Source: Gaiellales bacterium (GTDB lineage Bacteria; Actinomycetota; Thermoleophilia; Gaiellales; JAICJC01). From it: a stretch of 64,000 nt of DNA. The notes under the pieces are model-generated. The model made no database searches. It was given only the letters and a program-made list of their open reading frames with translations, and was not told the origin of the DNA. Of the stretch, positions 1 through 64,000 are shown in pieces. Location of the stretch: the NCBI GenBank assembly GCA_038230835.1, contig JBBRMM010000003.1, forward strand, positions 79,904 through 143,903, written 5' to 3'. How positions within the stretch are numbered: position 1 is the stretch's first letter; every line of letters begins with the position of its first letter. The translations under genes and the position numbers were made by a program.

Positions 1-2
1 TG

Positions 3-719
3 CTTCGGATCTCCTACCACGGCCGCTCGGTCATCGCGGAGAAGCTCGATGTTGGCCGAGGTGGGCCGGCCCATCCGAAGATCGATCTCTGGTGGCAGAC
101 CGCAGCCCTCCTGGGCTTCAACGGGATTGGCGACGTTCGCATCACCGCCGCGCCCCCCGGAGCACAGCCGACCCCCATCCCTGGAGCACACTCGACCGGG
201 GATTCCATAGACACTCAGGCATGCGCGGGGTTCGTGGACGACGGCTCAGCCGGATCGCGTGCTGTTGCCGCCGCGCTTCGGTGGCTGGGAACCCCATACT
301 CGTGGGGCGGCGGCGACGCGAACGGTCCCACTCTTGGCACCTGCGGTCCGGCGGGGTGCCAGGGAGTTCGCGTCCGCGGGTTCGACTGCTCCGGGCTGAC
401 GCTGTATGCCTGGGCGCAGGCGGGTGTGTCTCTGTCGCATTTCACCGGTGACCAGTGGAACGAGGGCCTACGCCTCGCACCGTCGATCTCCGATGTTGAC
501 CAGCTGAGGCCGGGCGACCTGGTCTTCTTCAACATGGACGGACCGCTGGGTCACGTTGGCCTGTACGTCGGGGACGGAAAGATGGTCGAGGCTCCACACA
601 CCGGCGACGTCGTGAAGGTCGTCAACTTCACTGCCGGTGCCTACGCAGCGGCGTACGCCGGGGCGGTCCGACCGATGCCGCGATCGAGCCCGCTCGCGTC
701 GGCTGGGTCAGCGAGATGA
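3..719 (+). CDS. NlpC/P60 family cell-wall peptidase, 5' end outside the window
   Basis: The frame is open from the window edge. It carries the motifs GTPYSWGGG, GFDCSGL (catalytic Cys) and GHVGLYVGDGKMVEAPHTG (His). Its stop overlaps the next start (ATGA at 716). This type of hydrolase is typical of actinobacterial conjugation loci. Confidence 0.85.
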   Translation, partial: LRISYHGRSVIAEKLDVGRGGPAHPKIDLWWQTAALLGFNGIGDVRITAAPPGAQPTPIPGAHSTGDSIDTQACAGFVDDGSAGSRAVAAALRWLGTPYSWGGGDANGPTLGTCGPAGCQGVRVRGFDCSGLTLYAWAQAGVSLSHFTGDQWNEGLRLAPSISDVDQLRPGDLVFFNMDGPLGHVGLYVGDGKMVEAPHTGDVVKVVNFTAGAYAAAYAGAVRPMPRSSPLASAGSAR

Positions 720-2404
720 GCGCCAAGGCTCCGCGGTTCCCTCCACCGCGGTCGCAGGCGCATCCGCTCGAGGTTCTGGCAATTGGCGCGGTTGTCGTCG
801 TGGTCGCCATCGCCGCGGAGCTGTGGCTCACCGGGGAGCTCGCCGGGCGGCTCTTCGGTGGCGCATGGCCTCGAACGCCTCTCGGGGAAATGGCCCGTGT
901 GCTCGGCCGCTTCCGCGACCACGTGTCCGATCCGGCGAAGGCGTGGCCCCGTCCCGAGCGGCGGCTCATTCCTGCGGCAACAGCCTTCTACGCGACGGTC
1001 CTCACCACCCTAATACCGCTTGCCGGGGTGGGGCTTCTTGTCCTCCGGCACCGATCCCGATCGGCCCTCCCCAAGACTGGAGGCGCTCGCTGGGCGGGGA
1101 AGCGCGATCTGCGGCTCCTCCGAGTGGACGAACCACTTCCCGGTCGGCTGACGTTGGGGCACGTGGACGGCCATCTCGTGGCGGCGGAACCCCGCCAATC
1201 CGTGATCGTCGTTGGCCCAGTACAGACCGGGAAGACGTCCGGGTTCGCCGTCCCCGCGATCCTCGAATGGCAGGGGCCGGTCGTCGCCACGTCCGTCAAG
1301 ACGGATCTCCTTCGAGACACTCTTGCGGCGCGCTCGGCCATCTCGGGAGCCAGCGTGTGGGTGTACGACCCAACTGGAGGGACAGGAATTCCGTCGGCCG
1401 ACTGGACGCCGGTGGCCGGTTGCCACACCTGGCAGGGCGCGCAACGCACCGCGTCGTGGCTCGTCAATGCCGCGCGGCGAGGAACCGCGGGCATGGAGAA
1501 CGCCCAGTTCTGGTACGCAGCTTCGGAGAAGCTCTTGGCTCCGCTCTTGTTCGCCGCCGCGCACTCGGAGCAGACGATGGCGGACATCGTGCGCTGGGTC
1601 GACACCCAGGAGGAGGAGCAGGTCAGATGGGGCCTCGAACTGGCTGGCGATCCGGCCGCGATGGCGGCGTTCACGGCATCTACTCTGCGGGACGAACGCA
1701 CCCGTTCCAGCATCTACACCACGGCCGAGACCTTGCTCACCGCGTTTGCCGACCCGGGCGTGCTCGCCTCGGCGCTCGACGCCGAGATCCAGGCCGACCG
1801 CCTGCTCGACGGCGCCTCGCACACGCTATACCTCTGCGCGCCCGCCCACGAGCAGCGGCGCCTTCAGCCGCTCTTCGCGACGGTGATTCAGGAGATCGTT
1901 GCGCGCGCCTACGAGCGGTCGACGGAGATCGGCGGCCCGATCGACCCGCCCCTGCTGCTGGTACTCGACGAGTGCGCCAACATCGCGCCGCTCCGCGAGC
2001 TCGCGACGCTCGCCTCAACCGGAGCCGGCCAGGGAATCCAACTCGTCTCCGTCTTCCAGGATATGGCCCAGATCAACGCGGTGTACGGCCGCGACCGGGC
2101 ACCGACGATCGTCTCCAACCACCGAGCCAAAGTGATCCTGTCAGGGATCGCGGACGCTCAAACCATCGACTACGTTGCCCGACTCCTCGGGGACCAGGAA
2201 GTGCCCCAGGTCTCATCTACCAGCGATGGCGAAGGTCGTCGCTCGAAGACCGAGTCGATCGGGTACCGGAGCCTTGCGCCGGCCAACGTACTCCGAGAGA
2301 TGCAGCCCGGCAGTGGGCTCCTGGTCTACGGGCACGTGGCGCCGGCACGGATCGCGCTTCGACCATGGTTTAAGGATCGAAGGCTGCGGCGCCTGGCCGG
2401 CTAG
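716..2404 (+). CDS. Type IV secretion coupling protein (VirD4/TraG-like T4CP)
   Basis: 562 aa with N-terminal hydrophobic helices, Walker A VVGPVQTGKTSG, Walker B-like LLLVLDECANIAP, and QLVSVFQDMAQINAVYG typical of the TraG/TraD family. Confidence 0.85.
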   Translation: MSAKAPRFPPPRSQAHPLEVLAIGAVVVVVAIAAELWLTGELAGRLFGGAWPRTPLGEMARVLGRFRDHVSDPAKAWPRPERRLIPAATAFYATVLTTLIPLAGVGLLVLRHRSRSALPKTGGARWAGKRDLRLLRVDEPLPGRLTLGHVDGHLVAAEPRQSVIVVGPVQTGKTSGFAVPAILEWQGPVVATSVKTDLLRDTLAARSAISGASVWVYDPTGGTGIPSADWTPVAGCHTWQGAQRTASWLVNAARRGTAGMENAQFWYAASEKLLAPLLFAAAHSEQTMADIVRWVDTQEEEQVRWGLELAGDPAAMAAFTASTLRDERTRSSIYTTAETLLTAFADPGVLASALDAEIQADRLLDGASHTLYLCAPAHEQRRLQPLFATVIQEIVARAYERSTEIGGPIDPPLLLVLDECANIAPLRELATLASTGAGQGIQLVSVFQDMAQINAVYGRDRAPTIVSNHRAKVILSGIADAQTIDYVARLLGDQEVPQVSSTSDGEGRRSKTESIGYRSLAPANVLREMQPGSGLLVYGHVAPARIALRPWFKDRRLRRLAG

Positions 2405-5114
2405 ATGTAGATGCGAGGGTGGGCCTACCGACGACGCCGGCTGCGGATGCGCGTATCCCGGAGACGGCACGCGCGACGGCGGCGGGCAGTGTTAGATGTC
2501 CTTTCGGGACAAACGCATACGGAACCAATGTGATCCGTTCGCGCGTCCGCTCGCGAACGAGGACTCTAAGCTCCGTTCGGATCTCGTCGTGGATATCGAC
2601 GCCAACCGAGGCTCCCATCTCTAGCGACGCGACTATCGCGTATCGCACCGGCATTGCGAGGCGGCCGGCGTCCACGCGACAATCGACGTTGATCTCTAGC
2701 GCGTCGCCACGAGTGAAGCCGACGGCCGCCCTGCCTTCGAGCACGTGGTGCTGAACTGTCCCCTTTGCGAGCGCATGGCGGTCGGCCTCAATCGGGTTGA
2801 CGCCGACCTCCGCTCGCGGTGGTGTCACAGAAAGCCGTGCCATTCTGTACTTTTGGGACCGAGGGTTCACGGGCGTTAGCCACGCGAGAGTCACGGTAAG
2901 ACGACGCCATTCCGCTTTTGCTGCAAGCGACGGCGGCAATGGGAAGACGTGTGTGTGACGAACGTCCTTCGATATCGAGGCCGCTCCGATGACGACAGCG
3001 CGTATTGGACTGGCCGATGCCACGCGATCGATATGTACACGGCCGTAGCCCAGGATCTGCGTCAGCTTCCGTCGGGCCTGGACCGGATCGAGGTTGAGCA
3101 GCGCTCTGAATGACGGCTGAAGCTCGCCCCATCGCGCCGCGTGAACGAGGAGCGCTTTCGCGAGAACCGGGTGATACTGGGGATCCGGGAATTCGAAGGC
3201 GCCATCGTCCGGCTCAAGGGTTTCCAACTCTTCGAGGATATGGCCCAGCGCTCGGGTCGCCAGCGCTGCGGCGTTGCTTGTCCCACACGAGAATGAGGTG
3301 GAGTTGAGGCTGCCCGCCATCCCTGGCGAAGCCGTGCGAAGCCCAGGCCCTACGGCTGGTGCGATAGCAGGGTCGTAGGCAATCTCCGGTTCGCCAGTCT
3401 GAGGGGGATTGATGAAAAACTCTCGGCCGCCCGGGAGTAGCACCTCCGGCTTCACCGATCGGCGGTATCCAAAGCCGACCGGACTATAGGCCGCAACCAA
3501 TCCATCAGGAATTAGATCGATCACGCCGTCGCTCGACGGCGGGTCGGCCCGATCCTCGTGCAGCGCTCCGACTGTGATGGCATTGACAGCTTCGGCAGGC
3601 GAGAGCAAACGCCGTGTTCGCGCCTGGTCGAACATCGAGACGGCGGCGGCCCGGCGCACAGCGTCGATGTCCCCCAACACACCCGCCGCAATGACGGGTC
3701 TCGCCGATGTGTTTCCTCCGCTGACGACAACAATTACGTTGTAATGGTGGCTGAGCCAGTCAACGAGCCTCGCGAGAGGGCTCATTCGGCGGACGAACTG
3801 CCGGCCAGGATCACCTATCGAAAGATTGAAAACCCGCACGCTCGGTGCGACTGCGGCTGCCCCGCCCTCGAACACACGTCGAAACGCTCTATGCACCACG
3901 TCAACCAAAGATTCGTCCGTGGGCACGGTTTCGTGGTCCGTGAAGAACGTATGAGGCTCCAGGATCGGGTAGACGTAGATCGGGTGCGCCAGGGGAGTGC
4001 CTGGATCCGAGAGATCTCCATGAATGATTAGGGATGCCATCGCCGTGCCGTGACTCTGCTGGCTTGGCGCATATTTCGAACCGCGGTCGTCAGGATCGTC
4101 AATGAGAACACGACCGCGAAGGGCATCGTGGTTTTCGAGCGGCAGACCGTCCAGCAGGGCGATCCGCGGCAACCCGGTGGAAGGACTATCCACGACAGGG
4201 ACCGCCGCGAGCTTGACTGGTTCCAGTACGGGAATAGCCATCGGCCGATGCGCACTGACGAACATGACCGACTCGGCCTGCAAGAGCTCAATCGCATCTG
4301 TGCCACGCCGGAGAACCTGTTCAACCGTGTTGTAAGGGATATCCGCGAGCACGCTATGGAAGGCGATCTCGGCAAAGGATGAGCTGCTGACGAAGGTACC
4401 GCTGGCGTCGCTGATGATCTTCACGACGTCTTGCTCTGCGGCGCGCCGACGAGCCTCGTCATCCCGGTACCAAAGTTCGATCTCGACTCGCGCGTACCCC
4501 CGCGCGCCGATCATCTCGACGTCCTCCTGCCAAGCTTCAAGGAGGCCTGTTTCGCGAACGCGATCCTCGGGACCCCACTTTCGTACGGACCGAAGGAGCC
4601 CAAAAACATTCTTCAGGGGATTCAAGCCCCTTTCGAATGTGATGGATTGATCGTCCTGCCACAAACCGAAGAGGCGCACCAGCTCCGTGACTGCTCGGGC
4701 GTCCGACATAACCATGTACAAGGAACAAGGGACGCCATCGTCTGCAATCTCACCGGTGGCTTCGTAGTAGAAATCGTCATCGGGATCGACGTAGTCCTCT
4801 TGGCTTTCCACGAGAAACTCTAGGCCCGGCACTTTCGCTGCAGCTCGCATGAAGCCCTCTTCGTTCCCTGCGAGATCGAATACGGCGACGAGTTCGGGAT
4901 CGCTCGTTACTGCCGACGCGACCAGCTCAGCCCGTTGCTCACTGAGGGCATCCTGGAGCGATCCAAACTGCGGTGTGAGGCGCGCCCCCTGTGCGCGCGC
5001 CCCTGGACGCTTCAGCGGACGAAAGGAGGTACGCGCTGCTGGTATCGCCCCAGCCGCTGGCGTCCCGAGCGCGAGGATCTCCCGCCGTTCCGCTAACCCG
5101 CTTGGAGTCGCCAT
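2370..5114 (-). CDS. ietS: S8 subtilisin-like serine peptidase, IetS-like, with an uncharacterised N-terminal region of about 330 aa
   Basis: 914 aa. The S8 triad context is visible: IALLDGLP (Asp), SHGTAMASLIIHGD (His), SCGTSNAAALATRA (Ser). The start overlaps the stop of the upstream AAA ATPase by 22 nt. The IetS assignment is inferred from the gene pair architecture. Confidence 0.75.
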   Translation of the reverse strand: MATPSGLAERREILALGTPAAGAIPAARTSFRPLKRPGARAQGARLTPQFGSLQDALSEQRAELVASAVTSDPELVAVFDLAGNEEGFMRAAAKVPGLEFLVESQEDYVDPDDDFYYEATGEIADDGVPCSLYMVMSDARAVTELVRLFGLWQDDQSITFERGLNPLKNVFGLLRSVRKWGPEDRVRETGLLEAWQEDVEMIGARGYARVEIELWYRDDEARRRAAEQDVVKIISDASGTFVSSSSFAEIAFHSVLADIPYNTVEQVLRRGTDAIELLQAESVMFVSAHRPMAIPVLEPVKLAAVPVVDSPSTGLPRIALLDGLPLENHDALRGRVLIDDPDDRGSKYAPSQQSHGTAMASLIIHGDLSDPGTPLAHPIYVYPILEPHTFFTDHETVPTDESLVDVVHRAFRRVFEGGAAAVAPSVRVFNLSIGDPGRQFVRRMSPLARLVDWLSHHYNVIVVVSGGNTSARPVIAAGVLGDIDAVRRAAAVSMFDQARTRRLLSPAEAVNAITVGALHEDRADPPSSDGVIDLIPDGLVAAYSPVGFGYRRSVKPEVLLPGGREFFINPPQTGEPEIAYDPAIAPAVGPGLRTASPGMAGSLNSTSFSCGTSNAAALATRALGHILEELETLEPDDGAFEFPDPQYHPVLAKALLVHAARWGELQPSFRALLNLDPVQARRKLTQILGYGRVHIDRVASASPIRAVVIGAASISKDVRHTHVFPLPPSLAAKAEWRRLTVTLAWLTPVNPRSQKYRMARLSVTPPRAEVGVNPIEADRHALAKGTVQHHVLEGRAAVGFTRGDALEINVDCRVDAGRLAMPVRYAIVASLEMGASVGVDIHDEIRTELRVLVRERTRERITLVPYAFVPKGHLTLPAAVARAVSGIRASAAGVVGRPTLASTSSRPGAAAFDP

Positions 5115-6049
5115 TGCTCAATGCAGCCGCGGACGATCGCTTTCAGATCGCCTTCTGGAAGTGCAAGAACGTAACGTCGCCGGACATCGAGGGCGAACTG
5201 TTCCAGTTCTGAGTAGCTTGCCCCCCGTAGGCGATCGGCGAGGGTTCTTGGTGTAAGTCCCAAAGCTCCAAGCCGAGAAGTCAGGATCTCCAGAAACCGA
5301 GTTGCCTCCACCCGCGTCGGAGGCTTCAGCGTGAGTCGAATCTGAAACCGCCGCCAGGCGGCTCGATCAAGGAGCTCCGCGTGATTCGTTGCGCAAACGA
5401 CGATCACGTGTGCTGGCAACCGATCGATCTGCAACAACAGCGTAGAGACCACACGCTTTATCTCACCCGTCTCGTGTACATCCGATCGTTCCTTGGCCAG
5501 TGTGTCAAACTCGTCAAAGAACAGGACACAGCGACGGGTCCTCGCGAACTCGAAAGCTTGATCCAACCGGGCAGTCGTCTCCCCTAAGAAGCTCGAGACG
5601 ACGCCCTCGTATCGCACCACATAAAACGGCAGCATGGTCTCCGTAGCGATGGCCTCGGCGAGGCTCGTCTTACCGTTTCCCGGAGGACCTTCAAGGAGCA
5701 CGCGGTTTCTCGGCACAAGATTGTGGCTGCGGAGCAGTTCGATCCGGTGGTGCTCCTCGATGAGTTCGGCGGCGGCGGTGGCCACGGCCGGCGCGAGCTG
5801 GAGCGTACTGAGGCGGCGCGTAGGGACAATCTCGTGGACCAGGTCCGTCACACGAGATGCAGCGCCATCGCGTTCCAACATCCCGGCAGAACCGACGGTC
5901 GTGATTAGCTCGGAGAGCCTGTCGGCGACGAGATGGTGTTGTTTAGCCCGCTCCTCGGCGATGATCGCCTCTACGAGCACGCGAAATCGGTCTCTGTCGT
6001 TGCGTCGTTCGGCTTCGACGAGGTCAACGAGAAGATCAGAACGTGCCAT
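5093..6049 (-). CDS. ietA: AAA+ ATPase, IetA-like
   Basis: 318 aa with Walker A LLEGPPGNGKTSLA, Walker B VLFFDEFD, sensor VVCATNH and an arginine-finger region RAAWRRF. It lies directly upstream of the S8 peptidase and is translationally coupled to it. Confidence 0.8.
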   Translation of the reverse strand: MARSDLLVDLVEAERRNDRDRFRVLVEAIIAEERAKQHHLVADRLSELITTVGSAGMLERDGAASRVTDLVHEIVPTRRLSTLQLAPAVATAAAELIEEHHRIELLRSHNLVPRNRVLLEGPPGNGKTSLAEAIATETMLPFYVVRYEGVVSSFLGETTARLDQAFEFARTRRCVLFFDEFDTLAKERSDVHETGEIKRVVSTLLLQIDRLPAHVIVVCATNHAELLDRAAWRRFQIRLTLKPPTRVEATRFLEILTSRLGALGLTPRTLADRLRGASYSELEQFALDVRRRYVLALPEGDLKAIVRGCIEQWRLQAG

Positions 6050-6317
6050 CAGAGCCGATCCGGCATTGTGGGAGTCTACGGCAACTCACGATGGAAGCTT
6101 GCCAGGTACCGCGGATGACCGCCCGGATCCGACCGGCGGGCGAGGAATGTCGATTCCGAGTGTCTGTGCCCGGTGGCGCCCAGCGGCGGGTGGCTCGATC
6201 TGGCAGAGCTGGTTGAGTCGGGCCGCACGGCGCTGGCTCCCTCGCCAACTGGACACTTCCGGTGCGGGGCGCGCTGGCCGAGCATACGGGAGGCTACTGA
6301 GCATCTGGCGGCCGCCC

Positions 6318-9254
6318 TTATCTCTCGATGCCGAGTTCACGCGTCTCCCTCGCCCACGGGCTCCGCACGATCTCAATCGGTACTCGCTCCGCAAGCCGCT
6401 CAGGCGTGCGATCTGCTCTACGCGTCTTGAACTTCGCCTGTTCGAGGAGAGCTGTGGTCTCGGCAAGCCGTTCATCAGCCAGATCGATCGCATACCGCTG
6501 AAGCCCTATCTCGGTGCGGACCTCGTCGCGACGGCGGCGCCGAACCGGGCTACGGTGCGCGAGTTCGCGTTCGGCCATCTCTAGTCTCCGCTCAGCGACT
6601 TCGCGCGTCTTCACAAGTGCGCGGCGCTTCTGCTCGAGAAGCCGCAGGTGCAACTGGTCATCCACGTTCGGCGCCGAGCGCTCGATCTCCGGTCGCGCCG
6701 CGTGCCTCGGGCCGGACGGGAGCGGGCGCTGGTCGACTGCGAGCCGCTCGACCGCGGACTCCTCGAGCGCGCGGCCGAAGCGGCTGAGCGGGTCGCGGTC
6801 GTCGAGGTCGTGGAAGTGGCTCTCCTGCTCGCGCGGGTTGCCGGTGACGTAGAGGCGTGTCTCCGTTCGCGCGCGGGACAGTGCGACGTATCCCCATTCC
6901 TGCAGCCGTGCCTCGCCGGCTCCGAGGACGAAGGCGCGCTCGACGGTGAGACCCTGCGCGGCGTGACCTGTGAGGGCGTACGCGTGGCGAACATTGCCGG
7001 CCTCCAGGTAGCGGCGGCTGAGCTCGACGGTGGGGCCGCGGTCGGTCGCAACGACGAGTGCCCGCCGGTCGTGGTCGACGCGCTCCACCGTGCCGCAGGT
7101 GCCGTTCTTGACGCCGAGTACGTCCGAGTTGCGCAGGCAGACGACGCGGTCGCCGGCGGCGAACTCGCTGTCCGAGATGGTGAGCCGCTCCTTGCCGAGC
7201 CGCCCATCCCTCTCCATCAGCGAATGAGCGAGCTGGTTGAGGTCGGAGACGTCACGGCGGCGGAGCGCGAGCATGACGTTGCCGCCCAGGTCGTCATGGG
7301 CGTGCTCCCACCAGTCGGCGAGCAGGCGCGTTCGCGTCGTCACGGGGCTCTCGGAGACGAGCAGCCGTTCACGCTTCTCGGCGTAGGCCAGGTAGTCGCG
7401 ACCGACGCCGGCCCGGATGCGGGCGAGCGCGTAACGCTCGACCTCGTCGCGCTGGCGGCGGTTCTCCTGGAGGACAACAGCGCCCTCGCGCTCGACGATG
7501 CCCGCGAAGAGCCCGCCTGCGCCGACGGCAGGCAGCTGGTGCGGATCGCCGATCAAGATGACCTTGGCCTGTGCCTGTTCGGCGAGTTCGAGCACTCGGG
7601 CGAGGACGCGTGTCTCGGCCATGCCGGCCTCGTCGACGATGAGCACGCTCGAGTGAGGCAACCCTCCCTCGTGGCGCGTGTCCTCGAGCAGTCGATGGAG
7701 CGTGACGGAAGCGATGCCGGTCTCATCCTGGAGCTTCTCGGCCGCGACGCCAGACGGCGCAACGCCGATCACGGGGACGCCCTCGTGAGCGAAGACCTGT
7801 GCAACGGCATGGGTGGCGGTGGTCTTGCCGGCGCCCGCGATGCCGACGACGCAGACGACCCGGCCCTCGCTCGTCGCAACCTCGCGCACCATCGTCTCCT
7901 GCTCGTCCGACAGCTCCAAGCGGTCGGCGCGCTCGATCTCGGCGACACGCCGCTCGCTGATTGATGGTGCTTTGGCGTCCCGGCCACGCGCGACGAGTGC
8001 GAGCGCCGCTCGCTCGACCGCGATCAGCTCGGCCGTCGAGTAGCGGGTCGGACGGCCCGGTGACGGCGCCTCACCGACATGCTCGACACCGTCGGTCTGT
8101 GTGAGCCGTGCGGCAAGCTGGCGCACTCGGTCGGCGGACGCACCGGCCGTGTGGGCTTCCGACCACGCCACGACGACGTCGGGATCGGAGAATGCCGTCC
8201 GCTTTTCGGTCAGCCCCTGTGGCCCGAGCAGGCGCCGGGCGATCCGAAGCAGCTCGTCGGCGTCGGGCTGACGGTGCCGGACGCGCCCGAGCAGCGCACG
8301 CAGCTCGCGCGTCCCGAGGCCATGTTCGGCTGCCCGCGCTCGCCAGTCCTCACGCAGCCCCACGAGGTCGATCTGCTCCTTGCGCTCTCGTGTCTCGACC
8401 GCCGCGAGCTGTGCAGCGTAGAAACCGCCATCGCCGCGGCGGGCGAGTTGCTCCTCGACCTGGATTCTCCGCGTCGAGAACTCGCGGATCACGCCGCGCG
8501 GAACATGCCGAAGATCCGCCAGGCCCTTCTGCGGCGTCTCCCACTCGACCCCAACCGCGCGCGTGAGCTCGTTCCGCAGATGGGCCTGGTAGAGGTAGCC
8601 GGCAGCGAGCCGGTAGGTGCGCAGGATCGCCTCCCCGTCGAGCGCTCGCCACTCCTGGTCGGCCGGTGACTGCGCCATGTTGGCCACAATCACGTGCGTG
8701 TGCAGGTGCGGGTCCTGGGCGCGGCTCGTGCGGTGCTGGTACGCGGCGGCGACGAATCCGACGGCATGCTCGCGACGCCTCCCTTGCGCCTCACGCCGGA
8801 TCACGCATGCTTCGTCCTCGAGATAGGCGAGGGCCGCCTGCCAGGCGCTCGTGTGCGCCTCGTTGACGGCTCGGCGGGTTTCCTCGTCGCCGAGCGCATG
8901 CAAGAGGCTGACGCTCTTCGGGACGCTGAAGACGAGGTCGAAGCCGGCGACGGGCGCGAGCTTCTTCGTCTCGACGACGCGCTCGTCTGTCAGCGGGTTG
9001 ATCCGCTCGATCGTGATCTGCCGTGCCCGTCGGTGCATGCGCAGCTCGGCATCGGTGTGCGGGTGGCGGCCGCGGATCAGCCGCCCGAGCTCACCCTCCT
9101 GCACGAGCCCTTCGAGCTCGAGCTCACGAGCGCCGCGACCTGCCCAGACGCCGGGTGACTCACCGCGGCCCGCGTAGTAGTCGTCGAGCCCCGCCGCAAC
9201 CGAGCGCTCGTAGTAGCCCTCCTGCCCCGGCGTGAGTTTCGCGACGCTCAGCAC
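6318..9254 (-). CDS. MobF-family conjugative relaxase (TrwC/TraA-like) fused to a RecD-like SF1 helicase
   Basis: The N-terminus VLSVAKLTPGQEGYYERSVAAGLDDYY and the His motif DPHLHTHVIVANM indicate a TrwC relaxase. The helicase part shows VVGIAGAGKTT, IVDEAGM, ILIGDPHQLPAV and GHAAQGLTV. I chose the GTG at 9254 as the start; the ORF-track ATG at 9311 adds 19 non-conserved residues. Confidence 0.9.
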   Translation of the reverse strand: MLSVAKLTPGQEGYYERSVAAGLDDYYAGRGESPGVWAGRGARELELEGLVQEGELGRLIRGRHPHTDAELRMHRRARQITIERINPLTDERVVETKKLAPVAGFDLVFSVPKSVSLLHALGDEETRRAVNEAHTSAWQAALAYLEDEACVIRREAQGRRREHAVGFVAAAYQHRTSRAQDPHLHTHVIVANMAQSPADQEWRALDGEAILRTYRLAAGYLYQAHLRNELTRAVGVEWETPQKGLADLRHVPRGVIREFSTRRIQVEEQLARRGDGGFYAAQLAAVETRERKEQIDLVGLREDWRARAAEHGLGTRELRALLGRVRHRQPDADELLRIARRLLGPQGLTEKRTAFSDPDVVVAWSEAHTAGASADRVRQLAARLTQTDGVEHVGEAPSPGRPTRYSTAELIAVERAALALVARGRDAKAPSISERRVAEIERADRLELSDEQETMVREVATSEGRVVCVVGIAGAGKTTATHAVAQVFAHEGVPVIGVAPSGVAAEKLQDETGIASVTLHRLLEDTRHEGGLPHSSVLIVDEAGMAETRVLARVLELAEQAQAKVILIGDPHQLPAVGAGGLFAGIVEREGAVVLQENRRQRDEVERYALARIRAGVGRDYLAYAEKRERLLVSESPVTTRTRLLADWWEHAHDDLGGNVMLALRRRDVSDLNQLAHSLMERDGRLGKERLTISDSEFAAGDRVVCLRNSDVLGVKNGTCGTVERVDHDRRALVVATDRGPTVELSRRYLEAGNVRHAYALTGHAAQGLTVERAFVLGAGEARLQEWGYVALSRARTETRLYVTGNPREQESHFHDLDDRDPLSRFGRALEESAVERLAVDQRPLPSGPRHAARPEIERSAPNVDDQLHLRLLEQKRRALVKTREVAERRLEMAERELAHRSPVRRRRRDEVRTEIGLQRYAIDLADERLAETTALLEQAKFKTRRADRTPERLAERVPIEIVRSPWARETRELGIER

Positions 9255-9273
9255 GAGTGTGACTATAGCGCAT

Positions 9274-9295
9274 CTCGACCCATTTATGGGTCGAG
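9274..9295. promoter_or_regulatory. Perfect 9-bp inverted repeat (CTCGACCCA-TTTA-TGGGTCGAG) directly upstream of the relaxase gene; candidate oriT hairpin
   Basis: Read directly from the sequence. The repeat is flanked by GACTATAGCGCA on one side and TGCATCTGTGTCTCAC on the other. These recall the hairpin-plus-TGTCT/ATAG layout of MobF oriT nic regions as I remember it for R388. Confidence 0.4.
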
Positions 9296-9350
9296 TGCAT
9301 CTGTGTCTCACTACCTACCGAGGGTAGTAGATAAGGCGGACGGTTGCTGT

Positions 9351-10958
9351 TCAGGCTGCCTCGTCGAGTGCCTCCTCGGTGCCTTCGCGTGGGTCGCTGG
9401 TCTGCTGCTCAGCTAGGTGCCTGCGGACGCTGGCGGGTGCGACGCGACGGGCGAGCTTGCCGAGGAGCTCGGAGGTTGCGAGCAACTCGGGCTCGTAGAT
9501 GCCTTGCCGGTCGGCGTTCGGCAGCCCGTCCGTGTCGGCCAGCCGTTGTGCGACGAGGAGGCGCAATACGACCGCGAGCGCGTCCTCGGGCGTGCGGGTG
9601 CGCCGGAGGGCGGCGAGGGCCCCGGCGTGGTGCTCCCGCTCGGCGTCGGCGCCGCGTGGGTAGCGGACGGTCTCCCTGCCTTGCTTGTTTGTCGTGGCCG
9701 ACTGGTCGACGCAGAGCCGGTGCGCCCAGGCGGCCGCGCGTCCGTGGTGCTCGAGCACGATCTGCCCGAGGAGCTTGATCGCGTCCGTGTCGAGCTTCGG
9801 CTGCCAACGGGCGAGGGCTGCGCCGAGGTCGAGGTTGCGCGACCGGGCCGAAACGCGCGCCTCGTGCTGCCGCTCGCGCTCGCGGCGGCGCTCCTCCTTG
9901 GCGCCATCGTCCTGCGATGCCGAGGGGCCGCGGGAGTCGCGCTGCTCCCTGCGCTCGGCCTCCGCTGCCGTGTGGGCGGCGATCCTCTGCACGAGCCGAT
10001 CCGCGAGCCAGCCGGGATCGGTGACGTAGCGGTGCTCGCGTCCGCTGTGGCCCGGAAGTTCGAGCAGGCACCCGAACGCGCGCGCGGCGTCGGCGTCATC
10101 GTCTACGAGCGCGAAGCAGTCCCGCTCCCGGCGCTCTTCGGTCTGGCTGGCCTGCCAGTCGTGCTCGGACGTTTGCGGGATCGCGGGCAGTGCTCGGTAG
10201 GCGTTCTCGATCGTTTGCGCGTGGTCGCCGAACTTCGCGAGCACGGCCGCGAGCCTGTCGTCTGCGGGCGGGGTGACCGGGCCGCGGAAGCCGCCGACGC
10301 TGTAGGCGACCGGGTGCAGCGGCTGGCCGTTGTCGGCCCACTCGGCGCGCAGCACGTCGTCGAGTACCTCACCGGGGGCGGTGGGGAACGCTGCGGCATC
10401 GTGCGGGCGCTCGCTCAGCCAGAGGGCGGCCAGGTCTGCGAGGAGCGGCTCGCGCTCGGCTATCCGGAGGAGCACGGGCGCGCAGGCGAGCGGCACCCGA
10501 CGGGCCGCGATCAGCTGCGCCGTCTCGTCGGGGAGGCGGAGCAGGTCGAGCCGGTCCGAGATCAAGCGCTCGCTCTTGCCGACGAGCTTCGCCACCTTCG
10601 CCGCATCGCCGTGCTCGTCGGCGAGGCGGCGGTAGGCGCGAGCCTCCTCCATGGGGCTGAGGTCTGCGCGGATCACGTTCTCCGCGACCGCGAGCGTGAG
10701 CGTTGCGCCGTCTGCCTCACGGATCTGTGCGGGCACCTCGCGGAGCTTTGCGGCCTTTGCCGCCCGGTAGCGGCGCTCCCCGGCGATGATCGCATAGCGG
10801 CCGTCGCCGTCGTGGGACAGCGTCAGCGGGGTGATGATCCCGTAACGCTTCACGGAGTCGATCAGCTCGGCCATGCGTTCGTCGTCGAAGACCGTGCGCG
10901 GGTTGCAGTCGCTCGGGCGGATCTTGGCGAGCGGGATCATGCTCAGGCTGGTGGTCAT
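9351..10958 (-). CDS. ParB/Srx N-terminal domain protein with a long uncharacterised C-terminal region
   Basis: 535 aa. The ParB-like domain shows IPLAKIRPSDCNPRTVFDDERMAELIDSVKRYGIITPLTL and IIAGERRYRAAKAA. Its start overlaps the stop of the DUF932 gene by 4 nt. Confidence 0.8.
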   Translation of the reverse strand: MTTSLSMIPLAKIRPSDCNPRTVFDDERMAELIDSVKRYGIITPLTLSHDGDGRYAIIAGERRYRAAKAAKLREVPAQIREADGATLTLAVAENVIRADLSPMEEARAYRRLADEHGDAAKVAKLVGKSERLISDRLDLLRLPDETAQLIAARRVPLACAPVLLRIAEREPLLADLAALWLSERPHDAAAFPTAPGEVLDDVLRAEWADNGQPLHPVAYSVGGFRGPVTPPADDRLAAVLAKFGDHAQTIENAYRALPAIPQTSEHDWQASQTEERRERDCFALVDDDADAARAFGCLLELPGHSGREHRYVTDPGWLADRLVQRIAAHTAAEAERREQRDSRGPSASQDDGAKEERRRERERQHEARVSARSRNLDLGAALARWQPKLDTDAIKLLGQIVLEHHGRAAAWAHRLCVDQSATTNKQGRETVRYPRGADAEREHHAGALAALRRTRTPEDALAVVLRLLVAQRLADTDGLPNADRQGIYEPELLATSELLGKLARRVAPASVRRHLAEQQTSDPREGTEEALDEAA

Positions 10959-11998
10959 GAGAGCGTTCCTCCTTCGGTTAGGAGCACGAGCGCGCGATCC
11001 TTCAGCGCGGCCGGCTCGGTGGCGCGCTCGAAGCGCGCTTCGCGGTGGCTGCGGCTCGCTGTCTCGCGTGTCGGCTGTGTGTGGTCGACGTAGGCGGCCA
11101 CTCCCTGCAATGCGCCCCAGCGCGTACCAGTGATATTCGCGAGATCGGGGGTTGCCGTGTAGGCGGTCGCGATCGCCTCGCGGACGCGCTCGGCGTTACG
11201 GACGGCGCGGCCGCCGCTGGTCGGATCGTGGCGCGGCTCGGGCATGGGAACGAGGGCGGCGAGGAAGCGCTCGAATTCGGCGCCGCTGATCGGCTCGCGG
11301 AGCAGGCGTCCGCCGATCTGCTCCAGCTCGTCGTAGTAGCGCCAGGCGATCCCGAGCGTGCGGCGGGCGTCGATGAGCCGTGCGTCGAGGTTGGCGGTGT
11401 GGCGGGCCTTCCACACGCGGGCGGCGCCATCGAGCGGGAGCATCATCCCGTTGAGGCACGCGAGCCGGAATGGGGCGACGCTGATCGTCACGGCGAGGCC
11501 GCCGTCGTGGCCGTTGCGGAAGCAGAGCAGCGGCAGTACGTCTTCCCCCTCCGCGTCCCCGATGCGGATCTCGCGGTCGAGTTGCATCAGCGCGTGCACG
11601 CGGGCGCCGCCGCGCGTCTCACCCGCGCCGAGCCAGTGCGCCTCGCCGCTGTCGGTGATCGCGTCGCAGAACGCGAACGCGGCCCGGTTCTGCAGCGGCT
11701 CGTAGCCCTTGCCGACGACACCAAGTACCGTCCCTGTGTCGCTGCGCAGGTTTGCGACGACGCGCGGCACCGGCACGCGGCGCGGCCCGTCGTCGTCGTG
11801 GTCGCCGAGCACTGCTTCGAGCGGATATTGCTCGACAGTCCAAGCAAGGTCGGCGGCATCAATCATCGCCGCTGCCGAGCACCCCTCCTCGGGGCGCAGG
11901 GCTCGCACAACTTCGCCCCATCCGGACGGCCGCCCGCCGAACCAGAGCGGTGATCGGGCGTCCTTGATGCGGTAGCTCGGTGTCTCCATTGTCGTCAT
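10955..11998 (-). CDS. DUF932 (phage/plasmid-like TIGR03299 type) protein
   Basis: 347 aa. Sequence character and its fixed position next to a ParB-like gene fit the DUF932 family common in ICEs and plasmids. The call is from memory of the family, not a search. Confidence 0.65.
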   Translation of the reverse strand: MTTMETPSYRIKDARSPLWFGGRPSGWGEVVRALRPEEGCSAAAMIDAADLAWTVEQYPLEAVLGDHDDDGPRRVPVPRVVANLRSDTGTVLGVVGKGYEPLQNRAAFAFCDAITDSGEAHWLGAGETRGGARVHALMQLDREIRIGDAEGEDVLPLLCFRNGHDGGLAVTISVAPFRLACLNGMMLPLDGAARVWKARHTANLDARLIDARRTLGIAWRYYDELEQIGGRLLREPISGAEFERFLAALVPMPEPRHDPTSGGRAVRNAERVREAIATAYTATPDLANITGTRWGALQGVAAYVDHTQPTRETASRSHREARFERATEPAALKDRALVLLTEGGTLS

Positions 11999-12015
11999 GT
12001 CTGCTTCTCCCTTCG

Positions 12016-12255
12016 CTATGCGGCGGCGCGATTGCCCGCCGCGACGATGAACCGCTCCGGCTCCTCGGCGATTGCCTGGCCAATGAATGTCGCGATCCCA
12101 GCCGCGAGCCAGACCGCCTCGCGCTCGGCGTCATCGAGACCATCTCCGTAGCCCTCGGCCGCCGCCTCTGCCGCCTCCACGGGCAGACACTCGACGAGCC
12201 GCACCTGCTGGATCAGGAACTCCGACAAATGCTCTTGATCGATCCGGTACCTCAT
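12016..12255 (-). CDS. Small acidic hypothetical protein
   Basis: 79-aa ORF, co-directional with the flanking genes and 17 nt upstream of DUF932. I recognise no motif. Confidence 0.45.
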   Translation of the reverse strand: MRYRIDQEHLSEFLIQQVRLVECLPVEAAEAAAEGYGDGLDDAEREAVWLAAGIATFIGQAIAEEPERFIVAAGNRAAA

Positions 12256-12300
12256 GCGTCTCCTCTCGCTGTGAATCCGAGTTAACCCCTCGGGCCGTGG

Positions 12301-12322
12301 GAAACCGCCGCCCTCGGCGGCG
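12301..12322 (-). terminator. Candidate intrinsic terminator after the HTH gene
   Basis: A 7-bp GC stem (CGCCGCC-CTC-GGCGGCG, 12306-12322) is followed on the minus strand by TTTC. Confidence 0.3.
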
Positions 12323-12349
12323 TCACCTTCGGTGGCTGTGTGTCTCGAA

Positions 12350-12553
12350 CTACTCCGCCGGATTCAGTCGGCCCGTGTCGCGCGCCCAGCGCTCCACGCT
12401 CGTCCAGCGCCACACCTCCGACCGGCCGAGGCGTCCGACCGGTCGAGGGAAGTCAGAGCGATTCGCGAGAACCGAGACGCGGGCACGGGAGATACGAAGC
12501 CGCTCAGCAATGTCGGCGGCGATCACGAGCTCGGTCTGCGCATCGACACGCAT
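12350..12553 (-). CDS. Excisionase/AlpA-like helix-turn-helix DNA-binding protein
   Basis: 67 aa. IAADIAERLRISRARVSVLANRSDFPRPV and WRWTSVERWA resemble the MerR/Xis-type small HTH proteins of actinobacterial mobile elements. Confidence 0.65.
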   Translation of the reverse strand: MRVDAQTELVIAADIAERLRISRARVSVLANRSDFPRPVGRLGRSEVWRWTSVERWARDTGRLNPAE

Positions 12554-12593
12554 CCGCCAACATTAACTCAGATCAACTGGGGCGGCGATGGGA

Positions 12594-15500
12594 TCACGCG
12601 CTCGCTTCGGCGAGCTCGACAAAGCGACAGAGGGCGTTCGCGAGCTTCAGATGCTCGACGGTGCGGCAGTCGACCTCGAGGAGCCGCGGCGAGCAGGCCA
12701 CGTATGCGAGGCACTGCGCCCGCGAGACGGCGACGTTCAGCCGGTTGCGCGACATCAGGAAGTCGAGCCCACGCGGAACGTCCTCGCCGCTCGACGACGC
12801 CATCGAGTAGAAGACGACTGCGGCTTCACGTCCCTGGAACTTGTCGACTGTTCCCACCTCGACGCTGCGCGGGAGCCGCTCGCGGAGCAGACGCACCTGC
12901 GCGTTGTACGGTGCAACGACCATCACGTCTGCGTGGCGGAGCGGGCGCTCCCCCTGGCGGTCGCGAAATGTGTGGCCGACGAGCCGTTCGATCTCCGTCG
13001 CGATCGCGACTGCTTCCTCCTCTGAGGCGACGCGGTTTCCCTCATGGGAGACATCGAACCAGCGCACGCCGACTCCGTCGGAGGTCGTGCGTTCGGCACA
13101 CGCGGGAATCGAACCAAGCCGGCCCTCGTAGAACGCTTGCGAGATAAACCGGCAGACCGTTGGGTGCATGCGCCGGGTCTCTTCGAGGAAGACGCCCATG
13201 TTCTCCGGGATCGTCTCGTGGTCGCCCAAGACGTGTTCGAGCACGCTTGCCCTCGAGCCGTACGGGTGGACGCCCTGCGTCACCTGCCCGAGCTGTAGCG
13301 GGTCGCCGAGCAGGACGAGCCGCTTGGCCGACGTCCCGCAGGCGAGGGCGTCGGCGAGGCTGAACTGGCCCGCCTCGTCGACGACGAGCGTGTCGAACTC
13401 CCCGTCGAGCTCCTCGCGGGCAAACAGCCACGCCGTGCCGGCGACGAGCGTCACGTCCGGGTCGAGTAAGGCCGCGATCGACGCACTTGTCTTGACGTGT
13501 GCGCTCTCGAAGTGATCGCCGCGCTTGACCCCCTTGAAGTCGAGGCCCTCCTCGGCGGCCGCGCGCTCCACCTCGGCGAGCAGGTTGTGGATCACCCTGT
13601 GGCTCTGAGCCGTGATCCCGACCTTCCTCCCCTGTGCGAGCAGGTGCGTGATCAGCCGAGCGCCGCGGTAAGTCTTGCCCGACCCGGGCGGCCCCTGGAC
13701 GACGAGGTACGAGTCCTCGAGCCGATCAAGCACGTCGCGCTGGTCGGCAAGCTCGCGGCACTGCATGAGCGCGCCGCAAAGCGGAAGCTCGCAGCGGAGC
13801 AGCCGCTCGAGGTGCATGTACCGGCCGTCGCCGGCGAGAAGCGAGCTGGCGAGCCGGCGGAGCGCCGCCTGCTGCGCCTTCGTGCCGATCGGCCCGCCAG
13901 GCACGAGTGATGTCGGCAGTGGCGCATCGCGCATCTCCTTGCTACGCCGCAACCGGACAACGCCGGTCGCGTTGTCGATCGTAGACACGGTCCAGCCGGT
14001 CCCTTCCTCACGAGGATCCTCACCCCCGTCGCCCTCGTCGAACTGGTGCTGCTGCGGCGGGAAGGTGAACGTCCACTCGAGTGACTTCGCACGGGGATTC
14101 GCAATCGAGAGATCGACAGGCTCCGCACCGTCGTGCTCGAGAGAGCCGATCGCCTCGCCGTCGTCCGCGAGCTCCTCATCGGTCATGCGCAGCCGGCGGA
14201 AATACCACCACCAACCCGGGCGAGCCTCTCGGCGGTGGTACTCGAGCAAGCGTGCGGCAAGCTCCCGGCCGTCGCCATCGCTCGCGTCCGCCAGGAGAGC
14301 GTCCCGGAGGCGCGCGGTCTCGGCCGGCGCCTCGTCGTGCTCGGCCTCGGGTCGCCCCTCAGGCGGCGGCAGAAACGGGATCGGGACACCGTGCTCGCGC
14401 TCGGCCTCGGGCAGCCGAGAGAGCAGCCAGCCACGCAGCTCGAGCGTGGCCAGGCAGTCCTCCTCGTTGTAGGCGGCGATCGCGTCAAGGCGCGCGGCGT
14501 CCTTGTCGTCGAGCCAGCGTTCGAACTCGATCACCGCCTCGTTGCCCGAGCTGACCTCAGCGCGCCGCGTGAAGAAGAGCTTCTCGACGTCCTTGAGCGA
14601 GTAGGAGTCGACGCCGGCGCGGATCCCTTGGCGGACGACCTGGAGAAGGTCGACGAAGATCTCGCCGCGAAGGAACTCGTCGATCTCCTCCTCACGCGTG
14701 GCGTGCGTGCCCATCAGGCGAGCGAGGGTCGAGGGCTCGTAGGTCGCGTAGTGGTAGACGTGCATGTCGGAAAACGCCTGTCTCCGTTCCCCGACGAGAT
14801 CGACGAACTCTTCGAACGCGCGGAGTTCCCCATCGCGGTCATGGGCCCAGAAAGGCCGGTACGTTGTCGTGCCGCCTGGGTCGCGGCAGAGCACCCCGAA
14901 CAGGAACTCGAGGCCCTCGGCCGGGTCGTAGAACGGATCGCCCTCCATGTCGAAGAACAGGTCGCCAGGCGAGGGAGCCGGGAGAAGCCCGAGTCCGCGC
15001 CGCTCCTCGGGCACGAGCAGCCGGTGCGTGAGCTCGTCGGTGCGGTAGCGGTGGAGCTGGAGGGCAGACTGATCGCACAGCTTCTCCACCATCGCCGGAG
15101 CGAGGCGACGCACCGCGAGCCCGGCCGGAGCCTCACCGAGGGCCGTCAGCGTCGTGATATCGACGGTCGCGAGCTTGCCGATCTGATCACGCCGGATCGA
15201 TGCAACCCGCGTCAAGTGATCGTCGGCCACCCAGCGGTCGCGACAAACGGGCACGAAGTCGCAGCGTGAGCAGTGCTCGCACGGCCACGGGTACGTCTCC
15301 GGTGTGTCCTCAACGTGGGCGCGTAGGCGCCGCTGCGCGATACGAAGGTAGGCTTCGACGTCTGCCGGTCTGTACGTCTCGACTTCAGCCGTGCCGAGCA
15401 CAACGTGCAGGCACTCCGGCAACCGCCCTTGAATCGCGGCGATCTCACCTGCGTACCACGCCAGCTGGAGCACCGCGGCCGGTTTGGCGCTGCGCGCGAG

Positions 15501-15914
15501 CTTCGTATCGTAGGGCTCGTAACTCCAGCCTCCGAGGTCCGAGGGCTCGTCGATCCGGACGAGGAAGTCGGCGCGTCCGCGCCAGCCGGCACGTGGGAAA
15601 GTCGCCTGGTAGATGACGTCTGCGCCTGCACACATCGCGGCGATGGTGGTCGCATGAGCCTCGTCGAAGGCGGCGGGGTGTTCCGGTAGCTCGACCTCGG
15701 CGATCGCGCGGCCATTGGCCCGGAGCTCCTCGAGGTACCGCTTCTCGTGCAGGTCGCCCTTGTCGGCGACAAGCTGCGCGAGCGCCTCGCGGATGTGCGG
15801 CTTCGTCCGTCTTCTGTGCGCGGTCTCCAGTTCGAGCGTGGTCAGGTGCGGACACGCGAGGTAGTTCGAGAGGTCGGACGGAGAGAGAAGAAGTTGGCCG
15901 TCGTGCAGCTGCAT
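12594..15914 (-). CDS. Three-domain protein: Cas4/AddB-like PD-(D/E)XK nuclease with a Cys cluster, an RNase-H-like (YprB/TM0106-type) exonuclease domain, and a Dna2/Upf1-like SF1 helicase
   Basis: 1106 aa.
- N-terminal nuclease: YLACPH, GRADFLV, YEPYDTKL, CEHCSRCDFVPVC (pattern C...CxxCx5C).
- Middle exonuclease: FFDMEGDP, HVYHYATYE, AYNEEDC.
- C-terminal helicase: VVQGPPGSGKTY, LVVDEAGQ, LLGDPLQLGQV, VDKFQGREA, LNVAVSRAQ. Confidence 0.85.
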   Translation of the reverse strand: MQLHDGQLLLSPSDLSNYLACPHLTTLELETAHRRRTKPHIREALAQLVADKGDLHEKRYLEELRANGRAIAEVELPEHPAAFDEAHATTIAAMCAGADVIYQATFPRAGWRGRADFLVRIDEPSDLGGWSYEPYDTKLARSAKPAAVLQLAWYAGEIAAIQGRLPECLHVVLGTAEVETYRPADVEAYLRIAQRRLRAHVEDTPETYPWPCEHCSRCDFVPVCRDRWVADDHLTRVASIRRDQIGKLATVDITTLTALGEAPAGLAVRRLAPAMVEKLCDQSALQLHRYRTDELTHRLLVPEERRGLGLLPAPSPGDLFFDMEGDPFYDPAEGLEFLFGVLCRDPGGTTTYRPFWAHDRDGELRAFEEFVDLVGERRQAFSDMHVYHYATYEPSTLARLMGTHATREEEIDEFLRGEIFVDLLQVVRQGIRAGVDSYSLKDVEKLFFTRRAEVSSGNEAVIEFERWLDDKDAARLDAIAAYNEEDCLATLELRGWLLSRLPEAEREHGVPIPFLPPPEGRPEAEHDEAPAETARLRDALLADASDGDGRELAARLLEYHRREARPGWWWYFRRLRMTDEELADDGEAIGSLEHDGAEPVDLSIANPRAKSLEWTFTFPPQQHQFDEGDGGEDPREEGTGWTVSTIDNATGVVRLRRSKEMRDAPLPTSLVPGGPIGTKAQQAALRRLASSLLAGDGRYMHLERLLRCELPLCGALMQCRELADQRDVLDRLEDSYLVVQGPPGSGKTYRGARLITHLLAQGRKVGITAQSHRVIHNLLAEVERAAAEEGLDFKGVKRGDHFESAHVKTSASIAALLDPDVTLVAGTAWLFAREELDGEFDTLVVDEAGQFSLADALACGTSAKRLVLLGDPLQLGQVTQGVHPYGSRASVLEHVLGDHETIPENMGVFLEETRRMHPTVCRFISQAFYEGRLGSIPACAERTTSDGVGVRWFDVSHEGNRVASEEEAVAIATEIERLVGHTFRDRQGERPLRHADVMVVAPYNAQVRLLRERLPRSVEVGTVDKFQGREAAVVFYSMASSSGEDVPRGLDFLMSRNRLNVAVSRAQCLAYVACSPRLLEVDCRTVEHLKLANALCRFVELAEASA

Positions 15915-16053
15915 CAGGAGGAGTATCGACGGTCACTCGGCTGATGGCTACGCGCAGCCTTGAGTCTGGCGCTGGCGGCGAGACCAGCGCGCACGTTCGG
16001 GATGAAGCACACCGTGGAGAAATGACCGTCGCTTCGCTAACCGCTTCCGCTAA

Positions 16054-17680
16054 CCTCGATTCTGCGTGGGGATGGTTGAGGTGGTGTCGGTGGGGTTGTG
16101 ACAGTGGTGGCGTATGCGGGTTGGTGGCCAGGTGCCGGTGTTCGCGTGATGGTCTGGTTTTCTTGCATGCTGCGGCTGGCGTACGGGGCGTGATCACCGC
16201 TCGCCGGTTGCCGGTGAGGTGGGAGTTACATGGGCATCGCGACCGTGATCTGTTTGGCGCGCTGGTAGGCGTCGAGTAGGTGGGTTGTCCACGGCCATGT
16301 GCGGGGTAGGTGGAGGGTGTGTTGACGGCCGTGGTGGGTGATCCGCCCGGCGACGGCGATGAGCGTGAAACGGAGTGTTTGTGGCTCTGTCCACACGCTT
16401 TCGGTGGGGCGCGCGAGGCCGTGTGTCCAGGCGATCAGATCCTGCGCCAAGAGCACGACTTGCAGCCACGTGTGATTGGCCATGAAGCCGCCGAAGGGCA
16501 GGTTTTTGAGGCCCAGCTGGCGCGCTTCGCGGATGCGATCCTCGACGATCGCGTGGTGGCGGTGTGCCCGCTCGATCATGGCCGCGTCCGCCACCTGATC
16601 GTTGGTGATGCAGGCCAGGTAGCGGTGCCCGTCGGCGTCGGAGAAGGACAGTTGCGCACCGGGGTGGGGCCGCTCGCGACGCACGATCAGGCGCAGATGC
16701 GCCGGCCAGCCGGGGTGGGCCGGCCAGCTCGCCTCAGCCAGCCAGGCGCCCTCACGAGGGCTGCCATCCACCTCCGTGATCGGCCGCCAGGCATCGTCTG
16801 CGACCGCCATGATGGCGTCGCGGACCGGGCCGTGCAGCCTCGCCCCGACCACGAACCGCACGCCTCGCTGGCACAACCCCCAGACCACGTCTTTGGCGTA
16901 GCCCGCGGTGTCGGCGCGCACCACCACGTCTTGAGGCGAGACGCTTGCAGGCAACTGCTCAAGCGCCAGGTCAACCACCTCCAACTGGTCTTCGGCGTCC
17001 AGCGCCGAGGCGCAACCGGGCCGCAGGATCCCGGCCAGCGCCTCGCCCGTCTCCGCCAAGTAGGCGACCAACGGGTGAAACCCGAACCCCTGCTTATAGG
17101 TCGCAAACGCCGCCTCCTTCTCGTCTGTGTGGCTGGTCACCAGATGCACGTCGATGTCGATCGTGACCGTCTCGGGTCGCAGACCCGCCTGCCAGGCCCG
17201 CGCACGCGTGGCCGCCCGCCCCGCCGTCAGCCCTGCCAGCGGCGCGCCCACCAGCCGCTCAGCCAATAGCCGCCACGCGGTCGAGTCGTGCGCGGTCGCG
17301 TCTGCAAACAGGGCTGGCTGGTCACGCAACCCACGCAGATGCATCACGCAGTCGCCACCAGCAATCAACATCTGCGCCAAACGCACCAGCGTCCGACCCG
17401 GCGGCTGCGAGCGATACGCCAATCCCACCGCCTCGGTCAACTCCCGCTCCAGGCCCAGCCGCTGCGCCACCTCATCCACCACCACCAGGCCCGCGTGGGA
17501 CACCAACCGATCATCGTCAGCCACCAACCGCAACGTCCGACGCCGCTTCCTATGCTTCACCATCCGGGTGACCTCCTGACGCGGGCCTCGCGGCTGCCCA
17601 TACAGCCCGTCTCCCCGCTCAGGGGGTCATTCTTCTTCTCCCACCGGACGACGCCACCCCACCCTCACGCAGAATCGAGG
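16054..17680 (-). mobile_element. IS1380-family insertion sequence (1627 bp) with imperfect terminal inverted repeats and a 4-bp target-site duplication
   Basis: The left end CCTCGATTCTGCGTGGGGATGG (from 16054) matches the reverse complement of the right end, CCTCGATTCTGCGTGAGGGTGG (to 17680). CTAA is present at 16050-16053 and again at 17681-17684. A single transposase ORF lies inside. Confidence 0.85.
16226..17563 (-). CDS. IS1380-family DDE transposase
   Basis: 445 aa. The N-terminus KHRKRRRTLRLVADDDRLVSHAGLVVVDEVAQRLGLE and the overall length and organisation are typical of IS1380 transposases. Confidence 0.85.
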   Translation of the reverse strand: MVKHRKRRRTLRLVADDDRLVSHAGLVVVDEVAQRLGLERELTEAVGLAYRSQPPGRTLVRLAQMLIAGGDCVMHLRGLRDQPALFADATAHDSTAWRLLAERLVGAPLAGLTAGRAATRARAWQAGLRPETVTIDIDVHLVTSHTDEKEAAFATYKQGFGFHPLVAYLAETGEALAGILRPGCASALDAEDQLEVVDLALEQLPASVSPQDVVVRADTAGYAKDVVWGLCQRGVRFVVGARLHGPVRDAIMAVADDAWRPITEVDGSPREGAWLAEASWPAHPGWPAHLRLIVRRERPHPGAQLSFSDADGHRYLACITNDQVADAAMIERAHRHHAIVEDRIREARQLGLKNLPFGGFMANHTWLQVVLLAQDLIAWTHGLARPTESVWTEPQTLRFTLIAVAGRITHHGRQHTLHLPRTWPWTTHLLDAYQRAKQITVAMPM

Positions 17681-17757
17681 CTAACCAACGTGAGAGGTTG
17701 GCCGGGGGACGGCTGCCTGCCAAGGAAGTGTCTGTGCCCACGAGGGTGGCGGGTCGG

Positions 17758-17786
17758 TTGACTGTCCCGGCTAGGCTCCGATTCAT
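17758..17786 (+). promoter_or_regulatory. Weak candidate promoter for the BREX operon (TTGACT-N17-ATTCAT)
   Basis: A good -35 hexamer but a poor -10, located between the IS right end and brxF. Confidence 0.2.
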
Positions 17787-17837
17787 GCGTCAGCTTTACG
17801 GTGCTCCTCGCGACTTCAACCGCGATGGTTTGCGGCG

Positions 17838-18299
17838 ATGATCACGGACTCTCTGGCGGCGGAGTTGTCCGCCTCGCCCGGACGCTTCGTCCTTATCGAC
17901 GGTCGAGCCAGCGCCAACGAGGTGATCGACGAGTGGGAACAGATGTTGGGCACGACACGGTGCTCGGTGGGCGCACGGCTCACATCGTTGACCGAACCGC
18001 CGTCGAGCCAAGCGATCGAGGCGCTCCTGCGGCCCGATCCCCTCCTCGTTGACATCGAAGTTCTTTTCGCTTCGGAGCTCGCAGTCGATCCGTTGATGCT
18101 GCTGCGGCGCCTGGCCCGAATTTCGAACCCGCGCCTCGCCCTCTGGCCGGGAAGTCTTGCGGCCGGTCGGGCACGGTTCTCAGAGCCGCAACGAGAGGAT
18201 CACTACGACCGTCCCGTCGAGGATGTGATCATCTTGCGGCCAGTGTCCCGTTCGTTTCCCGATGAACCGTGCTTTGAGATCGAGAGGTGGCTGAGTTGA
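17838..18299 (+). CDS. brxF: Small protein in the BrxF position of a type 3 BREX operon
   Basis: 153 aa, overlapping the brxC start by 13 nt. Position and size match BrxF, but the sequence contains no lysine and therefore no Walker A GK[ST]. Confidence 0.5.
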   Translation: MITDSLAAELSASPGRFVLIDGRASANEVIDEWEQMLGTTRCSVGARLTSLTEPPSSQAIEALLRPDPLLVDIEVLFASELAVDPLMLLRRLARISNPRLALWPGSLAAGRARFSEPQREDHYDRPVEDVIILRPVSRSFPDEPCFEIERWLS

Positions 18300-21200
18300 A
18301 GTACGACGAGCTGATCGCCTTCGAGCCGATCGACAGCGTCAAAGTGCTGACTGAGGCCGACAGCGAGGATTTGGCTCGACGCGACGTGTCGACGTTCGTG
18401 ATCTCGCCGCAGATGCGACGAATGTTGGTCGAGCAACTCCTCCCGCATCTCCGGCTCGACGGCTCGGTCGACACCAAAGGCGTGCTCGTGGTAGCCAACT
18501 ACGGCACGGGCAAAACCCACCTCATGGCAACTATTTCAGCGGTGCTCGAGCACGCCGAACTCGCCGCCGAGCTGCGTGATGAGGACGTGCGCAAGGCGAT
18601 CGACGATGTCGCCGGGAGCTTCCAGGTGATGCGCGCGGAGATCGGCGCGACCAAGATGGGGCTGCGAGACATCGTCTGTGGAGAACTTGAGAGCGGGCTC
18701 AAGCGCCTAGGTGTGGACTTCACCTTCCCCCCGCTTGAGGAGGTAAGCAACACCAAGGACTCGCTCGTGGACATGATGGCCGCTTTTGAGAAGGTCGAGC
18801 CCGACCGCGGACTGCTGTTCGTGCTCGACGAGCTTCTGGACTACCTGCGCTCGCGTCGGGACGCCGAATTGATCGTCGACCTCGCGTTCTTGCGTGAGAT
18901 CGGCGAAATCAGTCGGACGACTCGCTTCCGCTTCATCGCCGGCATCCAGGAGGCGCTCTTCGACAACCCGCGTTTCGCGTCCGCGTCAGACGCTATCCGG
19001 CGCGTCCGCGACCGGTTCGAGCAGGTCCGTATCTCGCGTGAGGATGTCGCCTACGTCGTCCAGGAACGGCTCCTCCGCAAGGAGGCCGCGCAGAAGGCGC
19101 TGATCCGCGAGCACCTTGAGCGCTTCACGCCGGCGTTCGACGGGATGTCCGAGCGGCTCGAGGAGTTCGTCGCGCTCTACCCGGTGCATCCGTCGTACCT
19201 GCGGACGTTCGAGAGGGTGACGCTCGTGGAAAAGCGCCGCGTTCTGTCGACGCTGTCACATGCCATGGCCGAGCTCCTAAAGAGCGACGTTCCGACGGAA
19301 GCTCCCGGTCTCATCTGCTACGACGCCTATCGGTCTGAACTCGACAACGACCCTTCGAACCGATCGATACCCGACGTCGCGCTGGTGCTCGACCGCACCC
19401 ACGTACTGCGGTCCAAGCTCGAGAGCGCGCTGCCGCAGAAGGAGGACGTGCCAGCCGCGCTGCGCATTGTGGACGCGCTCGCGGTTCACCGCCTGACGAC
19501 TGAGGATATCGACGTCCCGATCGGCTTGACCGTCGACGAATTGCGCGACGACCTATGTCTCATTCCCGAAGGAGTGCCGGAACTTGACGCGGGTTTCATT
19601 GGTACGACGCTTGAGTCGGTTGTGGCAGAGATTGTGAAAGCCGTCTCGGGTCAGTTCCTTTCCCGCAACGACGACAACGGCCAACTCTTCCTCGATGTCC
19701 GGAAGGACATCGACTACGACCAGCTCATCCAGGAGCGCGCCGACTCGCTCGACGACCAGCGCCTAGACGACGCCTACTTTCGCGCGCTGGAGGAGGTTCT
19801 CGAGCAGCGCGACACACCATATGTCGCTAGCTACCGCATCTGGTCGTACGAGCTTCCGTGGAAGGCCAAGAACGTGACGCGGCTCGGGTACTTGTTCATG
19901 GGAGCGCCGAACGAGCGCTCTACGGCGCAGCCGCCGCGCGACTTTTACATCTATTTCCTCCAGCCCTACGAGGAACCTGCGTTCGCCGACCAGGAGTTGG
20001 CTGACGAGACCTTTGTGAGGCTTGAGGCGCCAGACGATGACTTCACTGCCGCGCTACGCCGGTACGCCGGTGCGGACGCGTTGACGGCCAGTTCCACTGA
20101 GCAGCATCGGCTCGTCTACGAGCAGAAACGCCAGCAGGCATTGCAGACGATGGTCGTTTGGCTTCGGCAGAACATGGCGAACGCGATGACGGTGACCTAC
20201 CGAGGCGAGGCGAAGCCCCTCGGTACCTGGCTCCAGCAGATCCCGGGTGCAAAGACATCAGTGAAGGCGCAGATCGATGCGATCGCAGCCCGTGCGCTCG
20301 AACCACACTTCGATGAGCGCTATCCCGGCTATCCCGCGTTTTCCGCAGAGATCACGAAGCAAAGCTTCGACGGAACGGTGCAGGCCGCGATCTCACAGAT
20401 TGCTACACGCCGCGCGACAGCTCTCGGGACCAAGGTACTCACTTCTCTAGGGCTGGCGGACATGAACGGGCAGATCGTCGCCGACGGCGAGTTCGCGAAG
20501 GCACTCCTCACCGCGCTTGAAAAGTCGGGGGACAAGGCCGTCAACCGTTCGGAGTTGCTGACCGAACGGGACCCCGGCGTACTCACGTGGGCGCCATGGC
20601 ACCTCGAGCCGTCATGGCTCGTCGTTGTCGCCGCAGCACTCTGCCATGCTGGACGGCTGGAACTCGGCTACCCGGCTGGGCAAGTCGACGCTGTCGGGCT
20701 CGACCGGTTGACGAAGATGTCGCGCGAGGAGCTCGTGCAGCTGACACACGTTGCCCCTCCGAAGGCGCTTCCTATCGTCGCACTACGCGACGCCGCGGCT
20801 CTGCTCGACATCGCCCCTGGCGCCGTCCCCGACTCTGGCGCGACCGAACCAGTGGTTCAGCAGATCCTGGACAAGACCCAGACCTACCTGAATCGCGTGC
20901 TCGACGCCGAGCAGCAAGTGAGCGACGGCGTGCTCGTTTGGGGCGCCCACGCGATCGACCACCAGCAGGACCGTCGCCTCCGACTCGCAGATTTGCGCAA
21001 GGTTCTCGAGGACCTCAAGGGCCGCGACTCGGTCGGGAAGATGAACAAACTGGCAATCGGGCCTGCGGAGCTCGAGGCGGCACACCGCGGAAAGCAGGAG
21101 CTTGAACGGACCGAGGGAATCGTCAGGGCTCGTAACCATCTCTCCGCGCTCCAGTACGTCACCGATGCGCAGGCCGCGTTCGACCAGGTCGACCCCTTCC

Positions 21201-21970
21201 TGGACGAGGCATCGGAACTGCGCTCAGAAGTGCTCGAACTGTTCGCCGGAGACAAGGTGGATCCGGCGGCCGTCTCCGTTACAAAGAGCAAGGCCGAGCA
21301 GCTGAAAGCCCGCTACCGCGAAGAGGCGGAGCACGCACATCAGCGTGACCGTCTTGACTCCAACGGCGAGAAGCACAAGAAGGCGATTCTCGAGGGCGGC
21401 ACCTTCAAGGACCTCGCGGCGCTCGCCAGTCTCGAGCTGTTGCCGTCGGGGACATTCGGCGTGATGCAGCAGCATCTCGCGGGGATCGGCACGTGCCTCG
21501 AGTTCACGTCTGATTCACTCGCCGAGACCGTCCGCTGCCCCCACTGCGGCTATCTTCCGCGGCCGTCAACCGGCCCGACCGCAAAAGCCCAAGTCGAAGA
21601 GCTTGACGAGGAGCTGCGCAAGCTGCGCTCGAACTGGTCCGCCGCCCTGCACGACAGCATCAAGCCGCCTGAGATCGCACAGGGCATCGAGCTCGTGAAG
21701 TCCGGGCGTGCCGAGCTTGAAGCCTTCGCCTCGAGCGGCGAGCTGCCCTCACCAGTGCCGAAGCCGCTCGTGACCGGGCTCCAGGAGGTGCTGCGCGGAT
21801 TCACGGTCCGGAACGTCTCCGCAGAAGACGTGTACTCGGCGCTCTTCCCGGACAACAGCCCAGTGCCCTTGTCGTCCTTTGAGGAACGCTTCCACGCGTT
21901 CGCCTCGAAGCTTCGAGGCGATGTGGACCCAAGCAAGATCCGCGTGCTCCCAGCCGCTCCGGAGCAGTAG
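18287..21970 (+). CDS. brxC: BREX ATPase BrxC/PglY
   Basis: 1227 aa with P-loop VVANYGTGKTHLMA, Walker B LLFVLDELLDYL, a long helical C-terminal part and a CPHCGY zinc-ribbon-like motif. Confidence 0.85.
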   Translation: MAELKYDELIAFEPIDSVKVLTEADSEDLARRDVSTFVISPQMRRMLVEQLLPHLRLDGSVDTKGVLVVANYGTGKTHLMATISAVLEHAELAAELRDEDVRKAIDDVAGSFQVMRAEIGATKMGLRDIVCGELESGLKRLGVDFTFPPLEEVSNTKDSLVDMMAAFEKVEPDRGLLFVLDELLDYLRSRRDAELIVDLAFLREIGEISRTTRFRFIAGIQEALFDNPRFASASDAIRRVRDRFEQVRISREDVAYVVQERLLRKEAAQKALIREHLERFTPAFDGMSERLEEFVALYPVHPSYLRTFERVTLVEKRRVLSTLSHAMAELLKSDVPTEAPGLICYDAYRSELDNDPSNRSIPDVALVLDRTHVLRSKLESALPQKEDVPAALRIVDALAVHRLTTEDIDVPIGLTVDELRDDLCLIPEGVPELDAGFIGTTLESVVAEIVKAVSGQFLSRNDDNGQLFLDVRKDIDYDQLIQERADSLDDQRLDDAYFRALEEVLEQRDTPYVASYRIWSYELPWKAKNVTRLGYLFMGAPNERSTAQPPRDFYIYFLQPYEEPAFADQELADETFVRLEAPDDDFTAALRRYAGADALTASSTEQHRLVYEQKRQQALQTMVVWLRQNMANAMTVTYRGEAKPLGTWLQQIPGAKTSVKAQIDAIAARALEPHFDERYPGYPAFSAEITKQSFDGTVQAAISQIATRRATALGTKVLTSLGLADMNGQIVADGEFAKALLTALEKSGDKAVNRSELLTERDPGVLTWAPWHLEPSWLVVVAAALCHAGRLELGYPAGQVDAVGLDRLTKMSREELVQLTHVAPPKALPIVALRDAAALLDIAPGAVPDSGATEPVVQQILDKTQTYLNRVLDAEQQVSDGVLVWGAHAIDHQQDRRLRLADLRKVLEDLKGRDSVGKMNKLAIGPAELEAAHRGKQELERTEGIVRARNHLSALQYVTDAQAAFDQVDPFLDEASELRSEVLELFAGDKVDPAAVSVTKSKAEQLKARYREEAEHAHQRDRLDSNGEKHKKAILEGGTFKDLAALASLELLPSGTFGVMQQHLAGIGTCLEFTSDSLAETVRCPHCGYLPRPSTGPTAKAQVEELDEELRKLRSNWSAALHDSIKPPEIAQGIELVKSGRAELEAFASSGELPSPVPKPLVTGLQEVLRGFTVRNVSAEDVYSALFPDNSPVPLSSFEERFHAFASKLRGDVDPSKIRVLPAAPEQ

Positions 21971-21972
21971 CC

Positions 21973-24570
21973 GTGACCGAGCGCCTCGACCTCGGTGACG
22001 AGCGCGTCGCCGCACCCGATCTCTCCGACGATCTGCGCGCGCGTCTTCCTCAACTACGTGATGTTCCCGGGTGCCCGAGTGGCACCGACGACGCGATCAT
22101 CGAGATGTCTGCGCCGCCGGCCCACACCGCGTGCCCGAATCCATACCTGCGCGAGTGGGTCGAGCAGCACCAGAGTACGGACGTCGACAGGCCTGATCCA
22201 GGCCCCTTTGCGGCCGACAGCCAGGCGGGGAAGACGTCGCTCGTCTACAAGGCGCACGGTTACCCGACGAAGGTGCCGCACGAGGCCATCATGCGCCTCA
22301 TCCTCCACTACACGAAGCCCGGTGACATTGTGCTGGACGGCTTTTGCGGTACGGGGATGACAGGCGTGGCAGCGCAGATGTGCGGTCGCGCCGACGTCGA
22401 TCTGCGGACGACGATCGAACTCGAAATGGGCAACGTGCAGTGGGGAATCCGCCGCGCCGTGCTTCAGGACCTCGGCCCAAGCGCCACCTTCATTGCCGCT
22501 GGTTTGAACGTCCCGGTCGATGTCGACGCCTTCGACCGCGCATCGAAAGACATGCTTGACCGGTTCGATGATGACTACGGATGGATGTACGAGACGAAGC
22601 TCGAGGACGGAAGGACGGCGCGGATTGATTACACCGTTTGGTCGGAGGTGATGACGTGCCCCCACTGCGGCTCTCGCATCGTATTCTTCGAGGCGGCGTT
22701 CAACCACGACTCTGGCGGTGTGCGTGAGGAGTTCAACTGCACGTCGTGTGGTGCCGAGGTTAAGAAGGCATCGCTAGAACGGAGATTCGCAACGATCCGG
22801 ACGCTCGCGGGCGACACGATTGAGCGCGTCGAGTACGAGCCCGTTGAAATCCATTGGCGAAGTGGTCGCGATAAGGGTAGCAAGTCCTTCGATCAGGCGG
22901 ATCGGGATGTGCTCGACCGAGTCGCAGCTGCAGCCGTCGTCGGATTTCCGGCGACGGCGCTTCCCATTGAGACGATGGGGCACGGTTCGCGGCTTGCGCC
23001 AAAGGGGTTCACTCGCATAGACCACCTCTGGGGCGATCGCGCCCTGACCGCCCTAACGGCTCTCTGGCGCTTGGCAGGAACATCTCAGGTCGTGGCGACT
23101 CGGCGTGTATTGCGCTTTTGGGTTGAGCAGGGTTGTTGGGGTTTGTCATGGATGAATCGATACAGCGCTACCCACTTCTCCCAGGTCAACCGTAACCTCA
23201 ATGGCGTCTACTACGTTGGGTCGCTTCACGCGGAGCCAAGCCCTCGCTACAACCTCGAAGGCTCGCGTCCGTCAACGGGAAAGCGCTCGTCGCTCGTCAA
23301 ACTCTGGACGTCCCTTAGGAACAGCGGCGATCACGTTCGGATCTCAACTGGGTCGTCGACGGTGCTTGACATCCCGGACAGCTCGATCGATTACGTCTTC
23401 GTTGACCCGCCGTTCGGGGCGAACATCCCGTACGCCGACCTCGCGTTGGTGATCGAGAATTGGCATGGAGTGCTGACGTCAACGGGCGAAGAAGCAGTCA
23501 CTCACGAACAGCAGGGCAAAGGTCTCTTCGAGTACAGCGCGCTGATCGAGGCTTGCTTCCGCGAGTTCCATCGCGTGCTGAAGCCTGGACGTTGGATGAC
23601 GGTGGAGTTCTCGAACTCGTCGAACGCGGTGTGGAGTGCGATTCAGCAGGCGCTTGCGTCGGCGGGATTTGTGGTGGCCGACACACGCGTGCTCGACAAG
23701 GAACAGCATTCGTTCCGGCAGGTAACTGCGAAAAACGCTGTTAAGCGCGATCTGATCATCTCCGCGTACAAACCTCACGCGGATGTGGCCGAGCGCGTCC
23801 GACTCTCCGGCGGTAGCGAGGACAGCGTATGGGCATTCGTTCGCGAACATCTCTCTCACTTGCCGCTGCGCGATCTCCTTGAAGGGGTTCCGCGGATCGT
23901 GCGCGAGCGACAGGCTGACCGCTTGTACGACCGGATGGTGGCGTTCCACGTCGCGCAGGGGATCGTCGTGCCAATGACGGTGGCGGAGCTCTACGCGGGG
24001 CTTGACCAACGTCTACCGCTCCGCGACGGGATGTACTTCCTTCCGGCCCAGGCGGAGGAGTACGAGAAGCTGCGAGCGGCTGGAATGGACCCCGAACAGG
24101 CCGAGCTCTTCATTACTGGCGAGAGTTCTGCAGTGGCTTGGCTGCGTCAGTTCCTCCGAGGCAACGCTCTCGCCTTCGCTGGCATCCAGCCGGCGTTCTT
24201 CCAGGAGGTCCAGAAGGGCACTGCCGGCTGGGACGAGTTGCCGGACCTCAAGGAGCTTCTGGACCAGAATTTCGTGACCGACACCGAGGGGCGATACGTC
24301 GTTCCCGACCCGAAGAAGGCGGAGCATCTGGAACAGCTTCGCGAGGCGGACCTGCTCCGGGTCTTTGATGGGTACGTCGTTGGTACGGGGCCGCTTGAGC
24401 AGTTCCGTTCAGAGGCCGTCAAGGCCGGCTTCAAGCGGGCTTACCGCGACCGGGACTTCGAGACGATTATCAAGGTCGGCCAGCGCATCCCAATGGAGGC
24501 TTTCAACGACGACACCGCATTGATGCATTACTTCCGTAACGCTGAACGGCTCCACCGCGGCGCGCGGTGA
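21973..24570 (+). CDS. pglXI: BREX type 3 DNA methyltransferase PglXI
   Basis: 865 aa with SAM-binding motif DIVLDGFCGTGMTG, catalytic motif YVFVDPPFGANIPY and an internal CPHCG...CTSCG zinc ribbon. Confidence 0.85.
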   Translation: MTERLDLGDERVAAPDLSDDLRARLPQLRDVPGCPSGTDDAIIEMSAPPAHTACPNPYLREWVEQHQSTDVDRPDPGPFAADSQAGKTSLVYKAHGYPTKVPHEAIMRLILHYTKPGDIVLDGFCGTGMTGVAAQMCGRADVDLRTTIELEMGNVQWGIRRAVLQDLGPSATFIAAGLNVPVDVDAFDRASKDMLDRFDDDYGWMYETKLEDGRTARIDYTVWSEVMTCPHCGSRIVFFEAAFNHDSGGVREEFNCTSCGAEVKKASLERRFATIRTLAGDTIERVEYEPVEIHWRSGRDKGSKSFDQADRDVLDRVAAAAVVGFPATALPIETMGHGSRLAPKGFTRIDHLWGDRALTALTALWRLAGTSQVVATRRVLRFWVEQGCWGLSWMNRYSATHFSQVNRNLNGVYYVGSLHAEPSPRYNLEGSRPSTGKRSSLVKLWTSLRNSGDHVRISTGSSTVLDIPDSSIDYVFVDPPFGANIPYADLALVIENWHGVLTSTGEEAVTHEQQGKGLFEYSALIEACFREFHRVLKPGRWMTVEFSNSSNAVWSAIQQALASAGFVVADTRVLDKEQHSFRQVTAKNAVKRDLIISAYKPHADVAERVRLSGGSEDSVWAFVREHLSHLPLRDLLEGVPRIVRERQADRLYDRMVAFHVAQGIVVPMTVAELYAGLDQRLPLRDGMYFLPAQAEEYEKLRAAGMDPEQAELFITGESSAVAWLRQFLRGNALAFAGIQPAFFQEVQKGTAGWDELPDLKELLDQNFVTDTEGRYVVPDPKKAEHLEQLREADLLRVFDGYVVGTGPLEQFRSEAVKAGFKRAYRDRDFETIIKVGQRIPMEAFNDDTALMHYFRNAERLHRGAR

Positions 24571-26993
24571 CCTCGGACGAGCACGTCTGGTGGCCTGCCG
24601 GGCGCCGCTCGTTGCGTGTTCTGACGCGCACAGAGCTGTGGGGTCAACGCTTGATCGACGCGATCGACGTCGCAAGCGGCTCGTTGATCCGACTCGACGA
24701 AGTCGACGTGACACCCCTCGCCGGCCGCCGCTGGGAACGAGACGAGGTGATCTGGAGAGCGTCTGCGTGCCGCGCGATTGCAGCTGCGGCCGCGGGGGCT
24801 GCGGTTGCGGCGGCGTCTTCCGGCGTCGAGCTGTTACCTCACCAGGCTGCGACCCTGACCAGGGCACTCAAGCTAGATCCGGTCCGACTAGCGCTGTGCG
24901 ACGAGGTTGGGCTGGGCAAGACGATCACCGCAGCAGCCATCTATACCGAGCTCAAGGCGCGAGGACGTGCCTCGCGGGTGCTGGTTGTCGCGCCGAAGAG
25001 CGTGCAGCTTCAGTGGGTGGCGGAGTTCGCCGACCGGTTTGAAGAGGAGTTTGTCCGCGTTGGCCCGGAAGGAATGCCGGTCGATGCCGGCGTCGATCCC
25101 TGGCGCGCGTTTCCGCAGGTCGTGTGCTCCCTGGACGCGGTAAAGCCGATCCGCGCGAGAGCGGGTTGGAGCCTGGAGCAGGTCGATGCGTACAACCAGC
25201 GTCGGGTAGAGGCAATCGTCGCGGCGGGCTGGGATCTCGTGATCTTCGACGAGGCGCACCACGTGGCGGGCTCGAGCGACGAGGTAGCGCGCCACCGCCT
25301 CGCCCGCGAACTGTCGGCGACGGTCCGGAACATCCTTCTGCTGTCGGCGACGCCGCACTCCGGGAAGTCCGACGGATTTCGGCGCTTCGTCGGCCTGCTC
25401 GATGAGCAGTTTTTCGGCGGTGCTCCACTCACGCGGGACAGGGTCCAGGAGCTTGTCGCTCGCACGGAGAAGCGTACGGCGATCGACAGAGCTGGTCGTC
25501 CGCTGTTCATGCCGCGTACCACAACCATGGAGGTCGTTCGGTACGGCGATCGGACGGTCGAGCGTGACCTCTACGACGCCGTAACCGAATACGTACGTGA
25601 GGGGTATGGGCGTGCCCTCCGAGAGAAGCGTCCGGCGGTCGGCTTCCTCGTGCTCCTCATGCAGCGTCTCGTCTCGTCGAGCACCGCGGCGATCCTCGCG
25701 GCGCTTGAGAAGCGAGCCGCGGCGCTTGAGGCGGCGCCTGAGCAACTCGAGCTGGGCGCATTCACCGGGGACTGGGAAGAACTGACCGGCGAAGAACAGT
25801 TCGAGCGGATGGCCGAGATGCGCGGGCACGGGTGGGTGAACGAGCGCCTTCAAGTCCAAGAGCTGCTGCAGCGCGCTCGACGTGCCGCGTCGAGCGGTCT
25901 CGATGCGAAGGTGAGTCATCTCTTCGATCTGCTTGGCCAACTTGAGACGAGCGAGAGCGACCCCGACGTGAAGGTGCTTCTCTTTACGGAGTTCCTGCCC
26001 ACGCAGGAGATGCTCTTGAATGCGCTGGCGGGCGCAGGCATCTCTGCCGTCGCGATCAACGGTGGGAACTCGCTTGCCGAACGAGCACTCGCGCAGGACG
26101 CGTTTCGGGAGCGCTCCCGCGTGCTCGTCTCGACAGATGCCGGCGGCGAGGGGATCAACCTGCAGTTCGCCCACGTCGTCGTCAACTGGGATCTGCCGTG
26201 GACGCCCACGAAGATCGAGCAGCGCATTGGTCGCGTTGATCGGATTGGGCAGCCACTCCCAGTGAAGGCCTACAACCTAGTTCGTGAGAACTCGATCGAC
26301 CTTCGTGTACTCGAGGTGCTTGAGCGCAAGTTGGCGACGATCCTCGTCGAGCTCGGAAGTGACAAGCGGGGCGACGTCCTCGAGAGCCTAAGCACACGGA
26401 CAGAGCGCTTGTACGTTGATGCGATCCTCGAGCCCGATGCTCTTGAGCGCTCCGCGGACGACGTGACGGCCGCGGCGCGCGACGAGGTGGTCTCGCAAGC
26501 CCCGACGCTCGAACTGATAGCGCCGCAGGCAATCAAGCAAGTCGTGCGGTCTGACGCGGACATCCGCGACTCCGTGCGTCGTGCGTCGGAGGCACGAGCG
26601 CGGATGCTCGGCAGCGATGTGCTTCGAGGCGCGCTGGATGCGTTGCGCGAGTTGCCCGAGGTGGCACCGGGAGAGCCTGTTCCTCTGCTTCCCGATTCAG
26701 GGGCGTCCGGATGGTGGGGCTGTTTCGAGGTGGCCGACAATGAGCACCGCCGAACGTGCTTCGCCGTCTTCAGTCCCGACGGAGGCGGGCTTGTCCGCCC
26801 GGACATCGCTGACCGCTGCTGGAGCGCGCTCGCCATCGAGGGCGCGGGCGAGACTTCGGGACCACCTGAGCCGGTGGAGTTCGACGAGCTCCTTGGTCTC
26901 GGTCGCGACCACGGCTATCGCGCCTGGGAGACGCTCGGATCGGCGAGTGTCCCGGTGCTCACGCTGCGGCTTCTCGTCCGGGTAACTTCGTGA
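24567..26993 (+). CDS. brxHII: BREX type 3 SNF2/DEAH-family helicase BrxHII
   Basis: 808 aa with LCDEVGLGKTITAAA, VIFDEAHHVAG, LLSATPHSG, VSTDAGGEGINLQ and EQRIGRVDRIGQ. Start and stop overlap by GTGA on both sides. Confidence 0.85.
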   Translation: MTSDEHVWWPAGRRSLRVLTRTELWGQRLIDAIDVASGSLIRLDEVDVTPLAGRRWERDEVIWRASACRAIAAAAAGAAVAAASSGVELLPHQAATLTRALKLDPVRLALCDEVGLGKTITAAAIYTELKARGRASRVLVVAPKSVQLQWVAEFADRFEEEFVRVGPEGMPVDAGVDPWRAFPQVVCSLDAVKPIRARAGWSLEQVDAYNQRRVEAIVAAGWDLVIFDEAHHVAGSSDEVARHRLARELSATVRNILLLSATPHSGKSDGFRRFVGLLDEQFFGGAPLTRDRVQELVARTEKRTAIDRAGRPLFMPRTTTMEVVRYGDRTVERDLYDAVTEYVREGYGRALREKRPAVGFLVLLMQRLVSSSTAAILAALEKRAAALEAAPEQLELGAFTGDWEELTGEEQFERMAEMRGHGWVNERLQVQELLQRARRAASSGLDAKVSHLFDLLGQLETSESDPDVKVLLFTEFLPTQEMLLNALAGAGISAVAINGGNSLAERALAQDAFRERSRVLVSTDAGGEGINLQFAHVVVNWDLPWTPTKIEQRIGRVDRIGQPLPVKAYNLVRENSIDLRVLEVLERKLATILVELGSDKRGDVLESLSTRTERLYVDAILEPDALERSADDVTAAARDEVVSQAPTLELIAPQAIKQVVRSDADIRDSVRRASEARARMLGSDVLRGALDALRELPEVAPGEPVPLLPDSGASGWWGCFEVADNEHRRTCFAVFSPDGGGLVRPDIADRCWSALAIEGAGETSGPPEPVEFDELLGLGRDHGYRAWETLGSASVPVLTLRLLVRVTS

Positions 26994-28777
26994 CCGGCTG
27001 GCTCGAAGCCCAAGTCTCCGAAGTGCGCCAGGCGACATCCACGCCGGTCGCTCTCGTTGTTGACCCTCATGAGCTTCTGCCGGCGGAGCGCCTCAGCGTG
27101 GTGGCAGAGACCGTCGCGGCAGCCGACTGGTGGTCGCTGCGACGGTCATGGGAAGCGGTTGGTCGTCACCGAACATGGGGTGACGGGCGCCTGATCTTGC
27201 ATGTCACCGGTGACGCGGGTAACCGAGAGCTCCCGTACGACATTGCACGATCGTCGACAACAGTAGTCATCGGCTGGCCAGTTCCGCCGCCCTGGCGTGC
27301 GTTGTTCAGCAGCCTCCTGACCGAGCCCGGAGCAGACATTCTGGTCGATGCCGCCCAGCGCGGACAAGCAACGCGCCTACTCCTCGAGAGGTTGTTCGGC
27401 GTTGGGTTTCCCGTGGGGTCGGAGAGTGGCGAGCTTGCCGCCATCGCTGCGTTGCGAGCTCGCGCGACTCTCTCCGACGCGGTGTGGGGACTCGTTCATG
27501 AGACAGTCACCATGCCACTGGCTCGCGACCTGGCGAGGCAGCCGCCCGAACGCTCAACCGCGACCGAGCGTTGGACGTCGTGGCTCTCGGGCGAGCACGA
27601 GGATCCAGTGCTGCGCGACGCGGGTCCCGCATTGCTCGGGCTCGTTACGGCTGGTGTGCTGCCGCGGGTGACGAACATGGCTCCGTCCGCACCTGGTTGG
27701 GCGCAGTTGGCAGCTGCCGACATCGACGTTGTAAGTCGTGCCACGGCGCTGCTCGGCGAGCCTCCCGTTTCGGGCATCCCTTCCGGGCTGTCGGACTGGA
27801 GCGCGGTGGCAGTGTGGATGGGGACGATCCGAGGGCTGCTGTCGCTTGATCCTGCCGCTCCGGAAACACTTCTAAGAGACGTCCATGAGCAAGCCGTCGA
27901 CCTGGACGACGTCTTCGCTCCGTGGCTGAGGGCGCAGTATGGGTCCCTGCTCCAGAGCGCCGCTATTCCGCCCGTGACTGTGCATAAAGTCGCGCCGTTC
28001 CTCGGCCGCCGCGTCGCCGACGGAGCGCGGGTGCTGCTCGTCGTCCTCGACGGCGTCGGCTTCGCGCAGTGGGAGATCCTCCTCGACAAGACCGGCATCA
28101 GTCCGCTCCAGCAGCACGCCTGCTTGTCCATGCTTCCCTCCGAGACGACCGTCTCGCGTCAAGCCCTGCTCGCCGGAACGACTCCCGATGACTTCGCATC
28201 GTCGTTTCACACAACCGCCAAGGAAAAGCAACATTGGCATGACTTCTGGAGTGGACACGGCGTCCCCAACGAAGAGGTGCGCTATTACCGCGTTGACGGC
28301 CGCCGAGAAGACATCGTCCCCCTCTCGTCCGCCTACCGGGCCGTCGCCGTGATCGTGTCCGCGATCGACATGCTCATGCACGGAAGCGAGCTGCTCGGTG
28401 ACGCCCAGCTCTCTGCGGGCGTGACTGCGTGGTGCCAGCAGGGCTACTTGACAGGCCTGCTGGCCCAGGCCGACGAGCACGGGTATGAAACGTGGCTGAC
28501 CGCCGACCACGGCAACGTCGTCGCGACCGCCGGCGGCGCGCCACCAGAGGGTCTCAGGGTGGAGCGACAGGGAACAAGGCTCCGGCTCTACCGCTCCCTG
28601 GCAATGCGCGATGCTTCTGCGAACCTCGGGATCGCGTGGACACCCCCACGTCTGCCGCCCGACGTACACGTCCTCTTTGCTCCACGGCGCGAAGGGTTCC
28701 AGCGTCACGGACTGCGGGTCACCCACGGCGGGCTCAGCTTCGAGGAGGTCTTTGTGCCGCTTGCGAGGTTGACATGA
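26990..28777 (+). CDS. pglZ: PglZ alkaline-phosphatase-superfamily protein
   Basis: 595 aa with VLLVVLDGVGFAQWE, TTVSRQALLAG, SAIDMLMHG and LTADHGNV, characteristic of the PglZ domain. Confidence 0.85.
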   Translation: MTGWLEAQVSEVRQATSTPVALVVDPHELLPAERLSVVAETVAAADWWSLRRSWEAVGRHRTWGDGRLILHVTGDAGNRELPYDIARSSTTVVIGWPVPPPWRALFSSLLTEPGADILVDAAQRGQATRLLLERLFGVGFPVGSESGELAAIAALRARATLSDAVWGLVHETVTMPLARDLARQPPERSTATERWTSWLSGEHEDPVLRDAGPALLGLVTAGVLPRVTNMAPSAPGWAQLAAADIDVVSRATALLGEPPVSGIPSGLSDWSAVAVWMGTIRGLLSLDPAAPETLLRDVHEQAVDLDDVFAPWLRAQYGSLLQSAAIPPVTVHKVAPFLGRRVADGARVLLVVLDGVGFAQWEILLDKTGISPLQQHACLSMLPSETTVSRQALLAGTTPDDFASSFHTTAKEKQHWHDFWSGHGVPNEEVRYYRVDGRREDIVPLSSAYRAVAVIVSAIDMLMHGSELLGDAQLSAGVTAWCQQGYLTGLLAQADEHGYETWLTADHGNVVATAGGAPPEGLRVERQGTRLRLYRSLAMRDASANLGIAWTPPRLPPDVHVLFAPRREGFQRHGLRVTHGGLSFEEVFVPLARLT

Positions 28778-29478
28778 CCGGACGTGGCCCCGTTCTCGAC
28801 CGGCCGCTCGAGCCCGCCTGGCTTGACGCCGCGCTGCGGATCGCGCGCGAGACGGGAGACCTCGATGAGGTGCGGAGCCGCCTGCACGTCGCACTCGCCG
28901 ACGGCGGCCTCGGGACAGCGGCTCGCGTGAAGACGGTCACAGCGCTTATGCGGACATGGGCGAGCCCGCGCCAAGGGTCGGCGCCGGCGGTCTACTGGGC
29001 CAGGGATGCGCTTGCCAACGAGGAGGACCTTCGCGCAGTGCATCTCGGGGCGCTGCTCGCCGCATATCCATTCTTCGGTGACGTCTGCGCGACCGTCGGA
29101 CGTGTCCTAGCGCTGGAAGAGCAAGTGACGACCCCTGACGTCAGGGCGCGCATTCGCTCCTCGTGGGGTGATCGGCGCACTGTCCACAACGCCGTACAGC
29201 GGGCAATTAAGACCTTGCGCGCATTCGAGTTGCTGACCGGCGATCCGGGAAGCTCACTCAGCCACCGCGCTGAGCGCTTGGTCGTCTCGCCACGGGCCGG
29301 AAGGTGGATCACGCACATGCTCCTGCTTTCGCGTGGAGCCGAATCGATTGACGAACATGATCTGCGCTCCGCCCCGGAACTGTTCGGGCTGCGCCTACCC
29401 GAGCGGCTCGACAACGGATACGTCCTACTCGAGCGCCACCGCGAGGGCGGTGGACGTACGGTGCTAGCCGTAGTGTGA
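28774..29478 (+). CDS. brxA: BrxA (DUF1819-like), terminal gene of the type 3 BREX operon
   Basis: 234 aa starting at the ATG in an ATGA overlap with the pglZ stop. The call rests on size, position and coupling; the listed 328-aa ORF from 28492 would overlap pglZ. Confidence 0.6.
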   Translation: MTGRGPVLDRPLEPAWLDAALRIARETGDLDEVRSRLHVALADGGLGTAARVKTVTALMRTWASPRQGSAPAVYWARDALANEEDLRAVHLGALLAAYPFFGDVCATVGRVLALEEQVTTPDVRARIRSSWGDRRTVHNAVQRAIKTLRAFELLTGDPGSSLSHRAERLVVSPRAGRWITHMLLLSRGAESIDEHDLRSAPELFGLRLPERLDNGYVLLERHREGGGRTVLAVV

Positions 29479-29737
29479 CCGGACGGAGGTGTGCACCAAG
29501 TCCCGGCGCCGATGACCGTTCGGCTCGTGCGAGCTGCGCCATCGGGAAGAGCATCCGCGCCGCGCACTGGGCCTGCGATTCTGACGGAGCAAGCACTGAC
29601 CAATGACGGCTGGATCTTCGATCCGCGAGTGGAACCGCGGCAACAACCTGAAGCGCAAGCTCCAGCTCGTTGAAGATTGAGCAGCACGAAACGGCCGCGA
29701 GCGGCTGATGCGCTACTGTCGCACGGCCGTCGAGGCC

Positions 29738-29759
29738 GGGCAGCAAACGGGCAGCAAAC
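29738..29759. repeat. Tandem 11-bp direct repeat GGGCAGCAAAC x2
   Basis: Read directly from the sequence, in the non-coding stretch between brxA and the tRNA fragment. Confidence 0.6.
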
Positions 29760-29871
29760 GTCTGAACACGGCTTCGCTCGACATCGGGAGGCGACTCGCG
29801 AAAGACCCGAAACACCGCATGGGTAGAGCGACAACGAGTCCATCGTCGCCAACCGTCGTGAGTCTCGAAGT

Positions 29872-29916
29872 GGCCTGTCACGCCGGAGGTCGCGGGTTCG
29901 AGTCCCGTCGCTCCCG
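29872..29916 (+). other. 3' half of tRNA-Asp(GTC), not a complete gene; putative attR of the island
   Basis: GGCCTGTCACGCCGGAGGTCGCGGGTTCGAGTCCCGTCGCTCCCG contains an anticodon loop CTGTCAC, variable loop AGGTC, T-arm GCGGGTTCGAGTCCCGT and a 3' acceptor strand. The roughly 30 nt upstream have no matching 5' acceptor strand (GGGAGCG) and no D-arm. Confidence 0.7.
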
Positions 29917-29955
29917 TTGTTCCTCTGCTCGGTTGAGCACTCCGTTTTGCGAACC

Positions 29956-30561
29956 TCACGCAGCCCAGGAGAATGGCGCCGAGTGGGCATTGCGGCCCTG
30001 GCCGTCGACGTCGATCCCGAACGCGCTGATGCGGGAGGACGTGGCATGGCCGAGGGCGAGGGTCGAGTTGACGGGGTGGGGCGTCCCCGTCACGTGCAGC
30101 GGCTCGGTCGCGCCCTCGGCAAGGAAGTCCTCGGTTTCGAGCTCCACCAGGTCGCCGATCTTCACCCGGTGGTGGTTGCCGTTCTCGGACCACTCGAAGG
30201 GCGCGGCCTCGATGCCGAGCATCTCGCCGATCAGTGGCGCAAAGCCCTCCATCGGCCCACCCATCTGCCCGCTGAAAACGCCGCCCAGGAGTTGCGCCTG
30301 CTGCTCGGATGCGTTCGCGTCCATCAACACGCCGACCCGCCAGTTGCCCTCCATCATCTGGCCGGGAGTGTCCGCGAGCAACGCGAGGGCCAGCCCTGCC
30401 ACGTCCACCCCGTCGATCTCGCCGGCGTCGATGTGGAACGCGAGCAGCACGTTGCAGCGCTCGTTGGTTGCCGGCAGCGCAAACGCGCTGGCGCCGCACG
30501 GGCACATGACCGCGCAGTTGCAGTTTTCGACGTACGTCCCCTCGAGGTGCCACGCCATCAT
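29956..30561 (-). CDS. DUF1326 family protein
   Basis: 201 aa. The N-terminus MAWHLEGTYVENCNCAVMCPCG is typical of DUF1326, and it is paired with the DUF2182 gene upstream. Confidence 0.75.
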   Translation of the reverse strand: MMAWHLEGTYVENCNCAVMCPCGASAFALPATNERCNVLLAFHIDAGEIDGVDVAGLALALLADTPGQMMEGNWRVGVLMDANASEQQAQLLGGVFSGQMGGPMEGFAPLIGEMLGIEAAPFEWSENGNHHRVKIGDLVELETEDFLAEGATEPLHVTGTPHPVNSTLALGHATSSRISAFGIDVDGQGRNAHSAPFSWAA

Positions 30562-30583
30562 GTTCCTCCTCGGATCGGTGAAC

Positions 30584-31390
30584 CTACATGCCCTTGCTCA
30601 TCGGAGCCGGGCTGGTGCTGAACCCGGGTAGAAGGCCGGGATCCACAAGTGCGATCGCCGCGACCAGCAGAAAGCCTGCAGCGACGACGGCGCGAACGAG
30701 CCGATCGGGGCCCGGGACGAGTTTCTCGAGCGTGATCGCGCCGGCCACGATCGCCATCCACACGACGCTCATCAGCCCGACCGCCAACATCAGCCCCATC
30801 AGGAGCCAGCAGCACCCGACGCAATAGCTGCCATGGCGAGCGCCCATGGTCAGCGCCCCGCGCCGGCCATCCCGCCAGTGCCGCATGAACAGATCCAACG
30901 GGCCTCGGCAGTGGTGCAGACACGCCTGCTTCAACGGCGTGAACTGGTACACGGCGCCGGCCAGCGCAACCGGTATGACCAGCAGTCGCGCGATGGACGC
31001 GTCCGAGACCCCGGCCAGCGCCCGCGACGCCAACACAAGGACGCCGAACGACGCGATCCCGAACGCCGTCCAGGCCAGCAGGTAACCGCCCACAAAAGCC
31101 GACGAGCCGCCCACCAGTGGGGCTCCCCTTCCAGCACGGTGACGCATCATCGAGCCGTGCAGACCGACCGCCGGCCACACCGACGGGAACATCATGGCCG
31201 CCATCATCACCACCCACAACGCGATGAAGACCGCAAAGGCCCCCGGATCGAACCGGTCACCCATCGACATCCCACGCATCTGACGAGTGGCCGCGACCCA
31301 CGCCAACACCGCCAGGGCGAGCAGAATCGCGACCACCACCATCGTGCGCCGATCCGTTCGCCTCCACCCAGAAGTCATTCCGACGTCCAT
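30584..31390 (-). CDS. DUF2182 predicted metal-binding integral membrane protein
   Basis: Multi-pass hydrophobic protein with ACLHHCRGPL and GSYCVGCCW motifs. I chose the start at MDVGM (31390) to avoid overlap with the MFS gene. Confidence 0.7.
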   Translation of the reverse strand: MDVGMTSGWRRTDRRTMVVVAILLALAVLAWVAATRQMRGMSMGDRFDPGAFAVFIALWVVMMAAMMFPSVWPAVGLHGSMMRHRAGRGAPLVGGSSAFVGGYLLAWTAFGIASFGVLVLASRALAGVSDASIARLLVIPVALAGAVYQFTPLKQACLHHCRGPLDLFMRHWRDGRRGALTMGARHGSYCVGCCWLLMGLMLAVGLMSVVWMAIVAGAITLEKLVPGPDRLVRAVVAAGFLLVAAIALVDPGLLPGFSTSPAPMSKGM

Positions 31391-31430
31391 GTGGCGCCCG
31401 ACACTACCGCAATCCGTCACGCTCGGCTTC

Positions 31431-32939
31431 TCAGCTCGAGCCGGCCTCCGCACCGGCCGGGGCGCCGATCGCCACCTCGGCCTCGGCGGCCGGCTGCTGG
31501 CCGGTGCGAAGCATGGTCGCACCGATCGCCGCCGCGGTCACCGCGAACACGGCGCCGGCGAGGAAGGCGACGTGGTAGCCGCCGACCAGTGCGGCGAGCT
31601 GCGAGTGCCCGGAGGCCCGCAGGCTGTCCGTACGTGAAGCGGCCAGGCTGGCCAGCACGGCCAGCCCCAGCGCGCCGCCCATCATGAACGCCGTGTTGAC
31701 GATGCCCGAGGCCAGCCCCGACTCCTCCGGTGACACGTCGCTCATGGCGGCCAGCAGCACCGGATTGAAGGCGATGCCGGCGCCGAATCCCAAAAGACAC
31801 ATGCTGGGCAGCACATCCAGCACGAAGCTGCCGCCGGCCGGCGCGCGGGCGAACAATGCCAGCCCGACGGCCGCGACCAGAAGGCCCGTGGCCAGCGGCC
31901 GCTTGATGCCGTACCGCATGACGAGCCGCGCCGAGACTCCGACGGACAGCCCACCCATGATCAGGTTGGCCGGCAGGAAGGCAAGCCCGACCTGGAGCGG
32001 GCTGTAGCCGAGCACGAGCTGGAGGTACAGCGCGGACAGGAAGAACCAGGCGAACATGGCCGCGGCCCACAGCATGCTGACGAGGTTCGCCGTCGCGACG
32101 TTGCGCAGCCGGAAGAGCCCGAGCGGCATCAGCGGCGAGCCGACGCGCGACTCGATCGTAAGGAAGATCCCCAGCAGGCACCCCGCCGCCGCCAGCAGAC
32201 CGAGTGTCCGGCCGGAGGTCCATCCCGCCTGGTTCCCGTTGACGATCGCGTACACGGCAAGCATCAGGGAGGCAGTGACGGTGACGGCTCCAGCCACGTC
32301 CAAGCGGCCCTGGCCGGAGCGGCCGGAGCTGGCGGGCAGCAGCCTCAGCGACAACGCCACCACGGCGACGCCGATCGGGAGGTTGACGAGGAAGATCCAG
32401 TGCCAGTCGAGTGAGTTGGTGAGGATGCCGCCGAGCAGGACGCCGATCGAACCGCCTCCCGAGGCCACGAAACCGAACACGCCCATCGCCTTGGCTCGCT
32501 CGGCCGGTTTGGTGAAAAGGTTCATCATCAGTGACAGCGAGACGGCCGAGGCGATCGCGCCGCCCACCCCCTGGACGGCACGCGCGGTGACCAGGAACCC
32601 CTGCGAGCCGGCGAGCCCGCAGCCGAGCGAGGCGACGGTGAACAGCGTGATACCGGCCAGGAACAACCTTCGCTGACCGAACAGGTCTCCGAGTCGCCCT
32701 CCCAACAGCAGAAACCCACCGAACGTGAGCAGATAGGCGTTCACGACCCACGCCAGCGAGGTTTGTGAGAAACCCAGGTCGGCCCTGATCGACGGCAGAG
32801 CCACGTTCACGATCGTGCTGTCGAGGACGATCATCAGGGTGCCGAGGCAGAGCACTATCAGCGCGTACCAGCGGGTGCGGTCGTCCAGGGTCATGTGGGT
32901 GCTCATCTCCTCTCGGTCGGACTCGACACGGTAGACCAC
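31431..32939 (-). CDS. MFS transporter, DHA2/EmrB-like drug-efflux type
   Basis: 14-TM-like pattern. LCLGTLMIVLDSTIVNVALPSI and GGRLGDLFGQRRLF are typical of DHA2. The true start may be an internal Met (32906 or 32894). Confidence 0.85.
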   Translation of the reverse strand: MVYRVESDREEMSTHMTLDDRTRWYALIVLCLGTLMIVLDSTIVNVALPSIRADLGFSQTSLAWVVNAYLLTFGGFLLLGGRLGDLFGQRRLFLAGITLFTVASLGCGLAGSQGFLVTARAVQGVGGAIASAVSLSLMMNLFTKPAERAKAMGVFGFVASGGGSIGVLLGGILTNSLDWHWIFLVNLPIGVAVVALSLRLLPASSGRSGQGRLDVAGAVTVTASLMLAVYAIVNGNQAGWTSGRTLGLLAAAGCLLGIFLTIESRVGSPLMPLGLFRLRNVATANLVSMLWAAAMFAWFFLSALYLQLVLGYSPLQVGLAFLPANLIMGGLSVGVSARLVMRYGIKRPLATGLLVAAVGLALFARAPAGGSFVLDVLPSMCLLGFGAGIAFNPVLLAAMSDVSPEESGLASGIVNTAFMMGGALGLAVLASLAASRTDSLRASGHSQLAALVGGYHVAFLAGAVFAVTAAAIGATMLRTGQQPAAEAEVAIGAPAGAEAGSS

Positions 32940-32971
32940 TCCCGGCCGCGGAACTCATCGGTCACCGGGCG

Positions 32972-33280
32972 ATGAGTTTGGTGCAGTCGAACCGTCCTTT
33001 GTACCAGATGACCGCGTCACGTCCTGGCACGATCGTCTGCGACGTGGGCGCGCTCGCCGCCGACGCAGACACGGTGCACGCCCTCGCGAGGCTGCAGCTC
33101 GTCGCGCACCGGTGTGGCATGGAGATCCGGCTCAGCCACGCCTCCGGGGAGCTGCAGGAGTTGCTGGCCTTTGTCGGTCTTCGCGAGGTGTTACGCGTCG
33201 AGCCGAGCGGGCAGCCCGAACAGCGGGAACAGGGCGGCGGTGTCGAGGAAGAACGTGAACTCGACGATCCGGCCGGCTGA
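32972..33280 (+). CDS. STAS-domain protein (anti-sigma-factor-antagonist-like)
   Basis: 102 aa. IVCDVGAL...DADTVHALARLQLVAHRCG...LLAFVGLREVL, with an acidic tail, resembles small actinobacterial STAS proteins. Its 3' end overlaps the convergent sigma gene by 90 nt. Confidence 0.55.
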   Translation: MSLVQSNRPLYQMTASRPGTIVCDVGALAADADTVHALARLQLVAHRCGMEIRLSHASGELQELLAFVGLREVLRVEPSGQPEQREQGGGVEEERELDDPAG

Positions 33281-34210
33281 CAGCTCGAGCACCTGCAGCG
33301 CCCACGGGTCGTAGCCCTCGCCGGTGGGACTCGGCTTGTACTGGCCGAAGGCGGGCGAACCGTTGGCCTGCACCACCGGGATCACCCGCGACCCGCGACA
33401 GCCGATGCCCGGCCCGAACCACCACTCCAAGATGTCGTCGCGACCGCGCAGCCACATGTCGAACGGCGGCATCGACTGGCGCGCGTCCTCCTGGATCAGC
33501 GAGGTCAACGCGTCGATGTCGTAGCGCTCGAATGCCTCCACGTAGCGTCCCAGCAGCGCGCGGTCGGCCGCGTCGAGCGGCGGCACAGGATCAGCTGCGC
33601 TGACGTCGCCGGCCGCGAGCGTCGCCCGGGCGCGCTGCAGCGCGCTGTTGACCGAGGCCACGCTGGTGTCGAGCAGCTCCGCAACCTCGGCCGCCTTCCA
33701 GCGCAGCACCTCGCACAGGATCAGCACGGCCCGCTGGCGGGACGGCAGGTGCTGGAGCGCGGCGACGAATGCGAGCCGGATCGTGTCCCGGGCGACGGCG
33801 ATGTCGGCGGGATCCCCGTCGTGGGCAACCAGCCCGTCGGGGATCGGCTGGATCCACGTCGTCTCGGGAAGCGTGTTCAGGTTTGACGGATCCGGGCTCT
33901 GCGCCGGCCCGAGATCCATCGGTTGCGCGCGGCGCTCCCTGCCGTTCAGCATGTCGAGGCAGACGTTGGTGGCGATCCGGTAGAGCCAGGAGCGCAGCGC
34001 CGCCCGGCCCTCGAAGCGATCGATGCCCCGCCAGGCGCGGATCAGCGTCTCCTGGACGGCGTCCTCTGCCTCGAACGGCGACCCGAGCATCCGGTAGCAG
34101 TAGCCCGTCAGCTCGCCCCGGTGCTGCTCGAGTCTGCCCTCCAACTCGTTGCCCCCGGACCTCAGCGTGAGCGGCGAATCGTGCACGAAGCTCATGATAC
34201 GGGCTGACAT
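33191..34210 (-). CDS. ECF-type sigma-70 factor with a C-terminal SnoaL/NTF2-like extension
   Basis: 339 aa with region 2 (EDAVQETLIRAWRGIDRFEGRAALRSWLYRIATNVCLD), a region 4 HTH (AAEVAELLDTSVASVNSALQRAR) and an extra C-terminal domain of about 130 aa. Confidence 0.85.
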   Translation of the reverse strand: MSARIMSFVHDSPLTLRSGGNELEGRLEQHRGELTGYCYRMLGSPFEAEDAVQETLIRAWRGIDRFEGRAALRSWLYRIATNVCLDMLNGRERRAQPMDLGPAQSPDPSNLNTLPETTWIQPIPDGLVAHDGDPADIAVARDTIRLAFVAALQHLPSRQRAVLILCEVLRWKAAEVAELLDTSVASVNSALQRARATLAAGDVSAADPVPPLDAADRALLGRYVEAFERYDIDALTSLIQEDARQSMPPFDMWLRGRDDILEWWFGPGIGCRGSRVIPVVQANGSPAFGQYKPSPTGEGYDPWALQVLELSAGRIVEFTFFLDTAALFPLFGLPARLDA

Positions 34211-34414
34211 CGACCGGACGCCACCTGGGTCGTACCGCCGCTCAGTGCCTCGGCCATTGAGACTGTCCTCTCGTACAGGGTTGCTCGCTGATCGTAGGAC
34301 GGCGCGATGCGGGAAAACTCATCGCACCCGCCCGAACTGCGGCGACACTTCGACCTGAGACCGCGGCAAGGGTCCGGCCCTGACCGACCCCGAGCACGCG
34401 GTACGATCCCGGCT

Positions 34415-34804
34415 ATGGCGTACCACAACCTCCACTTGGACGAGCTCGAGTTCCAGGAGCGGCCGTACCGGCCGGACGACGCGCCCCGGACGGCCGCCAG
34501 CCTGACCGAGGCGCTCGGCCTCGAGAGCTCGCGCGCGACGGTCTGGCGGTACCCGCCCGGGGCGCGCGGCCGGCGCCACCGAGAGGGTGCTCAGGAGGAG
34601 GTGTTCGTCGTACTCGAAGGCACGATCACCATGGCCCTCGGCGAGCCGCCCGAGATGCTCGAACTGCCGGCCGGCGGGCTCGCCCGGGTCAGCGCCGGGA
34701 CAGAGATCCAAGTGCGGAACGAGAGCGGGACGGTCGCGGTCGTGCTGATCTGGGGTGCCCCGGCGGTGACCGGCCAGGGCGAGATCCTCGACGACCTGCC
34801 CTAA
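34415..34804 (+). CDS. Cupin domain protein
   Basis: 129 aa from the ATG at 34415, with a cupin-like core (RHREGAQEEVFVVLEGTITMAL...). Confidence 0.6.
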   Translation: MAYHNLHLDELEFQERPYRPDDAPRTAASLTEALGLESSRATVWRYPPGARGRRHREGAQEEVFVVLEGTITMALGEPPEMLELPAGGLARVSAGTEIQVRNESGTVAVVLIWGAPAVTGQGEILDDLP

Positions 34805-34807
34805 TAG

Positions 34808-36329
34808 ATGCTGCTGGCCGAGATCGCCGCCGCCTCGGACGATGTCCGCGCGGCCACCGCGCGCTCCGCGAAGATCGCCAGACTGGCCGACTGCATCGCG
34901 CGGCTCGCACCCGAGGAGTTGGCGGCGGGGGTCGCATTTCTGTCCGGCGAGCTTCGCCAGCGCCAGATCGGGGCCGGGTGGGCGGCGCTGCGTGACCTGC
35001 CGCCGCCCGCCGCCGATCCCAGCCTGAGCGTGCTCGATGTCGATACGGCCTTCGCCCGCATGGCGGTGGCCGCCGGCGCGGGCTCGCAGGGCGACCGGCG
35101 AAAGCTCTTGAACGAACTCTTCGCCGCGGCCACCGACCGGGAGCAGCACCTGCTGCGCGGACTGGTGGCCGGAGAGCTCCGGCAGGGGGCTCAGGCAGGA
35201 GTGCTGGTGGACGCGGTGGCGCGGGCGACCGGGGCGGGCACCGCGGACATCCGGCGGGCGCTGATGCTCCGCGGCGACCTCGGGATGGTCGCTGAGATCG
35301 CACACAGCGGAGGCGGCGCGGGGCTGCGAGAACTGCGGATCGAGGTCGGGCGACCACTGCTGCCGATGCTCGCGCAGACCGCCGGCGACCTCGCCGGCGG
35401 CCTCGAACGGCTCGGCCCGGCCGCGATCGAGTGGAAGCTGGACGGCCCGCGTGTCCAGATCCACAAGTCGCCCGGCGCGGTGGCGGTGTTCACCCGCACG
35501 CTGGACGACATCACCGAGCGGGTGCCCGAACTCGTGGCCGCCGCCGCGACTGTCGCCGCCGACACCGCTGTGCTAGACGGTGAGGCGATCGGTCTGCGCC
35601 CCGACGGCCGGCCGCTGCCGTTCCAGGTCACAGCACGCCGTATCGCGAGCACCCGGACCGTGGCCGGCATGGCCGACCGGATCCCGCTCAGCCTGGTGCT
35701 GTTCGACGCGTTGCACATCGACGGAGATGACCTGCTCGACCACGCGAGCGGCGATCGCTTTGCGGCTCTCGAGGCGGTCGCACCCGGGCTGATCGTGCCA
35801 CGGTTGGTCGAGCCCGACCCGGAAGCCGCCGCCGCCTTCCTGGCCGACGCGCTGGCCCGCGGGCACGAGGGCGTGATGCTCAAGGCGCTCGATCAACCTT
35901 ACGAGTCCGGCCGCCGCGGAGCGGGCTGGCTGAAGCTGAAGCCGGCCCATACGCTCGACCTGGTGGTGCTGGCGGCGGAGTGGGGGCATTGGCCGGCGCA
36001 CCGGCTCTCTGTCGAACCTGCACCTCGGCGCGCGCACCGCCGACGGCGGATTCGTGATGCTCGGCAAGACCTTCAAAGGTCTGACCGATCGGATGCTCGC
36101 CTGGCAGACGGAGCGCCTGCTCGAGCTCGAGGTCTCGCGTGACCGCACGACCGTGCACGTACACCCGGAGCTCGTGGTGGAGGTCGCGTTCGACGGTGTT
36201 CAGACCAGTCCGCGGTACCCGGGCGGAGTGGCGCTGCGCTTTGCGCGCGTCAAATCCCACCGGCCTGACAAACGCGCCCAGGACGCCGACACCATCGATC
36301 AGGTGCTGGCCATCCACTCCGGCAGCTGA
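34808..36329 (+). pseudogene. ATP-dependent DNA ligase (LigB-type) interrupted by a 1-nt frameshift near 35989-35990
   Basis: Adenylation motif AIEWKLDGPRVQIH. The conserved run AEWGH|[30 protein letters not shown] continues only after dropping one T of CATT at 35987-35990. The OB-fold C-terminus ([26 protein letters not shown]) lies in the second frame (36054-36329). Confidence 0.8.
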
Positions 36330-36337
36330 GCAGCCGC

Positions 36338-37522
36338 TCACCAGGCCTGGGTGGACCGCTCGAACCGCCGGTCGAGCGCGAACGGGTTGTCGCCCGCGTC
36401 CCGCGAGCCCACGATCAACTCGGCGAGCAGCGCCGCACCGCCCGGCCCGGCCATCACTCCGTGACCGCTGTAGCCGGTGTTCACCCACAGCCCGTCGACC
36501 CCTGTCGTCCCGATCAGCGGACGCTGGTCAGGGGTCATCGTGTACTGGCCCGCCTGCACGGCCCATGAGCACGCGTTGCGCTCCCACACATCGCGCCAGA
36601 ACGGCGCCGTCCGGGCAGCGGCGTGCGGCGAGTCGGGATCGAGCAGGCGGTCGGCAAAGGCCGGGTCGACCTCCACCACGTCGGCCGGCTCCCCCGGCTG
36701 CTCGTCGGCGTCAGGGTGCAGCAGGTAGGCGCCGGCCGGCGTCGGACGCCAATGGGTGCCGGTGTCCTCGTCGATCGTCATCGGCGCATCCGCCGGTACC
36801 TCGGGCACGTCCCACAGGACGACCCGCTGGCGGCGGACGGCGTGCACGGGCAGCCCGACACCGGCCAACCGGGCCACATGTCCCGAAAGCGGCCCACACG
36901 CGATCACCGCGGCCTGACATGAGATCGGCCCGGCGGTGGTCTCGACCGCGACCAGCCGGCCACCTGAGACCACCAACCCGTGCACTCGGCAGCCGGTCAC
37001 GACCGGCTGCCCGGCGGCCTCGAGCAGCCCCATCGTGATCGAGCGCGGATCGATCAGCCCGTCGGCCGCGCGAAACCGAGCCGAGATGACGTCCTCGTCG
37101 ACCCACGGAAAGCGGTCGCCCAACTCGCCGCGGCCCAGCAGCTCGATCCCTGTGATCCCCCACTGCCGCTGCCGGCCGACCAGGTCACGCTGCTGCTCGG
37201 CACGGGCCGGATCGGTCGTCAACCACAGATACCCCTGCTCCACCAGTCCCGAACCGTGGGTGGTCTGGCCGGTCTCGTCGGCGAACCGCCGGTACAGGTC
37301 GAGCGATCGCTGTACCAGCCCAAGCTCGTCGCGATGTTCGAGCTGGAGCCGGTACCCGCCCGCCGCCACGGCTGTTGTCAGCATGCCCGGAGCGGCCCGC
37401 GCCTCCACGACCACGCACGAGATGCCCGCTCGCGACACGAAAAACGCGGTGGCCGCTCCCACGATGCCGGCGCCGATCACCACCAGCCCCGCTCGTCTGG
37501 GAGGATCCCGCTGCGAGCCCAC
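36338..37522 (-). CDS. FAD-dependent oxidoreductase (DAO / glycine-sarcosine oxidase-like)
   Basis: GxGxxG motif LVVIGAGIVGAATAFF near the N-terminus when started at the GTG at 37522. The longer listed ORF overlaps the divergent gene. Confidence 0.75.
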   Translation of the reverse strand: MGSQRDPPRRAGLVVIGAGIVGAATAFFVSRAGISCVVVEARAAPGMLTTAVAAGGYRLQLEHRDELGLVQRSLDLYRRFADETGQTTHGSGLVEQGYLWLTTDPARAEQQRDLVGRQRQWGITGIELLGRGELGDRFPWVDEDVISARFRAADGLIDPRSITMGLLEAAGQPVVTGCRVHGLVVSGGRLVAVETTAGPISCQAAVIACGPLSGHVARLAGVGLPVHAVRRQRVVLWDVPEVPADAPMTIDEDTGTHWRPTPAGAYLLHPDADEQPGEPADVVEVDPAFADRLLDPDSPHAAARTAPFWRDVWERNACSWAVQAGQYTMTPDQRPLIGTTGVDGLWVNTGYSGHGVMAGPGGAALLAELIVGSRDAGDNPFALDRRFERSTQAW

Positions 37523-37543
37523 GGGCGCTATGCTCGCACACGG

Positions 37544-38350
37544 ATGCCGCCCCTGCTCCTCGCCGCCGCGGTGACGCCGCTTTGCGACGGCGGCGACGCG
37601 GTCGACGAGGCGGCCATCGAGCCGCTCACACGGTTCGTGCGATCCGGCGGCGTGGATGGTGTGTTCTGCTGCGGGACGACCGGCGAGGGCGTCCTGCTCT
37701 CGAGCGCCGAGCGGCAACGGGTGGCCGAGCTCTTCCGCTCTGCCTGCGACGGACGCCTGATCGTGCACGCCGGGAGCCAGACAACCGCCGCCACCGAGGC
37801 ATTGGCCGCGCACGCCGCGGCCATCGGTGCCGACGGCGTGGCGGTGATCCCGCCTCCGTACTACGCGCTCGACGACCGGGCGCTGGCCGACCACCTGTGC
37901 GCCGCCGCGGCGGCCTGTGCCCCGACGCCGTTCTATGCGTACGCGTTCACCGCCCGAAGCGGCTACCCGCTGTCCCCCGACGTCGTGCGTCGCGTCGGCG
38001 AGCGCGCGTCCAATCTGGCCGGCCTCAAGGTGTCAGAAGCACCGTTCTCGGCGGTCGCGCCGTACCTCGACCTCGGCCTGCCGGTGCTGGTCGGGTCGGA
38101 GCCGCTGATCCCACAGGCCCTGGCCGCGGGTGCCGCCGGGTCGGTGTCCGGCCTGGCATCGGCCTTCCCCGCCGAGGTGGCGGCCGTGCTCCGTGACCCC
38201 ACACCGGAGGGCGGCGAGCGGTTGAAGGCTTTGCGCGATCCGCTCCAGGAACGCGGGTTCATCGCCGCGCTCAAGGTCGAGTTGGGCCGCCTCGGCGTCC
38301 CGGTTTCCCCCGACGTTCGCCGCCCGCTACGTTCGCTGGCCGAAGGCTAA
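37544..38350 (+). CDS. Dihydrodipicolinate synthase/N-acetylneuraminate lyase family protein
   Basis: LLAAAVTPL...GVDGVFCCGTTGEGVLLSSAERQRV is typical of the DapA family. I chose the ATG at 37544. Confidence 0.75.
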   Translation: MPPLLLAAAVTPLCDGGDAVDEAAIEPLTRFVRSGGVDGVFCCGTTGEGVLLSSAERQRVAELFRSACDGRLIVHAGSQTTAATEALAAHAAAIGADGVAVIPPPYYALDDRALADHLCAAAAACAPTPFYAYAFTARSGYPLSPDVVRRVGERASNLAGLKVSEAPFSAVAPYLDLGLPVLVGSEPLIPQALAAGAAGSVSGLASAFPAEVAAVLRDPTPEGGERLKALRDPLQERGFIAALKVELGRLGVPVSPDVRRPLRSLAEG

Positions 38351-38355
38351 CAGCG

Positions 38356-39141
38356 GTGGCCGGGCCCACCCTGCCGGACCTGCTCGAACGACGCAGGCAC
38401 GAGTGCCGCCTGACCCCTGATCGTGCACTCGCGTCCCTCGACGACGCGTCCGGCTTCCTGCACGACAGAGGGCTGCTCACGCGCACCGAGGACTCGGCGC
38501 TGCCGAGTCTATTCACGGCGTGCCATGAGCCGCCGTACGCCGCGGGACGCGGCGGCTTTGCCGAGTGGCCGGCGACCAAGTACCCCTGGTTCTCGGCTCT
38601 CGGTCAGCAGGATGGGGTGTACGAGCTGCGAATCCATCGGGGCAAGAGCGTGCTTCTCACCTCCCGGACGGCCGCCCTGGCCGATCCGGTCTGCCGCGAG
38701 GAGCTCGCCCGGCACGAAGGACGAGAGGACGCCGCGGGTCGGCTGCTGGGCCTGCTGGCCGAGGCCGGCCCGGCGGCACTCGACGATCTCAAGCTCGAGC
38801 TGGACTGGACCGCGGCTCGCATGCGATCGGTACGGGCGGGGCTGGAGCGAGCCGGGGCGGTCGTCAGCCGGTCGGTGACGGTCGCCGCCGGAGGCGCCGG
38901 CCACGTGCACTCGAGCGTCCTCTACCGCTGGGATCAGGTGTTCCCCCATCCATCGGCTGTGGGAGGCATCGACGACCTCCTGGTGGCGAGCCTCCGCGCG
39001 GCGGTGGTGGCCCCGGAGCCCGAGCCCGAGCGATGGTTCGCATGGGGCGCGAGCCGGGTCGCCGGCCGGGTTGCCCGCCTGATCGACGAAGGCCGGATCC
39101 ACCGACCACAGCCAGGTTGGGTGACGGCTGCGGTCGCATAG
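38356..39141 (+). CDS. Hypothetical protein, possibly a winged-helix AlkZ/YcaQ-like fragment
   Basis: 261-aa ORF with good coding character. The similarity call is weak and from memory only. Confidence 0.4.
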   Translation: MAGPTLPDLLERRRHECRLTPDRALASLDDASGFLHDRGLLTRTEDSALPSLFTACHEPPYAAGRGGFAEWPATKYPWFSALGQQDGVYELRIHRGKSVLLTSRTAALADPVCREELARHEGREDAAGRLLGLLAEAGPAALDDLKLELDWTAARMRSVRAGLERAGAVVSRSVTVAAGGAGHVHSSVLYRWDQVFPHPSAVGGIDDLLVASLRAAVVAPEPEPERWFAWGASRVAGRVARLIDEGRIHRPQPGWVTAAVA

Positions 39142-39150
39142 ACGACCGCA

Positions 39151-39453
39151 TCACCGGCCGAGCGGCACCTCGCGATCGAGCGTCTCCAGCAGCGCCCGCA
39201 CCTGCGTGATCGCGGCGTCGTCCAGCGAGTAGCAGATCTGTGTACCCCGCCGCACCGTCCGCACGAGCCCGGCCTCGCGCAGCACGCGCAGGTGCTGGCT
39301 GACCGTTGGCTGGCTCACCTGGAACACGTCGGCGAAGTCGCAGGCACACGTCTCGGGCTCCCGAGCCAGTCGCACGGCGATGCCCAGCCGGACAGGATGT
39401 CCGAGAGCTTTGAACTGCCGGGCGGCGGCGGGAACGGCGGCTTGCGTCTGCAT
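39151..39453 (-). CDS. ArsR/SmtB family transcriptional regulator
   Basis: FKALGHPVRLGIAVRLA...CACDFADVFQVSQPTVSQHLRVLREAGLV. Confidence 0.85.
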   Translation of the reverse strand: MQTQAAVPAAARQFKALGHPVRLGIAVRLAREPETCACDFADVFQVSQPTVSQHLRVLREAGLVRTVRRGTQICYSLDDAAITQVRALLETLDREVPLGR

Positions 39454-39465
39454 GCCAGGCAGTAT

Positions 39466-39475
39466 ATCGTACGAT
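39466..39475. promoter_or_regulatory. Perfect 10-bp palindrome ATCGTACGAT within an AT-rich spacer; candidate ArsR operator
   Basis: Read from the sequence, in the 42-bp divergent intergenic region between arsR and the transketolase genes. It is flanked by TATA...TATATA. Confidence 0.35.
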
Positions 39476-39495
39476 TCCTATATAGGAGATTGCCA

Positions 39496-40170
39496 ATGGA
39501 TATGCCGACCACCCGACGCCTACTCGCCCTCGTCGTGGGCGACGAGAAGCACAGTGATTCCAGCCGGTCGACGATGGTGCCGCTGATCTCGCTGTACGCA
39601 GACGTGCTCCGCCACGACCCCGCCGATCCAGGCTGGGACGGACGCGACCGGTTCATCCTCAGCAAGGGTCACGGATGCGCCGCGTTCTACGCGGTGCTTG
39701 CGGCCAGCGGCTATTTCCCCGAGTCGTGGCTTGCGGGGTTCATGACCCGCGGCAACCCACTCGGCTCGCATCCCGACCGCACACTCGTGCCCGGTGTGGA
39801 GGCCTCGACCGGATCGCTTGGGCACGGGCTGCCGATGGCGATCGGCGTCGCCCTCGCCCTACGTGCGCGCGGCGGCGGCCAGCGCGTGTTCTGCCTCACC
39901 GGGGACGCCGAGCTGAACGAGGGCTCGAACTGGGAGGCGATCATGCTGGCGCCGGTGCTCGAACTCGCGAACCTGACCCTGCTTGCGATCGACAATGGCT
40001 CGAGCTCGATTCCGATGGCGCCGTGGGAAGAGCGCCTGGGCACGTTCGGGTGGGATGTCGAGGTGGTGCCCGGCCAGGATCGCGAATCGCTCACTCGAGC
40101 ACTCGCGGCAACCCCGAACGGGCGTCCTCGAGTGGTCGTCGCCGATGCCCGCGAGCAGGCGGCTGCATGA
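39496..40170 (+). CDS. Transketolase, N-terminal subunit (split form)
   Basis: RFILSKGHGCAAFYAVLAASGY and GSLGHGLPMAIGVAL...LTGDAELNEGSNWEA. Confidence 0.85.
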   Translation: MDMPTTRRLLALVVGDEKHSDSSRSTMVPLISLYADVLRHDPADPGWDGRDRFILSKGHGCAAFYAVLAASGYFPESWLAGFMTRGNPLGSHPDRTLVPGVEASTGSLGHGLPMAIGVALALRARGGGQRVFCLTGDAELNEGSNWEAIMLAPVLELANLTLLAIDNGSSSIPMAPWEERLGTFGWDVEVVPGQDRESLTRALAATPNGRPRVVVADAREQAAA

Positions 40171-41060
40171 TGCGAGCGACCGCGATCCGCACCGCATCAG
40201 AGCTCGTGCTGGAGGACGAACGGGTGGCCATGGTGTTGGCCGAGATCAGCCTGACGCAGGCGGCCGACGCGCTCGCGCGCGCTCCTCTGCGAGTGGTCAA
40301 CGTCGGCATCATGGAGCAGACCGCGGTCGGCGTCGCCGCCGGGCTCGCGCTCGAGGGCATGCACCCGATCGTGCACACGATCACGCCCTTCCTGGTCGAA
40401 CGGCCGTACGAGCAGCTGAAGGTCGACTTCGGCTACCAGCGGCTGGGCGGCAGCTTCATCTCGACCGGGGCCTCGTATGACTATTCCACGGAGGGCGGGA
40501 CGCATCACTCCCCCGGCGACGTGCACGCACTGCTGGCGATCCCTGGCTTCGAGGTGCTCGTCCCCGGTCACCCGGCGGAGGTGGAGCAGCTGCTCCGGGC
40601 CACGTATGCCAACGGGCGGCCGACCTACCTGCGCACATCGGTCGCGGCCAACGCCGAGCCCAGAGACGTCGTTCCCGGACGGCTCGAAGTCGTCCGCCGG
40701 GGAGCGCGCGGGACGGTGGTGGCCGTCGGGCCGATGCTCGAGCGTGCGCTGCCGGCGGCCACGGAGCTCGATCTGACCGTCCTCTACGCCACCAGCATCG
40801 AACCGTTCGACGCCGCGAGGCTGCGGCTGGAGGCCGCCGATCACGAGCTCGTGGTCGCCGTCGAACCGTTCTACGAGGGCACGCTGGCCCGCACCCTGGC
40901 CGAGGCTCTGGCCGGTCGGCCGGCACGGATCGGGTCGATCGGCGTACCACGGGCATTCCTGTCCACCTACGGGACGGTGGCCGAGCTCGACCGAGATCTG
41001 GGCATGGACGAGGCGGGTGTCCGCCAGGCGCTCGTCAGGTGGTTCGCAGAACCCGCGTGA
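40167..41060 (+). CDS. Transketolase, C-terminal subunit (split form)
   Basis: The start overlaps the upstream stop (ATGA). NVGIMEQTAVGVAAGLALEGMHPIVHT and STGASYDYSTEGGTHHS. Confidence 0.85.
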   Translation: MMRATAIRTASELVLEDERVAMVLAEISLTQAADALARAPLRVVNVGIMEQTAVGVAAGLALEGMHPIVHTITPFLVERPYEQLKVDFGYQRLGGSFISTGASYDYSTEGGTHHSPGDVHALLAIPGFEVLVPGHPAEVEQLLRATYANGRPTYLRTSVAANAEPRDVVPGRLEVVRRGARGTVVAVGPMLERALPAATELDLTVLYATSIEPFDAARLRLEAADHELVVAVEPFYEGTLARTLAEALAGRPARIGSIGVPRAFLSTYGTVAELDRDLGMDEAGVRQALVRWFAEPA

Positions 41061-41943
41061 GCGCATCCTCGCGGCTGTAGTGGCCGACCACGTCGAAGCC
41101 CTGCTTTGCACGCAGACCGGCCCGCAGGTCGCAGTCGACCACGAGCATCCCCTCCTCGCCGTACAGCGGTCCAGCGGCCACCTCGCCCCCCGGGGCAACG
41201 ATCACGGTCCCGCCGCGGGCGAACTCGTCGGGGCGGTCGGCGGGTAGCTCGACCGGGAAGTCGGCCGGGAACTGATCACGATGGACGTACTGGCTGACGC
41301 CGACCACCCAGGCCCCCGATTCGAACGCGATCGCGCGCATCAACGCCGTCCACACGTCGCGGTCGTCCATGGTCGGCGCAACCCAGATCTGCGGCCCGCC
41401 GCGGTACATCGCGTAGCGGGCCAGCGGCATCGCGTTCTCCCAGCACAGCAGACCTCCGATGCGGCCCACAAGCGTATCCACCACATCCAGGTCGGCGCCC
41501 GAGCCCTGGCCGTGGAAGAGCCGCTCGTGGTGGGTCGGCATCAGCTTGCGATGTGTGTGGAGCAGGCCGGCCGGCCCGAACACCAGCAACGTGTTGTAGA
41601 GCGTCCCGGGACGGTGGCTCTCGCGCTCGTTGACCCCGATCGCGCAGTGCACGTCGTGCTCTGCGCACGCGTCGGCGATCCGCCCGGTCAACGGGCCGGG
41701 CACGTCCACCGCGCTCGTCCACATGCGCTCCAGCAGATCGGTCTGACGAGCACCCCAGTCGGACACCGTCAACCACGACTTGGGGTAGAAGGAGACGAAG
41801 CACTCCGGGAATACCACCAACTGTGCGCCGCGGGCCGCCGCCCGTCCGATCAGCTCGACGGCCTTTTCCACCGACGCCTCCCCGTCGAGCATGACCGGCG
41901 TGGCCTGGACCGCGGCAACCCGGATCGGCTCGAGCACGGTCAC
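41035..41943 (-). CDS. Nitrilase / carbon-nitrogen hydrolase family protein
   Basis: The E-K-C triad context is visible: VVFPECF, HRKLMPT, LLCWENAMP. I chose the GTG at 41943, 26 nt after the GntR stop. Confidence 0.8.
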   Translation of the reverse strand: MTVLEPIRVAAVQATPVMLDGEASVEKAVELIGRAAARGAQLVVFPECFVSFYPKSWLTVSDWGARQTDLLERMWTSAVDVPGPLTGRIADACAEHDVHCAIGVNERESHRPGTLYNTLLVFGPAGLLHTHRKLMPTHHERLFHGQGSGADLDVVDTLVGRIGGLLCWENAMPLARYAMYRGGPQIWVAPTMDDRDVWTALMRAIAFESGAWVVGVSQYVHRDQFPADFPVELPADRPDEFARGGTVIVAPGGEVAAGPLYGEEGMLVVDCDLRAGLRAKQGFDVVGHYSREDALTRVLRTT

Positions 41944-41968
41944 GCCGGCCAGGCTCGCATGCCCGAGG

Positions 41969-42526
41969 TCACCGGCCAAGCCTCTGCAGGTGCCGCCGCA
42001 TGGCCTTGGCAGCGCCCGCCGAGTCGCGCGCGACGATACGGTCGGCGACGCGCGCCATGTCACGCACGACCTTCGTCCCGACCTTGGCCGGCGCCGGCTC
42101 GAGCTCGGTGAGCGCGATGATCGCCGCCGCGAGTACCTGATTGCCGGACGCGGCAGCAATGGCGAGCCGCAGCTCGACGTACGCCGGCGCGACGCCGGCC
42201 CGCAGGTCGTCCACGATCCGTCGCAGCGCGGCCGCGTCGATGGCCGTGTGCGCGGAGGCCGCGAGCCGGGCAGCGTGCGGCTCGAGCCGGTCACGCACCT
42301 CCAGGAGCTGCTCCGGATCAGCTCCTGCGATGAACGTGCCGGCGCCCCGCCGCGGCACCAGCACGCCTGCATCCACCAGGCGACGCAGGCCCTCACGAAG
42401 AGCGGGCCGCGACAGGCCCAAGAGCACCGCCAACTCACGCTCGGAGGGCAGCCGGTCGCCCCGCACGAGACCGCTCTCGGCGATCAGGTCGCGGATCCTC
42501 CGGGTGACATCGGCACTGACCGACAT
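41969..42526 (-). CDS. GntR/FadR family transcriptional regulator
   Basis: GDRLPSERELAVLLGLSRPALREGLRRLVDAGVLVPRRGAGTFI. Confidence 0.85.
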   Translation of the reverse strand: MSVSADVTRRIRDLIAESGLVRGDRLPSERELAVLLGLSRPALREGLRRLVDAGVLVPRRGAGTFIAGADPEQLLEVRDRLEPHAARLAASAHTAIDAAALRRIVDDLRAGVAPAYVELRLAIAAASGNQVLAAAIIALTELEPAPAKVGTKVVRDMARVADRIVARDSAGAAKAMRRHLQRLGR

Positions 42527-42553
42527 CCGCCGATTCTATAGTCGGTCAGACCA

Positions 42554-43918
42554 ATGCGTGCGCAACTCTCCGACCTCGAGCGAATTGTCGGCCCGGACGC
42601 CGTCCTGGCGGGGGACTCCGCCCAGCCGTTCCTGCACGACGCCACCGAGTCCCGCGGGTTGATCGGACACGCACTGGCGGTGGTGATGCCGGCGGACGCC
42701 GCCCAGGTCGCCGGCGTGCTCGCCTGGTGTTACGCCCACGACGTGCCGCTGGTCCCACGCGGCGGCGGCACCGGCTACGCGGGCGGCGCCGTCCCTGTCT
42801 CGGGAGGGGTGGTGGTGGCCATGGAGCGGATGCGCCGCATCCGCAGCTTCGACCCGCTGCTGTGGCGGATGCACGTGGAGGCCGGCGTCACGACTGCCGA
42901 GGTGCAGCGGCTGGCACGGGAGAGCGGGCTCCGCTTCCCGCCCGATCCGGGGGCTCCCGAGGTCTCCCAGATCGGAGGCAACGTGGCCACCAACGCCGGC
43001 GGGCCGCACGCCTTCAAGTACGGCGTGACCGGGCACTGGGTGACCGGAGTGGAGGCGGTCGTGGCGCCGGGGGAGGTCGTGACCTTTGGAGGCCCGCTCC
43101 GCAAGGATGTCGCCGGATATGACCTGCGCGGGCTGATGGTGGGATCGGAAGGGACGCTGGGAGTGGTCACGTCGGTGTGGCTGAGGCTGATCCCTGCGGC
43201 CGAAGCTGCACTGCCGGTGCTTGCCTTCTTCGACAACACCGGCAGCGGATGTGATGCGATCCGCGCACTGCTGGCCAGCGGGGCGGTGCCGGCGGCGATC
43301 GAGTGCCTGGACGCCGGTGCCCTCGCGGTGGTGACCGGCGCCTGTCCGTTTCCGGTGCCGGACGCCGCGCGATTCGCGGTCCTGACCGAGGCCGACGGAA
43401 GCCGGCGCGAGGCGGTCGAGGGTCGCGACGCCCTGATCGAGGTGCTCACCGACCGCGCCCTGGCACTGCACGCCCCAGACGAGGCGGCCGCGCGGGACGC
43501 GCTCTGGCGCTGGCGAGGTGCGTTGTCGACCGCGACCGTCACCGCCCACGGCGGCAAGGTGAGCGAGGACATCGTGGTGCCGCTCGATCGGATCGACGAG
43601 GCGATCGAGGCCACCGTGGAGATCGGCCGCCGGCACGGGCTCGAGGCGTGCAGCTATGGTCACGCGGGTGACGGCAACCTGCACTGCACGTTCATGATCC
43701 CGCTGGACGAGACGGAGCGCGCCGGGGCGGCTGCGGACGAGCTGGCTTCGGTGGCGACGGCACTCGGCGGTTCGATTTCAGGAGAGCACGGGCTGGGGGT
43801 CGTCAAGTCCGGCCGGCTCGGCCGCCAGTGGGCGCCGGCAGCGGTGGAGCTGCACTCGACGGTCAAGCGGGCGTTCGACCCGCATGGCCTCATCAATCCG
43901 GGGAAGAAGGCGCCGTGA
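42554..43918 (+). CDS. FAD-linked oxidase (GlcD-like)
   Basis: 454 aa with PRGGGTGYAGGAVP and GEHGLGVVK...FDPHGLINPGK. Confidence 0.85.
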   Translation: MRAQLSDLERIVGPDAVLAGDSAQPFLHDATESRGLIGHALAVVMPADAAQVAGVLAWCYAHDVPLVPRGGGTGYAGGAVPVSGGVVVAMERMRRIRSFDPLLWRMHVEAGVTTAEVQRLARESGLRFPPDPGAPEVSQIGGNVATNAGGPHAFKYGVTGHWVTGVEAVVAPGEVVTFGGPLRKDVAGYDLRGLMVGSEGTLGVVTSVWLRLIPAAEAALPVLAFFDNTGSGCDAIRALLASGAVPAAIECLDAGALAVVTGACPFPVPDAARFAVLTEADGSRREAVEGRDALIEVLTDRALALHAPDEAAARDALWRWRGALSTATVTAHGGKVSEDIVVPLDRIDEAIEATVEIGRRHGLEACSYGHAGDGNLHCTFMIPLDETERAGAAADELASVATALGGSISGEHGLGVVKSGRLGRQWAPAAVELHSTVKRAFDPHGLINPGKKAP

Positions 43919-44862
43919 GCGTGATGCGAGACACGATGTGGGGCCAGCCTGAGGAGCTGCGGCGGCTGCTCGGCGACACGGATCCGGTGAGCCGGGCGGC
44001 GGAGCGGCTGCGGGGCCGGCGGCTGCTCCTGATCGGTACCGGCACGAGCTGGCACGCCGCCAACATCGGCGCGTGGTTCATGCGCGCCGCCGGGATGGAA
44101 GCGTGGGCGGTGCAGGCGATGGATGCGGCGCTCCATGACCCGACGCCCAGCCCCAGCGACGGCGTGATCCTGCTCAGTCACCGCGGCACCAAGCGGTACA
44201 CGACCGCGGTGCTCGAACGCGCCCGGGCCGACGGCGCGGCAGTGGTCACGGTGTCCGGCGTCGGTTCACCGCAGGCCGACATCGAGACGGTCGGCCAGGA
44301 ACGCTCGTCTGCGTACACCGCCAGCCACCTGGGGGCCCTGCTGCGACTGGCTCAGCTGGCGGTTGCGCTGGGTGGGGACATCGGCCCGCTCGACGTGGTG
44401 CCCGACACGGTCAACGCGGTGCTGAGTGGGGGTCGCACCGGAGTCGAGCCGCCGGAGCGGGGGCTCGAGTTCGTCGGCGCCGGCCCGAACCAGTGGACGG
44501 CCGCCGAGGGTGCGCTGAAAGTGCGCGAGACGGCGTACCTCGCGGCCGCGGGCTGGTCGATCGAGCAGTACCTGCACGGGCCGTCGGTTGCACCCGGACC
44601 GCGAGACACCCTGGTGTGCCTGAACGGCGGAGGGCCGGGGGAGGAGCGGCTGCAGGCGGTCGCGCGCTCGGCGCAGTCGTGCGGGGTGACCGTCCATGTG
44701 ATCACGGCCGCGCACCCCAACGAGCTGCTGTCGGTGTTCCCACTCACCGCCGCGGTCCAGCGGATCGCGCTGGAGACGGCGGAGCAGTTGGGCACGAATC
44801 CGGACAGCTTCGGACGCGATCTCGAGGCGCGGGCGCATGCGATGGACGGCATCGACCTGTAA
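43915..44862 (+). CDS. SIS domain protein (sugar-phosphate isomerase/aminotransferase-like)
   Basis: The GTG start overlaps the upstream stop. LLLIGTGTSWHAA and ILLSHRGTKRYT. Confidence 0.7.
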   Translation: MSVMRDTMWGQPEELRRLLGDTDPVSRAAERLRGRRLLLIGTGTSWHAANIGAWFMRAAGMEAWAVQAMDAALHDPTPSPSDGVILLSHRGTKRYTTAVLERARADGAAVVTVSGVGSPQADIETVGQERSSAYTASHLGALLRLAQLAVALGGDIGPLDVVPDTVNAVLSGGRTGVEPPERGLEFVGAGPNQWTAAEGALKVRETAYLAAAGWSIEQYLHGPSVAPGPRDTLVCLNGGGPGEERLQAVARSAQSCGVTVHVITAAHPNELLSVFPLTAAVQRIALETAEQLGTNPDSFGRDLEARAHAMDGIDL

Positions 44863-45004
44863 CACCTGCGGCCTGACGGCGACCGAGCCGGCGATGGGGT
44901 TGATCGACGTCACCGCGACCGCCCACCCGACCGGTCGTCTGCGCCCGGCTCGGGGCCGGCGCCGGCCCGAGCGCAGAGCCCTCAGGCGCGGTAGCGTGAG
45001 CGCC

Positions 45005-45676
45005 ATGCCGACCCCGACCGAGCAGCCGCCGTCCTACGAGGCTTCGCCGGATGACCTGCGCCTGGTCAAGGCGCTGCGAAACGGCGACGAGAGCGCGTTC
45101 GCGGAGCTCGTCGACCGCCACCATGCAGCCATGGTGCGGCTCGCGACGAGCTACGTGCGCAGTCGCGCGGTGGCCGAGGAGGTAACCCAGGAGGCATGGC
45201 TGGGCGTGCTGCAAAGCCTGCCCCGGTTCGAGGGTCGCTCGTCGCTTCGGACGTGGATCTTCCGTATCCTCGCCAACCAGGCCAAGACCCGCGCGGAGCG
45301 CGAGCGGCGTACGGTGCCGTTCTCCTCGCTGACCCCCGACGGCGAGCGCCCGTCGGTCGACCCGTCGCGGTTCCTGGGCGCCGACCACCCCGCGAATGCC
45401 GGGCACTGGGCGTCTCCCCCCCGGCGCTGGGAGGAGCAGCCGGAGACGAGTCTGCTGTCGGGCGAGGCCACCGCGGTGGTGCTCGCGGCGATCGACGAGC
45501 TGCCGGCAGCCCAGCGCGAGGTGATCACGCTGCGCGACGTCGACGGATGGTCGTCAGCCGAGGTGTGCGACCTGCTCGGGCTGACCGAGGGGAACCAGCG
45601 GGTGCTGTTGCACCGGGGGAGGTCGAAGGTGCGGGCGAAGCTCGAGAGCTACTACGACGAGACGGGCGCGAGATGA
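45005..45676 (+). CDS. ECF sigma-70 family sigma factor
   Basis: AEEVTQEAWLGVLQSLPRFEGRSSLRTWIFRILANQA, with region 4 SSAEVCDLLGLTEGNQRVLLHRGRSKVR. Confidence 0.85.
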   Translation: MPTPTEQPPSYEASPDDLRLVKALRNGDESAFAELVDRHHAAMVRLATSYVRSRAVAEEVTQEAWLGVLQSLPRFEGRSSLRTWIFRILANQAKTRAERERRTVPFSSLTPDGERPSVDPSRFLGADHPANAGHWASPPRRWEEQPETSLLSGEATAVVLAAIDELPAAQREVITLRDVDGWSSAEVCDLLGLTEGNQRVLLHRGRSKVRAKLESYYDETGAR

Positions 45677-45948
45677 ACGATCACGATCGGGGCGAGCTGA
45701 CCTGCCGGGAGATGGTCGAGCTGATCACCGACTACCTCGAGGGTGCACTCTCGGAGGGCGATCGGGCGCTGTTCGACGAGCACCTGACGAGGTGCGACGG
45801 GTGCGACGGCTATCTCGAGCAGATGCGCACGACGATCGTCATGGTCGGACGGCTGAGCGCCGAGCCGGTGCCGGCCGACGTCCACCGCAGGCTGCTGCAC
45901 GCCTTCCGTGGATGGAAGCGTGCCGGCGGCGAGATCCCCTCAGCGTGA
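45673..45948 (+). CDS. Anti-sigma factor, zf-HC2 type
   Basis: 91 aa. The start overlaps the sigma gene stop. The H-x3-C-x2-C motif is present (HLTRCDGC). Confidence 0.75.
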   Translation: MNDHDRGELTCREMVELITDYLEGALSEGDRALFDEHLTRCDGCDGYLEQMRTTIVMVGRLSAEPVPADVHRRLLHAFRGWKRAGGEIPSA

Positions 45949-46479
45949 TCAGAGAGCGCCTCCGGCAGCGGCCGGAGCGGTCGGGTCCGCACCCGCAGCC
46001 GCCGCCTCGCGGGCCAGATACTCCTCGGCCAGGAGCGGGTTGCCGGCAGCGCGTTCGACCACTTTGAGCAGCGACGACATGCTCGCCACCTCCTCGACCT
46101 GCTCCTTGATGAACCACTGCATGAACTGCTCGCTCTGGTAATCCGACGCGTCGCGGGCGATCCCCGCCAGCGCGTTGATCTGCGCCGTCACCCGGCGCTC
46201 CTGCTCGAGCGCAAGCGCGACGGGCGCCACGGAGTCGACGAACTCGGTCTGGGGCGCCGACACGCCCGGCACGCGGACGTCCATGCCGGCATCCAGGAGG
46301 TACTGGACCATCATCATGGCGTGGTTTCGTTCCTCGAGCGCCTGCTGGTAGAAGTGCGCGGCCAGCCGCGGCAGCGTCTCTCCGTCGTAGTAGACGGCAA
46401 TCGCCACGTACTGCTGGGAGGCGCCGAACTCGTAGGCGATCTGCTCGTTGAGCGCATCGACGAAGCGGGACTCGGACAT
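45949..46479 (-). CDS. Ferritin (non-haem bacterial ferritin)
   Basis: FVDALNEQIAYEFGASQQYVAIAVYY...QQALEERNHAMMMVQYL. A GGAGG Shine-Dalgarno sequence lies upstream of the ATG at 46479. Confidence 0.85.
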   Translation of the reverse strand: MSESRFVDALNEQIAYEFGASQQYVAIAVYYDGETLPRLAAHFYQQALEERNHAMMMVQYLLDAGMDVRVPGVSAPQTEFVDSVAPVALALEQERRVTAQINALAGIARDASDYQSEQFMQWFIKEQVEEVASMSSLLKVVERAAGNPLLAEEYLAREAAAAGADPTAPAAAGGAL

Positions 46480-46516
46480 CTGACCTCCTGGTGGGGAGAG
46501 GTAGGCTAACCGCACC

Positions 46517-47272
46517 GTGCCCACCGTGTGCGCCATTCATGCCTCCCCGGTGAAATCGCTGCGGCTGGCGACCCTCGATCGCGCGCTGCTCGCCCACGAC
46601 GGGATCGAGCATGATCGCGAGTTCGTGCTCCTGGACGAGCATGGGCGGGTCGCCACCCAGCGCACGCTCGGCATGCTGGCGCAGATCGCGAGCCGGTTCG
46701 ACGACGGCCTGCTCGAGCTCGAGTTGCCCAGCGGCGACCGGGTCGGCGGCGAGCCCGCGGCCGGCGGGCGGGCGCGGTCGGAGCTGTGGGGACGGCCGAT
46801 CGAGGGCCACATGGTGGACGGTCCCTGGAACCGCGTGCTCTCGGACGCGGCGATGCGGCCGCTCCGGCTGATGCGGGTCACCAGCTCCGGCCGGGGTCTG
46901 GACTCCCACCCGGTATCGATGCTGTCGGCCGGAGCCGTGCGCGGACTTGCGGCTCATGCAGGGCGAAACGGCGAGCTCGACCACCGCCGGTTTCGCCCGA
47001 CGTTCCTCATCGAAGGCTGCGAGCCCAATGCGGAGGACGCCTGGGTGGGGCGGCAGGTTCGGCTGGGCGAAGCAGTGGTTTCCGTGATCCGCCTCGACCC
47101 GCGCTGCGCGCTCACCACCCGCCACCCGCTCACCGGCGAGCGCGACGCGGATACGCTTCGCTGGATCGCCGAGACCCGGCCGCAACCGGGAGGCGCGATC
47201 TGCTTCGGGGTGTACGCCGACGTCTCGTCCCCCGGTACGGTTTGCGTCGGCGATTCCGTCGACCTCCTCTGA
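46517..47272 (+). CDS. MOSC domain protein
   Basis: 251 aa. The N-terminal beta-barrel plus MOSC pattern is present (PVKSLR..., RFRPTFLIEG, CALTT). Confidence 0.7.
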   Translation: MPTVCAIHASPVKSLRLATLDRALLAHDGIEHDREFVLLDEHGRVATQRTLGMLAQIASRFDDGLLELELPSGDRVGGEPAAGGRARSELWGRPIEGHMVDGPWNRVLSDAAMRPLRLMRVTSSGRGLDSHPVSMLSAGAVRGLAAHAGRNGELDHRRFRPTFLIEGCEPNAEDAWVGRQVRLGEAVVSVIRLDPRCALTTRHPLTGERDADTLRWIAETRPQPGGAICFGVYADVSSPGTVCVGDSVDLL

Positions 47273-47288
47273 CACCGCGGCTTCCCAC

Positions 47289-48449
47289 ATGACCACCATC
47301 CCAGCGTTTCGGAACCATCTGCCGGTCAAGATCCGGTTTGGCGACGGAGTGTCCGGTCAACTCGCCGACGTGCTCGCCGAGGAGCGCGTGCACCGGCCGC
47401 TGGTCGTGATCGACGGCGGGCTCGAGGCGCTGGTGCCTGGGGTGGGCGAAGCATTGGCGCCGGTTTCCGGTGCCATTCGGTTCGAAAAGGATCCCGGCGA
47501 GCCGACCGTCACCCTGGTCGAGACCGCCGCCGACGCGCTTACCGCCGCGAGTTGCGACGCCGTGGTCGCGATCGGCGGCGGCTCGGCGATGGACACCGCC
47601 AAGGCGGCCAGGCTGGTGGCCGGACAGGGTGGACCCTACCTGCGGTTTGCTCAGGGAGGCGCCGCGTACGAGCCGCCGCAGATCCCGCTGATCTGCATCC
47701 CCACCACCGCCGGCACCGGATCGGAGGTCTCGGGCGGCGCCGTCATCACCGACGCCCAGACACACGTCAAGGCCGGCATCGCCAACCCGCTGCTGCGGGC
47801 GCAACACGCACTCGTCGATCCCGTACTGACCCATGGCCTGCCGGCGAGGATCACCGCCCAGACCGGGATCGACGCGCTGGCACAGGCAATCGCGGCTGTC
47901 GTGGTCAGGGTCGGCACCCCGGTCGGAGACGGGATCGCTCTCGAGGCTGTCCGGCTCGCCGCCACCGCGCTCCCCCAGGTGTTCAGGAGCGGCTCGGACT
48001 CGGCCGCACGGTCGAGGATGGCCTGTGCGAGCCTGATGGCCGGCCTGGCGATGAACATCTCCGACTGCGGCTCCGAGCACTCGCTCGGGCAGGCGCTGGG
48101 CGGCGAGTTCGGGTTGCCGCATGGGCTGACGATCGGGCTGGTGCTGGCCGAGACCATGGACCACGATCGGCTGCATGCGGCCGAGCGGTTCGAGCGGATC
48201 GCCGACGCTCTGGGCGAGCCGGCGGACGCCTCAGGCGACGGCTCGCGCGCGGTGCGAGGGATCCGGCGCATCCTCGCCGAGCTGGAATTCCCGACGCTGG
48301 CGTCGGTGGGCGTCCGCGACGAGCAGTTGGACGGACTGGCCGACAAGGCGCTTGCCGACTACTTCATCTCGGTGGCACCGCAGCCGTGGACGAAGCCCGA
48401 TGTGGTCGCCGCGTACCGCCGTGGACTGGAGCTCGGTGAGCGGCGCTAG
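47289..48449 (+). CDS. Iron-containing alcohol dehydrogenase
   Basis: AIGGGSAMDTAKA, PTTAGTGSE and GSEHSLGQALGGEFGLPHG. Confidence 0.85.
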   Translation: MTTIPAFRNHLPVKIRFGDGVSGQLADVLAEERVHRPLVVIDGGLEALVPGVGEALAPVSGAIRFEKDPGEPTVTLVETAADALTAASCDAVVAIGGGSAMDTAKAARLVAGQGGPYLRFAQGGAAYEPPQIPLICIPTTAGTGSEVSGGAVITDAQTHVKAGIANPLLRAQHALVDPVLTHGLPARITAQTGIDALAQAIAAVVVRVGTPVGDGIALEAVRLAATALPQVFRSGSDSAARSRMACASLMAGLAMNISDCGSEHSLGQALGGEFGLPHGLTIGLVLAETMDHDRLHAAERFERIADALGEPADASGDGSRAVRGIRRILAELEFPTLASVGVRDEQLDGLADKALADYFISVAPQPWTKPDVVAAYRRGLELGERR

Positions 48450-48516
48450 TCGACCGTCAGCACCGCCTCGATGGCTGCTCGCGTGGGAGAACCTGCCCGC
48501 GCAGGCTCAGGTGGTG

Positions 48517-48702
48517 ATGGCCTTCCCGACCCTGGTCGTGGCGTTGTTCGTGGTCCACATCACACTCTTGCGCCAGCCCGTGGGGCGAGGACTGCTGTAC
48601 GCGGTCTTCTGGGGGGTGCTCGCAACGTTCGCGGTGGTGATAGCCACCCGCACCGAAGCCGCCAAACGGCGGGGAACAGGAGGCCCGCCGGATGAACGGT
48701 GA
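48517..48702 (+). CDS. Small two-helix membrane protein (hypothetical)
   Basis: 61 aa with two hydrophobic stretches. Support is weak. Confidence 0.3.
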   Translation: MAFPTLVVALFVVHITLLRQPVGRGLLYAVFWGVLATFAVVIATRTEAAKRRGTGGPPDER

Positions 48703-49405
48703 TGCACTGGCGCCCGAGCGTGGTGCCCGGGTGACGCTCGACGGATCGGTGGCGGTGGTCACGGGTGCGTCGGCAGGCATTGGTCTGGCCACGGCCCGGA
48801 TGCTGCGAGAGCGCGGCTGCCGAGTGGTCGTCGCATCCCGCCGGCGGGAGCTGCTCGACCCGCTGGCGGCCGAGCTGGACGGTCTCGCCGTGACCTGCGA
48901 CGTCTCCATCTGGGAGCAGGTGAAGGCGCTCGTCGACGAGTCCGTGCGTTGGGGCGGCAGACTGGACGTGATCGTCAACAACGCGGGCTTCGGAGCCTTC
49001 GGCCAGCTGCACGAGCTTGATCCGCAGCGCACCGCGCACATGGTGGCGACCAACGTGATGGGGGTCATCCATGGCATGCGCGCCGCGGGCGAGGTGATGG
49101 TGCGGCAGCGCAGCGGCGGGATCGTCAACGTCTCGTCGATCGTGGGTGAGTTCCCCGACCCCGGGGGCGGAGCCTACGCGGCCACCAAGGCGGCGGTCGA
49201 CCTCCTGTCCCGGACCGCCTACCGTGAGCTGCGTGACCACGGCGTGCACGTGGTGAACGTCAAACCCGCGCTCACCGACACCGAGTTCTCGGCGGTTTCG
49301 CGCAACGCGCCCGGGCGGCGGGTGGGCGGTGATCCGCCGGAAAAGGTCGCCCGCTGGATCTGCGACGCGCTGGAGTCGGGATCGGCCACGGTCGGCTACA
49401 GGTAA
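48692..49405 (+). CDS. SDR family short-chain dehydrogenase/reductase
   Basis: VAVVTGASAGIGLA, NNAG and YAATKAAV. Confidence 0.85.
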   Translation: MNGDALAPERGARVTLDGSVAVVTGASAGIGLATARMLRERGCRVVVASRRRELLDPLAAELDGLAVTCDVSIWEQVKALVDESVRWGGRLDVIVNNAGFGAFGQLHELDPQRTAHMVATNVMGVIHGMRAAGEVMVRQRSGGIVNVSSIVGEFPDPGGGAYAATKAAVDLLSRTAYRELRDHGVHVVNVKPALTDTEFSAVSRNAPGRRVGGDPPEKVARWICDALESGSATVGYR

Positions 49406-49414
49406 CCTGCGGTC

Positions 49415-49990
49415 ATGCCAACCTCCACCCGACCCACCAGCTTGCCCTGGACGGGCGACGCGGAAGCCGACGCGCTGCTCGCCGCCGACCCGAACGCGCT
49501 TCTGATCGGCTTCGTGCTCGACCAGCAGGTGACCGTGCAAAAGGCGTTCGCCGGCCCGCTTGCGATCAGCCGGCGGCTGGGCCACCTCGACCCAGCCCGG
49601 ATCGCGACGACCGACCCGGCCGAGCTGGAACAGGTGTTCCGCGAGCGGCCGGCGATCCACCGCTTCCCGGGCGCGATGGCGCAGCGGGTGCAGGCATTGT
49701 GCGCGGTGCTCGCCGAACGCTACGGCGGCGACGGCGAGCGAGTGTGGAGCGAAGCTGCCACCGGCGCCGAGCTGCGACAGCGGCTGGCCGCGCTGCCGGG
49801 CATCGGTGACATGAAGGTGCGCTCTCTGACCGCCACCCTGGTCAAGCAATTCGGTGTCCGCCCGGAGGGCTACCAGAACGTCCTTCCCGATCACCCGACG
49901 CTGGGCGACGTCGACTCGGCCGAGGCGCTGGCCGCCTATCAGGCCGCCAAGCGCGCGCACAAAGCCGCCCAGCGCGAGGCGCGTCGGTGA
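49415..49990 (+). CDS. HhH-GPD-type base-excision DNA repair family protein
   Basis: LLIGFVLDQQVTVQKAF...LPGIGDMK (helix-hairpin-helix). Confidence 0.65.
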   Translation: MPTSTRPTSLPWTGDAEADALLAADPNALLIGFVLDQQVTVQKAFAGPLAISRRLGHLDPARIATTDPAELEQVFRERPAIHRFPGAMAQRVQALCAVLAERYGGDGERVWSEAATGAELRQRLAALPGIGDMKVRSLTATLVKQFGVRPEGYQNVLPDHPTLGDVDSAEALAAYQAAKRAHKAAQREARR

Positions 49991-50745
49991 TCGTCGAACG
50001 CTCGATGCACATCGAGTGGCTCTCCAACTCGTATCTGGTCGGCGACCGGGAAGGCGGTACCGGCGTGCTGATCGATTCGGGTGGCCCGCCCGAGCCGCTG
50101 GTCGCCGCCGCCGAGCGCCTCGGGCTGACGATCACCCATCTGCTGATCACGCACGCCGACCACGATCACATCGCCAACAACCACACCTACCTCGAGCGCT
50201 ACCTGGTGCCGGTCGTGGCCCACAGGACAGAGGCGGAGCGGATGGGCCGCGCCGACATCGAGGTCGACCACGGCTCGGTGATCAGCACCGGAGAGCTCGA
50301 GATCGAGGCCCTGTTCACCCCGGGCCACAGTCCCGGCCATCTCGCCTTCCTGGTCAACGGCACCGACTGTTTCACCGGCGACGTGCTGTTCAGACGCACC
50401 GTCGGCGGTACGCTGCACGACTCCTACGCCAAGCTCTGGCCGTCCGTGATGGACGTGCTGATGCCGTTGCCACACGCGACCCGAGTGCATCCCGGGCACA
50501 CCGACCCGACCACCATCGGGGAGGAGTGGGAGCAGAACGGATTCGTGCGCATCTGGCGAGGCATCGACGCCGAGGGCGACCAACACTGCGTCGCGCTCGA
50601 CCGGCCGGCCATGCTGGTACTGCGCGCGCCGGACTATGACGGCGGCACCAAGGCCTGGGTGCGGTGGGACGACACCGGGCACGACGACATCGTTCCCGGA
50701 AGCCGAGTGCAGGGGCCGGCCGGCGTTGTCACGAAAGGACACTGA
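49987..50745 (+). CDS. MBL-fold metallo-hydrolase
   Basis: ITHADHDH motif and TPGHSPGH. Confidence 0.8.
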   Translation: MIVERSMHIEWLSNSYLVGDREGGTGVLIDSGGPPEPLVAAAERLGLTITHLLITHADHDHIANNHTYLERYLVPVVAHRTEAERMGRADIEVDHGSVISTGELEIEALFTPGHSPGHLAFLVNGTDCFTGDVLFRRTVGGTLHDSYAKLWPSVMDVLMPLPHATRVHPGHTDPTTIGEEWEQNGFVRIWRGIDAEGDQHCVALDRPAMLVLRAPDYDGGTKAWVRWDDTGHDDIVPGSRVQGPAGVVTKGH

Positions 50746-50747
50746 CC

Positions 50748-51683
50748 ATGGTTGCACAGGCTGAGCAGACCCTCACCCAGGCCACCAGGGGCCGCAAAAT
50801 CTCGACGGTGGTGATCACCGTGCTGCCGTTCCTGGGCCTGGTGGCGGCGGTCGCCCTGCTGTGGGACAGCGCCGTCGGCTGGACCGACCTGGGGCTGATG
50901 GCGGGCCTGTATCTGGTGTGTGGATTCGGGATCACGATCGGGTTCCACCGCATGCTCACGCACCGCGCCTTCGACGCGGTGGCGCCGCTGAAGGCGCTGC
51001 TCCTGGTATCAGGGTCGATCGCGATCCAGGGCTCGGCGATCGACTGGGCGGTCGACCACCGCACCCACCACGCGTTCTCCGACAAGGAGGGTGACCCACA
51101 CAGCCCGCATGCGGGCTACGACGACTCCGTCTGGGGCCAGGTCAAGGGCCTCGTGCATGCGCACATCGGGTGGATGTTCGACCACGACCACCTTCAGAGC
51201 GAGCGCCAGCGCTACGCGAAGGACCTGCTCGCCGACCGCATGGTGATGTTCGTCGATCGCACGTTCGTGGTCTGGGTGGTGGTGTCGTTCGCACTTCCCT
51301 TCGCGCTCGGCGGCCTGATCACCCAGAGCTGGCGGGGCGCGTTCACAGGCCTCGTATGGGGTGGCCTGGTGCGCCTCTTCTTCAATCACCACGTGACCTG
51401 GAGCGTCAACTCCATCTGCCACTTCTTCGGCCGCAAGCCATTTGCAGCGGGCGATCACTCGACCAACAACTGGGTGCTGGCGCTGCCGTCGCTGGGTGAG
51501 TCGTGGCACCACAACCACCACGTCTTTCCAAGCTCGGCCTTCCACGGCCTCTCCCCCAGCCAGATCGACCTCTCCGCGCTGCTGATCCGTGGATGGGAGA
51601 AGGTGGGTCTGGTACGCAACGTGCGCAAGCCGACGGCCGAGCAGATCGGTCGCAAGATGGCCGGCGCGCACGGCGCCGGTTAG
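50748..51683 (+). CDS. Acyl-CoA (stearoyl-CoA type) fatty acid desaturase
   Basis: Three histidine boxes are present: HRMLTHR, HRTHHAFSD and HNHHVF. The protein is membrane-embedded. Confidence 0.85.
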   Translation: MVAQAEQTLTQATRGRKISTVVITVLPFLGLVAAVALLWDSAVGWTDLGLMAGLYLVCGFGITIGFHRMLTHRAFDAVAPLKALLLVSGSIAIQGSAIDWAVDHRTHHAFSDKEGDPHSPHAGYDDSVWGQVKGLVHAHIGWMFDHDHLQSERQRYAKDLLADRMVMFVDRTFVVWVVVSFALPFALGGLITQSWRGAFTGLVWGGLVRLFFNHHVTWSVNSICHFFGRKPFAAGDHSTNNWVLALPSLGESWHHNHHVFPSSAFHGLSPSQIDLSALLIRGWEKVGLVRNVRKPTAEQIGRKMAGAHGAG

Positions 51684-51707
51684 GACGCGGCCCCGGCCGC
51701 CGCGGTC

Positions 51708-52550
51708 ATGAGCGAACCGACCGGCCGCATCCTGCAGGGCGACAATCTCGACCACCTGCCCGGGCTCGCGGACGGGTCATTTCGGATGGTCTACGTCGAC
51801 CCCCCGTTCAACACCGGCCGCACCCGTACGCGCCACACCACCGTCGCCACCGCCGATCCCGGGGGGGATCGGACAGGCTTCGGCGGCCGCCGCTACCGGA
51901 CGCGCGTGATCGGCTCGTCGGCGTACACGGACTCCTACGACGACTACATCGGCTTTCTCGAGCCGCGGCTGGCCCACGCACACCGCGTGCTCGACGCCGA
52001 GGGCACGCTGTACGTGCACCTCGACTACCGCGAGGCGCACCGCGTGAAGCTCCTGCTCGACCGGCTGTTCGGCGCCGACTGCTTCATCAACGAGCTGATC
52101 TGGGCATACGACTACGGAGGCAAGCCCCGGCGCCGCTGGCCGGCCAAGCACGACACGATATTGATGTACGTGCGCGACCCCAAGGCCTACTGGTTCGACG
52201 CAGCCGAGGTGGAGCGGGAGCCGTACATGGCACCCGGCCTCGTGACGCCCGAAAAGGCCGCCCGCGGCAAGATGCCGACCGACGTCTGGTGGCATACCAT
52301 CGTCTCACCCACCGGGCACGAGAAGACCGGCTATCCGACCCAGAAGCCGGAGGGACTGGTGCGCAGGATGCTGCTGGCCTCGACCCGCCCGGGCGACGCG
52401 GTGCTCGACTTCTTCGCCGGATCGGGCACGGTGGGAGCGGTGGCGCAGAAGCTCAACCGCCGGTTCGTGCTGATCGACAACAACCCCGAGGCGATCCGCG
52501 TCATGGAACAGCGGCTGGGGCTTCGATCACTCGCACTCCCGCGGGCGTAG
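51708..52550 (+). CDS. Site-specific DNA methyltransferase (N4/N6, beta class), orphan
   Basis: The motif order is DPPF then FxGSGT: VYVDPPFNTGR and DFFAGSGTVGAVA. I see no restriction endonuclease gene nearby. Confidence 0.8.
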   Translation: MSEPTGRILQGDNLDHLPGLADGSFRMVYVDPPFNTGRTRTRHTTVATADPGGDRTGFGGRRYRTRVIGSSAYTDSYDDYIGFLEPRLAHAHRVLDAEGTLYVHLDYREAHRVKLLLDRLFGADCFINELIWAYDYGGKPRRRWPAKHDTILMYVRDPKAYWFDAAEVEREPYMAPGLVTPEKAARGKMPTDVWWHTIVSPTGHEKTGYPTQKPEGLVRRMLLASTRPGDAVLDFFAGSGTVGAVAQKLNRRFVLIDNNPEAIRVMEQRLGLRSLALPRA

Positions 52551-53205
52551 CGACCACCGCACGTCGGGCGACATCCAGGAAGAAGCCATGTGCGACCACC
52601 CCGGGTACCGCGGACACCGAGTGCGCAAGGCGCTCGGGATCGCTCCAGTCGGTCCGCCGACAATCCAGGATCCAGTTCCCCTCGTCGGTCACGAACGGCC
52701 CCGACGAACCGGCCGGGCGCAGGTGCGGCGACCAGCCGAGCTCCTCGAGCAGCCGTTCGCAGACGGGGAGCGCGAATGGGATCACCTCCACGGGCAGCGG
52801 CGCCGTCCGACCCAGCCGGTCGACCAGCTTCGACTCGTCGGCGACCACGACCATCCGCCGACCGGCGTACGCAACCACCTTCTCCCGCAGATGGGCGCCA
52901 CCGAGGCCCTTGATCAGGCGCAGCTGCGGATCGATCTCGTCGGCACCGTCGAGCACCACGTCCAGCCGAGGGGTCTGTGCGAGCGTGGACAGGGCGATCC
53001 CCAGCTCGCGACATCGAGCGGCGGTGGCCTTCGACGTGGGGACGCCGACGATGTCCGAGAGCCGGCCGTCGGCCAGCCGCTCGGCGAGCGCGTCCAGCAT
53101 CTGCATCGCGGTCGAGCCCGTCCCCAGCCCCACTCGCATGCCCGAGCGCACCTCGAGCTCGACGGCCCGCTCGGCAGCGACCCGCTTGAGATCTGCCGCG
53201 CTCAC
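52501..53205 (-). CDS. rpiA: Ribose-5-phosphate isomerase A
   Basis: [16 protein letters not shown] and [12 protein letters not shown]. The GTG start at 53205 overlaps the upstream stop. Confidence 0.85.
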
Positions 53206-55226
53206 CCGGCCAGCGCCCGCCGGACCTGATCGGGAGCGGTGAGCGGCAGGCGACAGGCGAACCGCTCGCAGATGTAGACGGCGGGGCGGCCGTCCACCGG
53301 CTCGCGCCCGGCCAGCAGCGCCGGCCACTCCTCATCGCCCGACCCAAACGCAAACACCGTCGTGGGGTTGAAGCCCTCGAGCGCCGCGTCCGCCAGTTCC
53401 CGGGTGACGGGATCGGCGAGCGGCCCGACGACCGCAACCTCGCGTGGAACCGCCAGCAGAAGATCGGCGAGCGACAGCATCTGCCCGAACGCGTGCGGCA
53501 TGCGCGCGAGCTGCTCGACGGTCAAGCCCAGCACACGCTCGGCCAGCCGCTCCCGCTCATGATCGCCGTCCAGCCGGCCCAGCCGCGCAAGCACGTTCGC
53601 CATCAGCGAGTTACCCGACGGCGTGGGGTTGTCGTCGAACTCCTTGCGCTTGGCGATCATCGGCTCGCCGTCCGAGGCTGAGAAGAAGAACCCGCCCCGC
53701 TGCGGATCTCCGAATCGCTCCAGGGTCACCCGGGCGATCGATTCGGCCCGCCGGAGGTACTCGGGTTCGCCGGTGAAGCGGTGCAGCTCGAGCAGGCCGT
53801 GCGCGACCGCGGCGTGGTCCTCCAGGTAGCCGGGGATGTGCGCGCGGCCGGCCCGATAGGTGCGCAGCAGGCGGCCCGAACCGTCACTCATGCGCTCGTG
53901 TAGAAACTCGGCCAGCGCGCGGGCGGCGTCGAGCACGTCGGCCCGACCCAACCGCCGGCCAACCTGCGCCATTGCCGCCAGGGCAAGACCATTCCAACTC
54001 GCAATGACCTTGTCGTCGCGACCGGGCTGAGCCCGCTTTCGGCGTATTTCCAGGAGTTTGCGGTTGATCTCGACGATCTGCGGTGTGACCTCGAGCACGG
54101 GACGCAGGATCGACGCACCTTCGAAGTTGCCCTCCTCCGTGATCCCGTAGAACTCGATCGCGGCCGCCCCATCCGCGTCTCCCAGCGCCCGCCGGAGCTC
54201 CCCGGGCGTCCACACGAAGGTTGCGCCCTCTTCGCCCAGCGTATCCGCATCCTGGGACGATGCGAGGCCCCCGTCGGGCAGCCAGAGCTCGCGCAGCATG
54301 TAGTCCACGGTGGCCTCCGCCACCGCCCGGTGCCGCGGCTCGCCGGTGACGGCGTGGGCCTCGATGTAGGCGGTGGCCAGCAACGCGTTGTCGTACAGCA
54401 TCTTCTCGAAGTGCGGCACCAGCCACCGCTGGTCGACCGAGTAGCGATGGAACCCGCCGCCGAGCACGTCGTACATCCCGCCCGCGGCCATGCCGTCGAG
54501 GGTGCCGACTGCCATTTCGAGCGCCTGGACGCGGCCGGTGCGCACGTGGTGGCGGAGCAGGAAGCCGATCAGCGGGCCCGGCGGAAACTTGGGAGCCGCT
54601 CCAAAACCGCCCCAGCGCGGGTCGTACAGCTCACCCAGCCGGTCGACCGCCTGGTCCATCAGCTCGTCGCTCGGCAGCAACGACGACGGTTCCCGATCGG
54701 CCGACTCGGCCAATCCCGCAGTCATCCGCTCGGCGAACGCGGCGACGTCGTCGCGCCGCGCCCGCCAGCTCTCCTCGATCGCGGCCAGCAACTGGCGAAA
54801 GCTCGGCATCCCGTGCCGCGGCTCGGGGGGAAAGTAGGTGCCGCCGTAGAACGGGCGACCGTCCGGGGTCACGAACACCGTCAGCGGCCATCCGCCGTGC
54901 CCGGTCATGCTGACCACGGCGTCCATGTAGACCGCGTCCACGTCCGGGCGCTCTTCTCGGTCGACCTTCACGTTCACGAACATGCTGTTCATGAGCTCCG
55001 CGGTGTGTGGATCGGAGAACGACTCGTGCTCCATCACGTGACACCAGTGACACGCGGAATAGCCGACCGACAGCAGCACCGGTACGTCGCGCCGGCGGGC
55101 CTCGGCGAATGCCTCGTCGCCCCACGGCCGCCAGTCGACCGGGTTCTCCCGATGCTGGAGCAGATAGGGGGAGGTCTCTGCGGCGAGCCGGTTCACCGCC
55201 GTCAGACTACCCGTGTCAGGCGACAA
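53202..55226 (-). CDS. Thioredoxin-domain (DUF255) / six-hairpin glycosidase-like protein, YyaL family
   Basis: [22 protein letters not shown]...[13 protein letters not shown]. Confidence 0.85.
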
Positions 55227-58200
55227 CCTGACGGATCTGGTGCACCATGACCATGATCAGCGAGCCGTCGTCGGCGGTGGTCGCCCCGACGTTCTCCATC
55301 AGCTTGGACAGCCGCTCGTAGGGGTCGACGCGGGTGGCCAGATAGCTCTCGACCGCCGTGTCGATGGCCTCGCCCCCCGCCCGGTCGAGCACCCGCGCGA
55401 CGATCTGGCGGCGCAGCAGGCGAAGGTCGTCGAGCATGGTCGCCCACGCCAGTCGCTGCCAACGGGTTGCGGCCGGCAGATCGACCACCCGGTCCTCGAT
55501 CACGTCCAGGAACAAGCGCTCGCCGACGAGGAAGAATCCGTGCGCCACGTCCGGCACCGACCGCTTCGCGTCGCGCGCCACCGCGAGGATGTCCGGCGCG
55601 AACACGAGGTCGGGTACGGCGGCTCCAAACCGCGCCGGGCGCTCGGGGACATCGGCCTCCAGCAGGGCCTCGAGACGGCCGTCATAGGCGATCCGCCAGG
55701 CCGTGGTCGCCGAGTCCTGGAGGCTCGCCACGAGCTCCGCGAAGCCGGCCGCGGCGCGCTCGATCTCGAAACTCAGATCGAGCCCCGGAGTGTTGTGCAG
55801 ATACCAGCGTGACAGTTGCTCGTTCATCGCGTCGATCCCGTCCATCAGGCCGCTCTGCACTTCGGGGTCGACAATGCCGTCCAGCCGCTCGACATCCTCC
55901 CACCGCCCGCGGGCACCACTCACCTCACGGGCGACCAGGAACGCACGCACGACCTCGTCCGCAGCCGCGCCCGTCTCGGCGACCATGCGCTGCACGAAGG
56001 TCGTCCCCATCGAGTTGATGACCTCGTTGGTGACGATGGTGGCGATCAGTTCCCTGCGGAGTGGATGGGCGGCCAGCAGACCGCCGAAGCGGTCGACGAC
56101 GGAGGCCGGAAAATAGTCGCGCATGCACGACTGCAGGTGCGGGTCGTCCGGTAGCTCCGAGCGCAGCACCTGTGCACGCAGAAGCCGCTTGGCGTAGGCA
56201 AGGAGCACGCACAGCTCCGGCCTGACCAATCCGAGTCCGGCGGCTTCACGCTCTGCCATCCGATCCGTGGACGGCAGGAACTCCAGGTCGCGCTCGAGCA
56301 TGCCGTGCTGCTCGAGCTCGGACATCAGATCCTCGTACGCCTCCATCCGCCGTGCCGCCACCGCGGACTCCTGCGAGAGGATCTGAGCCTGGAGGTAGTT
56401 GTCGTACAGGACATGGGCGACCACGTCAACGGCGGCCTCCTGCAGGAGCACATCCCGACCTTCGCGCGCCAGCTCACCGGCCTCGACGGCGAGCGCGAGC
56501 AGGATCTTGAGGTTGACCTCGTGGTCGGAGCAGTCCACCCCACCGGCGTTGTCGATCGCATCCGTGTTGATACGGCCACCCGCGTGGGCGTACTCGATCC
56601 GGCCGAGCTGGGTGAAGCCGAGATTGCCGCCCTCGCCGACCACCAGCGCGCGCAACTCGCGGCCGTCAACCCGCACCGCGTCGTTCGCCCGGTCGCCGAC
56701 GTCGGCGTGAGTCTCAGTGGACGCCTTGACGTAGGTGCCGATGCCGCCGTTCCAGAGCAGGTCGACCCCCGCCCGGAGGATCGCCTGGATCAGCTCGGTC
56801 GGTGTGAGGGCCTCCGCCTCGACGCCGAGAGCCGCGCGAGCCTGCGGCGACAGCGGCACCGACTTCGCCGACCGCGGCCACACGCCACCGCCCTCGGAGA
56901 GCAGCGAGCGGTCGTAGTCGTCCCATGAGCTGGTGGGAAGATTGAACAGGCGCACGCGCTCGGCGAACGCGGATGCAGCATCGGGCTCCGGATCGATGAA
57001 GACGTGGCGGTGGTCGAAGGCGGCAACCAGGCGCAGCCGCGGCGCGAGCATCATTCCGTTGCCGAAGACGTCACCGGACATGTCCCCCACGCCCACCGCT
57101 GTGAACGGCTCGACGGTGACGTCGCGGCCAACCTCCCGGAAGTGCCGCTTGACGCTCTCCCAGGCCCCCTTGGCCGTGATCCCGAGAGCCTTGTGGTCGT
57201 AGCCGGCCGAACCGCCGGACGCGAAGGCGTCGCCCAGCCAGAAGCCGTACTCGGCCGACACGGCGTTGGCGGTGTCGGACAGGTGTGCGGTGCCCTTGTC
57301 GGCGGCCACCACGAGGTACGCGTCGTCCTCCGCGTCCAGCACACGCACGTCGGGCGGCCGCACGACCATGCCGGCGACGATGTTGTCGGTGATGTCGAGC
57401 ATGCCGCGGATCAGGGTGACGTACTGGCGGCGCTCCTCCTCGAGCAGGGCCGGCCGCTCCGGCGGGGGATGTTTGAGGATGAAGCCGCCCTTCGCGCCCA
57501 CCGGGACGATCACCGCGTTCTTGACCATCTGCGCCTTCATCAAGCCGAGGATCTCGGTGCGGTAGTCCTCCAATCGGTCAGACCATCTGATGCCACCCCG
57601 GGCGACCGCCCCTCCGCGCAGGTGGACGCCGGCCATCGATGGTGAAAAGACGAAGATCTCCCACAACGGCACCGGCTTGGGCATGCCCGGCACCTCGGCG
57701 CAGCGCAACTTGAACGAGATGTGCTCGCTCTCGCCGCTGCGTACATAGGCGTTGGTGCGCACGGTGGCGACGATCAGGCCGAGGTAGCCGCGCAGGATCC
57801 GGTCGTCGTCCAGGCTGGACACCCGCTCGAGCGCCGCCAGGATCTGCTGTTCGAGCTCCTGCGAGCGCGCCTCGTCGAGCTCGCGAGTGGGGTCGAAGCG
57901 GCACTCGAACAGCTCCACCAACAGCCGAGCCACCTCGGAATTGCGCACCAGGCAGTCGTTCTGGTACCTGCTCGTGAATTGCGCACCGAGCAGTTGGCGG
58001 TACTCCCGGTACGCCCGCAGGATGGTCACCTGACGCCAGGTCAGACCAGCCACCACGACCAGCCGGTTGAGCCAGTCGCTGCCGGCCCGCCCGTCCCACA
58101 CCGCGCTCACGGTGTCGGCCACCAGCGGTTGCAGCTCGTCGAGCTCGAGCGGTCGGTTGTCAGGCCCCAGAACGCCGAAGTCATGCAGGTAGCGACCTTC

Positions 58201-60024
58201 GTCGCCGCCCTGCAGGCGGGTCGGTACCTCCTCGACCACGGTCAGGCCAAGCTGCTCGAACAGCGGCAGCAGGTCGGTCAGGGGCGCCTTGCCCCCGGTC
58301 TTGTAGAGCTTCAGCCGGGTCAGCGGCTCCGCGGTGTGCCGCTCGTTCTGCAGCGCGACCACGTATGACAGGTCGCCGCTGAGCTCCTCGAACCGCAGCA
58401 CGTCGAACACCGCCTGGTAGATGGCCGCGGCCGATTTGTAGTACTCCGGGAACAGCGCGGCGTACCGGCGGGCCAACTCGTGCCCACGCACCTCGCCGAG
58501 AGCGGCGACCAGCCCGTCAGACAGGCGGTCGTCCCAGGTGCGCGCCGCATCCAGCACCTCCTGCTCGAGCGCCGCCAGATCGACCTGCGGCAGCTCGCCC
58601 TCGGGCACGTGAATCGTGAAGTGGAGGCGGGCGGGCTCCGTGCGCGCAGACAGGTGGTAGTCGACGGATGTCCCGTGGAACCTGATCTCGAACAGGTGCT
58701 CGAGCTTGACGCGCAGCTCGGCGGAGACGTGGTCGGGCGGCGGCGCTACGATCGCCGAGACGCTGCGCCCGGCGTCCGCCGGGAGCACGAACAGCCGCAC
58801 CCCCCCGCCCTCCTGCATGGCCAGCAGAGCCATGATGACCGGGCGCAGCTCCTGGGCCGACGCTGCGAACAGCTCATCCTTGGGGAAGCTGTCGAAGAGC
58901 GCGACCACCGCTTTGAAGTCGTGCGAGCCGACGAACAGATCCTCCCAGCGCATGATCGCATCGAGCTTGCCGCGCACGATCGGAACCAGCCTCGCCGACT
59001 CGTTGTGTGCCTTGCCGGTGAACAGGCCGATCATCCGCAACTCGCCGCCGACCGTGCCGTCCGCCGCCACTCGTTTGACGCCGACGTAGTCCATCTTGCC
59101 CGGACGGTGGATGGTCGTCTCGCGATTGGTCTTCGAGACAACGACCAGCGGACCGCCCTCGATCCGCTCGCGCAGCCCGGGAGGCATGTTGGCCACCGGG
59201 ACGGCGTCGGCGTACGTGGAGAGCGACGTGTCGGCCAGGATTCCAAGGCCGGAGTCGGCCACCACCCGCGCCACCCGGTCGCCCGCCGCCCCGCCGACTT
59301 CGTACTCGCGGTAGCCCAGGTAGACGAAGTTGTCGTCGGTCAGCCACTGTAGGAACTCGACCGACTCGTGGATCTCCTCGTCGCTGTAGCGGGGGCCCGC
59401 CTCGGATGCAACCTCGATCATCCGCTCCACCCGGTCGACCATGGGCAGGAAGTCGCGCACGGCCAGGCGCAGCTCGGTGAGCACGCGCAGCACATCGAGC
59501 TCGAGCGTCGAGAGCGCGTCAGCAGCAAGCGTCCGATCGACCTCGAAGTGCATCACCGACTCGCGGTGTGGTGCGCCTCGCGCCGGGGTGATGCACGTGA
59601 CCTGGCCCTCCGCATCGCGCTCGACCCCGAGTACCGGGTGCACCACGGTCCGCACCAGCAGGCCGTGGGCGTGCAGCTCGGCGGTGACCGTGTCGACCAG
59701 AAACGGTGCGTCGTCCGAACTCACGTCGATGACCGCGCCCGCGGCGTGGTAGCCGTGGGTCTCCACCTCGGGCTGGAACGCCCGCACGAGCAGCTCACCG
59801 CCCGGCCGGGACGCAAGGAACTCGTACACGCCTCGGATCTGAGCGGCCAGCTCAGGCGGCTCCAGAGTTGCCAGCAGCCCGGCCGGCGCCCGCCGCACGT
59901 ACGCCCGCACGAACTCGGCCAGCGGCCCGGTGCGCGGCGCATCGAGCTCCGCCAGCAGGCGATCGGCCAGGACCGCACCGCTGTCGTCGGATTCGGCCCT
60001 GATCTCGGCCTCGGCGCTGCTCAC
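55216..60024 (-). CDS. gdh: Large NAD-specific glutamate dehydrogenase (about 180 kDa class)
   Basis: 1602 aa, with length and motifs typical of actinobacterial NAD-GDH ([25 protein letters not shown]). Confidence 0.9.
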
Positions 60025-60035
60025 GAGAGCAGATG

Positions 60036-60926
60036 CTAACCGAAGCGCCCGGTCACGTACGCCTCCGTGCGGGCGTCGGACGGGCGAACGAACAGTTCAG
60101 AGGTTGCGGCGTACTCCACCAGGAGGCCGCAGCGGTCGCCGGAATCGTCCACGTCGACACTGAAGAACGCGGTCATATCGGCGACCCGCGCCGCCTGCTG
60201 CATGTTGTGGGTGACGATCACGATCGTGTACTCGTCCTTGAGCGTCTGCACCAGATCCTCGATCCGCTGGGTGGCGATCGGGTCGAGTGCGGACGCCGGT
60301 TCGTCCATCAGGATCACGTCCGGCTGAACCGCGATCGCGCGGGCGATGCACAGCCGCTGCTGCTGGCCACCCGAGAGCGACAGCGCACTCGACTTGAGCC
60401 GGTCCTTGACCTCGTCCCACAGCGCGGCGTGGGTCAGCGCACGCTCGACCCGGTCATGCAGCCCGTCCTTCATGCCGTGGATCCGCAACCCGAACGCAAC
60501 GTTGTCGAAGATCGACTTCGGGAACGGGTTGGGCCGCTGGAACACCATCCCGATGCGCCGCCGCACCTCCACCGCGTCGACCCCGGACGCGTTCAGATCG
60601 TGGCCGTGGTAGCGGACGGTGCCGGTGACGCTGGCGCCGCTGATCAGGTCGTTCATCCGATTCAGCGTCCGCAACAGCGTCGTCTTGCCACAGCCGGACG
60701 GCCCGATGAACGCCGTCACCAGGTGCCGGTGCACGGTGAGCGAGACGTCGCGGATGGCCATGTCGCCGCTGTAGGAGACGCTGACGCCGTCCAGTTCGAA
60801 CACCGCCTCGCGGCCCGACTGAGGCGCGTCCCCGTGGCTGGAGGCAAGCTCCGCCAGTTTGGACTGGGTGCGGGCGCGAGGCGCGGCGGGCGGCTTCGTC
60901 TGCTCGGGCTCGTTCACGTGCCGCAT
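60036..60926 (-). CDS. pstB: Phosphate ABC transporter ATP-binding protein
   Basis: [18 protein letters not shown] and ILMDEP. I chose the start at the Met at 60926, downstream of the pstA stop. Confidence 0.9.
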
Positions 60927-60954
60927 CTTGCCTGATCGCACTCCATGCGTGTCG

Positions 60955-61848
60955 TCATCGGGCCTTCTCGATCTGACGCCGCGTGCGCAGAGAGAGCAGC
61001 CGACCGGCGATCGCACCGACGAGCACGACCACCATCAGCACCAGCGCGGCGGCCCACGCCTGCTGCTGCGCGAACTGGCTGGGCTGCTCCGAGTCGAAGA
61101 AGATCACGAGCGGCAGCGAGCCCAGCGCCTGCCTGGGATCGAAGCTGACCGCGCTCGCGAAAAGGGCGGTGGTGAAGAGCAACGGCGCCGTCTCCCCGGC
61201 CGCCCGAGCGACGGCGATGATGGTGCCGGTGACGATGCCGCCGACCGCCGTCGGCAGGACGACCGTCAGCATGGTGCGCGAGCGGCTGGCGCCGAGCGCC
61301 ATGCTGCCCTCACGCAGGCTGGACGGCACGAGCGCCAGCACCTCTTCGGTCGACCGGGCGATCACCGGCACGATCACCATCGCCAGGCCGCACGAGCCGG
61401 CGAAGGCGTTCTGCCCCCGGCCGATGACCAGCAGCCCGAACATGAAGACACCGAGCACGATGGTGGGGACGCCGGCCAGCAGGTTCAGCAGCAGGCGGAC
61501 CGCATCGGCCACCCGCGGCGAGGCGAACTCCGCGTTGTAGATGGCCACCAGCACGCCGACGGGCACCGCGATCGCGGTCGCTACACCGGTGATCACGACG
61601 GTGCCGACGATCGAGTTCTCGATACCGCCGGTCGGCCGGCCGAAGGGGTCGACGCCCGGCAGCTTGGTGAACAGATCCAGGCTCAACGCGGGCGCGCCCC
61701 GGCGGGCGACCGAGTAGATCACCATTCCGAGCACGGCCACGGCCGCAAGCGCGGCGAGGGTCGCGAGCGATTCCATCGCGGCGCTGACCAGCCGGCGGCG
61801 GCGAGCGCGGCCTCCTGACATGCTCAGCGCCGAAGCCTGGATGGTCAC
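60955..61848 (-). CDS. pstA: Phosphate ABC transporter permease
   Basis: 297-aa membrane protein in the pstSCAB order. The EAA-like loop is [11 protein letters not shown]. Confidence 0.85.
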
Positions 61849-62810
61849 GCGCGCGTCCCCATCCGCCGGCCGATCCGGCGCACGATCAGCTGCGCCCCCA
61901 GATTGGTGGCAAGGCTGATCACCAGCAGGATCACCGCCAGGAAGTAGAGCGACGAGCGCTGCAACGAGGTGGCGGTACCGGCGAACTGTGTGGCGATCCA
62001 GGCCGCCATCGCGCCGCCCTGCCCGAACAGCGAGCTCGGTGCACGGTTGGCGCTGCCGATCACCTGGGCGACTGCGATCGCCTCACCCACCGCACGGGCG
62101 AAGCCGAGCATGACCGCCGCCACCAGCCCGGCGCTGACCTGCGGGATGGCCACGCCGCGCACCATCTCCCAACGAGTGGCGCCGAGAGCAAGCGCGCCCT
62201 GCTTGAGCTCCCCAGGCACGCTCTCGAACAGGTCTCGGCTGATGCTGGCGACGATCGGCACGATCATGATAGTCAGCACCAGACAGGCGGACAGCAGCCC
62301 CGAGGCCGACGGGTAGCCCGAGAAGAGCGGGATGAAGCCGAGGTTGCGGTGAAGCCACGGCTCCACGTCGGTGGCGAGCAACGGCCCGAGCACGATGATG
62401 CCCCACAGGCCGAGGACGACGCTGGGGATGGCGGCGAGCAGCTCGACCATCAGCCCAATCGGCGCCCGCAGCCGACGGGGGGCGAGCTCGCTAAGGAACA
62501 GCCCGATGGCGATCGCCGTCGGCACCGCGATCGCGAGTGCGAACAGCGATGTCACAAGCGTGCCCTCGATCAGGTACCGGGCGCCGAACTGGTCCGTGAC
62601 GGCGTTCCAGACGGTGGACGTGAGGAATCCCGGGCCGAACTTCGACATGCTCGGCCAGGCGTTGCTGACGACCTCCTCGACCAGCAGGCCGATCGCCGCC
62701 ACCACGAGCAGCACCGCGCCACCGGACAGCACGCGCAGAGCCAGGTCACCGAAACGCGGACGCCCCCGGCGCGCGAGGGCGAGACTCTCGGTGTGAGCTT
62801 CGACGGTCAT
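61845..62810 (-). CDS. pstC: Phosphate ABC transporter permease
   Basis: 321-aa membrane protein with KQGALALGATRWE, coupled to pstA. Confidence 0.85.
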   Translation of the reverse strand: MTVEAHTESLALARRGRPRFGDLALRVLSGGAVLLVVAAIGLLVEEVVSNAWPSMSKFGPGFLTSTVWNAVTDQFGARYLIEGTLVTSLFALAIAVPTAIAIGLFLSELAPRRLRAPIGLMVELLAAIPSVVLGLWGIIVLGPLLATDVEPWLHRNLGFIPLFSGYPSASGLLSACLVLTIMIVPIVASISRDLFESVPGELKQGALALGATRWEMVRGVAIPQVSAGLVAAVMLGFARAVGEAIAVAQVIGSANRAPSSLFGQGGAMAAWIATQFAGTATSLQRSSLYFLAVILLVISLATNLGAQLIVRRIGRRMGTRA

Positions 62811-62877
62811 CGGCTCCGCAGTATGACGAGTCTCGCGGGGGACGCCCTGGCGGCGTCCCCCGCGTGGCTCCGGGTGT

Positions 62878-63948
62878 TCAGGATCCGATCTTGGCGATCT
62901 CCGCCGTATCGTGCGTGACCACCGCCGCGGGCAGCGGCGGGAAGCCGAGCGGAAGCCCGAACGCCTGACCGGTGGACGAGATCGCGTAGGTCAGAAACGC
63001 CTTCAGCGTGCTCGCCTTCGACGACGCCGTGGGGACGATGGCGTAGGTGTAGGTCGACATCGGATACGCCTTCGCCGCGGAGGCCGGAGGATTCACCAGC
63101 GAGATCGAGCCGTCCGGAGCGATCGTGGTCACCGCAGAGGCGGCGGCGGCAATCGCACCGGTGGTCGGCTGCGGGTACTGCCCGGCCGCGTTCTTCAACA
63201 CGGCCTCGTTGAGCGAGTCGGCGGCGATGTAGGAGATGCCGACGTAGCCGATCGAGCCGTCGGTGGCCTGCACCGCGGCCGCCACACCCGAGTTGTGCTC
63301 CTCGCCGGTGCCGGTCGGGAACGTGGGCTGGGTCGATGCGCCGACCTGGCTCTTCCAGGTCGGGCTGACGGCCGACAGATAGCTGCTGAAGACGTAGCTG
63401 TCTCCCGAGCCGTCGCTGCGGTAGATCGGCGTGATGTGGGTCGACGGCAGGCTGACCCCGGGGTTGAGGGCGGTGATCGCCGGGTCGTTCCATGCGGTCA
63501 CCTTGCCGAGGAAGATGTCGGCGACCACCGGGCCGGTCAGCTTGAGGTTGTTGGGCACGCCCTTGACGTTGTAGGTGGCGACGGTAGCCGCCAGCGCCCA
63601 CGGGATCTGCACGCAGCTCTTGCACGCGGTCGCCTGGTCGGGGCTGAGCGGAGCGTCACTGGCGCCGAAGTCGACCGACTTGGCCGTGATGGCATCGATG
63701 CCACCGCCGGAGCCGACCGCGCCGTAGGTGATGGTGACGGCAGCGGGACTCTTCAGATAGTCGGCCTCCCACTGCGCCAGCAGCGGCGCGACCAGCGTAC
63801 TGCCCGCACCGACCAGCACCTTGCTGTCGGAGCTGCTGCTGCCCGGCGCCGTCACGGTCGTGGTGCTGCCGCTCGAGCCGCACCCTGCGGCCACGGCGAG
63901 CGCCCCGGCGGCAACAGCCGCGGCGGCAGCGCGTTTCATCCTGGTCAT
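62878..63948 (-). CDS. pstS: Phosphate-binding lipoprotein
   Basis: The lipobox is LAVAAGCGSS. A GGAGGG Shine-Dalgarno sequence precedes the ATG at 63948. GAGSTLVAPL is typical of PstS. Confidence 0.85.
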   Translation of the reverse strand: MTRMKRAAAAAVAAGALAVAAGCGSSGSTTTVTAPGSSSSDSKVLVGAGSTLVAPLLAQWEADYLKSPAAVTITYGAVGSGGGIDAITAKSVDFGASDAPLSPDQATACKSCVQIPWALAATVATYNVKGVPNNLKLTGPVVADIFLGKVTAWNDPAITALNPGVSLPSTHITPIYRSDGSGDSYVFSSYLSAVSPTWKSQVGASTQPTFPTGTGEEHNSGVAAAVQATDGSIGYVGISYIAADSLNEAVLKNAAGQYPQPTTGAIAAAASAVTTIAPDGSISLVNPPASAAKAYPMSTYTYAIVPTASSKASTLKAFLTYAISSTGQAFGLPLGFPPLPAAVVTHDTAEIAKIGS

Positions 63949-64000
63949 GGAGCCCTCCATCGTCGTCAGTCGTCCACCTGGCAATCCTCAGGCGCCTTGA

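Follow-up and report, generated by a model that had tools for sequence, protein, structure and literature searches.

The left part of this locus raises the question of whether conjugation genes, anti-phage systems and a piece of a tRNA gene belong to one integrated element, and where such an element would end. We analysed a window of 64,000 nucleotides (contig JBBRMM010000003.1), whose first 29,916 nucleotides the initial annotation had described as the right arm of a T4SS-type actinobacterial ICE with defence cargo. Our results agree with this description: the backbone was found to be collinear in relatives, and the tRNA-Asp core at the right border serves as the att site of independent elements. 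Positions 1-29916 are probably the right two-thirds of an ICE of ~44 kb. Its probable integration site is the 3' half of a chromosomal tRNA-Asp(GTC) gene, the host being an uncultured, Gaiellales-like soil actinobacterium. The features are listed in Table 1.

Table 1. Features of the element and of its chromosomal flank (positions in the window).
Feature	Position	Strand	Evidence
NlpC/P60 cell-wall hydrolase, C-terminal part	1..719	+	NLPC_P60 2e-22; frame open from base 3
VirD4-like type IV coupling protein (T4CP)	716..2404	+	T4SS-DNA_transf 2e-38, TraG-D_C, TrwB_AAD_bind (Pfam)
IetS, subtilase partner in IetAS	2370..5114	-	PADLOC IetS 3.6e-280; Peptidase_S8 (Pfam)
IetA, AAA ATPase in IetAS	5093..6049	-	PADLOC IetA 1.6e-141; AAA 5e-30 (Pfam)
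MobF (TrwC-type) relaxase-helicase	6318..9311	-	TrwC 2.2e-78, AAA_30 1.6e-52 (Pfam)
ParB-like protein	9351..10958	-	ParB_N 4.7e-23, HTH_ParB (Pfam)
DUF932 / TIGR03299 'phage/plasmid-like' protein	10955..11998	-	DUF932 8e-47; TIGR03299 179 bits
Conserved 79-aa backbone ORF	12016..12255	-	80-94% identity in L033, L034, L035, L050
67-aa HTH protein, last backbone gene	12350..12553	-	ORF; weak HTH_17; 83-93% identity in relatives
End of conserved backbone DNA, GAGTTAA-containing motif upstream of HTH gene; boundary of slot 2	12554..12577	.	DNA homology stops
TM0106-family RecB-like nuclease + SF1B (Upf1/IGHMBP2-like) helicase fusion	12594..15914	-	TIGR03491 258 bits; RNase_H_2, AAA_11/12 (Pfam)
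Intact IS (transposase DDE_Tnp_1_4 16226-17563)	16051..17683	-	DDE_Tnp_1_4 1e-55; inverted repeats; CTAA duplication
BrxF (BREX type 3)	17838..18299	+	PADLOC BrxF 3.6e-8
BrxC/PglY	18287..21970	+	PADLOC BrxC E=0; DUF6079 E=0
PglXI methyltransferase	21973..24570	+	PADLOC PglXI 1.3e-273
BrxHII helicase	24567..26993	+	PADLOC BrxHI/BrxHII 4.2e-213; SNF2/Helicase_C (Pfam)
PglZ	26990..28777	+	PADLOC PglZ 6.4e-68; Pfam PglZ
BrxA	28774..29478	+	PADLOC BrxA 1.1e-26; ATG overlaps PglZ stop codon
attR-type core, 3' 45 nt of tRNA-Asp(GTC), anticodon stem-loop to 3' end	29872..29916	+	truncated tRNA alignment; att matches
Terminator-like hairpin + T-run, chromosomal flank	29926..29949	+	1 site vs 0.3 expected in shuffled sequence
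DUF1326 gene, first chromosomal gene	29956..30561	-	DUF1326 6e-53 (Pfam)

Every conjugation gene of the initial annotation is present, each near the position it had been given. We followed Ghinet et al. 2011 (PMC3218068) in what identifies a T4SS-type ICE: the coupling protein was found to be VirD4-like (132.9 bits against PF02534, cut-off 20.1) and the relaxase to be of the MOBF/TrwC type (264 bits for TrwC). The T4CP was 81% identical to that of the related locus L003, MobF was 63-84% identical to its counterparts in relatives, and the NlpC/P60 hydrolase was 84% identical to that of L003 and up to 94% to that of L019; the hydrolase frame (3-719) runs off the left edge, with the gene start lying left of the window. 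All backbone ORFs had the same lengths as in relatives. The 79-aa ORF was also called there as a gene of 79 aa, and it matched no family among the Pfam and NCBIfam profiles. The small conserved ORF previously labelled a Xis-like HTH protein does exist, but its match to the excisionase-type HTH_17 was weak (17.8 bits, cut-off 27) and NCBIfam gave no match; it is a possible candidate for an excisionase or a regulator.

The related loci form a very abundant ICE family of soil Actinomycetota (Gaiellales, Thermoleophilia and Acidimicrobiia). We confirmed at least 493 VirB4-like relatives and found 341 DUF932 homologs at E<1e-40. The family layout runs from a tyrosine integrase, primase and XRE protein through a cmd/SCO6880-type T4SS to T4CP–(slot 1)–MobF–ParB–DUF932–79aa–HTH–(slot 2), and the backbone from T4CP to HTH was collinear in >15 loci. 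L003, L019, L036 and L037 share the arrangement of the window. Beyond NlpC/P60, their genes encode a ParA-like ATPase and DUF6112 pilin-like, VirB6/TrbL-like, SCO6880-family and VirB4-like ATPase proteins (the last forming part of the L003, L019 and L036 arrangement), and these T4SS genes are followed by XRE, Toprim primase and tyrosine integrase. The far end of L036 holds the integrase (Phage_integrase 9e-20) together with the Toprim primase, and a primase-XRE-p197 module also occurs in L049 and L037. The VirB4-like ATPase of L013 matched AAA_10 (29.6 bits, cut-off 27.5) and P-loop_TraG, while the match of the relatives' ATPases to the C-terminal half of TraC was below cut-off.

No tyrosine or serine recombinase was detected in 1-29916 by Pfam search or tblastn, and a VirB4/TraC-like ATPase is absent from the window. 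The earlier proposal that the T4SS, VirB4 and integrase lie to the left agrees with the gene order of L003, L019, L036 and L037, on which it now rests. Direct repeats delimiting the element were not found in L013 or L126, where only short repeats at chance level were present. ARAGORN calls of tRNAs inside T4SS ORFs of L010, L066, L075 and L034 were treated as false positives. IMG/VR contained no relatives of the family when T4CP, primase and DUF932 were used as anchors.

The defence genes had been described as interleaved with the conjugation genes. All of them are present, but their placement is not random: they occupy two fixed cargo slots, slot 1 between T4CP and MobF (here IetAS) and slot 2 just upstream of the HTH gene (here the nuclease-helicase gene, the IS and BREX-3). 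Defence genes, PDC candidates among them, are the usual content of the two slots in relatives. Slot 1 ranges there from 0.6 to 6.5 kb and contains HEC-05/GmrSD-like, E1-E2+MBL+patatin, PDC-M30A or HATPase/REase-like genes. Slot 2 contains ZacA/ZacC, Type I R-M with ThsB-TIR, short pAgo, Type III-like R-M with SbcCD-like genes, or an RHS toxin; defence or conflict genes were found at this same position, packed tightly against the backbone, in 6/7 distinct relatives sampled.

Three stacked defence modules had been reported, two of which (IetAS and BREX-3) were validated with PADLOC. IetA and IetS lie side by side and both matches were near full-length, while all six BREX type 3 models (6/6) were matched in order within one co-oriented operon (17838-29478). 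The GC content is 0.614 for IetAS and 0.644 for BREX vs 0.70 in the backbone and chromosome, and the GC3 of IetS is 0.67 vs ~0.85 in the backbone. The third module, the nuclease-helicase gene, resembles defence families in its helicase core only. Its best PDB matches were the helicase domains of Upf1, IGHMBP2, Sen1 and Dna2, and only the SF1 helicase core (~residues 730-1090) aligned to MkoA, Hhe and ProA. Assignment to Mokosh, Hhe, ProA or PLuB was rejected, the matches not being full-length (34 vs 2000, 34 vs 1500 and 59 vs 999, the second figures being NCBIfam cut-offs). It may be a putative defence gene and a candidate new system.

The element in slot 2 with a DDE_Tnp_1_4 transposase (189 bits) is an intact insertion sequence, which we take to be IS1380-like, the family name coming via PF13701. 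It is bounded by 25-nt terminal inverted repeats (88% complementary) and by a 4-bp target duplication, CTAA, read intact on either side, and the insertion is intergenic. The IS adjoins the upstream side of brxF, where an effect on BREX-3 expression is possible.

At the right border, neither ARAGORN nor Rfam at the gathering threshold called a tRNA. In truncated mode, Rfam aligned 29845-29916 to tRNA positions 9-71 (19.4 bits, E=0.034). The anticodon loop of the piece reads CUGUCAC (GUC, Asp); its T-arm is intact, and the 3' acceptor strand is present. We rejected it as a complete tRNA gene: it scored 16-19 bits, below the gathering score of 29, and neither a D-arm nor a 5' acceptor strand was valid. 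It is a fragment. The 45 nt of 29872-29916 were identical (45/45) to the 3' end of real tRNA-Asp(GTC) genes, and a 42-mer of this core occurred exactly in intact tRNA-Asp genes and in the att repeats of IMG/VR elements. The core is the same as the 3' half of the intact tRNA-Asp in L135 and L136. In L135 core copies bracket a 9.7-kb element whose integrase adjoins the tRNA. The left boundary of the core is shared with att copies of independent integrated elements (L133, L134 and the attR of L135), which argues that the border piece is a real attR-type scar. Those elements for which use of this tRNA-Asp core was shown are phage-like rather than ICEs, and they carry an integrase that is not related to the one in L036.

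Logan contigs of 2-7 kb from SRR24807096 and SRR19962015 matched IetA and DUF1326. In two runs, contigs end within the core, at 29889/29890. We did not take these breaks as proof of an attL in the same genome; they are suggestive only, because metagenome contigs also break within the conserved T4CP and MobF genes.

The gene content turns chromosomal at the tRNA fragment, as had been claimed. The hairpin that follows is plausibly the native terminator of tRNA-Asp, and 34 kb of contiguous chromosomal-type genes lie right of the border (MFS, ECF sigma factor, ligase, oxidoreductases, large NAD-GDH and pstSCAB). Blastn alignments of the window with L118 and L119 stop at 29958, the stop codon of DUF1326 (80% nt identity). 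A close relative keeps the MFS-PpoB2-DUF1326 synteny without the island, but also without tRNA-Asp at the DUF1326 junction. L117, a 1.66-Mb contig with DUF1326 86% identical, was rejected as an empty site, its synteny being too diverged.

From the relatives, ~14 kb further left would carry inverted cmd/SCO6880-type mating-pair genes (ParA-like, DUF6112 pilin-like, VirB6-like, SCO6880-family and VirB4-like ATPase), followed by XRE, Toprim primase, tyrosine integrase and an intact tRNA-Asp. The integrase, perhaps with the HTH protein as a helper, would recombine attL with attR to give an excised circle, in which MobF would nick an oriT. T4CP would then deliver the single strand, with the relaxase bound, to the T4SS. 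The T4SS would cross the wall aided by the NlpC/P60 hydrolase, and in the recipient the integrase would reinsert the element at tRNA-Asp. IetAS and BREX-3 would travel as cargo and guard the host against phages and competing plasmids; with the host, the element would therefore be protected.

The right end of the element could also be placed elsewhere. DNA homology to L033, L035, L050, L034 and L013, as to all relatives, ends ~30 nt upstream of the HTH gene (at 12577), which is also compatible with an element end there. The segment of 12.6-29.9 kb would then be a defence island of its own, or what remains of a different element integrated at tRNA-Asp; the ICE would have inserted later, beside or into it, and the tRNA scar would belong to that other element. 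The lower GC of BREX relative to the backbone is consistent with such a composite, as are the use of the same core by unrelated phage-like elements and the occurrence of a BrxC cluster at >=90% in other lineages, possibly without an ICE. L036, the closest integrase-bearing relative, has neither a tRNA nor a tRNA fragment beside its integrase, and its integrase junction gave no match to the window in DNA comparison. The missing tRNA counts against the ICE reading too, as do the phage-like nature of the known core users, their unrelated integrase and the lack of tRNA-Asp at the DUF1326 junction of the nearest chromosomal relative. So does L126, where the tRNA at the HTH end is intact rather than a fragment, giving a different orientation to the target. 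However, the border core is the sole copy in the window, with no second att copy, even degenerate, in 1-29865, and the 12.6-29.9 kb segment contains neither an integrase nor a recombinase. The slot 2 position of defence genes in relatives also speaks against two separate elements. In L126 and L127, moreover, slot-2 cargo and backbone form a single block bounded by an intact tRNA-Thr, and no repeat separates the two. A composite island is, in our view, unlikely.

It is improbable that the locus is an old integration, now an immobile genomic island whose left arm, integrase or attL has been deleted or has decayed. The presence of the IS would fit such a history, as would the relative's empty site without tRNA-Asp, which hints at local rearrangement. 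Yet the IS spared the genes, none of the nine backbone ORFs in the window is interrupted or shortened compared with relatives, the att core still matches functional tRNA-Asp genes at every position, and near-identical copies of the backbone and IetAS occur on other contigs. MobF, T4CP, ParB and ParA-like genes are typical of plasmids too, and a distant T4SS relative lies on an Iamia plasmid. We nevertheless rejected a conjugative plasmid or megaplasmid as source of the window, which we regard as highly improbable, because the flank is chromosomal: the 34 kb include NAD-GDH, pstSCAB, ligase and sigma factor genes, and the orthologous flank in a relative lies ~5 kb from rpsF-ssb-rpsR-rplI-dnaB. 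The tRNA att scar at the junction and the absence of a replication initiator from the window point the same way.

As an integrated ICE, the element illustrates a known phenomenon well and does not constitute a new kind of system; that ICEs with defence hotspots integrate at tRNA genes is well established, and current concepts are unchanged. Its value lies in giving a well-delimited example of a T4SS-type ICE, and with the related loci an abundant family of them, in soil Actinomycetota that have been little studied and are for the most part uncultured. Among these bacteria, IetAS, BREX-3, Zac, R-M, TIR and pAgo move via two fixed slots of a conjugative backbone. This could be used in annotating MAGs, in mining the slots for new defence genes and possibly in building genetic tools for these lineages. 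Slot 2 is packed directly upstream of the co-oriented HTH-DUF932-ParB-MobF operon, so that its co-expression with transfer genes is predicted to be possible. We suggest only tentatively that the two slots serve as dedicated defence hotspots whose content is exchanged rapidly. In that case, the genes in them that lack annotation would represent new systems against phages or plasmids, with the nuclease/Upf1-like-helicase gene (12594-15914) and genes in L013 (12528-14064) and L004 (13.5-15 kb) as candidates, and the family would offer a platform for discovering the immunity genes that uncultured Actinomycetota carry.

Both validated systems conform to known ones. IetAS is attributed to Gao et al. 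2020 and BREX type 3 to Goldfarb et al. 2015. The IetAS genes here are a neighbouring, full-length pair of AAA ATPase and S8 subtilase with no differences detected, and the six BREX genes follow the canonical order brxF-brxC/pglY-pglXI-brxHII-pglZ-brxA, with nothing notable differing. SXT/R391 ICEs have hotspots that carry defence genes. The present family is like such ICEs in combining a conserved conjugative backbone with few fixed variable regions for swappable anti-phage systems; it differs from the SXT/R391 type in backbone, phylum and slot positions (T4CP-MobF, and upstream of HTH by the att end). Defence systems occur on ~43% of ICEs, and earlier work places both ietAS and BREX on integrated elements of actinobacteria (Botelho 2023, PMC10201445).

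The closest likeness in kind is to actinobacterial T4SS-type ICEs (PMC3218068, PMC3429521), with which the window shares T4CP, MOBF relaxase and a tRNA att scar, and its relatives an integrase and an AAA_10 ATPase. Those ICEs were described from Actinomycetales/Frankia, whereas the window's family has uncultured Gaiellales, Thermoleophilia and Acidimicrobiia as hosts. It is also set apart by its ParB-DUF932-79aa-HTH module, which is fixed, and by having two cargo slots at defined positions. In a plasmid collection, no sequenced plasmid or ICE was closer than 38% in T4CP. Among the products of the relatives' mating-pair genes are a SCO6880-family protein (325 bits), a protein with a weak likeness to SCO6881 and the VirB4-like ATPase, homologous to cmdC, cmdD and cmdB of the Streptomyces cmdABCDEF / SCO6871-6884 cluster, a VirB4-like membrane cluster (PMC2782261). 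The Streptomyces cluster is chromosomal and linked to differentiation (PMC2782261); here, in contrast, the cmd-type genes are linked to relaxase, T4CP and integrase, which is a conjugative context.

Genes in the window were called with guidance from GC3 and their products scanned against Pfam, PADLOC and NCBIfam. Every gene listed in the initial annotation was recovered. The G+C of the window is high (0.61-0.72); IetAS, with a GC of 0.614 and a GC3 of 0.66, falls well under the values of the conserved backbone genes (T4CP, MobF, ParB, DUF932, 79-aa ORF and HTH). The IS is intact and sits in intergenic DNA, with 25-nt terminal inverted repeats and a 4-bp duplication (CTAA) on both sides.

Features of the element and of its chromosomal flank (slot 1, cargo position between T4CP and MobF; slot 2, cargo position beyond the HTH gene)
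Feature	Position	Match or remark
NlpC/P60 hydrolase	3-719	open frame running off the left edge
VirD4-like T4CP	716-2404	
IetS	2370-5114	slot 1; PADLOC 3.6e-280
IetA	5093-6049	slot 1; PADLOC 1.6e-141
MobF/TrwC relaxase-helicase	6318-9311	
ParB-like protein	9351-10958	
DUF932/TIGR03299 protein	10955-11998	
Conserved 79-aa ORF	12016-12255	
67-aa HTH ORF	12350-12553	weak HTH_17 match
TM0106-type nuclease fused to SF1B helicase	12594-15914	slot 2
IS	between nuclease-helicase and BREX-3	slot 2; DDE_Tnp_1_4 transposase
BREX type 3 operon, complete	17838-29478	slot 2; PADLOC; canonical order brxF, brxC/pglY, pglXI, brxHII, pglZ, brxA
att core, 3' 45 nt of tRNA-Asp(GTC)	29872-29916	
ATP-dependent DNA ligase	34808-36142	DNA_ligase_A_M; ordinary housekeeping
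N6/N4 DNA methyltransferase	51708-52550	N6_N4_Mtase 1.5e-45; solitary, no obvious restriction partner adjoining
Large NAD-specific glutamate dehydrogenase, 1602 aa	55216-60024	ordinary housekeeping
pstSCAB	60036-63984	ordinary housekeeping

At the right border no tRNA was called by ARAGORN or by Rfam at its gathering threshold. In the truncated mode of Rfam, 29845-29916 aligned to tRNA positions 9-71, with the anticodon GUC, a perfect T-arm and the 3' acceptor strand. An exact 42-mer of the att core was found in four IMG/VR contigs (L133-L136), two of which (L135, L136) carry intact tRNA-Asp(GTC) genes with a 3' half identical to it. The tRNA fragment reported at 29916 is thus real, both by this alignment and by the exact match in tRNA-Asp genes. 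In the att-type copies of L133, L134 and L135 the identity starts at (G)GCCTGTCAC, just where it starts in the window copy (29872). This common left boundary, together with the match to the 3' half of intact tRNA-Asp, marks the window segment as a genuine attR-type core, left by an insertion at the anticodon-loop sublocation of tRNA-Asp. A terminator-like hairpin was found downstream of the core, as expected for a native tRNA flank. By the predicted geometry, tRNA(+) → ← int(−) … attR, the intact tRNA should lie to the left, and so should the integrase.

L135 also carries a second direct copy of the core, 9.7 kb downstream of its tRNA-Asp. The phage-like element between them (L135:144-9927, IMGVR_UViG_3300047160_007881), bracketed by the intact tRNA and the 45-nt direct repeat, encodes an integrase beside the tRNA, DUF3631, Prim-Pol, terminase large subunit, a protease-capsid fusion and portal; in both size and gene content it fits a phage satellite from high-GC Actinomycetota.

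Short-read Logan contigs from SRR24807096 and SRR19962015 (L001, L002, L115, L116) were identical to the window and broke in the tRNA-Asp core (29889, 29890), in T4CP (1969, 2460) and in MobF (8826, 8934). The breaks in the core fit a second core copy in the sample, though the samples are metagenomic and this is not conclusive. The break positions indicate that several related ICEs coexist in these samples, or that tRNA-Asp occurs there in several contexts.

Backbone DNA homology to relatives stops at about 12577, approximately 30 nt upstream of the HTH start codon, with slot 2 beyond, and the block at 12.6-29.9 kb could be read as a separate island, with the ICE ending at about 12577. In two related loci (L126, L127), however, the slot-2 cargo is separated from a chromosomal gene by an intact tRNA-Thr (Rfam 69.7 bits) whose 3' end points toward cargo and backbone; no second copy of that 3' end was found within the next 20 kb. 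In these loci, then, cargo and backbone make up a single block next to a tRNA integration site, which speaks against a separate island. Within the window, a search of 1-29865 found no further copy of the tRNA-Asp segment, not even a degenerate one, which counts against tandem accretion. Slot 2 is probably part of the ICE.

The switch to housekeeping-type genes noted right of the tRNA fragment holds throughout: from 29956 rightward the content is chromosomal (DUF1326, PpoB2, an MFS transporter, an ECF sigma factor, oxidoreductases). A relative with an 87% identical DUF1326, present on 15 contigs (the 8 listed come from 8 JGI samples), keeps the MFS–78aa–PpoB2–DUF1326 synteny at 80% nucleotide identity, confirming that the element's location is chromosomal. 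Its homology to the window ends with the stop codon of DUF1326 (29958). Only 12 nt separate DUF1326 from the next gene, a convergent Beta_elim_lyase, and rpsF-ssb-rpsR-rplI-dnaB lies about 5 kb farther along. The initial annotation had asked whether close relatives hold the 30-kb island in the same place, and this relative does not. No tRNA-Asp was found at its DUF1326 junction, so the site may not be a simple attB.

Among GTDB representative genomes, 30 loci related by their T4CP (identities of up to 81%) were found in MAGs of Gaiellales, Thermoleophilia, Solirubrobacterales and Acidimicrobiia. With the VirB4-like ATPase as anchor, a scan of metagenomes gave at least 493 confirmed relatives, and the DUF932 protein had 341 homologs at E<1e-40. 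The family layout was derived from synteny mapping and context look-ups of relatives. At the integrase end, tyrosine integrase, Toprim primase, XRE and small ORFs are followed by the mating-pair block (ParA-like, DUF6112 (pilin-like), 256-aa protein, VirB6/TrbL-like, SCO6880-family, 415-aa VirB4-like ATPase); the other end reads T4CP, slot 1, MobF, ParB, DUF932, 79-aa, HTH, slot 2. In one arrangement (L013, L004, L005, L050) the T4SS block is collinear with T4CP, whereas in the other (L003, L019, L036, L037) the ParA-like to VirB4-like block is inverted relative to T4CP and NlpC/P60 lies directly upstream of T4CP. The window is of the inverted type, its NlpC/P60 (84-94%) and T4CP (81%) matching L003 and L019. 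L036 continues after its VirB4-like gene with XRE, Toprim primase and a tyrosine integrase (Phage_integrase 9e-20), on the side that is left in window orientation, as originally expected. By analogy, the integrase end of this element would be some 14 kb to the left of base 1, which would make the whole element about 44 kb long. Integration modules vary between family members, since the L036 integrase is not beside any tRNA and the HTH end of L126 carries an intact tRNA rather than a fragment. ARAGORN tRNAs within T4SS/RHS coding regions of high-GC loci (L010:7004-7080, L066:8495-8591, L075:7221-7317, L034:6052-6137) are probably false positives. In T4SSs of this type the SCO6880-family protein (505-571 aa) always directly precedes the 415-aa ATPase (L013:7228-9989, L003:1-2459), whose match to TraC/VirB4 is confined to the C-terminal ATPase half; the pair may be a VirB4 divided over two genes, like cmdC/cmdB.

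Slot 1 ranges from effectively empty (0.6-0.9 kb; L033, L035, L050) to 6.5 kb. In relatives it holds a GmrSD-like HEC-05 protein with an IS (L028), E1-E2/ThiF with MBL and patatin (L046), PDC-M30A (L048), a HATPase/REase-like gene (L004), DUF3644 (L126) or, in a single case, an MFS transporter (L007). Slot 2 of relatives holds ZacA/ZacC with a DEAD/MZB helicase (L033, L035), Type I R-M with a ThsB-TIR cluster (L126, L127), a short pAgo with methylase (L129), a Type III-like R-M pair with an SbcCD-like pair (L132), an RHS toxin (L034) or a TPP enzyme (L013). The Zac cluster (L035:1-9391, L033:1-6221) comprises DUF6361 ZacA (1.5e-123), a 615-aa protein and ZacC (E=0); a DEAD/MZB/YjiV_N helicase of 1794 aa stands before it. 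The defence modules, described initially as interleaved with transfer genes, do lie among them, but their placement is not random: these contents put them in two conserved hotspots. The cluster of BrxC (18287-21970) at >=90% identity includes Gaiellaceae and Solirubrobacteraceae MAG proteins, and one 66.9-kb ENA contig carries near-identical IetA, IetS and DUF932 together; both point to recent horizontal transfer of the cargo and of the window's ICE variant.

ORF 12594-15914 resembles MkoA, Hhe, ProA and PLuB in the helicase core alone, far under family cut-offs, and its nearest solved structures are the helicase domains of Upf1, IGHMBP2, Sen1 and Dna2. It may be a candidate defence gene, one of the possible new ones in the slots. 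It is a tentative and rather doubtful proposition that new defence genes, this ORF included, abound in the family's two slots.

Overall, the interpretation of 1-29916 as an integrated T4SS-type ICE with defence cargo is supported, with its own integrase, VirB4-like gene and attL deduced from relatives. The mating-pair genes of the family have their homologs in the Streptomyces cmdB/C/D and SCO6878/6880/6881 clusters (PMC2782261), and none of the sequenced plasmids compared by T4CP was closer than 38%. As far as our searches show, the element leads into a large ICE family without a description in the literature. Actinobacterial T4SS-type ICEs were defined by int, T4CP, AAA_10 and TrwC, with 17 reported in 2011 (PMC3218068). 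Defence systems are known to be widespread on ICEs, with ietAS and BREX already reported from integrated elements of actinobacteria (PMC10201445), making the window element one more of a known type.

What the first reader, a model, noticed from the sequence alone, without database searches (positions are those of the whole stretch)
2370..6049. IetAS-like AAA ATPase plus S8 protease pair inserted between the relaxase and coupling-protein genes
- A 318-aa AAA+ ATPase with all motifs intact is translationally coupled (22-nt overlap) to a 914-aa protein whose C-terminal two thirds is a subtilisin-like S8 peptidase with an intact D/H/S triad.
- This ATPase plus serine-protease architecture matches the IetAS anti-phage system reported in the 2020 defence-system screens. 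Its mechanism is still unknown.
- Two details deserve a second look:
  - The protease has an N-terminal region of about 330 aa with no motif I recognise. It could be a sensor or substrate-binding part.
  - The pair splits the two core conjugation genes (relaxase and T4CP) and looks less GC-rich than its neighbours by eye, which suggests secondary acquisition into the ICE backbone.
Basis: partly seen in the sequence, partly recalled or inferred. Interest (0 to 1): 0.6.

Follow-up and report, generated by a model that had tools for sequence, protein, structure and literature searches.

The report
IetAS defence pair in ICE hotspot
This is an ordinary member of the known IetAS system (a toxic protease held in check by an ATPase), carried as interchangeable cargo at a defence-gene hotspot of a conjugative element in an uncultured soil actinobacterium.

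Summary
ietA (5093-6049, minus strand, 318 aa) overlaps ietS (2370-5114, minus strand, 914 aa) by 22 nt. Both match PADLOC IetA and IetS profiles over nearly their full length (E 1.6e-141 and 3.6e-280), and all ATPase and protease catalytic motifs are intact.

The pair has the lowest GC3 (0.65-0.67) and codon adaptation of any gene in the element.

It did not split a contiguous relaxase-T4CP pair. In related elements from Gaiellaceae/Thermoleophilia genomes, the convergent relaxase and T4CP genes are always separated by 2-9 kb of different cargo. This cargo includes Hma, a Druantia DruE, CBASS, methylase/ATPase sets, PDC-M30/M41 and an RHS toxin. The site is a cargo hotspot. IetAS occupies it only in the window and in one 97%-identical metagenomic relative.

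The statement that the mechanism is unknown is only partly right:
- IetAS was first described in 2009 as a toxin-antitoxin plasmid-stability module of pTiC58.
- It was later shown to act by abortive infection.
- Its protease targets remain unknown.

New details:
- The N-terminal ~300 aa is specific to this IetS subfamily and is predicted to form a helix plus two βαββαβ modules.
- IetA resembles p97 and has an intact pore loop.
- The last 49 residues of IetS are a TAA-to-TAT stop-loss read-through.

Verdict: a new member of a known kind.

The parts
5093..6049 (-). ietA: 318-aa classic-clade AAA+ ATPase, the presumed antitoxin/regulator. It has an N-terminal helical region (about residues 1-100) followed by a single AAA+ module.
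   Evidence: PADLOC IetA PDLC04232, E 1.6e-141, residues 1-316. Pfam AAA, E 5e-30. Closest solved sequences are p97/VCP, Cdc48 and NSF, E 2e-40. Walker A, pore loop, Walker B, sensor 1 and Arg fingers are invariant. It is 30% identical over its full length to the Ti-plasmid IetA.
2520..5114 (-). ietS conserved body (residues 1-865): N-terminal domain, S8 protease and C-terminal beta-rich domain. This is the presumed toxic effector.
   Evidence: PADLOC IetS PDLC04233, E 3.6e-280, residues 11-857. It is 97% identical to the 865-aa P0001 with no gaps. The AF2 model has pLDDT 82 and pTM 0.86.
4215..5114 (-). IetS N-terminal domain (residues 1-300): a long helix (39-67) followed by two tandem beta-alpha-beta-beta-alpha-beta modules (about 74-179 and 207-288). 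Its role is unknown; a sensor or intramolecular latch is proposed.
   Evidence: AF2 model of the N-domain, pLDDT 86. Foldseek gives only weak PDB hits, to tandem ACT and BMC-T type ferredoxin-like proteins. No Pfam family passes its cut-off. There are 1033 representatives in 1.84 billion proteins, always N-terminal, and the full-length ones among the 150 listed are mostly about 840-890 aa. The domain is not aligned with the Ti-plasmid IetS.
3045..4163 (-). IetS subtilisin-like S8 catalytic domain (about residues 318-690) with D322, H355, N468 and S613.
   Evidence: Pfam Peptidase_S8, E 5e-20. The catalytic residues are invariant in 66 sequences. Foldseek hits include pro-Tk-subtilisin, PCSK9, site-1 protease, kexin and furin, E 5e-11 to 1e-6.
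2526..3017 (-). IetS C-terminal beta-rich domain plus terminal helix (about residues 700-863). It is conserved with the Ti-plasmid IetS.
   Evidence: Secondary structure of the AF2 model. The BLASTP alignment with pTiKerr27 IetS extends to residue 847. No Pfam match.
2370..2519 (-). Stop-loss read-through tail of IetS (residues 866-914 plus the stop codon). The codon TAT at 2517-2519 replaces the TAA stop of the closest relative. The tail runs antisense across the last 35 nt of the T4CP gene.
   Evidence: DNA alignment with L002. P0001 ends at residue 865. Nearly all homologues listed are about 790-880 aa. pLDDT is below 50 for residues 864-914.
6050..6317 (-). 268-nt spacer between the relaxase stop and the ietA start. 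It travels with the IetAS module: it is shared with L002 but not with relatives that lack IetAS.
   Evidence: blastn results. No sigma-70-like promoter was found. A 5-codon uORF (ATGCCGGATCGGCTCTGA) overlaps the ietA ATG.
2405..6404 (.). Variable cargo segment of the element in this window. No relative other than L002 shares any of it.
   Evidence: blastn of window 1-7000 against 67 loci. Relaxase-side homology ends at about 6405-6440, and T4CP-side homology starts at about 2397.
6318..9311 (-). TrwC-type (MOBF) relaxase-helicase. It flanks the hotspot and lies upstream of ietA on the same strand.
   Evidence: Pfam TrwC, E 2e-78, and AAA_30, E 1.6e-52. 66 related loci were found in Gaiellaceae/Thermoleophilia MAGs.
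716..2404 (+). Type IV coupling protein (T4CP). It flanks the hotspot and converges on ietS.
   Evidence: Pfam T4SS-DNA_transf, E 2e-38, TraG-D_C and TrwB_AAD_bind.

Best explanation
The pair is a bona fide IetAS module of the subfamily captured by PADLOC models PDLC04232 and PDLC04233. It is carried as exchangeable cargo in the defence hotspot between the convergent relaxase and T4CP genes of an integrated conjugative element in a Gaiellaceae-like actinobacterium.

Proposed working model. Steps 1-2 are shown for other IetAS systems in the literature. Steps 3-4 are inferred here.
1. IetS is a cytoplasmic subtilisin-like protease whose unrestrained activity is toxic.
2. IetA is made from the overlapping upstream gene in a fixed ratio and keeps IetS harmless. 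A phage protein, or loss of the element, breaks this restraint. The cell then stops growing or dies, which gives abortive infection and, as a by-product, addiction to the element.
3. IetA is a p97/Cdc48-like hexameric unfoldase with an intact aromatic pore loop. It probably acts by ATP-driven engagement or remodelling of IetS rather than by simple binding.
4. The subfamily-specific N-terminal region of IetS (two ferredoxin-like modules preceding the catalytic domain) is the most likely handle, latch or sensor through which IetA or the trigger acts.

The 49-residue C-terminal tail is a recent stop-loss read-through and has no function of its own.
For: Identity:
- Near full-length profile hits for both proteins.
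- Intact motifs in both proteins.
- A conserved AAA-then-S8 overlapping gene pair in six other contexts.
- IetA is 30% identical over its full length to the Ti-plasmid IetA. The IetS protease and C-terminal domains align with the Ti-plasmid IetS.

Cargo status:
- Lowest GC3 and codon adaptation in the element.
- None of 66 related relaxase loci carries IetAS.
- The same slot holds HmaAB, DruE, CBASS, methylase/AAA_5, GHKL ATPase/methylase, PDC-M30/M41, an RHS toxin or an MFS transporter in relatives.
- The window is a mosaic. Its relaxase side and IetAS are 94-98% identical to L002, while its T4CP side is 74% identical to L002 and 88.8% identical to L053.

Mechanism:
- Toxin-antitoxin behaviour of AAA/S8 pairs (PMC13069673; PMC8562856).
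- Abortive infection triggered by phage SPbeta YosG (10.1101/2022.08.27.505566).
- IetA is closest to the p97/Cdc48/NSF unfoldases, and the F-x-G-E-T pore loop is invariant.
- IetS shows no transmembrane segment and no strongly hydrophobic N-terminus.
- Fold matches include pro-form subtilases that retain an N-terminal ferredoxin-like prodomain.
Against: - No experiment exists for this subfamily or for any actinobacterial IetAS. The tested systems (Agrobacterium, Bacillus, E. coli, Mycoplasma) share only the ATPase and the protease core with it.
- The N-terminal domain has no significant sequence or strong structural match, so its role as latch or sensor is conjecture.
- Model coordinates could not be inspected, so no contact between the N-domain and the active site was verified.
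- The stop-loss tail could impair IetS. It could also be an assembly error.
- No promoter was identified, so expression and co-transcription with the relaxase are unknown.
- The element's integrase and attachment sites are not in the window.
Confidence: 0.8

Rival explanations
1. The pair's main role here is addiction or stabilisation of the ICE, with phage defence secondary. IetA would decay faster than IetS after loss of the excised element and kill segregants, as shown for pTiC58.
For: - IetAS was originally shown to determine the stability and incompatibility of pTiC58 (Yamamoto 2009, as cited).
- IetA homologues cover at least 80% of the query on 381 plasmids, and IetS homologues of this subfamily occur on 102 plasmids, 45 of them conjugative.
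- The pair sits on a mobile element directly downstream of the relaxase on the same strand.
Against: - The slot it occupies is filled by classical anti-phage systems in relatives, and the same element carries a BREX type 3-like cluster. This points to selection for defence.
- 66 related elements do without it.
- The two roles are not mutually exclusive.
Confidence: 0.3
2. The module is decaying or inactive. The stop-loss extension, and the abutting of ietS on the T4CP gene, would be scars of a rearrangement that left a non-functional IetS.
For: - The TAA-to-TAT change adds 49 unstructured residues.
- The ORF now overlaps the T4CP 3' end by 35 nt.
- The about 170-190-aa gene that follows T4CP in 12 relatives is missing here.
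Against: - All catalytic and nucleotide-binding residues are intact, and there are no frameshifts or internal stops over 865 + 318 codons.
- IetA is 100% identical and IetS 97% identical to the L002 copies, with conservative changes, which indicates purifying selection.
- The closest T4CP-side relative, L053, also lacks the 170-aa gene, so its absence is not a scar specific to this window.
- A disordered C-terminal tail is often tolerated.
Confidence: 0.07
3. The pair is a conjugation accessory: a protease and chaperone that process relaxase, pilins or other T4SS substrates, co-expressed with the relaxase.
For: - It lies on the same strand as the relaxase and immediately downstream of it.
- In L002 the called relaxase ORF overlaps ietA.
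Against: - It is absent from all 66 related relaxase loci, which keep DUF932-ParB-relaxase and T4CP.
- Close IetS homologues sit beside McrBC, OLD-like ATPases, toxin-antitoxin genes, transposases and integrases, not beside conjugation genes.
- Its composition differs from the backbone.
Confidence: 0.03
4. IetS is a secreted housekeeping subtilase with an unrelated neighbouring ATPase.
For: - S8 proteases are commonly secreted.
- The N-terminus reads ERREILALGTPAAGAIPAA, which vaguely recalls a Tat signal.
Against: - There is no hydrophobic segment (maximum KD19 of 1.26), and the RR is not conserved in the family consensus (ExRPLLAF).
- The tight overlap with the ATPase is conserved in every homologous locus.
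- Both proteins hit IetA and IetS profiles.
Confidence: 0.02

Closest known systems
IetAS of Agrobacterium Ti plasmids (pTiC58; compared here with the pTiKerr27 copy, locus L069)
   Same: - ATPase gene directly upstream of an S8 protease gene on a conjugative element.
- IetA is 30% identical over its full length (E 7e-39).
- The protease core and the C-terminal domain align (25% identity, residues 355-847).
- Both pairs hit PADLOC IetA and IetS models.
   Different: - The N-terminal ~300 aa of IetS is not detectably related. The PDLC04233 profile matches the Ti protein only from profile position 292.
- The Ti genes are separated by a few nucleotides rather than overlapping by 22 nt.
- The host phylum differs (Actinomycetota versus Alphaproteobacteria).
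- The Ti copy lies among metabolic genes, not between the relaxase and T4CP.
IetAS anti-phage systems of Gao et al. 2020 and Stokar-Avihail et al. (B. cereus m1293), represented by PADLOC models PDLC02195-02202
   Same: - Two-gene AAA+ plus S8 architecture.
- IetA hits PDLC02196 at E 7.9e-71.
- The literature shows abortive infection with a phage-protein trigger.
   Different: - IetS hits these older models only through the protease region (E 1.9e-20, residues 301-762).
- This subfamily has not been tested experimentally.
Actinobacterial plasmid AAA/S8 pairs (Mycolicibacterium chubuense pMYCCH.01, M. lentiflavum, Gordonia, Kocuria, Rhodococcus)
   Same: - Same IetS subfamily: 44-52% identity over residues about 8-844.
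- Gordonia IetA is 73% identical.
- The ATPase gene lies upstream.
   Different: - They are on plasmids rather than in a chromosomal element.
- In pMYCCH.01 the neighbours are ParAB, WhiB and helicase genes rather than a relaxase and T4CP.
- They are annotated only as 'ATP-binding protein' and 'S8 family peptidase'.
Mycoplasma AAA-ATPase/subtilisin-like toxin-antitoxin module (MMCAP2_0132/0133)
   Same: - The ATPase antitoxin is upstream of the S8 toxin.
- The pair is horizontally mobile.
- Deleting the antitoxin alone is lethal (PMC8562856).
   Different: - It was not compared by sequence here.
- The toxin is 757 aa.
- It is chromosomal in a minimal genome.
ietHAS (Liu-DS4), a three-gene variant with an SNF2 helicase
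   Same: - It has an IetA and IetS core.
- Protease activity is required for defence.
- An ietA mutant could not be constructed (PMC13069673).
   Different: No helicase gene is part of the module here. The flanking genes are the relaxase and T4CP.
Pro-subtilisins and proprotein convertases (pro-Tk-subtilisin, PCSK9, kexin/furin)
   Same: - They are the best structural matches of the full-length model (E 5e-11 to 1e-8).
- They have a ferredoxin-like module N-terminal to the S8 domain and a beta-rich domain after it.
   Different: - Sequence identity is only 11-15%.
- phmmer finds no hit in the PDB, and Pfam finds no Inhibitor_I9 match.
- IetS has two such modules plus a long helix, no signal peptide and a partner unfoldase.

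Membership tests
IetAS (PADLOC definition) | A protein matching an IetA profile HMM | tested here: met
   PDLC04232, E 1.6e-141, residues 1-316 of 318. Also PDLC04231, PDLC02196 and PDLC02195.
IetAS (PADLOC definition) | A protein matching an IetS profile HMM | tested here: met
   PDLC04233, E 3.6e-280, residues 11-857. PDLC04234, E 1.2e-157. The older models PDLC02197-02202 match only the protease region.
IetAS | The two genes are adjacent and co-oriented, with the ATPase upstream | tested here: met
   5093-6049 (-) is followed by 2370-5114 (-) with a 22-nt overlap. The same arrangement occurs in L002 and L070-L073, and in L001 and L069 without an overlap.
IetAS | A catalytically competent AAA+ module (Walker A/B, sensor 1, Arg fingers, pore loop) | tested here: met
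   GPPGNGKT 121-128, F154-L-G-E-T158, D179-E180, T221-N222 and R233-R234, all invariant in alignment A5.
IetAS | An S8 protease with an intact Asp/His/Ser triad and oxyanion Asn | tested here: met
   D322, H355, S613 and N468 are invariant in 66 sequences. Pfam Peptidase_S8, E 5e-20.
IetAS | Homology to the founding pTi IetA and IetS over their whole length | tested here: inconclusive
   IetA: yes, 30% identity over its full length. IetS: only residues 355-847 align, and the N-terminal ~300 aa are not detectably related.
IetAS | Toxin (IetS) / antitoxin (IetA) behaviour, plasmid stabilisation or anti-phage activity | not testable with these tools
   Known only from the literature on other members.
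IetAS | A cytoplasmic protease (no export signal) | tested here: met
   Maximum Kyte-Doolittle 19-residue score is 1.26. The first 40 residues peak at 1.72 over 12 residues, below a typical signal-peptide core. The N-terminal RR is not conserved in the family consensus. No dedicated signal-peptide predictor was available.
Integrative conjugative element (MOBF type) as host of the module | Relaxase and type IV coupling protein | tested here: met
   TrwC relaxase, E 2e-78, and T4SS-DNA_transf/TraG-D_C T4CP, E 2e-38. NlpC/P60 hydrolase at 234-719.
Integrative conjugative element (MOBF type) as host of the module | Integrase and attachment site in the element | tested here: not met
   The window has no tRNA. 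No integrase was found among the ORFs at the 28.5-31 kb transition to housekeeping genes. The left end of the element lies outside the window. Chromosomal integration is inferred from relatives on contigs of up to 4.3 Mb.
Integrative conjugative element (MOBF type) as host of the module | Mating-pair formation genes (VirB4-like ATPase and others) | not tested
   They would lie left of position 1. In L002, genes beyond T4CP give only faint AAA_10 and P-loop_TraG hits.
Subtilisin propeptide (Inhibitor_I9) as the identity of the IetS N-terminal modules | Sequence match to the I9 family | tested here: not met
   No Pfam hit at E <= 10 for residues 1-305, 70-180 or 200-295, apart from one E 0.018 match to Peptidase_M49.
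Subtilisin propeptide (Inhibitor_I9) as the identity of the IetS N-terminal modules | Beta-alpha-beta-beta-alpha-beta fold packed on the catalytic domain | tested here: inconclusive
   The topology is present twice. The full-length model matches pro-form subtilases best. The isolated N-domain gives only weak ACT and BMC-T hits, and coordinates could not be inspected.

The most novel reading that the evidence does not exclude
In this IetS subfamily the protease would be a cytoplasmic zymogen. One of its two N-terminal ferredoxin-like modules would act as a built-in prodomain-like latch. The p97-like IetA hexamer would control it by threading, either continuously re-setting the latch (antitoxin) or extracting it on a phage cue (activator). 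This would be an unfoldase-gated protease switch in bacterial immunity. It would also explain why the ATPase and the protease always travel as an overlapping gene pair.
Probability: 0.2. Interest if true: 0.65.

Novelty: new member of a known kind. Interest (0 to 1): 0.3.

Why it matters
Standard defence-system profiles recognise the pair at once, so its identification adds little.

Its modest value lies in three points:
1. It documents IetAS, together with a BREX type 3-like cluster, on a conjugative element of Gaiellales/Thermoleophilia. This is an abundant but uncultured soil actinobacterial lineage whose mobile elements are hardly described.
2. The interval between the relaxase and T4CP genes in this ICE family is a defence-cargo hotspot with a different system in almost every relative. 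Such a site is a convenient place to look for new systems.
3. It gives a concrete structural hypothesis for the unknown IetAS mechanism: a p97-like pore-loop ATPase paired with a protease preceded by two ferredoxin-like modules. The molecular mechanism of IetAS is still open and no solved structure was found.

Tried and rejected
- A megablast of window 1-12000 against PLSDB plasmids found nothing. The element is not a known plasmid.
- A sigma-70 promoter and terminator scan of 2000-6700 gave no promoter, and terminator-like sites were at chance level. This is uninformative for an actinobacterium.
- A search for tRNA genes or an integrase to delimit the element found none in the window.
- Pfam at E <= 10 on the N-terminal domain, on its two sub-modules and on the C-terminal domain gave nothing usable.
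- A phmmer search of IetS against PDB sequences gave no hit at E <= 0.01.
- I first read the absence of the about 170-190-aa gene that follows T4CP in 12 relatives as a deletion specific to this window. I withdrew this when L053, the closest T4CP-side relative, was found to lack it too.
- I rejected the idea that IetAS is functionally tied to relaxases. Four other close homologues sit in defence or transposon neighbourhoods without conjugation genes.
- The Yamamoto 2009 paper itself (PMC2704731) is not held. Its content is cited through two later papers.


Full report
**1. The observation**

- 5093-6049 on the minus strand, 318 aa, ATG start.
- 2370-5114 on the minus strand, 914 aa, ATG start.
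- They overlap by 22 nt.

Pfam finds a single AAA module in the first (E 5e-30) and a Peptidase_S8 domain at residues 346-676 of the second (E 5e-20). The flanking genes are a type IV coupling protein (716-2404, plus strand) and a TrwC relaxase-helicase (6318-9311, minus strand). These are followed by ParB and DUF932 genes.

The GC dip is real:
- Windowed GC is 0.58-0.63 across about 2.5-6.0 kb, against 0.67-0.72 on either side.
- GC3 is 0.655 for ietA and 0.669 for ietS, against 0.77-0.90 for the conjugation/partition backbone genes.
- Codon adaptation to the chromosomal genes of the window is 0.42-0.43. This is the lowest of any gene in the element (0.49-0.70).

**2. Identity**

PADLOC profiles settle the identity:
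- IetA PDLC04232: E 1.6e-141 over residues 1-316.
- IetS PDLC04233: E 3.6e-280 over residues 11-857.

The older IetA models also hit strongly (E 8e-71). The older IetS models match only the protease region (E 2e-20, residues 301-762).

Motifs are intact:
- In IetA the Walker A (121-128), an aromatic pore loop (F154-L-G-E-T158), Walker B (D179-E180), sensor 1 (T221-N222) and R233-R234 are invariant. This holds across the window, five actinobacterial or metagenomic homologues and a Ti-plasmid IetA.
- In IetS, D322, H355, N468 and S613 are invariant in a 66-sequence alignment.

IetS has no hydrophobic segment (maximum 19-residue Kyte-Doolittle score 1.26). The RR near its N-terminus is not conserved in the family consensus. 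It is therefore taken to be a cytoplasmic protease, not a secreted subtilase.

**3. What is known about the family**

The literature held here gives an older and fuller picture:
- IetAS was named in 2009 as a toxin-antitoxin system that determines the stability and incompatibility of pTiC58. The protease is the toxin and the ATPase the antitoxin. This is Yamamoto et al., J Bacteriol 191:4656, cited in PMC13069673 and PMC8562856. The paper itself is not held.
- An AAA/S8 pair is a functional toxin-antitoxin module in mycoplasmas, where deleting the ATPase alone is lethal (PMC8562856).
- A Bacillus cereus IetAS protects by abortive infection. It becomes toxic when the SPbeta protein YosG is expressed (10.1101/2022.08.27.505566).
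- In a three-gene variant the protease activity is required, and an ietA mutant cannot be built (PMC13069673).

The protease targets, the way IetA restrains IetS, and the way the trigger is sensed remain unknown.

I compared the window pair directly with a Ti-plasmid pair (pTiKerr27, locus L069):
- IetA is 30% identical over its full length (E 7e-39).
- IetS aligns only from residue 355 to 847 at 25% identity.
- PDLC04233 matches the Ti protein only from profile position 292 onward.

The window pair is therefore a member of the family, but of a subfamily whose IetS has a different, or unrecognisably diverged, N-terminal third.

**4. The N-terminal region**

The region is not an oddity of this gene. 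A phmmer search of residues 1-311 against 1.84 billion cluster representatives found 1033 hits at E <= 0.001. The match always lies at the N-terminus, and the full-length proteins among the 150 listed are mostly about 840-890 aa. No fusion to another kind of effector appeared among the best 150.

Structure predictions:
- AlphaFold2 with a 66-sequence alignment gave a confident full-length model (pLDDT 82, pTM 0.86).
- The N-domain model has pLDDT 86.
- The N-domain is a long helix (39-67) followed by two beta-alpha-beta-beta-alpha-beta modules (about 74-179 and 207-288), then a linker into the catalytic domain.

Fold and sequence searches:
- Foldseek of the whole model against the PDB finds pro-form and multidomain subtilases first: pro-Tk-subtilisin, PCSK9, site-1 protease, kexin and furin (E 5e-11 to 1e-8).
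- The isolated N-domain finds only weak matches (E >= 4e-4, TM 0.2-0.3). These are to proteins built of two ferredoxin-like modules, such as tandem ACT domains and BMC-T shell proteins.
- Pfam finds nothing for the N-domain or the C-terminal domain, even at E <= 10.
- No PDB sequence matches IetS at E <= 0.01.

IetA's AAA module is closest to p97/VCP, Cdc48, NSF and Rix7 (E 2e-40). These are substrate-threading unfoldases. Together with the invariant pore loop, this suggests that IetA acts on a polypeptide, most economically on IetS itself.

**5. The C-terminal tail**

The closest relative is P0001, 97% identical without gaps, and it ends at residue 865. Nearly all homologues listed are about 790-880 aa.

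The DNA alignment shows that the relative's TAA stop is TAT in the window (2517-2519). Homology continues for about 28 nt beyond it. The window ORF therefore reads through 49 extra codons to a TAA at 2370-2372, running antisense over the last 35 nt of the T4CP gene. The model gives pLDDT below 50 for residues 864-914.

This is a recent stop-loss or a sequencing error, not a domain.

**6. Context: what the pair is inserted into**

A search with the relaxase in species-representative genomes returned 66 loci. Nearly all are from Gaiellaceae, Gaiellales, Thermoleophilia or unclassified Actinomycetota MAGs. Many are on chromosomal contigs of up to 4.3 Mb. The element is therefore an integrated conjugative element family of that lineage.

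None of these 66 loci encodes IetA or IetS. The only other carrier is an ENA metagenomic contig (L002). There the order is relaxase-ietA-ietS, followed by a NERD protein, a type II CBASS (SMODS cyclase, ThiF-like E1, JAB) and then T4CP.

In 11 relatives with the DUF932-ParB-relaxase ... convergent T4CP synteny, the interval between the relaxase and T4CP is 2.1-8.1 kb. It is 9.3 kb in L002 and about 9.4 kb in L003, and its content differs each time. Seven further relatives have no T4CP within the 10 kb fetched. The cargo identified downstream of the relaxase is:
- PDC-M30/M41 (a TcmP-like protein plus DUF5131) in L006.
- A GHKL ATPase in L009.
- A GHKL ATPase plus a methylase in L003.
- A 1762-aa RHS toxin in L013.
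- A type II methylase, an AAA_5 ATPase and an unknown gene in L014.
- HmaA and HmaB in L005.
- A 1960-aa DruE in L008.
- An SNF2 helicase in L012.
- An MFS transporter in L047.
- A transposase in L004.

A blastn search of window 1-7000 against all loci shows where backbone homology stops. It ends at about 6405-6440, inside the last codons of the relaxase, and resumes at about 2397, at the T4CP stop. The roughly 4-kb segment in between is cargo.

The window is also a mosaic:
- Its relaxase side is 94% identical to L002, and its IetAS is 97.6% identical.
- Its T4CP side is only 74% identical to L002 but 88.8% identical to L053.

The picture of a pair that 'splits' two adjacent core genes is not. 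The genes are convergent, and the gap between them is a standing hotspot for defence cargo.

Close IetS homologues elsewhere always keep the overlapping ATPase gene. They sit beside McrBC plus a methylase, an OLD-like ATPase, MazEF/Phd toxin-antitoxin genes, transposases or an integrase, not beside relaxases. On plasmids, the subfamily occurs in Mycolicibacterium, Mycobacterium, Gordonia, Kocuria and Rhodococcus (44-52% identity), and more distantly in many rhizobial replicons.

**7. How it most likely works**

Shown for other IetAS systems: the protease is toxic, the ATPase neutralises it, and a phage protein can unleash toxicity, giving abortive infection.

Shown here: both enzymes are intact, IetS lacks an export signal by the simple tests available, and the genes overlap, which would tie their synthesis together.

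Inferred:
- IetA, as a p97-like threading ATPase, restrains or resets IetS through ATP-driven engagement.
- The subfamily-specific N-terminal modules are the handle, latch or sensor.
- On an ICE, the same circuit would also penalise loss of the element.

I give 0.8 to the combined claim of identity and cargo status. I give about even odds to the specific toxin-antitoxin/abortive-infection mechanism applying unchanged to this subfamily.

The rivals rank lower, for the reasons listed under each:
- Pure addiction module: 0.3, and not exclusive of the main explanation.
- Decaying remnant: 0.07.
- Conjugation accessory: 0.03.
- Secreted subtilase: 0.02.

**8. Novelty and score**

This is a new member of a known kind, recognised at once by standard profiles. 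The modest points of interest are:
- the host lineage;
- the relaxase-T4CP defence hotspot;
- the structural hypothesis for a system whose molecular mechanism is still open.

Interest: 0.3.

Noticed in passing
window 17838-28777 (+): A BREX type 3-like cluster on the same element: BrxF-like (17838-18299), BrxC/PglY (DUF6079, 18287-21970, E 0), PglXI methylase (21973-24570), BrxHI SNF2 helicase (24567-26993) and PglZ (26990-28777). GC is 0.62-0.66, also below the backbone. No BrxA was identified.
   Followed up: partly
window 12594-15914 (-): A 1106-aa protein with an RNase_H_2-like domain (residues 319-497) and an SF1 helicase (AAA_11/AAA_12/AAA_30). Its C-terminal half hits PADLOC MkoA/MkoC models (E 7e-50). 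It lies between DUF932 and an IS, and L002 has methylase genes at the equivalent place.
   Followed up: partly
window 16226-17563 (-): An IS transposase (DDE_Tnp_1_4, E 1e-55) between the helicase gene and the BREX cluster.
   Followed up: no
L002 12853-17601: In the 97%-identical relative, ietS is followed by a NERD-domain protein and a type II CBASS (SMODS cyclase, ThiF-like E1, JAB) before T4CP. This makes three stacked modules in the same hotspot. Homology with the window ends about 28 nt after the ietS stop.
   Followed up: partly
L006 12874-13449 and equivalents in L002, L003, L007, L009-L011, L013, L014, L042, L043, L047: A conserved gene of about 166-191 aa with no Pfam match lies directly downstream of T4CP in 12 relatives (53-92% identity). 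It is absent from the window and from L053.
   Followed up: partly
window 1-2369 versus L053 17968-20350: The element is a mosaic. The NlpC/P60-T4CP side is 88.8% identical to L053, whose relaxase side is only about 65-78% identical. The relaxase-IetAS side is 94-98% identical to L002, whose T4CP is 74% identical. This implies recombination at or near the hotspot.
   Followed up: partly
window 6050-6317 and L002 8854-8934: There is a 78-bp indel plus two 1-bp indels between the window and L002, just downstream of the relaxase stop. In L002 the called relaxase is split (607 + 493 aa) and its second ORF overlaps ietA. In the window the relaxase is a single 997-aa ORF whose C-terminus aligns to residue 997 in several relatives.
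   Followed up: partly
window 6049-6066 (-): A five-codon upstream ORF (ATG CCG GAT CGG CTC TGA) ends in a TGATG overlap with the ietA start codon. This may be translational coupling or chance.
   Followed up: no
window 28800-31300: This is the transition from element to housekeeping genes (DUF1326, MFS transporter, sigma-70/SnoaL, and later a 1602-aa NAD-glutamate dehydrogenase at 55216-60024). It shows no integrase and no tRNA. Several long ORFs there have no family match, so the right boundary of the element is undefined.
   Followed up: partly
L071 17413-18604: In one homologous locus a second S8 peptidase gene lies about 7 kb downstream of the IetAS pair, among transposases and a resolvase.
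   Followed up: no

What the first reader, a model, noticed from the sequence alone, without database searches (positions are those of the whole stretch)
12594..15914. Single 1106-aa gene fusing a Cas4-like Fe-S nuclease, an RNase-H-like exonuclease and an SF1 helicase, sitting between ICE genes and BREX: candidate uncharacterised defence or anti-invader gene
**What the sequence shows.**
- An N-terminal PD-(D/E)XK core (GRADFLV, EPYDTK) with a Cys pattern (C21 plus CxxCx5C) like the Cas4/AddB iron-sulfur nucleases.
- A central DEDD-like RNase-H-fold module (DMEG, HYATYE, YNEED).
- A complete Dna2/Upf1-type SF1 helicase (GSGKT, DEAGQ, QGRE, VAVSRA).

**Context.** It is transcribed divergently from a type 3 BREX operon and lies within an ICE that also carries IetAS. 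That is the guilt-by-association context used to discover defence genes.

**Why it matters.** Two nuclease types plus a helicase in one polypeptide recalls nuclease-helicase immunity proteins (Nhi-like) and Dna2/AddAB logic. I know of no experimental function for this TM0106-type fusion. This is my best candidate for something undescribed in the window. A housekeeping or ICE-maintenance role cannot be excluded.
Basis: partly seen in the sequence, partly recalled or inferred. Interest (0 to 1): 0.7.

Follow-up and report, generated by a model that had tools for sequence, protein, structure and literature searches.

The report
Untested Dna2-like nuclease-helicase, defence-island cargo
This 1106-residue gene fuses two DNA-cutting modules to a DNA-unwinding motor; nobody has tested its widespread family, and this copy and its closest relatives always sit beside bacterial anti-virus systems, so it is a good but unproven candidate immune gene.

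Summary
Window 12594-15914 (-) encodes a 1106-aa protein with three modules: a Cas4-type Fe-S nuclease, a DEDDy RNase-H-fold exonuclease and an Upf1/Dna2-type SF1B helicase. All catalytic residues are invariant across 64 homologues. The AlphaFold model is confident, and its best solved match is eukaryotic Dna2.

The gene lies at the distal edge of an ICE. It was originally divergent from type 3 BREX across about 291 bp, now split by an IS insertion.

The fusion family (TIGR03491 plus helicase) is large, spans many phyla, is patchy and non-syntenic, and has no conserved partner gene. It occurs on 69 plasmids and is essentially absent from phages.

All nine sampled members of the target's clade (>=71% identity) abut defence or mobile cargo: BREX-2, BREX-3, Hma-like, type III-like R-M with GmrSD or Mrr, and a sacsin/NOV_C protein. 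Distant members sit tightly beside Shango, Hma or type III R-M. Most distant members, however, lie among ordinary chromosomal genes.

I found no experimental work on the family. It is not Nhi, MkoA or CRISPR Cas4. The closest characterised analogue is the Geobacillus Dna2-like enzyme Bad.

My best reading (about 0.5) is an autonomous enzyme that degrades DNA from ends or flaps and is carried as anti-invader cargo. A DNA-repair role is the main rival.

The parts
12594..15914 (-). Complete gene: 1106-aa TM0106-type nuclease-exonuclease-helicase fusion (stop codon 12594-12596)
   Evidence: ORF; third-position GC 0.85; TIGR03491 at 258 bits; homologues at E = 0; AlphaFold pLDDT 89.6, pTM 0.82
15210..15914 (-). 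Residues 1-235: Cas4/Dna2-type PD-(D/E)XK 'iron-staple' nuclease. Key residues are C21, C215, C218, C224, D116, E133, D136-T-K138 and Q150-x3-Y154.
   Evidence: C21, C215, C218, C224, D116, D136, K138, Q150 and Y154 are invariant in 64 sequences; E133 is at least 90% conserved. Foldseek matches Cas4 4R5Q (8e-5), 8D3L and Dna2 5EAW. The TIGR00372 cas4 hit is weak, 21 bits.
15015..15209 (-). Residues 236-300: short helical linker. It looks like a helix-hairpin-helix on reading the sequence, which is an inference.
   Evidence: Helices 242-249, 256-260 and 273-292 in the model. The stretch lies inside the TIGR03491 match.
14385..15014 (-). Residues 301-510: RNase-H-fold DEDDy-type exonuclease module. 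Key residues are D322, E324, D422, Y482 and D486, plus the invariant E393.
   Evidence: Pfam RNase_H_2 at 3e-26. The residues are invariant. Foldseek matches the MrfB exonuclease core 8UN9 with probability 0.98. Majorek 2014 places this family among 3'-5' exonucleases.
13755..14384 (-). Residues 511-720: helical stalk plus beta-barrel in front of the motor, equivalent to the accessory domains of Upf1-like helicases. It carries conserved motifs (YHRREARPxWW, FPxQQH).
   Evidence: Secondary structure. The alignment to IGHMBP2/Upf1 spans about 650 columns. Conserved columns.
12597..13754 (-). Residues 721-1106: SF1B (Upf1/Dna2-like) helicase core. Motifs: Walker A GPPGSGKT (K747), DEAGQ (846-850), GDPxQL, TVDKFQGRE, NVAVSRA.
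   Evidence: AAA_30, AAA_11 and AAA_12. PDB sequence hits to SETX, IGHMBP2, UPF1 and DNA2. Foldseek. Motifs invariant.
15922..15927 (-). GATACT, a -10-like hexamer 7 nt upstream of the ATG. It may be the promoter of a leaderless mRNA, which is an inference.
   Evidence: GATACTCC is conserved just upstream of the start codon in the window, L001, L003 and L004, although the sequence further upstream is unrelated. The sigma-70 consensus scan found nothing.
16054..17681 (-). Context: an IS1380-like insertion sequence (DDE_Tnp_1_4 transposase 16226-17563) inserted between the gene and brxF
   Evidence: Pfam. Terminal inverted repeats at 16051-16075 and 17659-17683. CTAA duplication at 16050-16053 and 17682-17685.
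17838..28777 (+). Context: type 3 BREX operon (BrxF, BrxC, PglXI, BrxH helicase, PglZ). It was originally divergent from the gene across about 291 bp.
   Evidence: PADLOC and Pfam. This stretch has lower GC, 0.62-0.66.
6318..11998 (-). Context: the ICE module downstream on the same strand (DUF932, ParB-like, TrwC relaxase-helicase). L005 has the same order.
   Evidence: Pfam; L005; shared clusters.

Best explanation
The gene encodes a self-contained, Dna2/Bad-like DNA-degrading motor carried as accessory cargo of mobile elements and defence islands.

**Proposed mechanism (inferred).**
- The SF1B helicase loads on single-stranded DNA at a free end, flap or ss/ds junction and moves 5'->3'.
- It threads that strand through the Fe-S 'iron-staple' Cas4-type nuclease placed ahead of the motor.
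- The extra DEDDy exonuclease trims 3' ends or the displaced strand.
- Together, DNA with exposed ends or replication and recombination intermediates is destroyed. Substrates would include phage genomes, incoming plasmids, or fragments left by neighbouring restriction-like systems. Intact chromosomal DNA offers no entry point.

**Shown here.** The three intact catalytic modules, their strict conservation, the confident Dna2-like fold, the lack of any obligatory partner gene, and the genomic placement.

**Not shown.** Substrate, polarity, nuclease activities and any protective phenotype.
For: - **Architecture.** Domain matches. Invariant catalytic residues in 64 homologues down to about 36% identity.
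- **Structure.** AlphaFold pLDDT 89.6. The best solved match is Dna2 across nuclease and helicase, followed by IGHMBP2, Upf1 and SETX. The N-terminal domain matches Cas4 and Dna2, and the central domain matches the MrfB exonuclease.
- **Autonomy.** No partner gene is conserved in 90 loci. A conserved GATACTCC lies just upstream of the start codon in otherwise unrelated upstream contexts.
- **Accessory, mobile character.** The family is patchy across many phyla at 36-53% identity. It is on 69 plasmids, 26 of them conjugative. Copies sit at ICE edges in the window, L005 and Legionella. It is absent from 50,697 phage records and nearly absent from 2.9 million viral contigs.
- **Defence linkage, close clade.** Nine of nine clade members at >=71% identity abut defence or mobile cargo: BREX-3, BREX-2 twice, Hma-like, type III-like R-M with GmrSD or Mrr, sacsin/NOV_C with Vsr/Dcm, and two helicase clusters.
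- **Defence linkage, distant members.** Tight adjacency to Shango (overlapping, or a 2-bp gap), Hma, SNF2 plus type III R-M, and a Bil-like ubiquitin system.
- **Analogue.** Bad is an Fe-S nuclease plus SF1B helicase. It shows 5'-3' translocation and ssDNA endonuclease activity, and always neighbours a type III-like methyltransferase.
Against: - No phenotype or biochemistry exists for this family.
- In 80 reference-genome loci the +/-1 neighbours are mostly transporters, peptidases and signalling proteins. Only a minority are defence genes. Only 13 of 80 loci hit my limited defence probes and 2 of 80 hit mobile-element probes.
- Relatives at 63-64% identity lie among ileS, tig, clpP and clpX or among metabolic genes.
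- I could not run a formal enrichment test against matched controls.
- No PADLOC model captures the protein beyond its generic helicase core.
- Co-location in an island does not prove function.
Confidence: 0.5

Rival explanations
1. It is an accessory DNA-repair or recombination enzyme, a bacterial functional counterpart of Dna2/AddAB. It would resect breaks or process flaps and stalled forks for the host or the element. Its place in defence islands would be incidental or secondary.
For: - The best structural match is Dna2.
- The exonuclease module resembles MrfB, a repair exonuclease.
- Many homologues lie in ordinary chromosomal neighbourhoods.
- WYL-type regulators appear near the gene in 11 of 90 loci. 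From my own knowledge, such regulators include DNA-damage regulators.
- An ATP-dependent DNA ligase, RNase H and SNase lie nearby in L003.
Against: - The distribution is patchy and non-syntenic.
- The family is carried on plasmids and ICEs.
- Nine of nine close relatives abut defence or mobile cargo.
- Some members are tightly coupled to Shango, type III R-M or Hma.
- Core repair genes are normally conserved within lineages.
Confidence: 0.22
2. It is a dedicated effector or accessory subunit of the neighbouring helicase/ATPase/methylase system (here BREX). It would supply the DNA-degrading activity that system lacks, and would not work alone.
For: - It was originally divergent from brxF across about 291 bp.
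- It lies about 85 bp after the BrxD-BrxHI tail of BREX-2 in L001 and L003.
- It overlaps, or is 2 bp from, the homologous SngB-SngC pair of Shango in L018 and L016.
- Mod/Res pairs recur beside it.
- Bad is always next to a type III-like methyltransferase.
Against: - The partner differs from locus to locus: at least five unrelated systems.
- Most family members have no such neighbour.
- The gene seems to carry its own upstream promoter-like motif.
- BREX, Shango and Hma are defined without it. From my own knowledge, they protect without it in tested hosts.
Confidence: 0.12
3. It serves the conjugative element itself. It would process transferred DNA during transfer or establishment, or act as an anti-defence or exclusion factor against the recipient's systems or rival elements.
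For: - It lies on the same strand, directly upstream of the DUF932-ParB-TrwC module, in the window and L005.
- It sits at the ICE edge next to integrases in Legionella.
- It lies next to an FtsK-like translocase element in L095.
- 26 conjugative plasmids carry homologues.
Against: - Seven of the nine close relatives show no relaxase module within the 10 kb read downstream.
- Only 2 of 80 reference loci hit mobile-element probes.
- 37 of the 69 plasmids are non-mobilizable.
- The flank that varies is the defence side, as expected for cargo rather than transfer backbone.
Confidence: 0.08

Closest known systems
Eukaryotic Dna2 nuclease-helicase (PDB 5EAN, 5EAW, 5EAX)
   Same: [quoted passage not shown] Dna2 is the best Foldseek match over about 1110 columns, E = 5e-25. 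It is also hit by sequence in the helicase part.
   Different: Only 16% identity, with TM about 0.35 and rmsd about 24 A overall, so the domain arrangement differs. Dna2 has no RNase-H-fold exonuclease between nuclease and motor. [quoted passage not shown]
Bad, the bacterial DNA2-like helicase-nuclease of Geobacillus stearothermophilus (Wilkinson et al. 2020, PMC7430649)
   Same: An Fe-S nuclease, a central extra domain and an SF1B helicase in a monomer of similar size. The spacing from nuclease motif III to Walker A is 665 residues in Bad and 611 here. Bad is sporadic in bacteria. It neighbours a type III-like methyltransferase and was proposed to be part of a novel restriction system.
   Different: The authors report Bad's central domain as having no detectable homology. 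Here the central domain is a clear RNase_H_2 match at 3e-26. I could not obtain Bad's sequence, so homology is untested. Bad's measured activities (5'-3' translocation, ssDNA endonuclease, DNA looping) are only a guide.
Nhi (nuclease-helicase immunity, Staphylococcus SERP2475)
   Same: A single polypeptide with an N-terminal PD-(D/E)XK nuclease and an SF1 helicase. It acts alone against phage DNA replication intermediates. This is the same logic I propose here.
   Different: No hit to the PADLOC Nhi model. Nhi's helicase is DUF2075/Dda-like (PF09848), which scores 16.6 bits here against a cut-off of 24. Nhi's nuclease is HsdR-like without an Fe-S cluster, and Nhi has no RNase-H-fold module.
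TIGR03491 / COG2251 'TM0106 family RecB-like putative nuclease'
   Same: The protein is a clear member: 258 bits against a cut-off of 97. Majorek et al. 2014 noted the combination of a Cas4-like DUF83, PF13482 and tandem AAA (helicase) domains for COG2251.
   Different: The family name is only a label. It is listed as uncharacterised and I found no tested member.
Cas4 (CRISPR adaptation nuclease) and the AddB nuclease domain
   Same: The same iron-staple RecB-type nuclease fold and the same cysteine pattern.
   Different: It scores below the cas4 cut-off, 21 bits against 65. No cas genes appeared among the annotated neighbours. The domain is fused to an exonuclease and a helicase rather than acting with Cas1-Cas2 or AddA.
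Mokosh MkoA (Upf1-like helicase defence protein)
   Same: The helicase core is the best PADLOC match, MkoA PDLC03920 at 6.9e-50.
   Different: The match covers only residues 810-1088, the motor. The N-terminal 700 residues are unmatched. No PLD-nuclease partner is adjacent.

Membership tests
TM0106 family RecB-like putative nuclease (TIGR03491 / COG2251) | Score above the curated cut-off of the family model | tested here: met
   258.2 bits against a cut-off of 97.45, residues 13-497
TM0106 family RecB-like putative nuclease (TIGR03491 / COG2251) | A Cas4-like nuclease followed by a PF13482 RNase-H-fold domain, often with a C-terminal tandem P-loop helicase | tested here: met
   Pfam RNase_H_2 at 3e-26 and AAA_11/AAA_12/AAA_30; four invariant Cys and nuclease motifs; Cas4 fold match; the architecture as described
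Dna2/Bad-type iron-staple nuclease + SF1B helicase | [quoted passage not shown] | tested here: met
   C21, C215, C218 and C224 are invariant. Foldseek matches Cas4 and the Dna2 nuclease. Metal content itself cannot be tested here.
Dna2/Bad-type iron-staple nuclease + SF1B helicase | A C-terminal SF1B helicase core with a complete motif set | tested here: met
   Motifs invariant; sequence and fold matches to Upf1, IGHMBP2, SETX and Dna2
Dna2/Bad-type iron-staple nuclease + SF1B helicase | 5'->3' translocation and ssDNA endonuclease activity | not testable with these tools
   This needs biochemistry. It is known only for Dna2 and Bad.
Dna2/Bad-type iron-staple nuclease + SF1B helicase | Sequence homology to Bad along its whole length, including Bad's central domain | not testable with these tools
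   Bad's sequence (WP_053413574) was not retrievable. The authors report no detectable homology for its central domain.
Nhi | A match to the Nhi profile, or a DUF2075 (PF09848) helicase | tested here: not met
   No Nhi hit at E <= 0.1 in PADLOC. PF09848 scores 16.6 bits against a cut-off of 24.
Mokosh (MkoA/MkoB or MkoC) | A full-length MkoA match and a PLD nuclease partner or fusion | tested here: not met
   The MkoA match is limited to the motor, residues 810-1088. The neighbours are DUF932 and an IS transposase, with no PLD.
CRISPR-associated Cas4 | Score above the cas4 cut-off and association with cas1/cas2 | tested here: not met
   TIGR00372 scores 21 bits against a cut-off of 65. No cas genes appear among the annotated neighbours.
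BREX (as a component) | Regular co-occurrence with the BREX core genes pglZ and brxC/pglY | tested here: not met
   BREX lies next to the gene in only 3 of about 97 loci examined: the window, L001 and L003.
Defence-island gene (guilt by association) | The majority of family members lie next to known defence genes | tested here: inconclusive
   Nine of nine in the >=71% clade. Only a minority of the +/-1 neighbours in 80 reference loci are defence genes. No matched control was possible.

The most novel reading that the evidence does not exclude
The TM0106-helicase fusion could be an exchangeable DNA-destroying module. It would plug into helicase/ATPase/methylase systems that lack an obvious nuclease: BREX, Shango, Hma and type III-like Mod/Res with SNF2.

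It recurrently follows the homologous ATPase-helicase pairs BrxD-BrxHI and SngB-SngC, within 0-85 bp, in phyla as distant as Actinomycetota and Acidobacteriota. It may be recruited or licensed by those pairs and so supply the missing killing step. That would also explain why Bad always neighbours a type III-like methyltransferase.
Probability: 0.12. Interest if true: 0.8.

Novelty: new variant of a known kind. Interest (0 to 1): 0.55.

Why it matters
- **An untested family of real size.** Single-chain nuclease-helicases such as Dna2, Bad, Nhi and AddAB are a known kind. This three-enzyme version (Fe-S nuclease, DEDDy exonuclease, SF1B motor) has at least 1,885 sequence clusters across many phyla and no experimental data.
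- **If it protects.** It would add a widespread single-gene system that current defence-finding tools miss, especially in poorly studied soil phyla.
- **A possible link to BREX and Shango.** How these systems stop phage DNA is still unclear. The gene's recurrent tight linkage to their tails suggests a concrete experiment.
- **If it is a repair enzyme.** It would be a bacterial counterpart of Dna2 with an added proofreading-type nuclease, which would be of interest for the evolution of end resection.

Tried and rejected
- **Nhi membership:** rejected. There was no profile hit, and Nhi has a different helicase family and nuclease type.
- **Mokosh MkoA:** rejected. The match covers only the motor and there is no PLD partner.
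- **Obligate BREX component:** rejected. Partners vary and are mostly absent.
- **Conserved partner gene or operon:** none found in 90 loci.
- **Phage origin:** rejected.
- **ICE backbone gene:** unlikely, because the relaxase module is present in only 2 of the 9 close loci.
- **Literature searches.** 'TM0106' returned only corrosion-standard papers. 'RecB-like putative nuclease' returned nothing. Two recent defence-discovery papers based on modularity do not mention these domains.
- **Rv1251c lead.** I recalled that M. tuberculosis Rv1251c might be a homologue, but could not verify it.
- **Bad's sequence:** absent from the paper's supplement, so homology is untested.
- **Locus scans with no result.** The sigma-70 promoter scan found nothing. 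There were no Rfam matches in 11500-18000. Only small repeats of unclear meaning lie in the 595-bp gap downstream of the gene, and no oriT could be called.
- **Limits of the neighbour survey.** The aggregate PADLOC/Pfam scan gives family counts, not per-protein calls.

Full report
**Observation.** The ORF at 12594-15914 on the minus strand is real: 1106 aa, ATG start. Its third-position GC of 0.85 matches other genes in this 68-72% GC window. It has thousands of full-length homologues at E = 0. TIGR03491 (TM0106 family RecB-like putative nuclease) covers residues 13-497 at 258 bits against a cut-off of 97. Pfam RNase_H_2 covers 319-497 at 3e-26, and the SF1 helicase families AAA_30, AAA_11 and AAA_12 cover 724-1075.

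**Anatomy.** Two alignments, one of 23 and one of 64 homologues reaching about 36% identity, keep every catalytic residue invariant.
- **Iron-staple nuclease:** C21, C215, C218, C224, D116, D136-x-K138 and the RecB-family Q150-x3-Y154.
- **DEDDy-type exonuclease:** D322-x-E324, D422 and Y482-x3-D486, plus E393.
- **Helicase:** Walker A (K747), DEAGQ, GDPxQL, TVDKFQG and NVAxSRA.

The AlphaFold model is confident, with pLDDT 89.6 and pTM 0.82. From it I place the domains as follows:

| Residues | Module |
|---|---|
| 1-235 | nuclease |
| 236-300 | helical linker |
| 301-510 | RNase-H fold exonuclease |
| 511-720 | helical stalk plus beta-barrel |
| 721-1106 | motor |

Foldseek against the PDB ranks eukaryotic Dna2 first. 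That match spans nuclease and helicase, though with a different overall arrangement (TM 0.35). IGHMBP2, Upf1 and senataxin follow for the motor. A separate model of the N-terminal 720 residues (pLDDT 89.2) matches Cas4 (4R5Q, 8D3L) and the Dna2 nuclease. Its central module matches the MrfB DEDD exonuclease core. All three enzymes therefore look active and under selection. Their activities themselves are inferred.

**The locus.** Downstream on the same strand lie DUF932, a ParB-like protein and a TrwC relaxase-helicase. Further on are an AAA+ ATPase plus S8-like protease pair, consistent with IetAS, and a type IV coupling protein. Upstream lies an IS1380-like element with 25-nt inverted repeats and a CTAA target duplication. 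Removing it would leave the gene divergent from brxF across about 291 bp. The BREX operon (BrxF, BrxC, PglXI, BrxH, PglZ) has lower GC than its surroundings. It is followed by chromosomal-looking genes. The gene, the IS and BREX therefore sit at the distal edge of the ICE. I found no tRNA, Rfam match or clear oriT.

**The family.**
- The N-terminal 700 residues match 1,885 clusters (50% identity representatives) at E <= 1e-30. Of the top 150 hits, 96 are >=1000 aa, so the full fusion is the norm.
- One-genome-per-species scanning found at least 592 species. They span Actinomycetota, Chloroflexota, Acidobacteriota, Eremiobacterota, Proteobacteria, Cyanobacteria and others, at only 36-53% identity to the target.
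- Sixty-nine plasmids carry it, 26 of them conjugative.
- No GenBank phage carries it. Only 13 loci were found in 2.9 million viral contigs, all near contig ends.
- Clustering the neighbours of 90 loci found no conserved partner. The commonest neighbour family, a WYL regulator, occurs in 11 loci at varying positions.

**Neighbourhoods.** The target's own clade is striking. All nine sampled members at >=71% identity abut defence or mobile cargo.

| Locus | Neighbouring cargo |
|---|---|
| window | BREX-3 |
| L001, L003 | BREX-2, about 85 bp upstream on the same strand |
| L004 | Hma-like DUF1156 methylase plus SNF2/NOV_C helicase, then GmrSD and ScoMcrA fragments |
| L005 | SNF2/DUF4391 cluster; the same DUF932-ParB-TrwC order as the window |
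| L006 | MTase-ResIII-GmrSD |
| L007 | DEAD helicase plus AAA_15 ATPase |
| L095 | integrase, sacsin/NOV_C protein, Vsr, Dcm, FtsK-like translocase |
| L096 | MTase-ResIII-Mrr |

In these loci the upstream side always carries such cargo, of differing type, and the downstream side also varies. The gene thus behaves as cargo, not as transfer backbone. A conserved GATACTCC lies 7 nt before the ATG in otherwise unrelated upstream contexts, which suggests it brings its own, possibly leaderless, promoter.

Distant members show recurrent tight linkages.
- **Shango.** A complete system (SngA/B/C, E down to 1e-261) overlaps the gene's start in L018 and begins 2 bp after its stop in L016.
- **Hma.** HmaA/B/C lie upstream in L080.
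- **SNF2 plus type III R-M.** Present in L010 and L081.
- **Mod/Res.** One particular pair is shared by L006, L058 and L096, and its Res homologue follows the gene on a Phenylobacterium plasmid.
- **Plasmid contexts.** A Bil-like ubiquitin cluster lies 20 bp upstream, and an SNF2 plus sacsin pair 12 bp upstream.
- **Legionella.** The homologue sits at an ICE edge beside integrases.

Against this, relatives at 63-64% identity sit among ileS, tig, clpP and clpX or among metabolic genes. The +/-1 neighbours in 80 reference loci are mostly ordinary genes with a minority of defence hits. Only 13 of 80 loci hit my limited defence probes. I could not run a matched control. The association is therefore strong for this clade and only suggestive for the family as a whole.

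**What is known.** The architecture was catalogued in 2014 and called uncharacterised. I found no paper that tests a member. The nearest characterised enzyme is Bad from Geobacillus. It has an Fe-S nuclease, an unknown central domain and an SF1B helicase. It shows 5'-3' translocation and ssDNA endonuclease activity. It always lies next to a type III-like methyltransferase and was proposed as part of a new kind of restriction enzyme. Whether Bad is homologous along its full length could not be tested. Nhi is an analogue with different domains. The MkoA hit covers only the motor. The protein falls below the Cas4 cut-off and has no cas neighbours.

**Interpretation.** The best-supported reading (about 0.5) is an autonomous Dna2/Bad-like motor. 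It would enter DNA at ends, flaps or junctions, feed one strand into the Fe-S nuclease, and use the DEDDy exonuclease on 3' ends. It would be carried as anti-invader cargo, and may finish off DNA nicked or cut by neighbouring systems.

| Rival reading | Confidence |
|---|---|
| Accessory repair or resection enzyme | 0.22 |
| Dedicated effector of the adjacent BREX, Shango or R-M type system | 0.12 |
| Function in ICE transfer, establishment or anti-defence | 0.08 |

The most novel reading not excluded is that it is an exchangeable nuclease module for defence systems that lack an obvious nuclease of their own (0.12).

**Verdict.** This is a member of a catalogued but untested family. It is best classed as a new variant of the nuclease-helicase kind, and it is a worthwhile, clearly testable candidate rather than a demonstrated defence gene.

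Noticed in passing
window 16054-17681: An IS1380-like element (DDE_Tnp_1_4 transposase 16226-17563, 25-nt terminal inverted repeats, CTAA target duplication) is inserted in the divergent promoter region between the gene and brxF. It could alter expression of either side.
   Followed up: yes
window 2370-6049 (-): An AAA+ ATPase (5093-6049) is followed by a 914-aa protein with S8-peptidase His (SHGT) and Ser (GTSNAAA) motifs. The pair sits in a low-GC stretch between the coupling protein and the relaxase.
   Followed up: partly
L018 3250-13429; L016 10001-20604: Complete Shango systems (SngA/B/C) are tightly coupled to family members in two phyla, in opposite gene order. In L016 the SngC helicase is fused to an RNase_T/DEDDh exonuclease, and SngB looks frameshifted.
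   Followed up: partly
L006 2131-7931; L058 2-5544; L096 1997-8787; L091 12586-13899: One particular type III-like Mod (about 900 aa) and Res (about 1050 aa) pair recurs beside family members at 53-76% identity. Its Res homologue directly follows the gene on a Phenylobacterium plasmid. This parallels the published bad/methyltransferase adjacency.
   Followed up: partly
L095 5804-9928; L092 5864-8968; L004 3199-6636: Large proteins with sacsin-type ATPase and/or NOV_C (DUF3883) domains lie immediately upstream of family members in three unrelated loci. The two sacsin proteins are not detectably similar to each other by phmmer.
   Followed up: partly
L005 13399-15042; L006 14399-15490; L037, L063, L070: Stand-alone RNase_T-family (DEDDh) exonuclease genes recur within a few genes of family members. 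SNase genes recur in L003 and L005.
   Followed up: no
window 15915-15929 (-); L001, L003, L004 upstream of 10001/6952: A conserved GATACTCC lies 7 nt upstream of the ATG, with no Shine-Dalgarno sequence (the spacer reads CCTCCTG). It may be the -10 element of a leaderless transcript.
   Followed up: partly
window 17838-29500: The BREX-3 region has distinctly lower GC (0.62-0.66) than the ICE and chromosome (0.68-0.72), which suggests separate acquisition. The ORF at 28492-29478, after pglZ, had no Pfam hit, so the expected BrxA was not identified.
   Followed up: no
11 of 90 loci (e.g. L008 22273-23211): HTH-WYL-WCX regulators are the most frequent neighbour family of this gene family. Their positions vary from -6 to +8 genes.
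   Followed up: no
window 12417-12448: Two adjacent 15-nt copies (TCCGACCGGCCGAGG and TCCGACCGGTCGAGG), each partly palindromic, lie in the 595-bp gap between the gene and DUF932. Their meaning is unknown.
   Followed up: no
window 51684-52547 (+) and 55216-60024 (-): A small N6/N4-type methyltransferase-like ORF in the chromosomal part weakly matches the Mod probe (2.6e-14). A 1602-aa ORF nearby was not examined.
   Followed up: no
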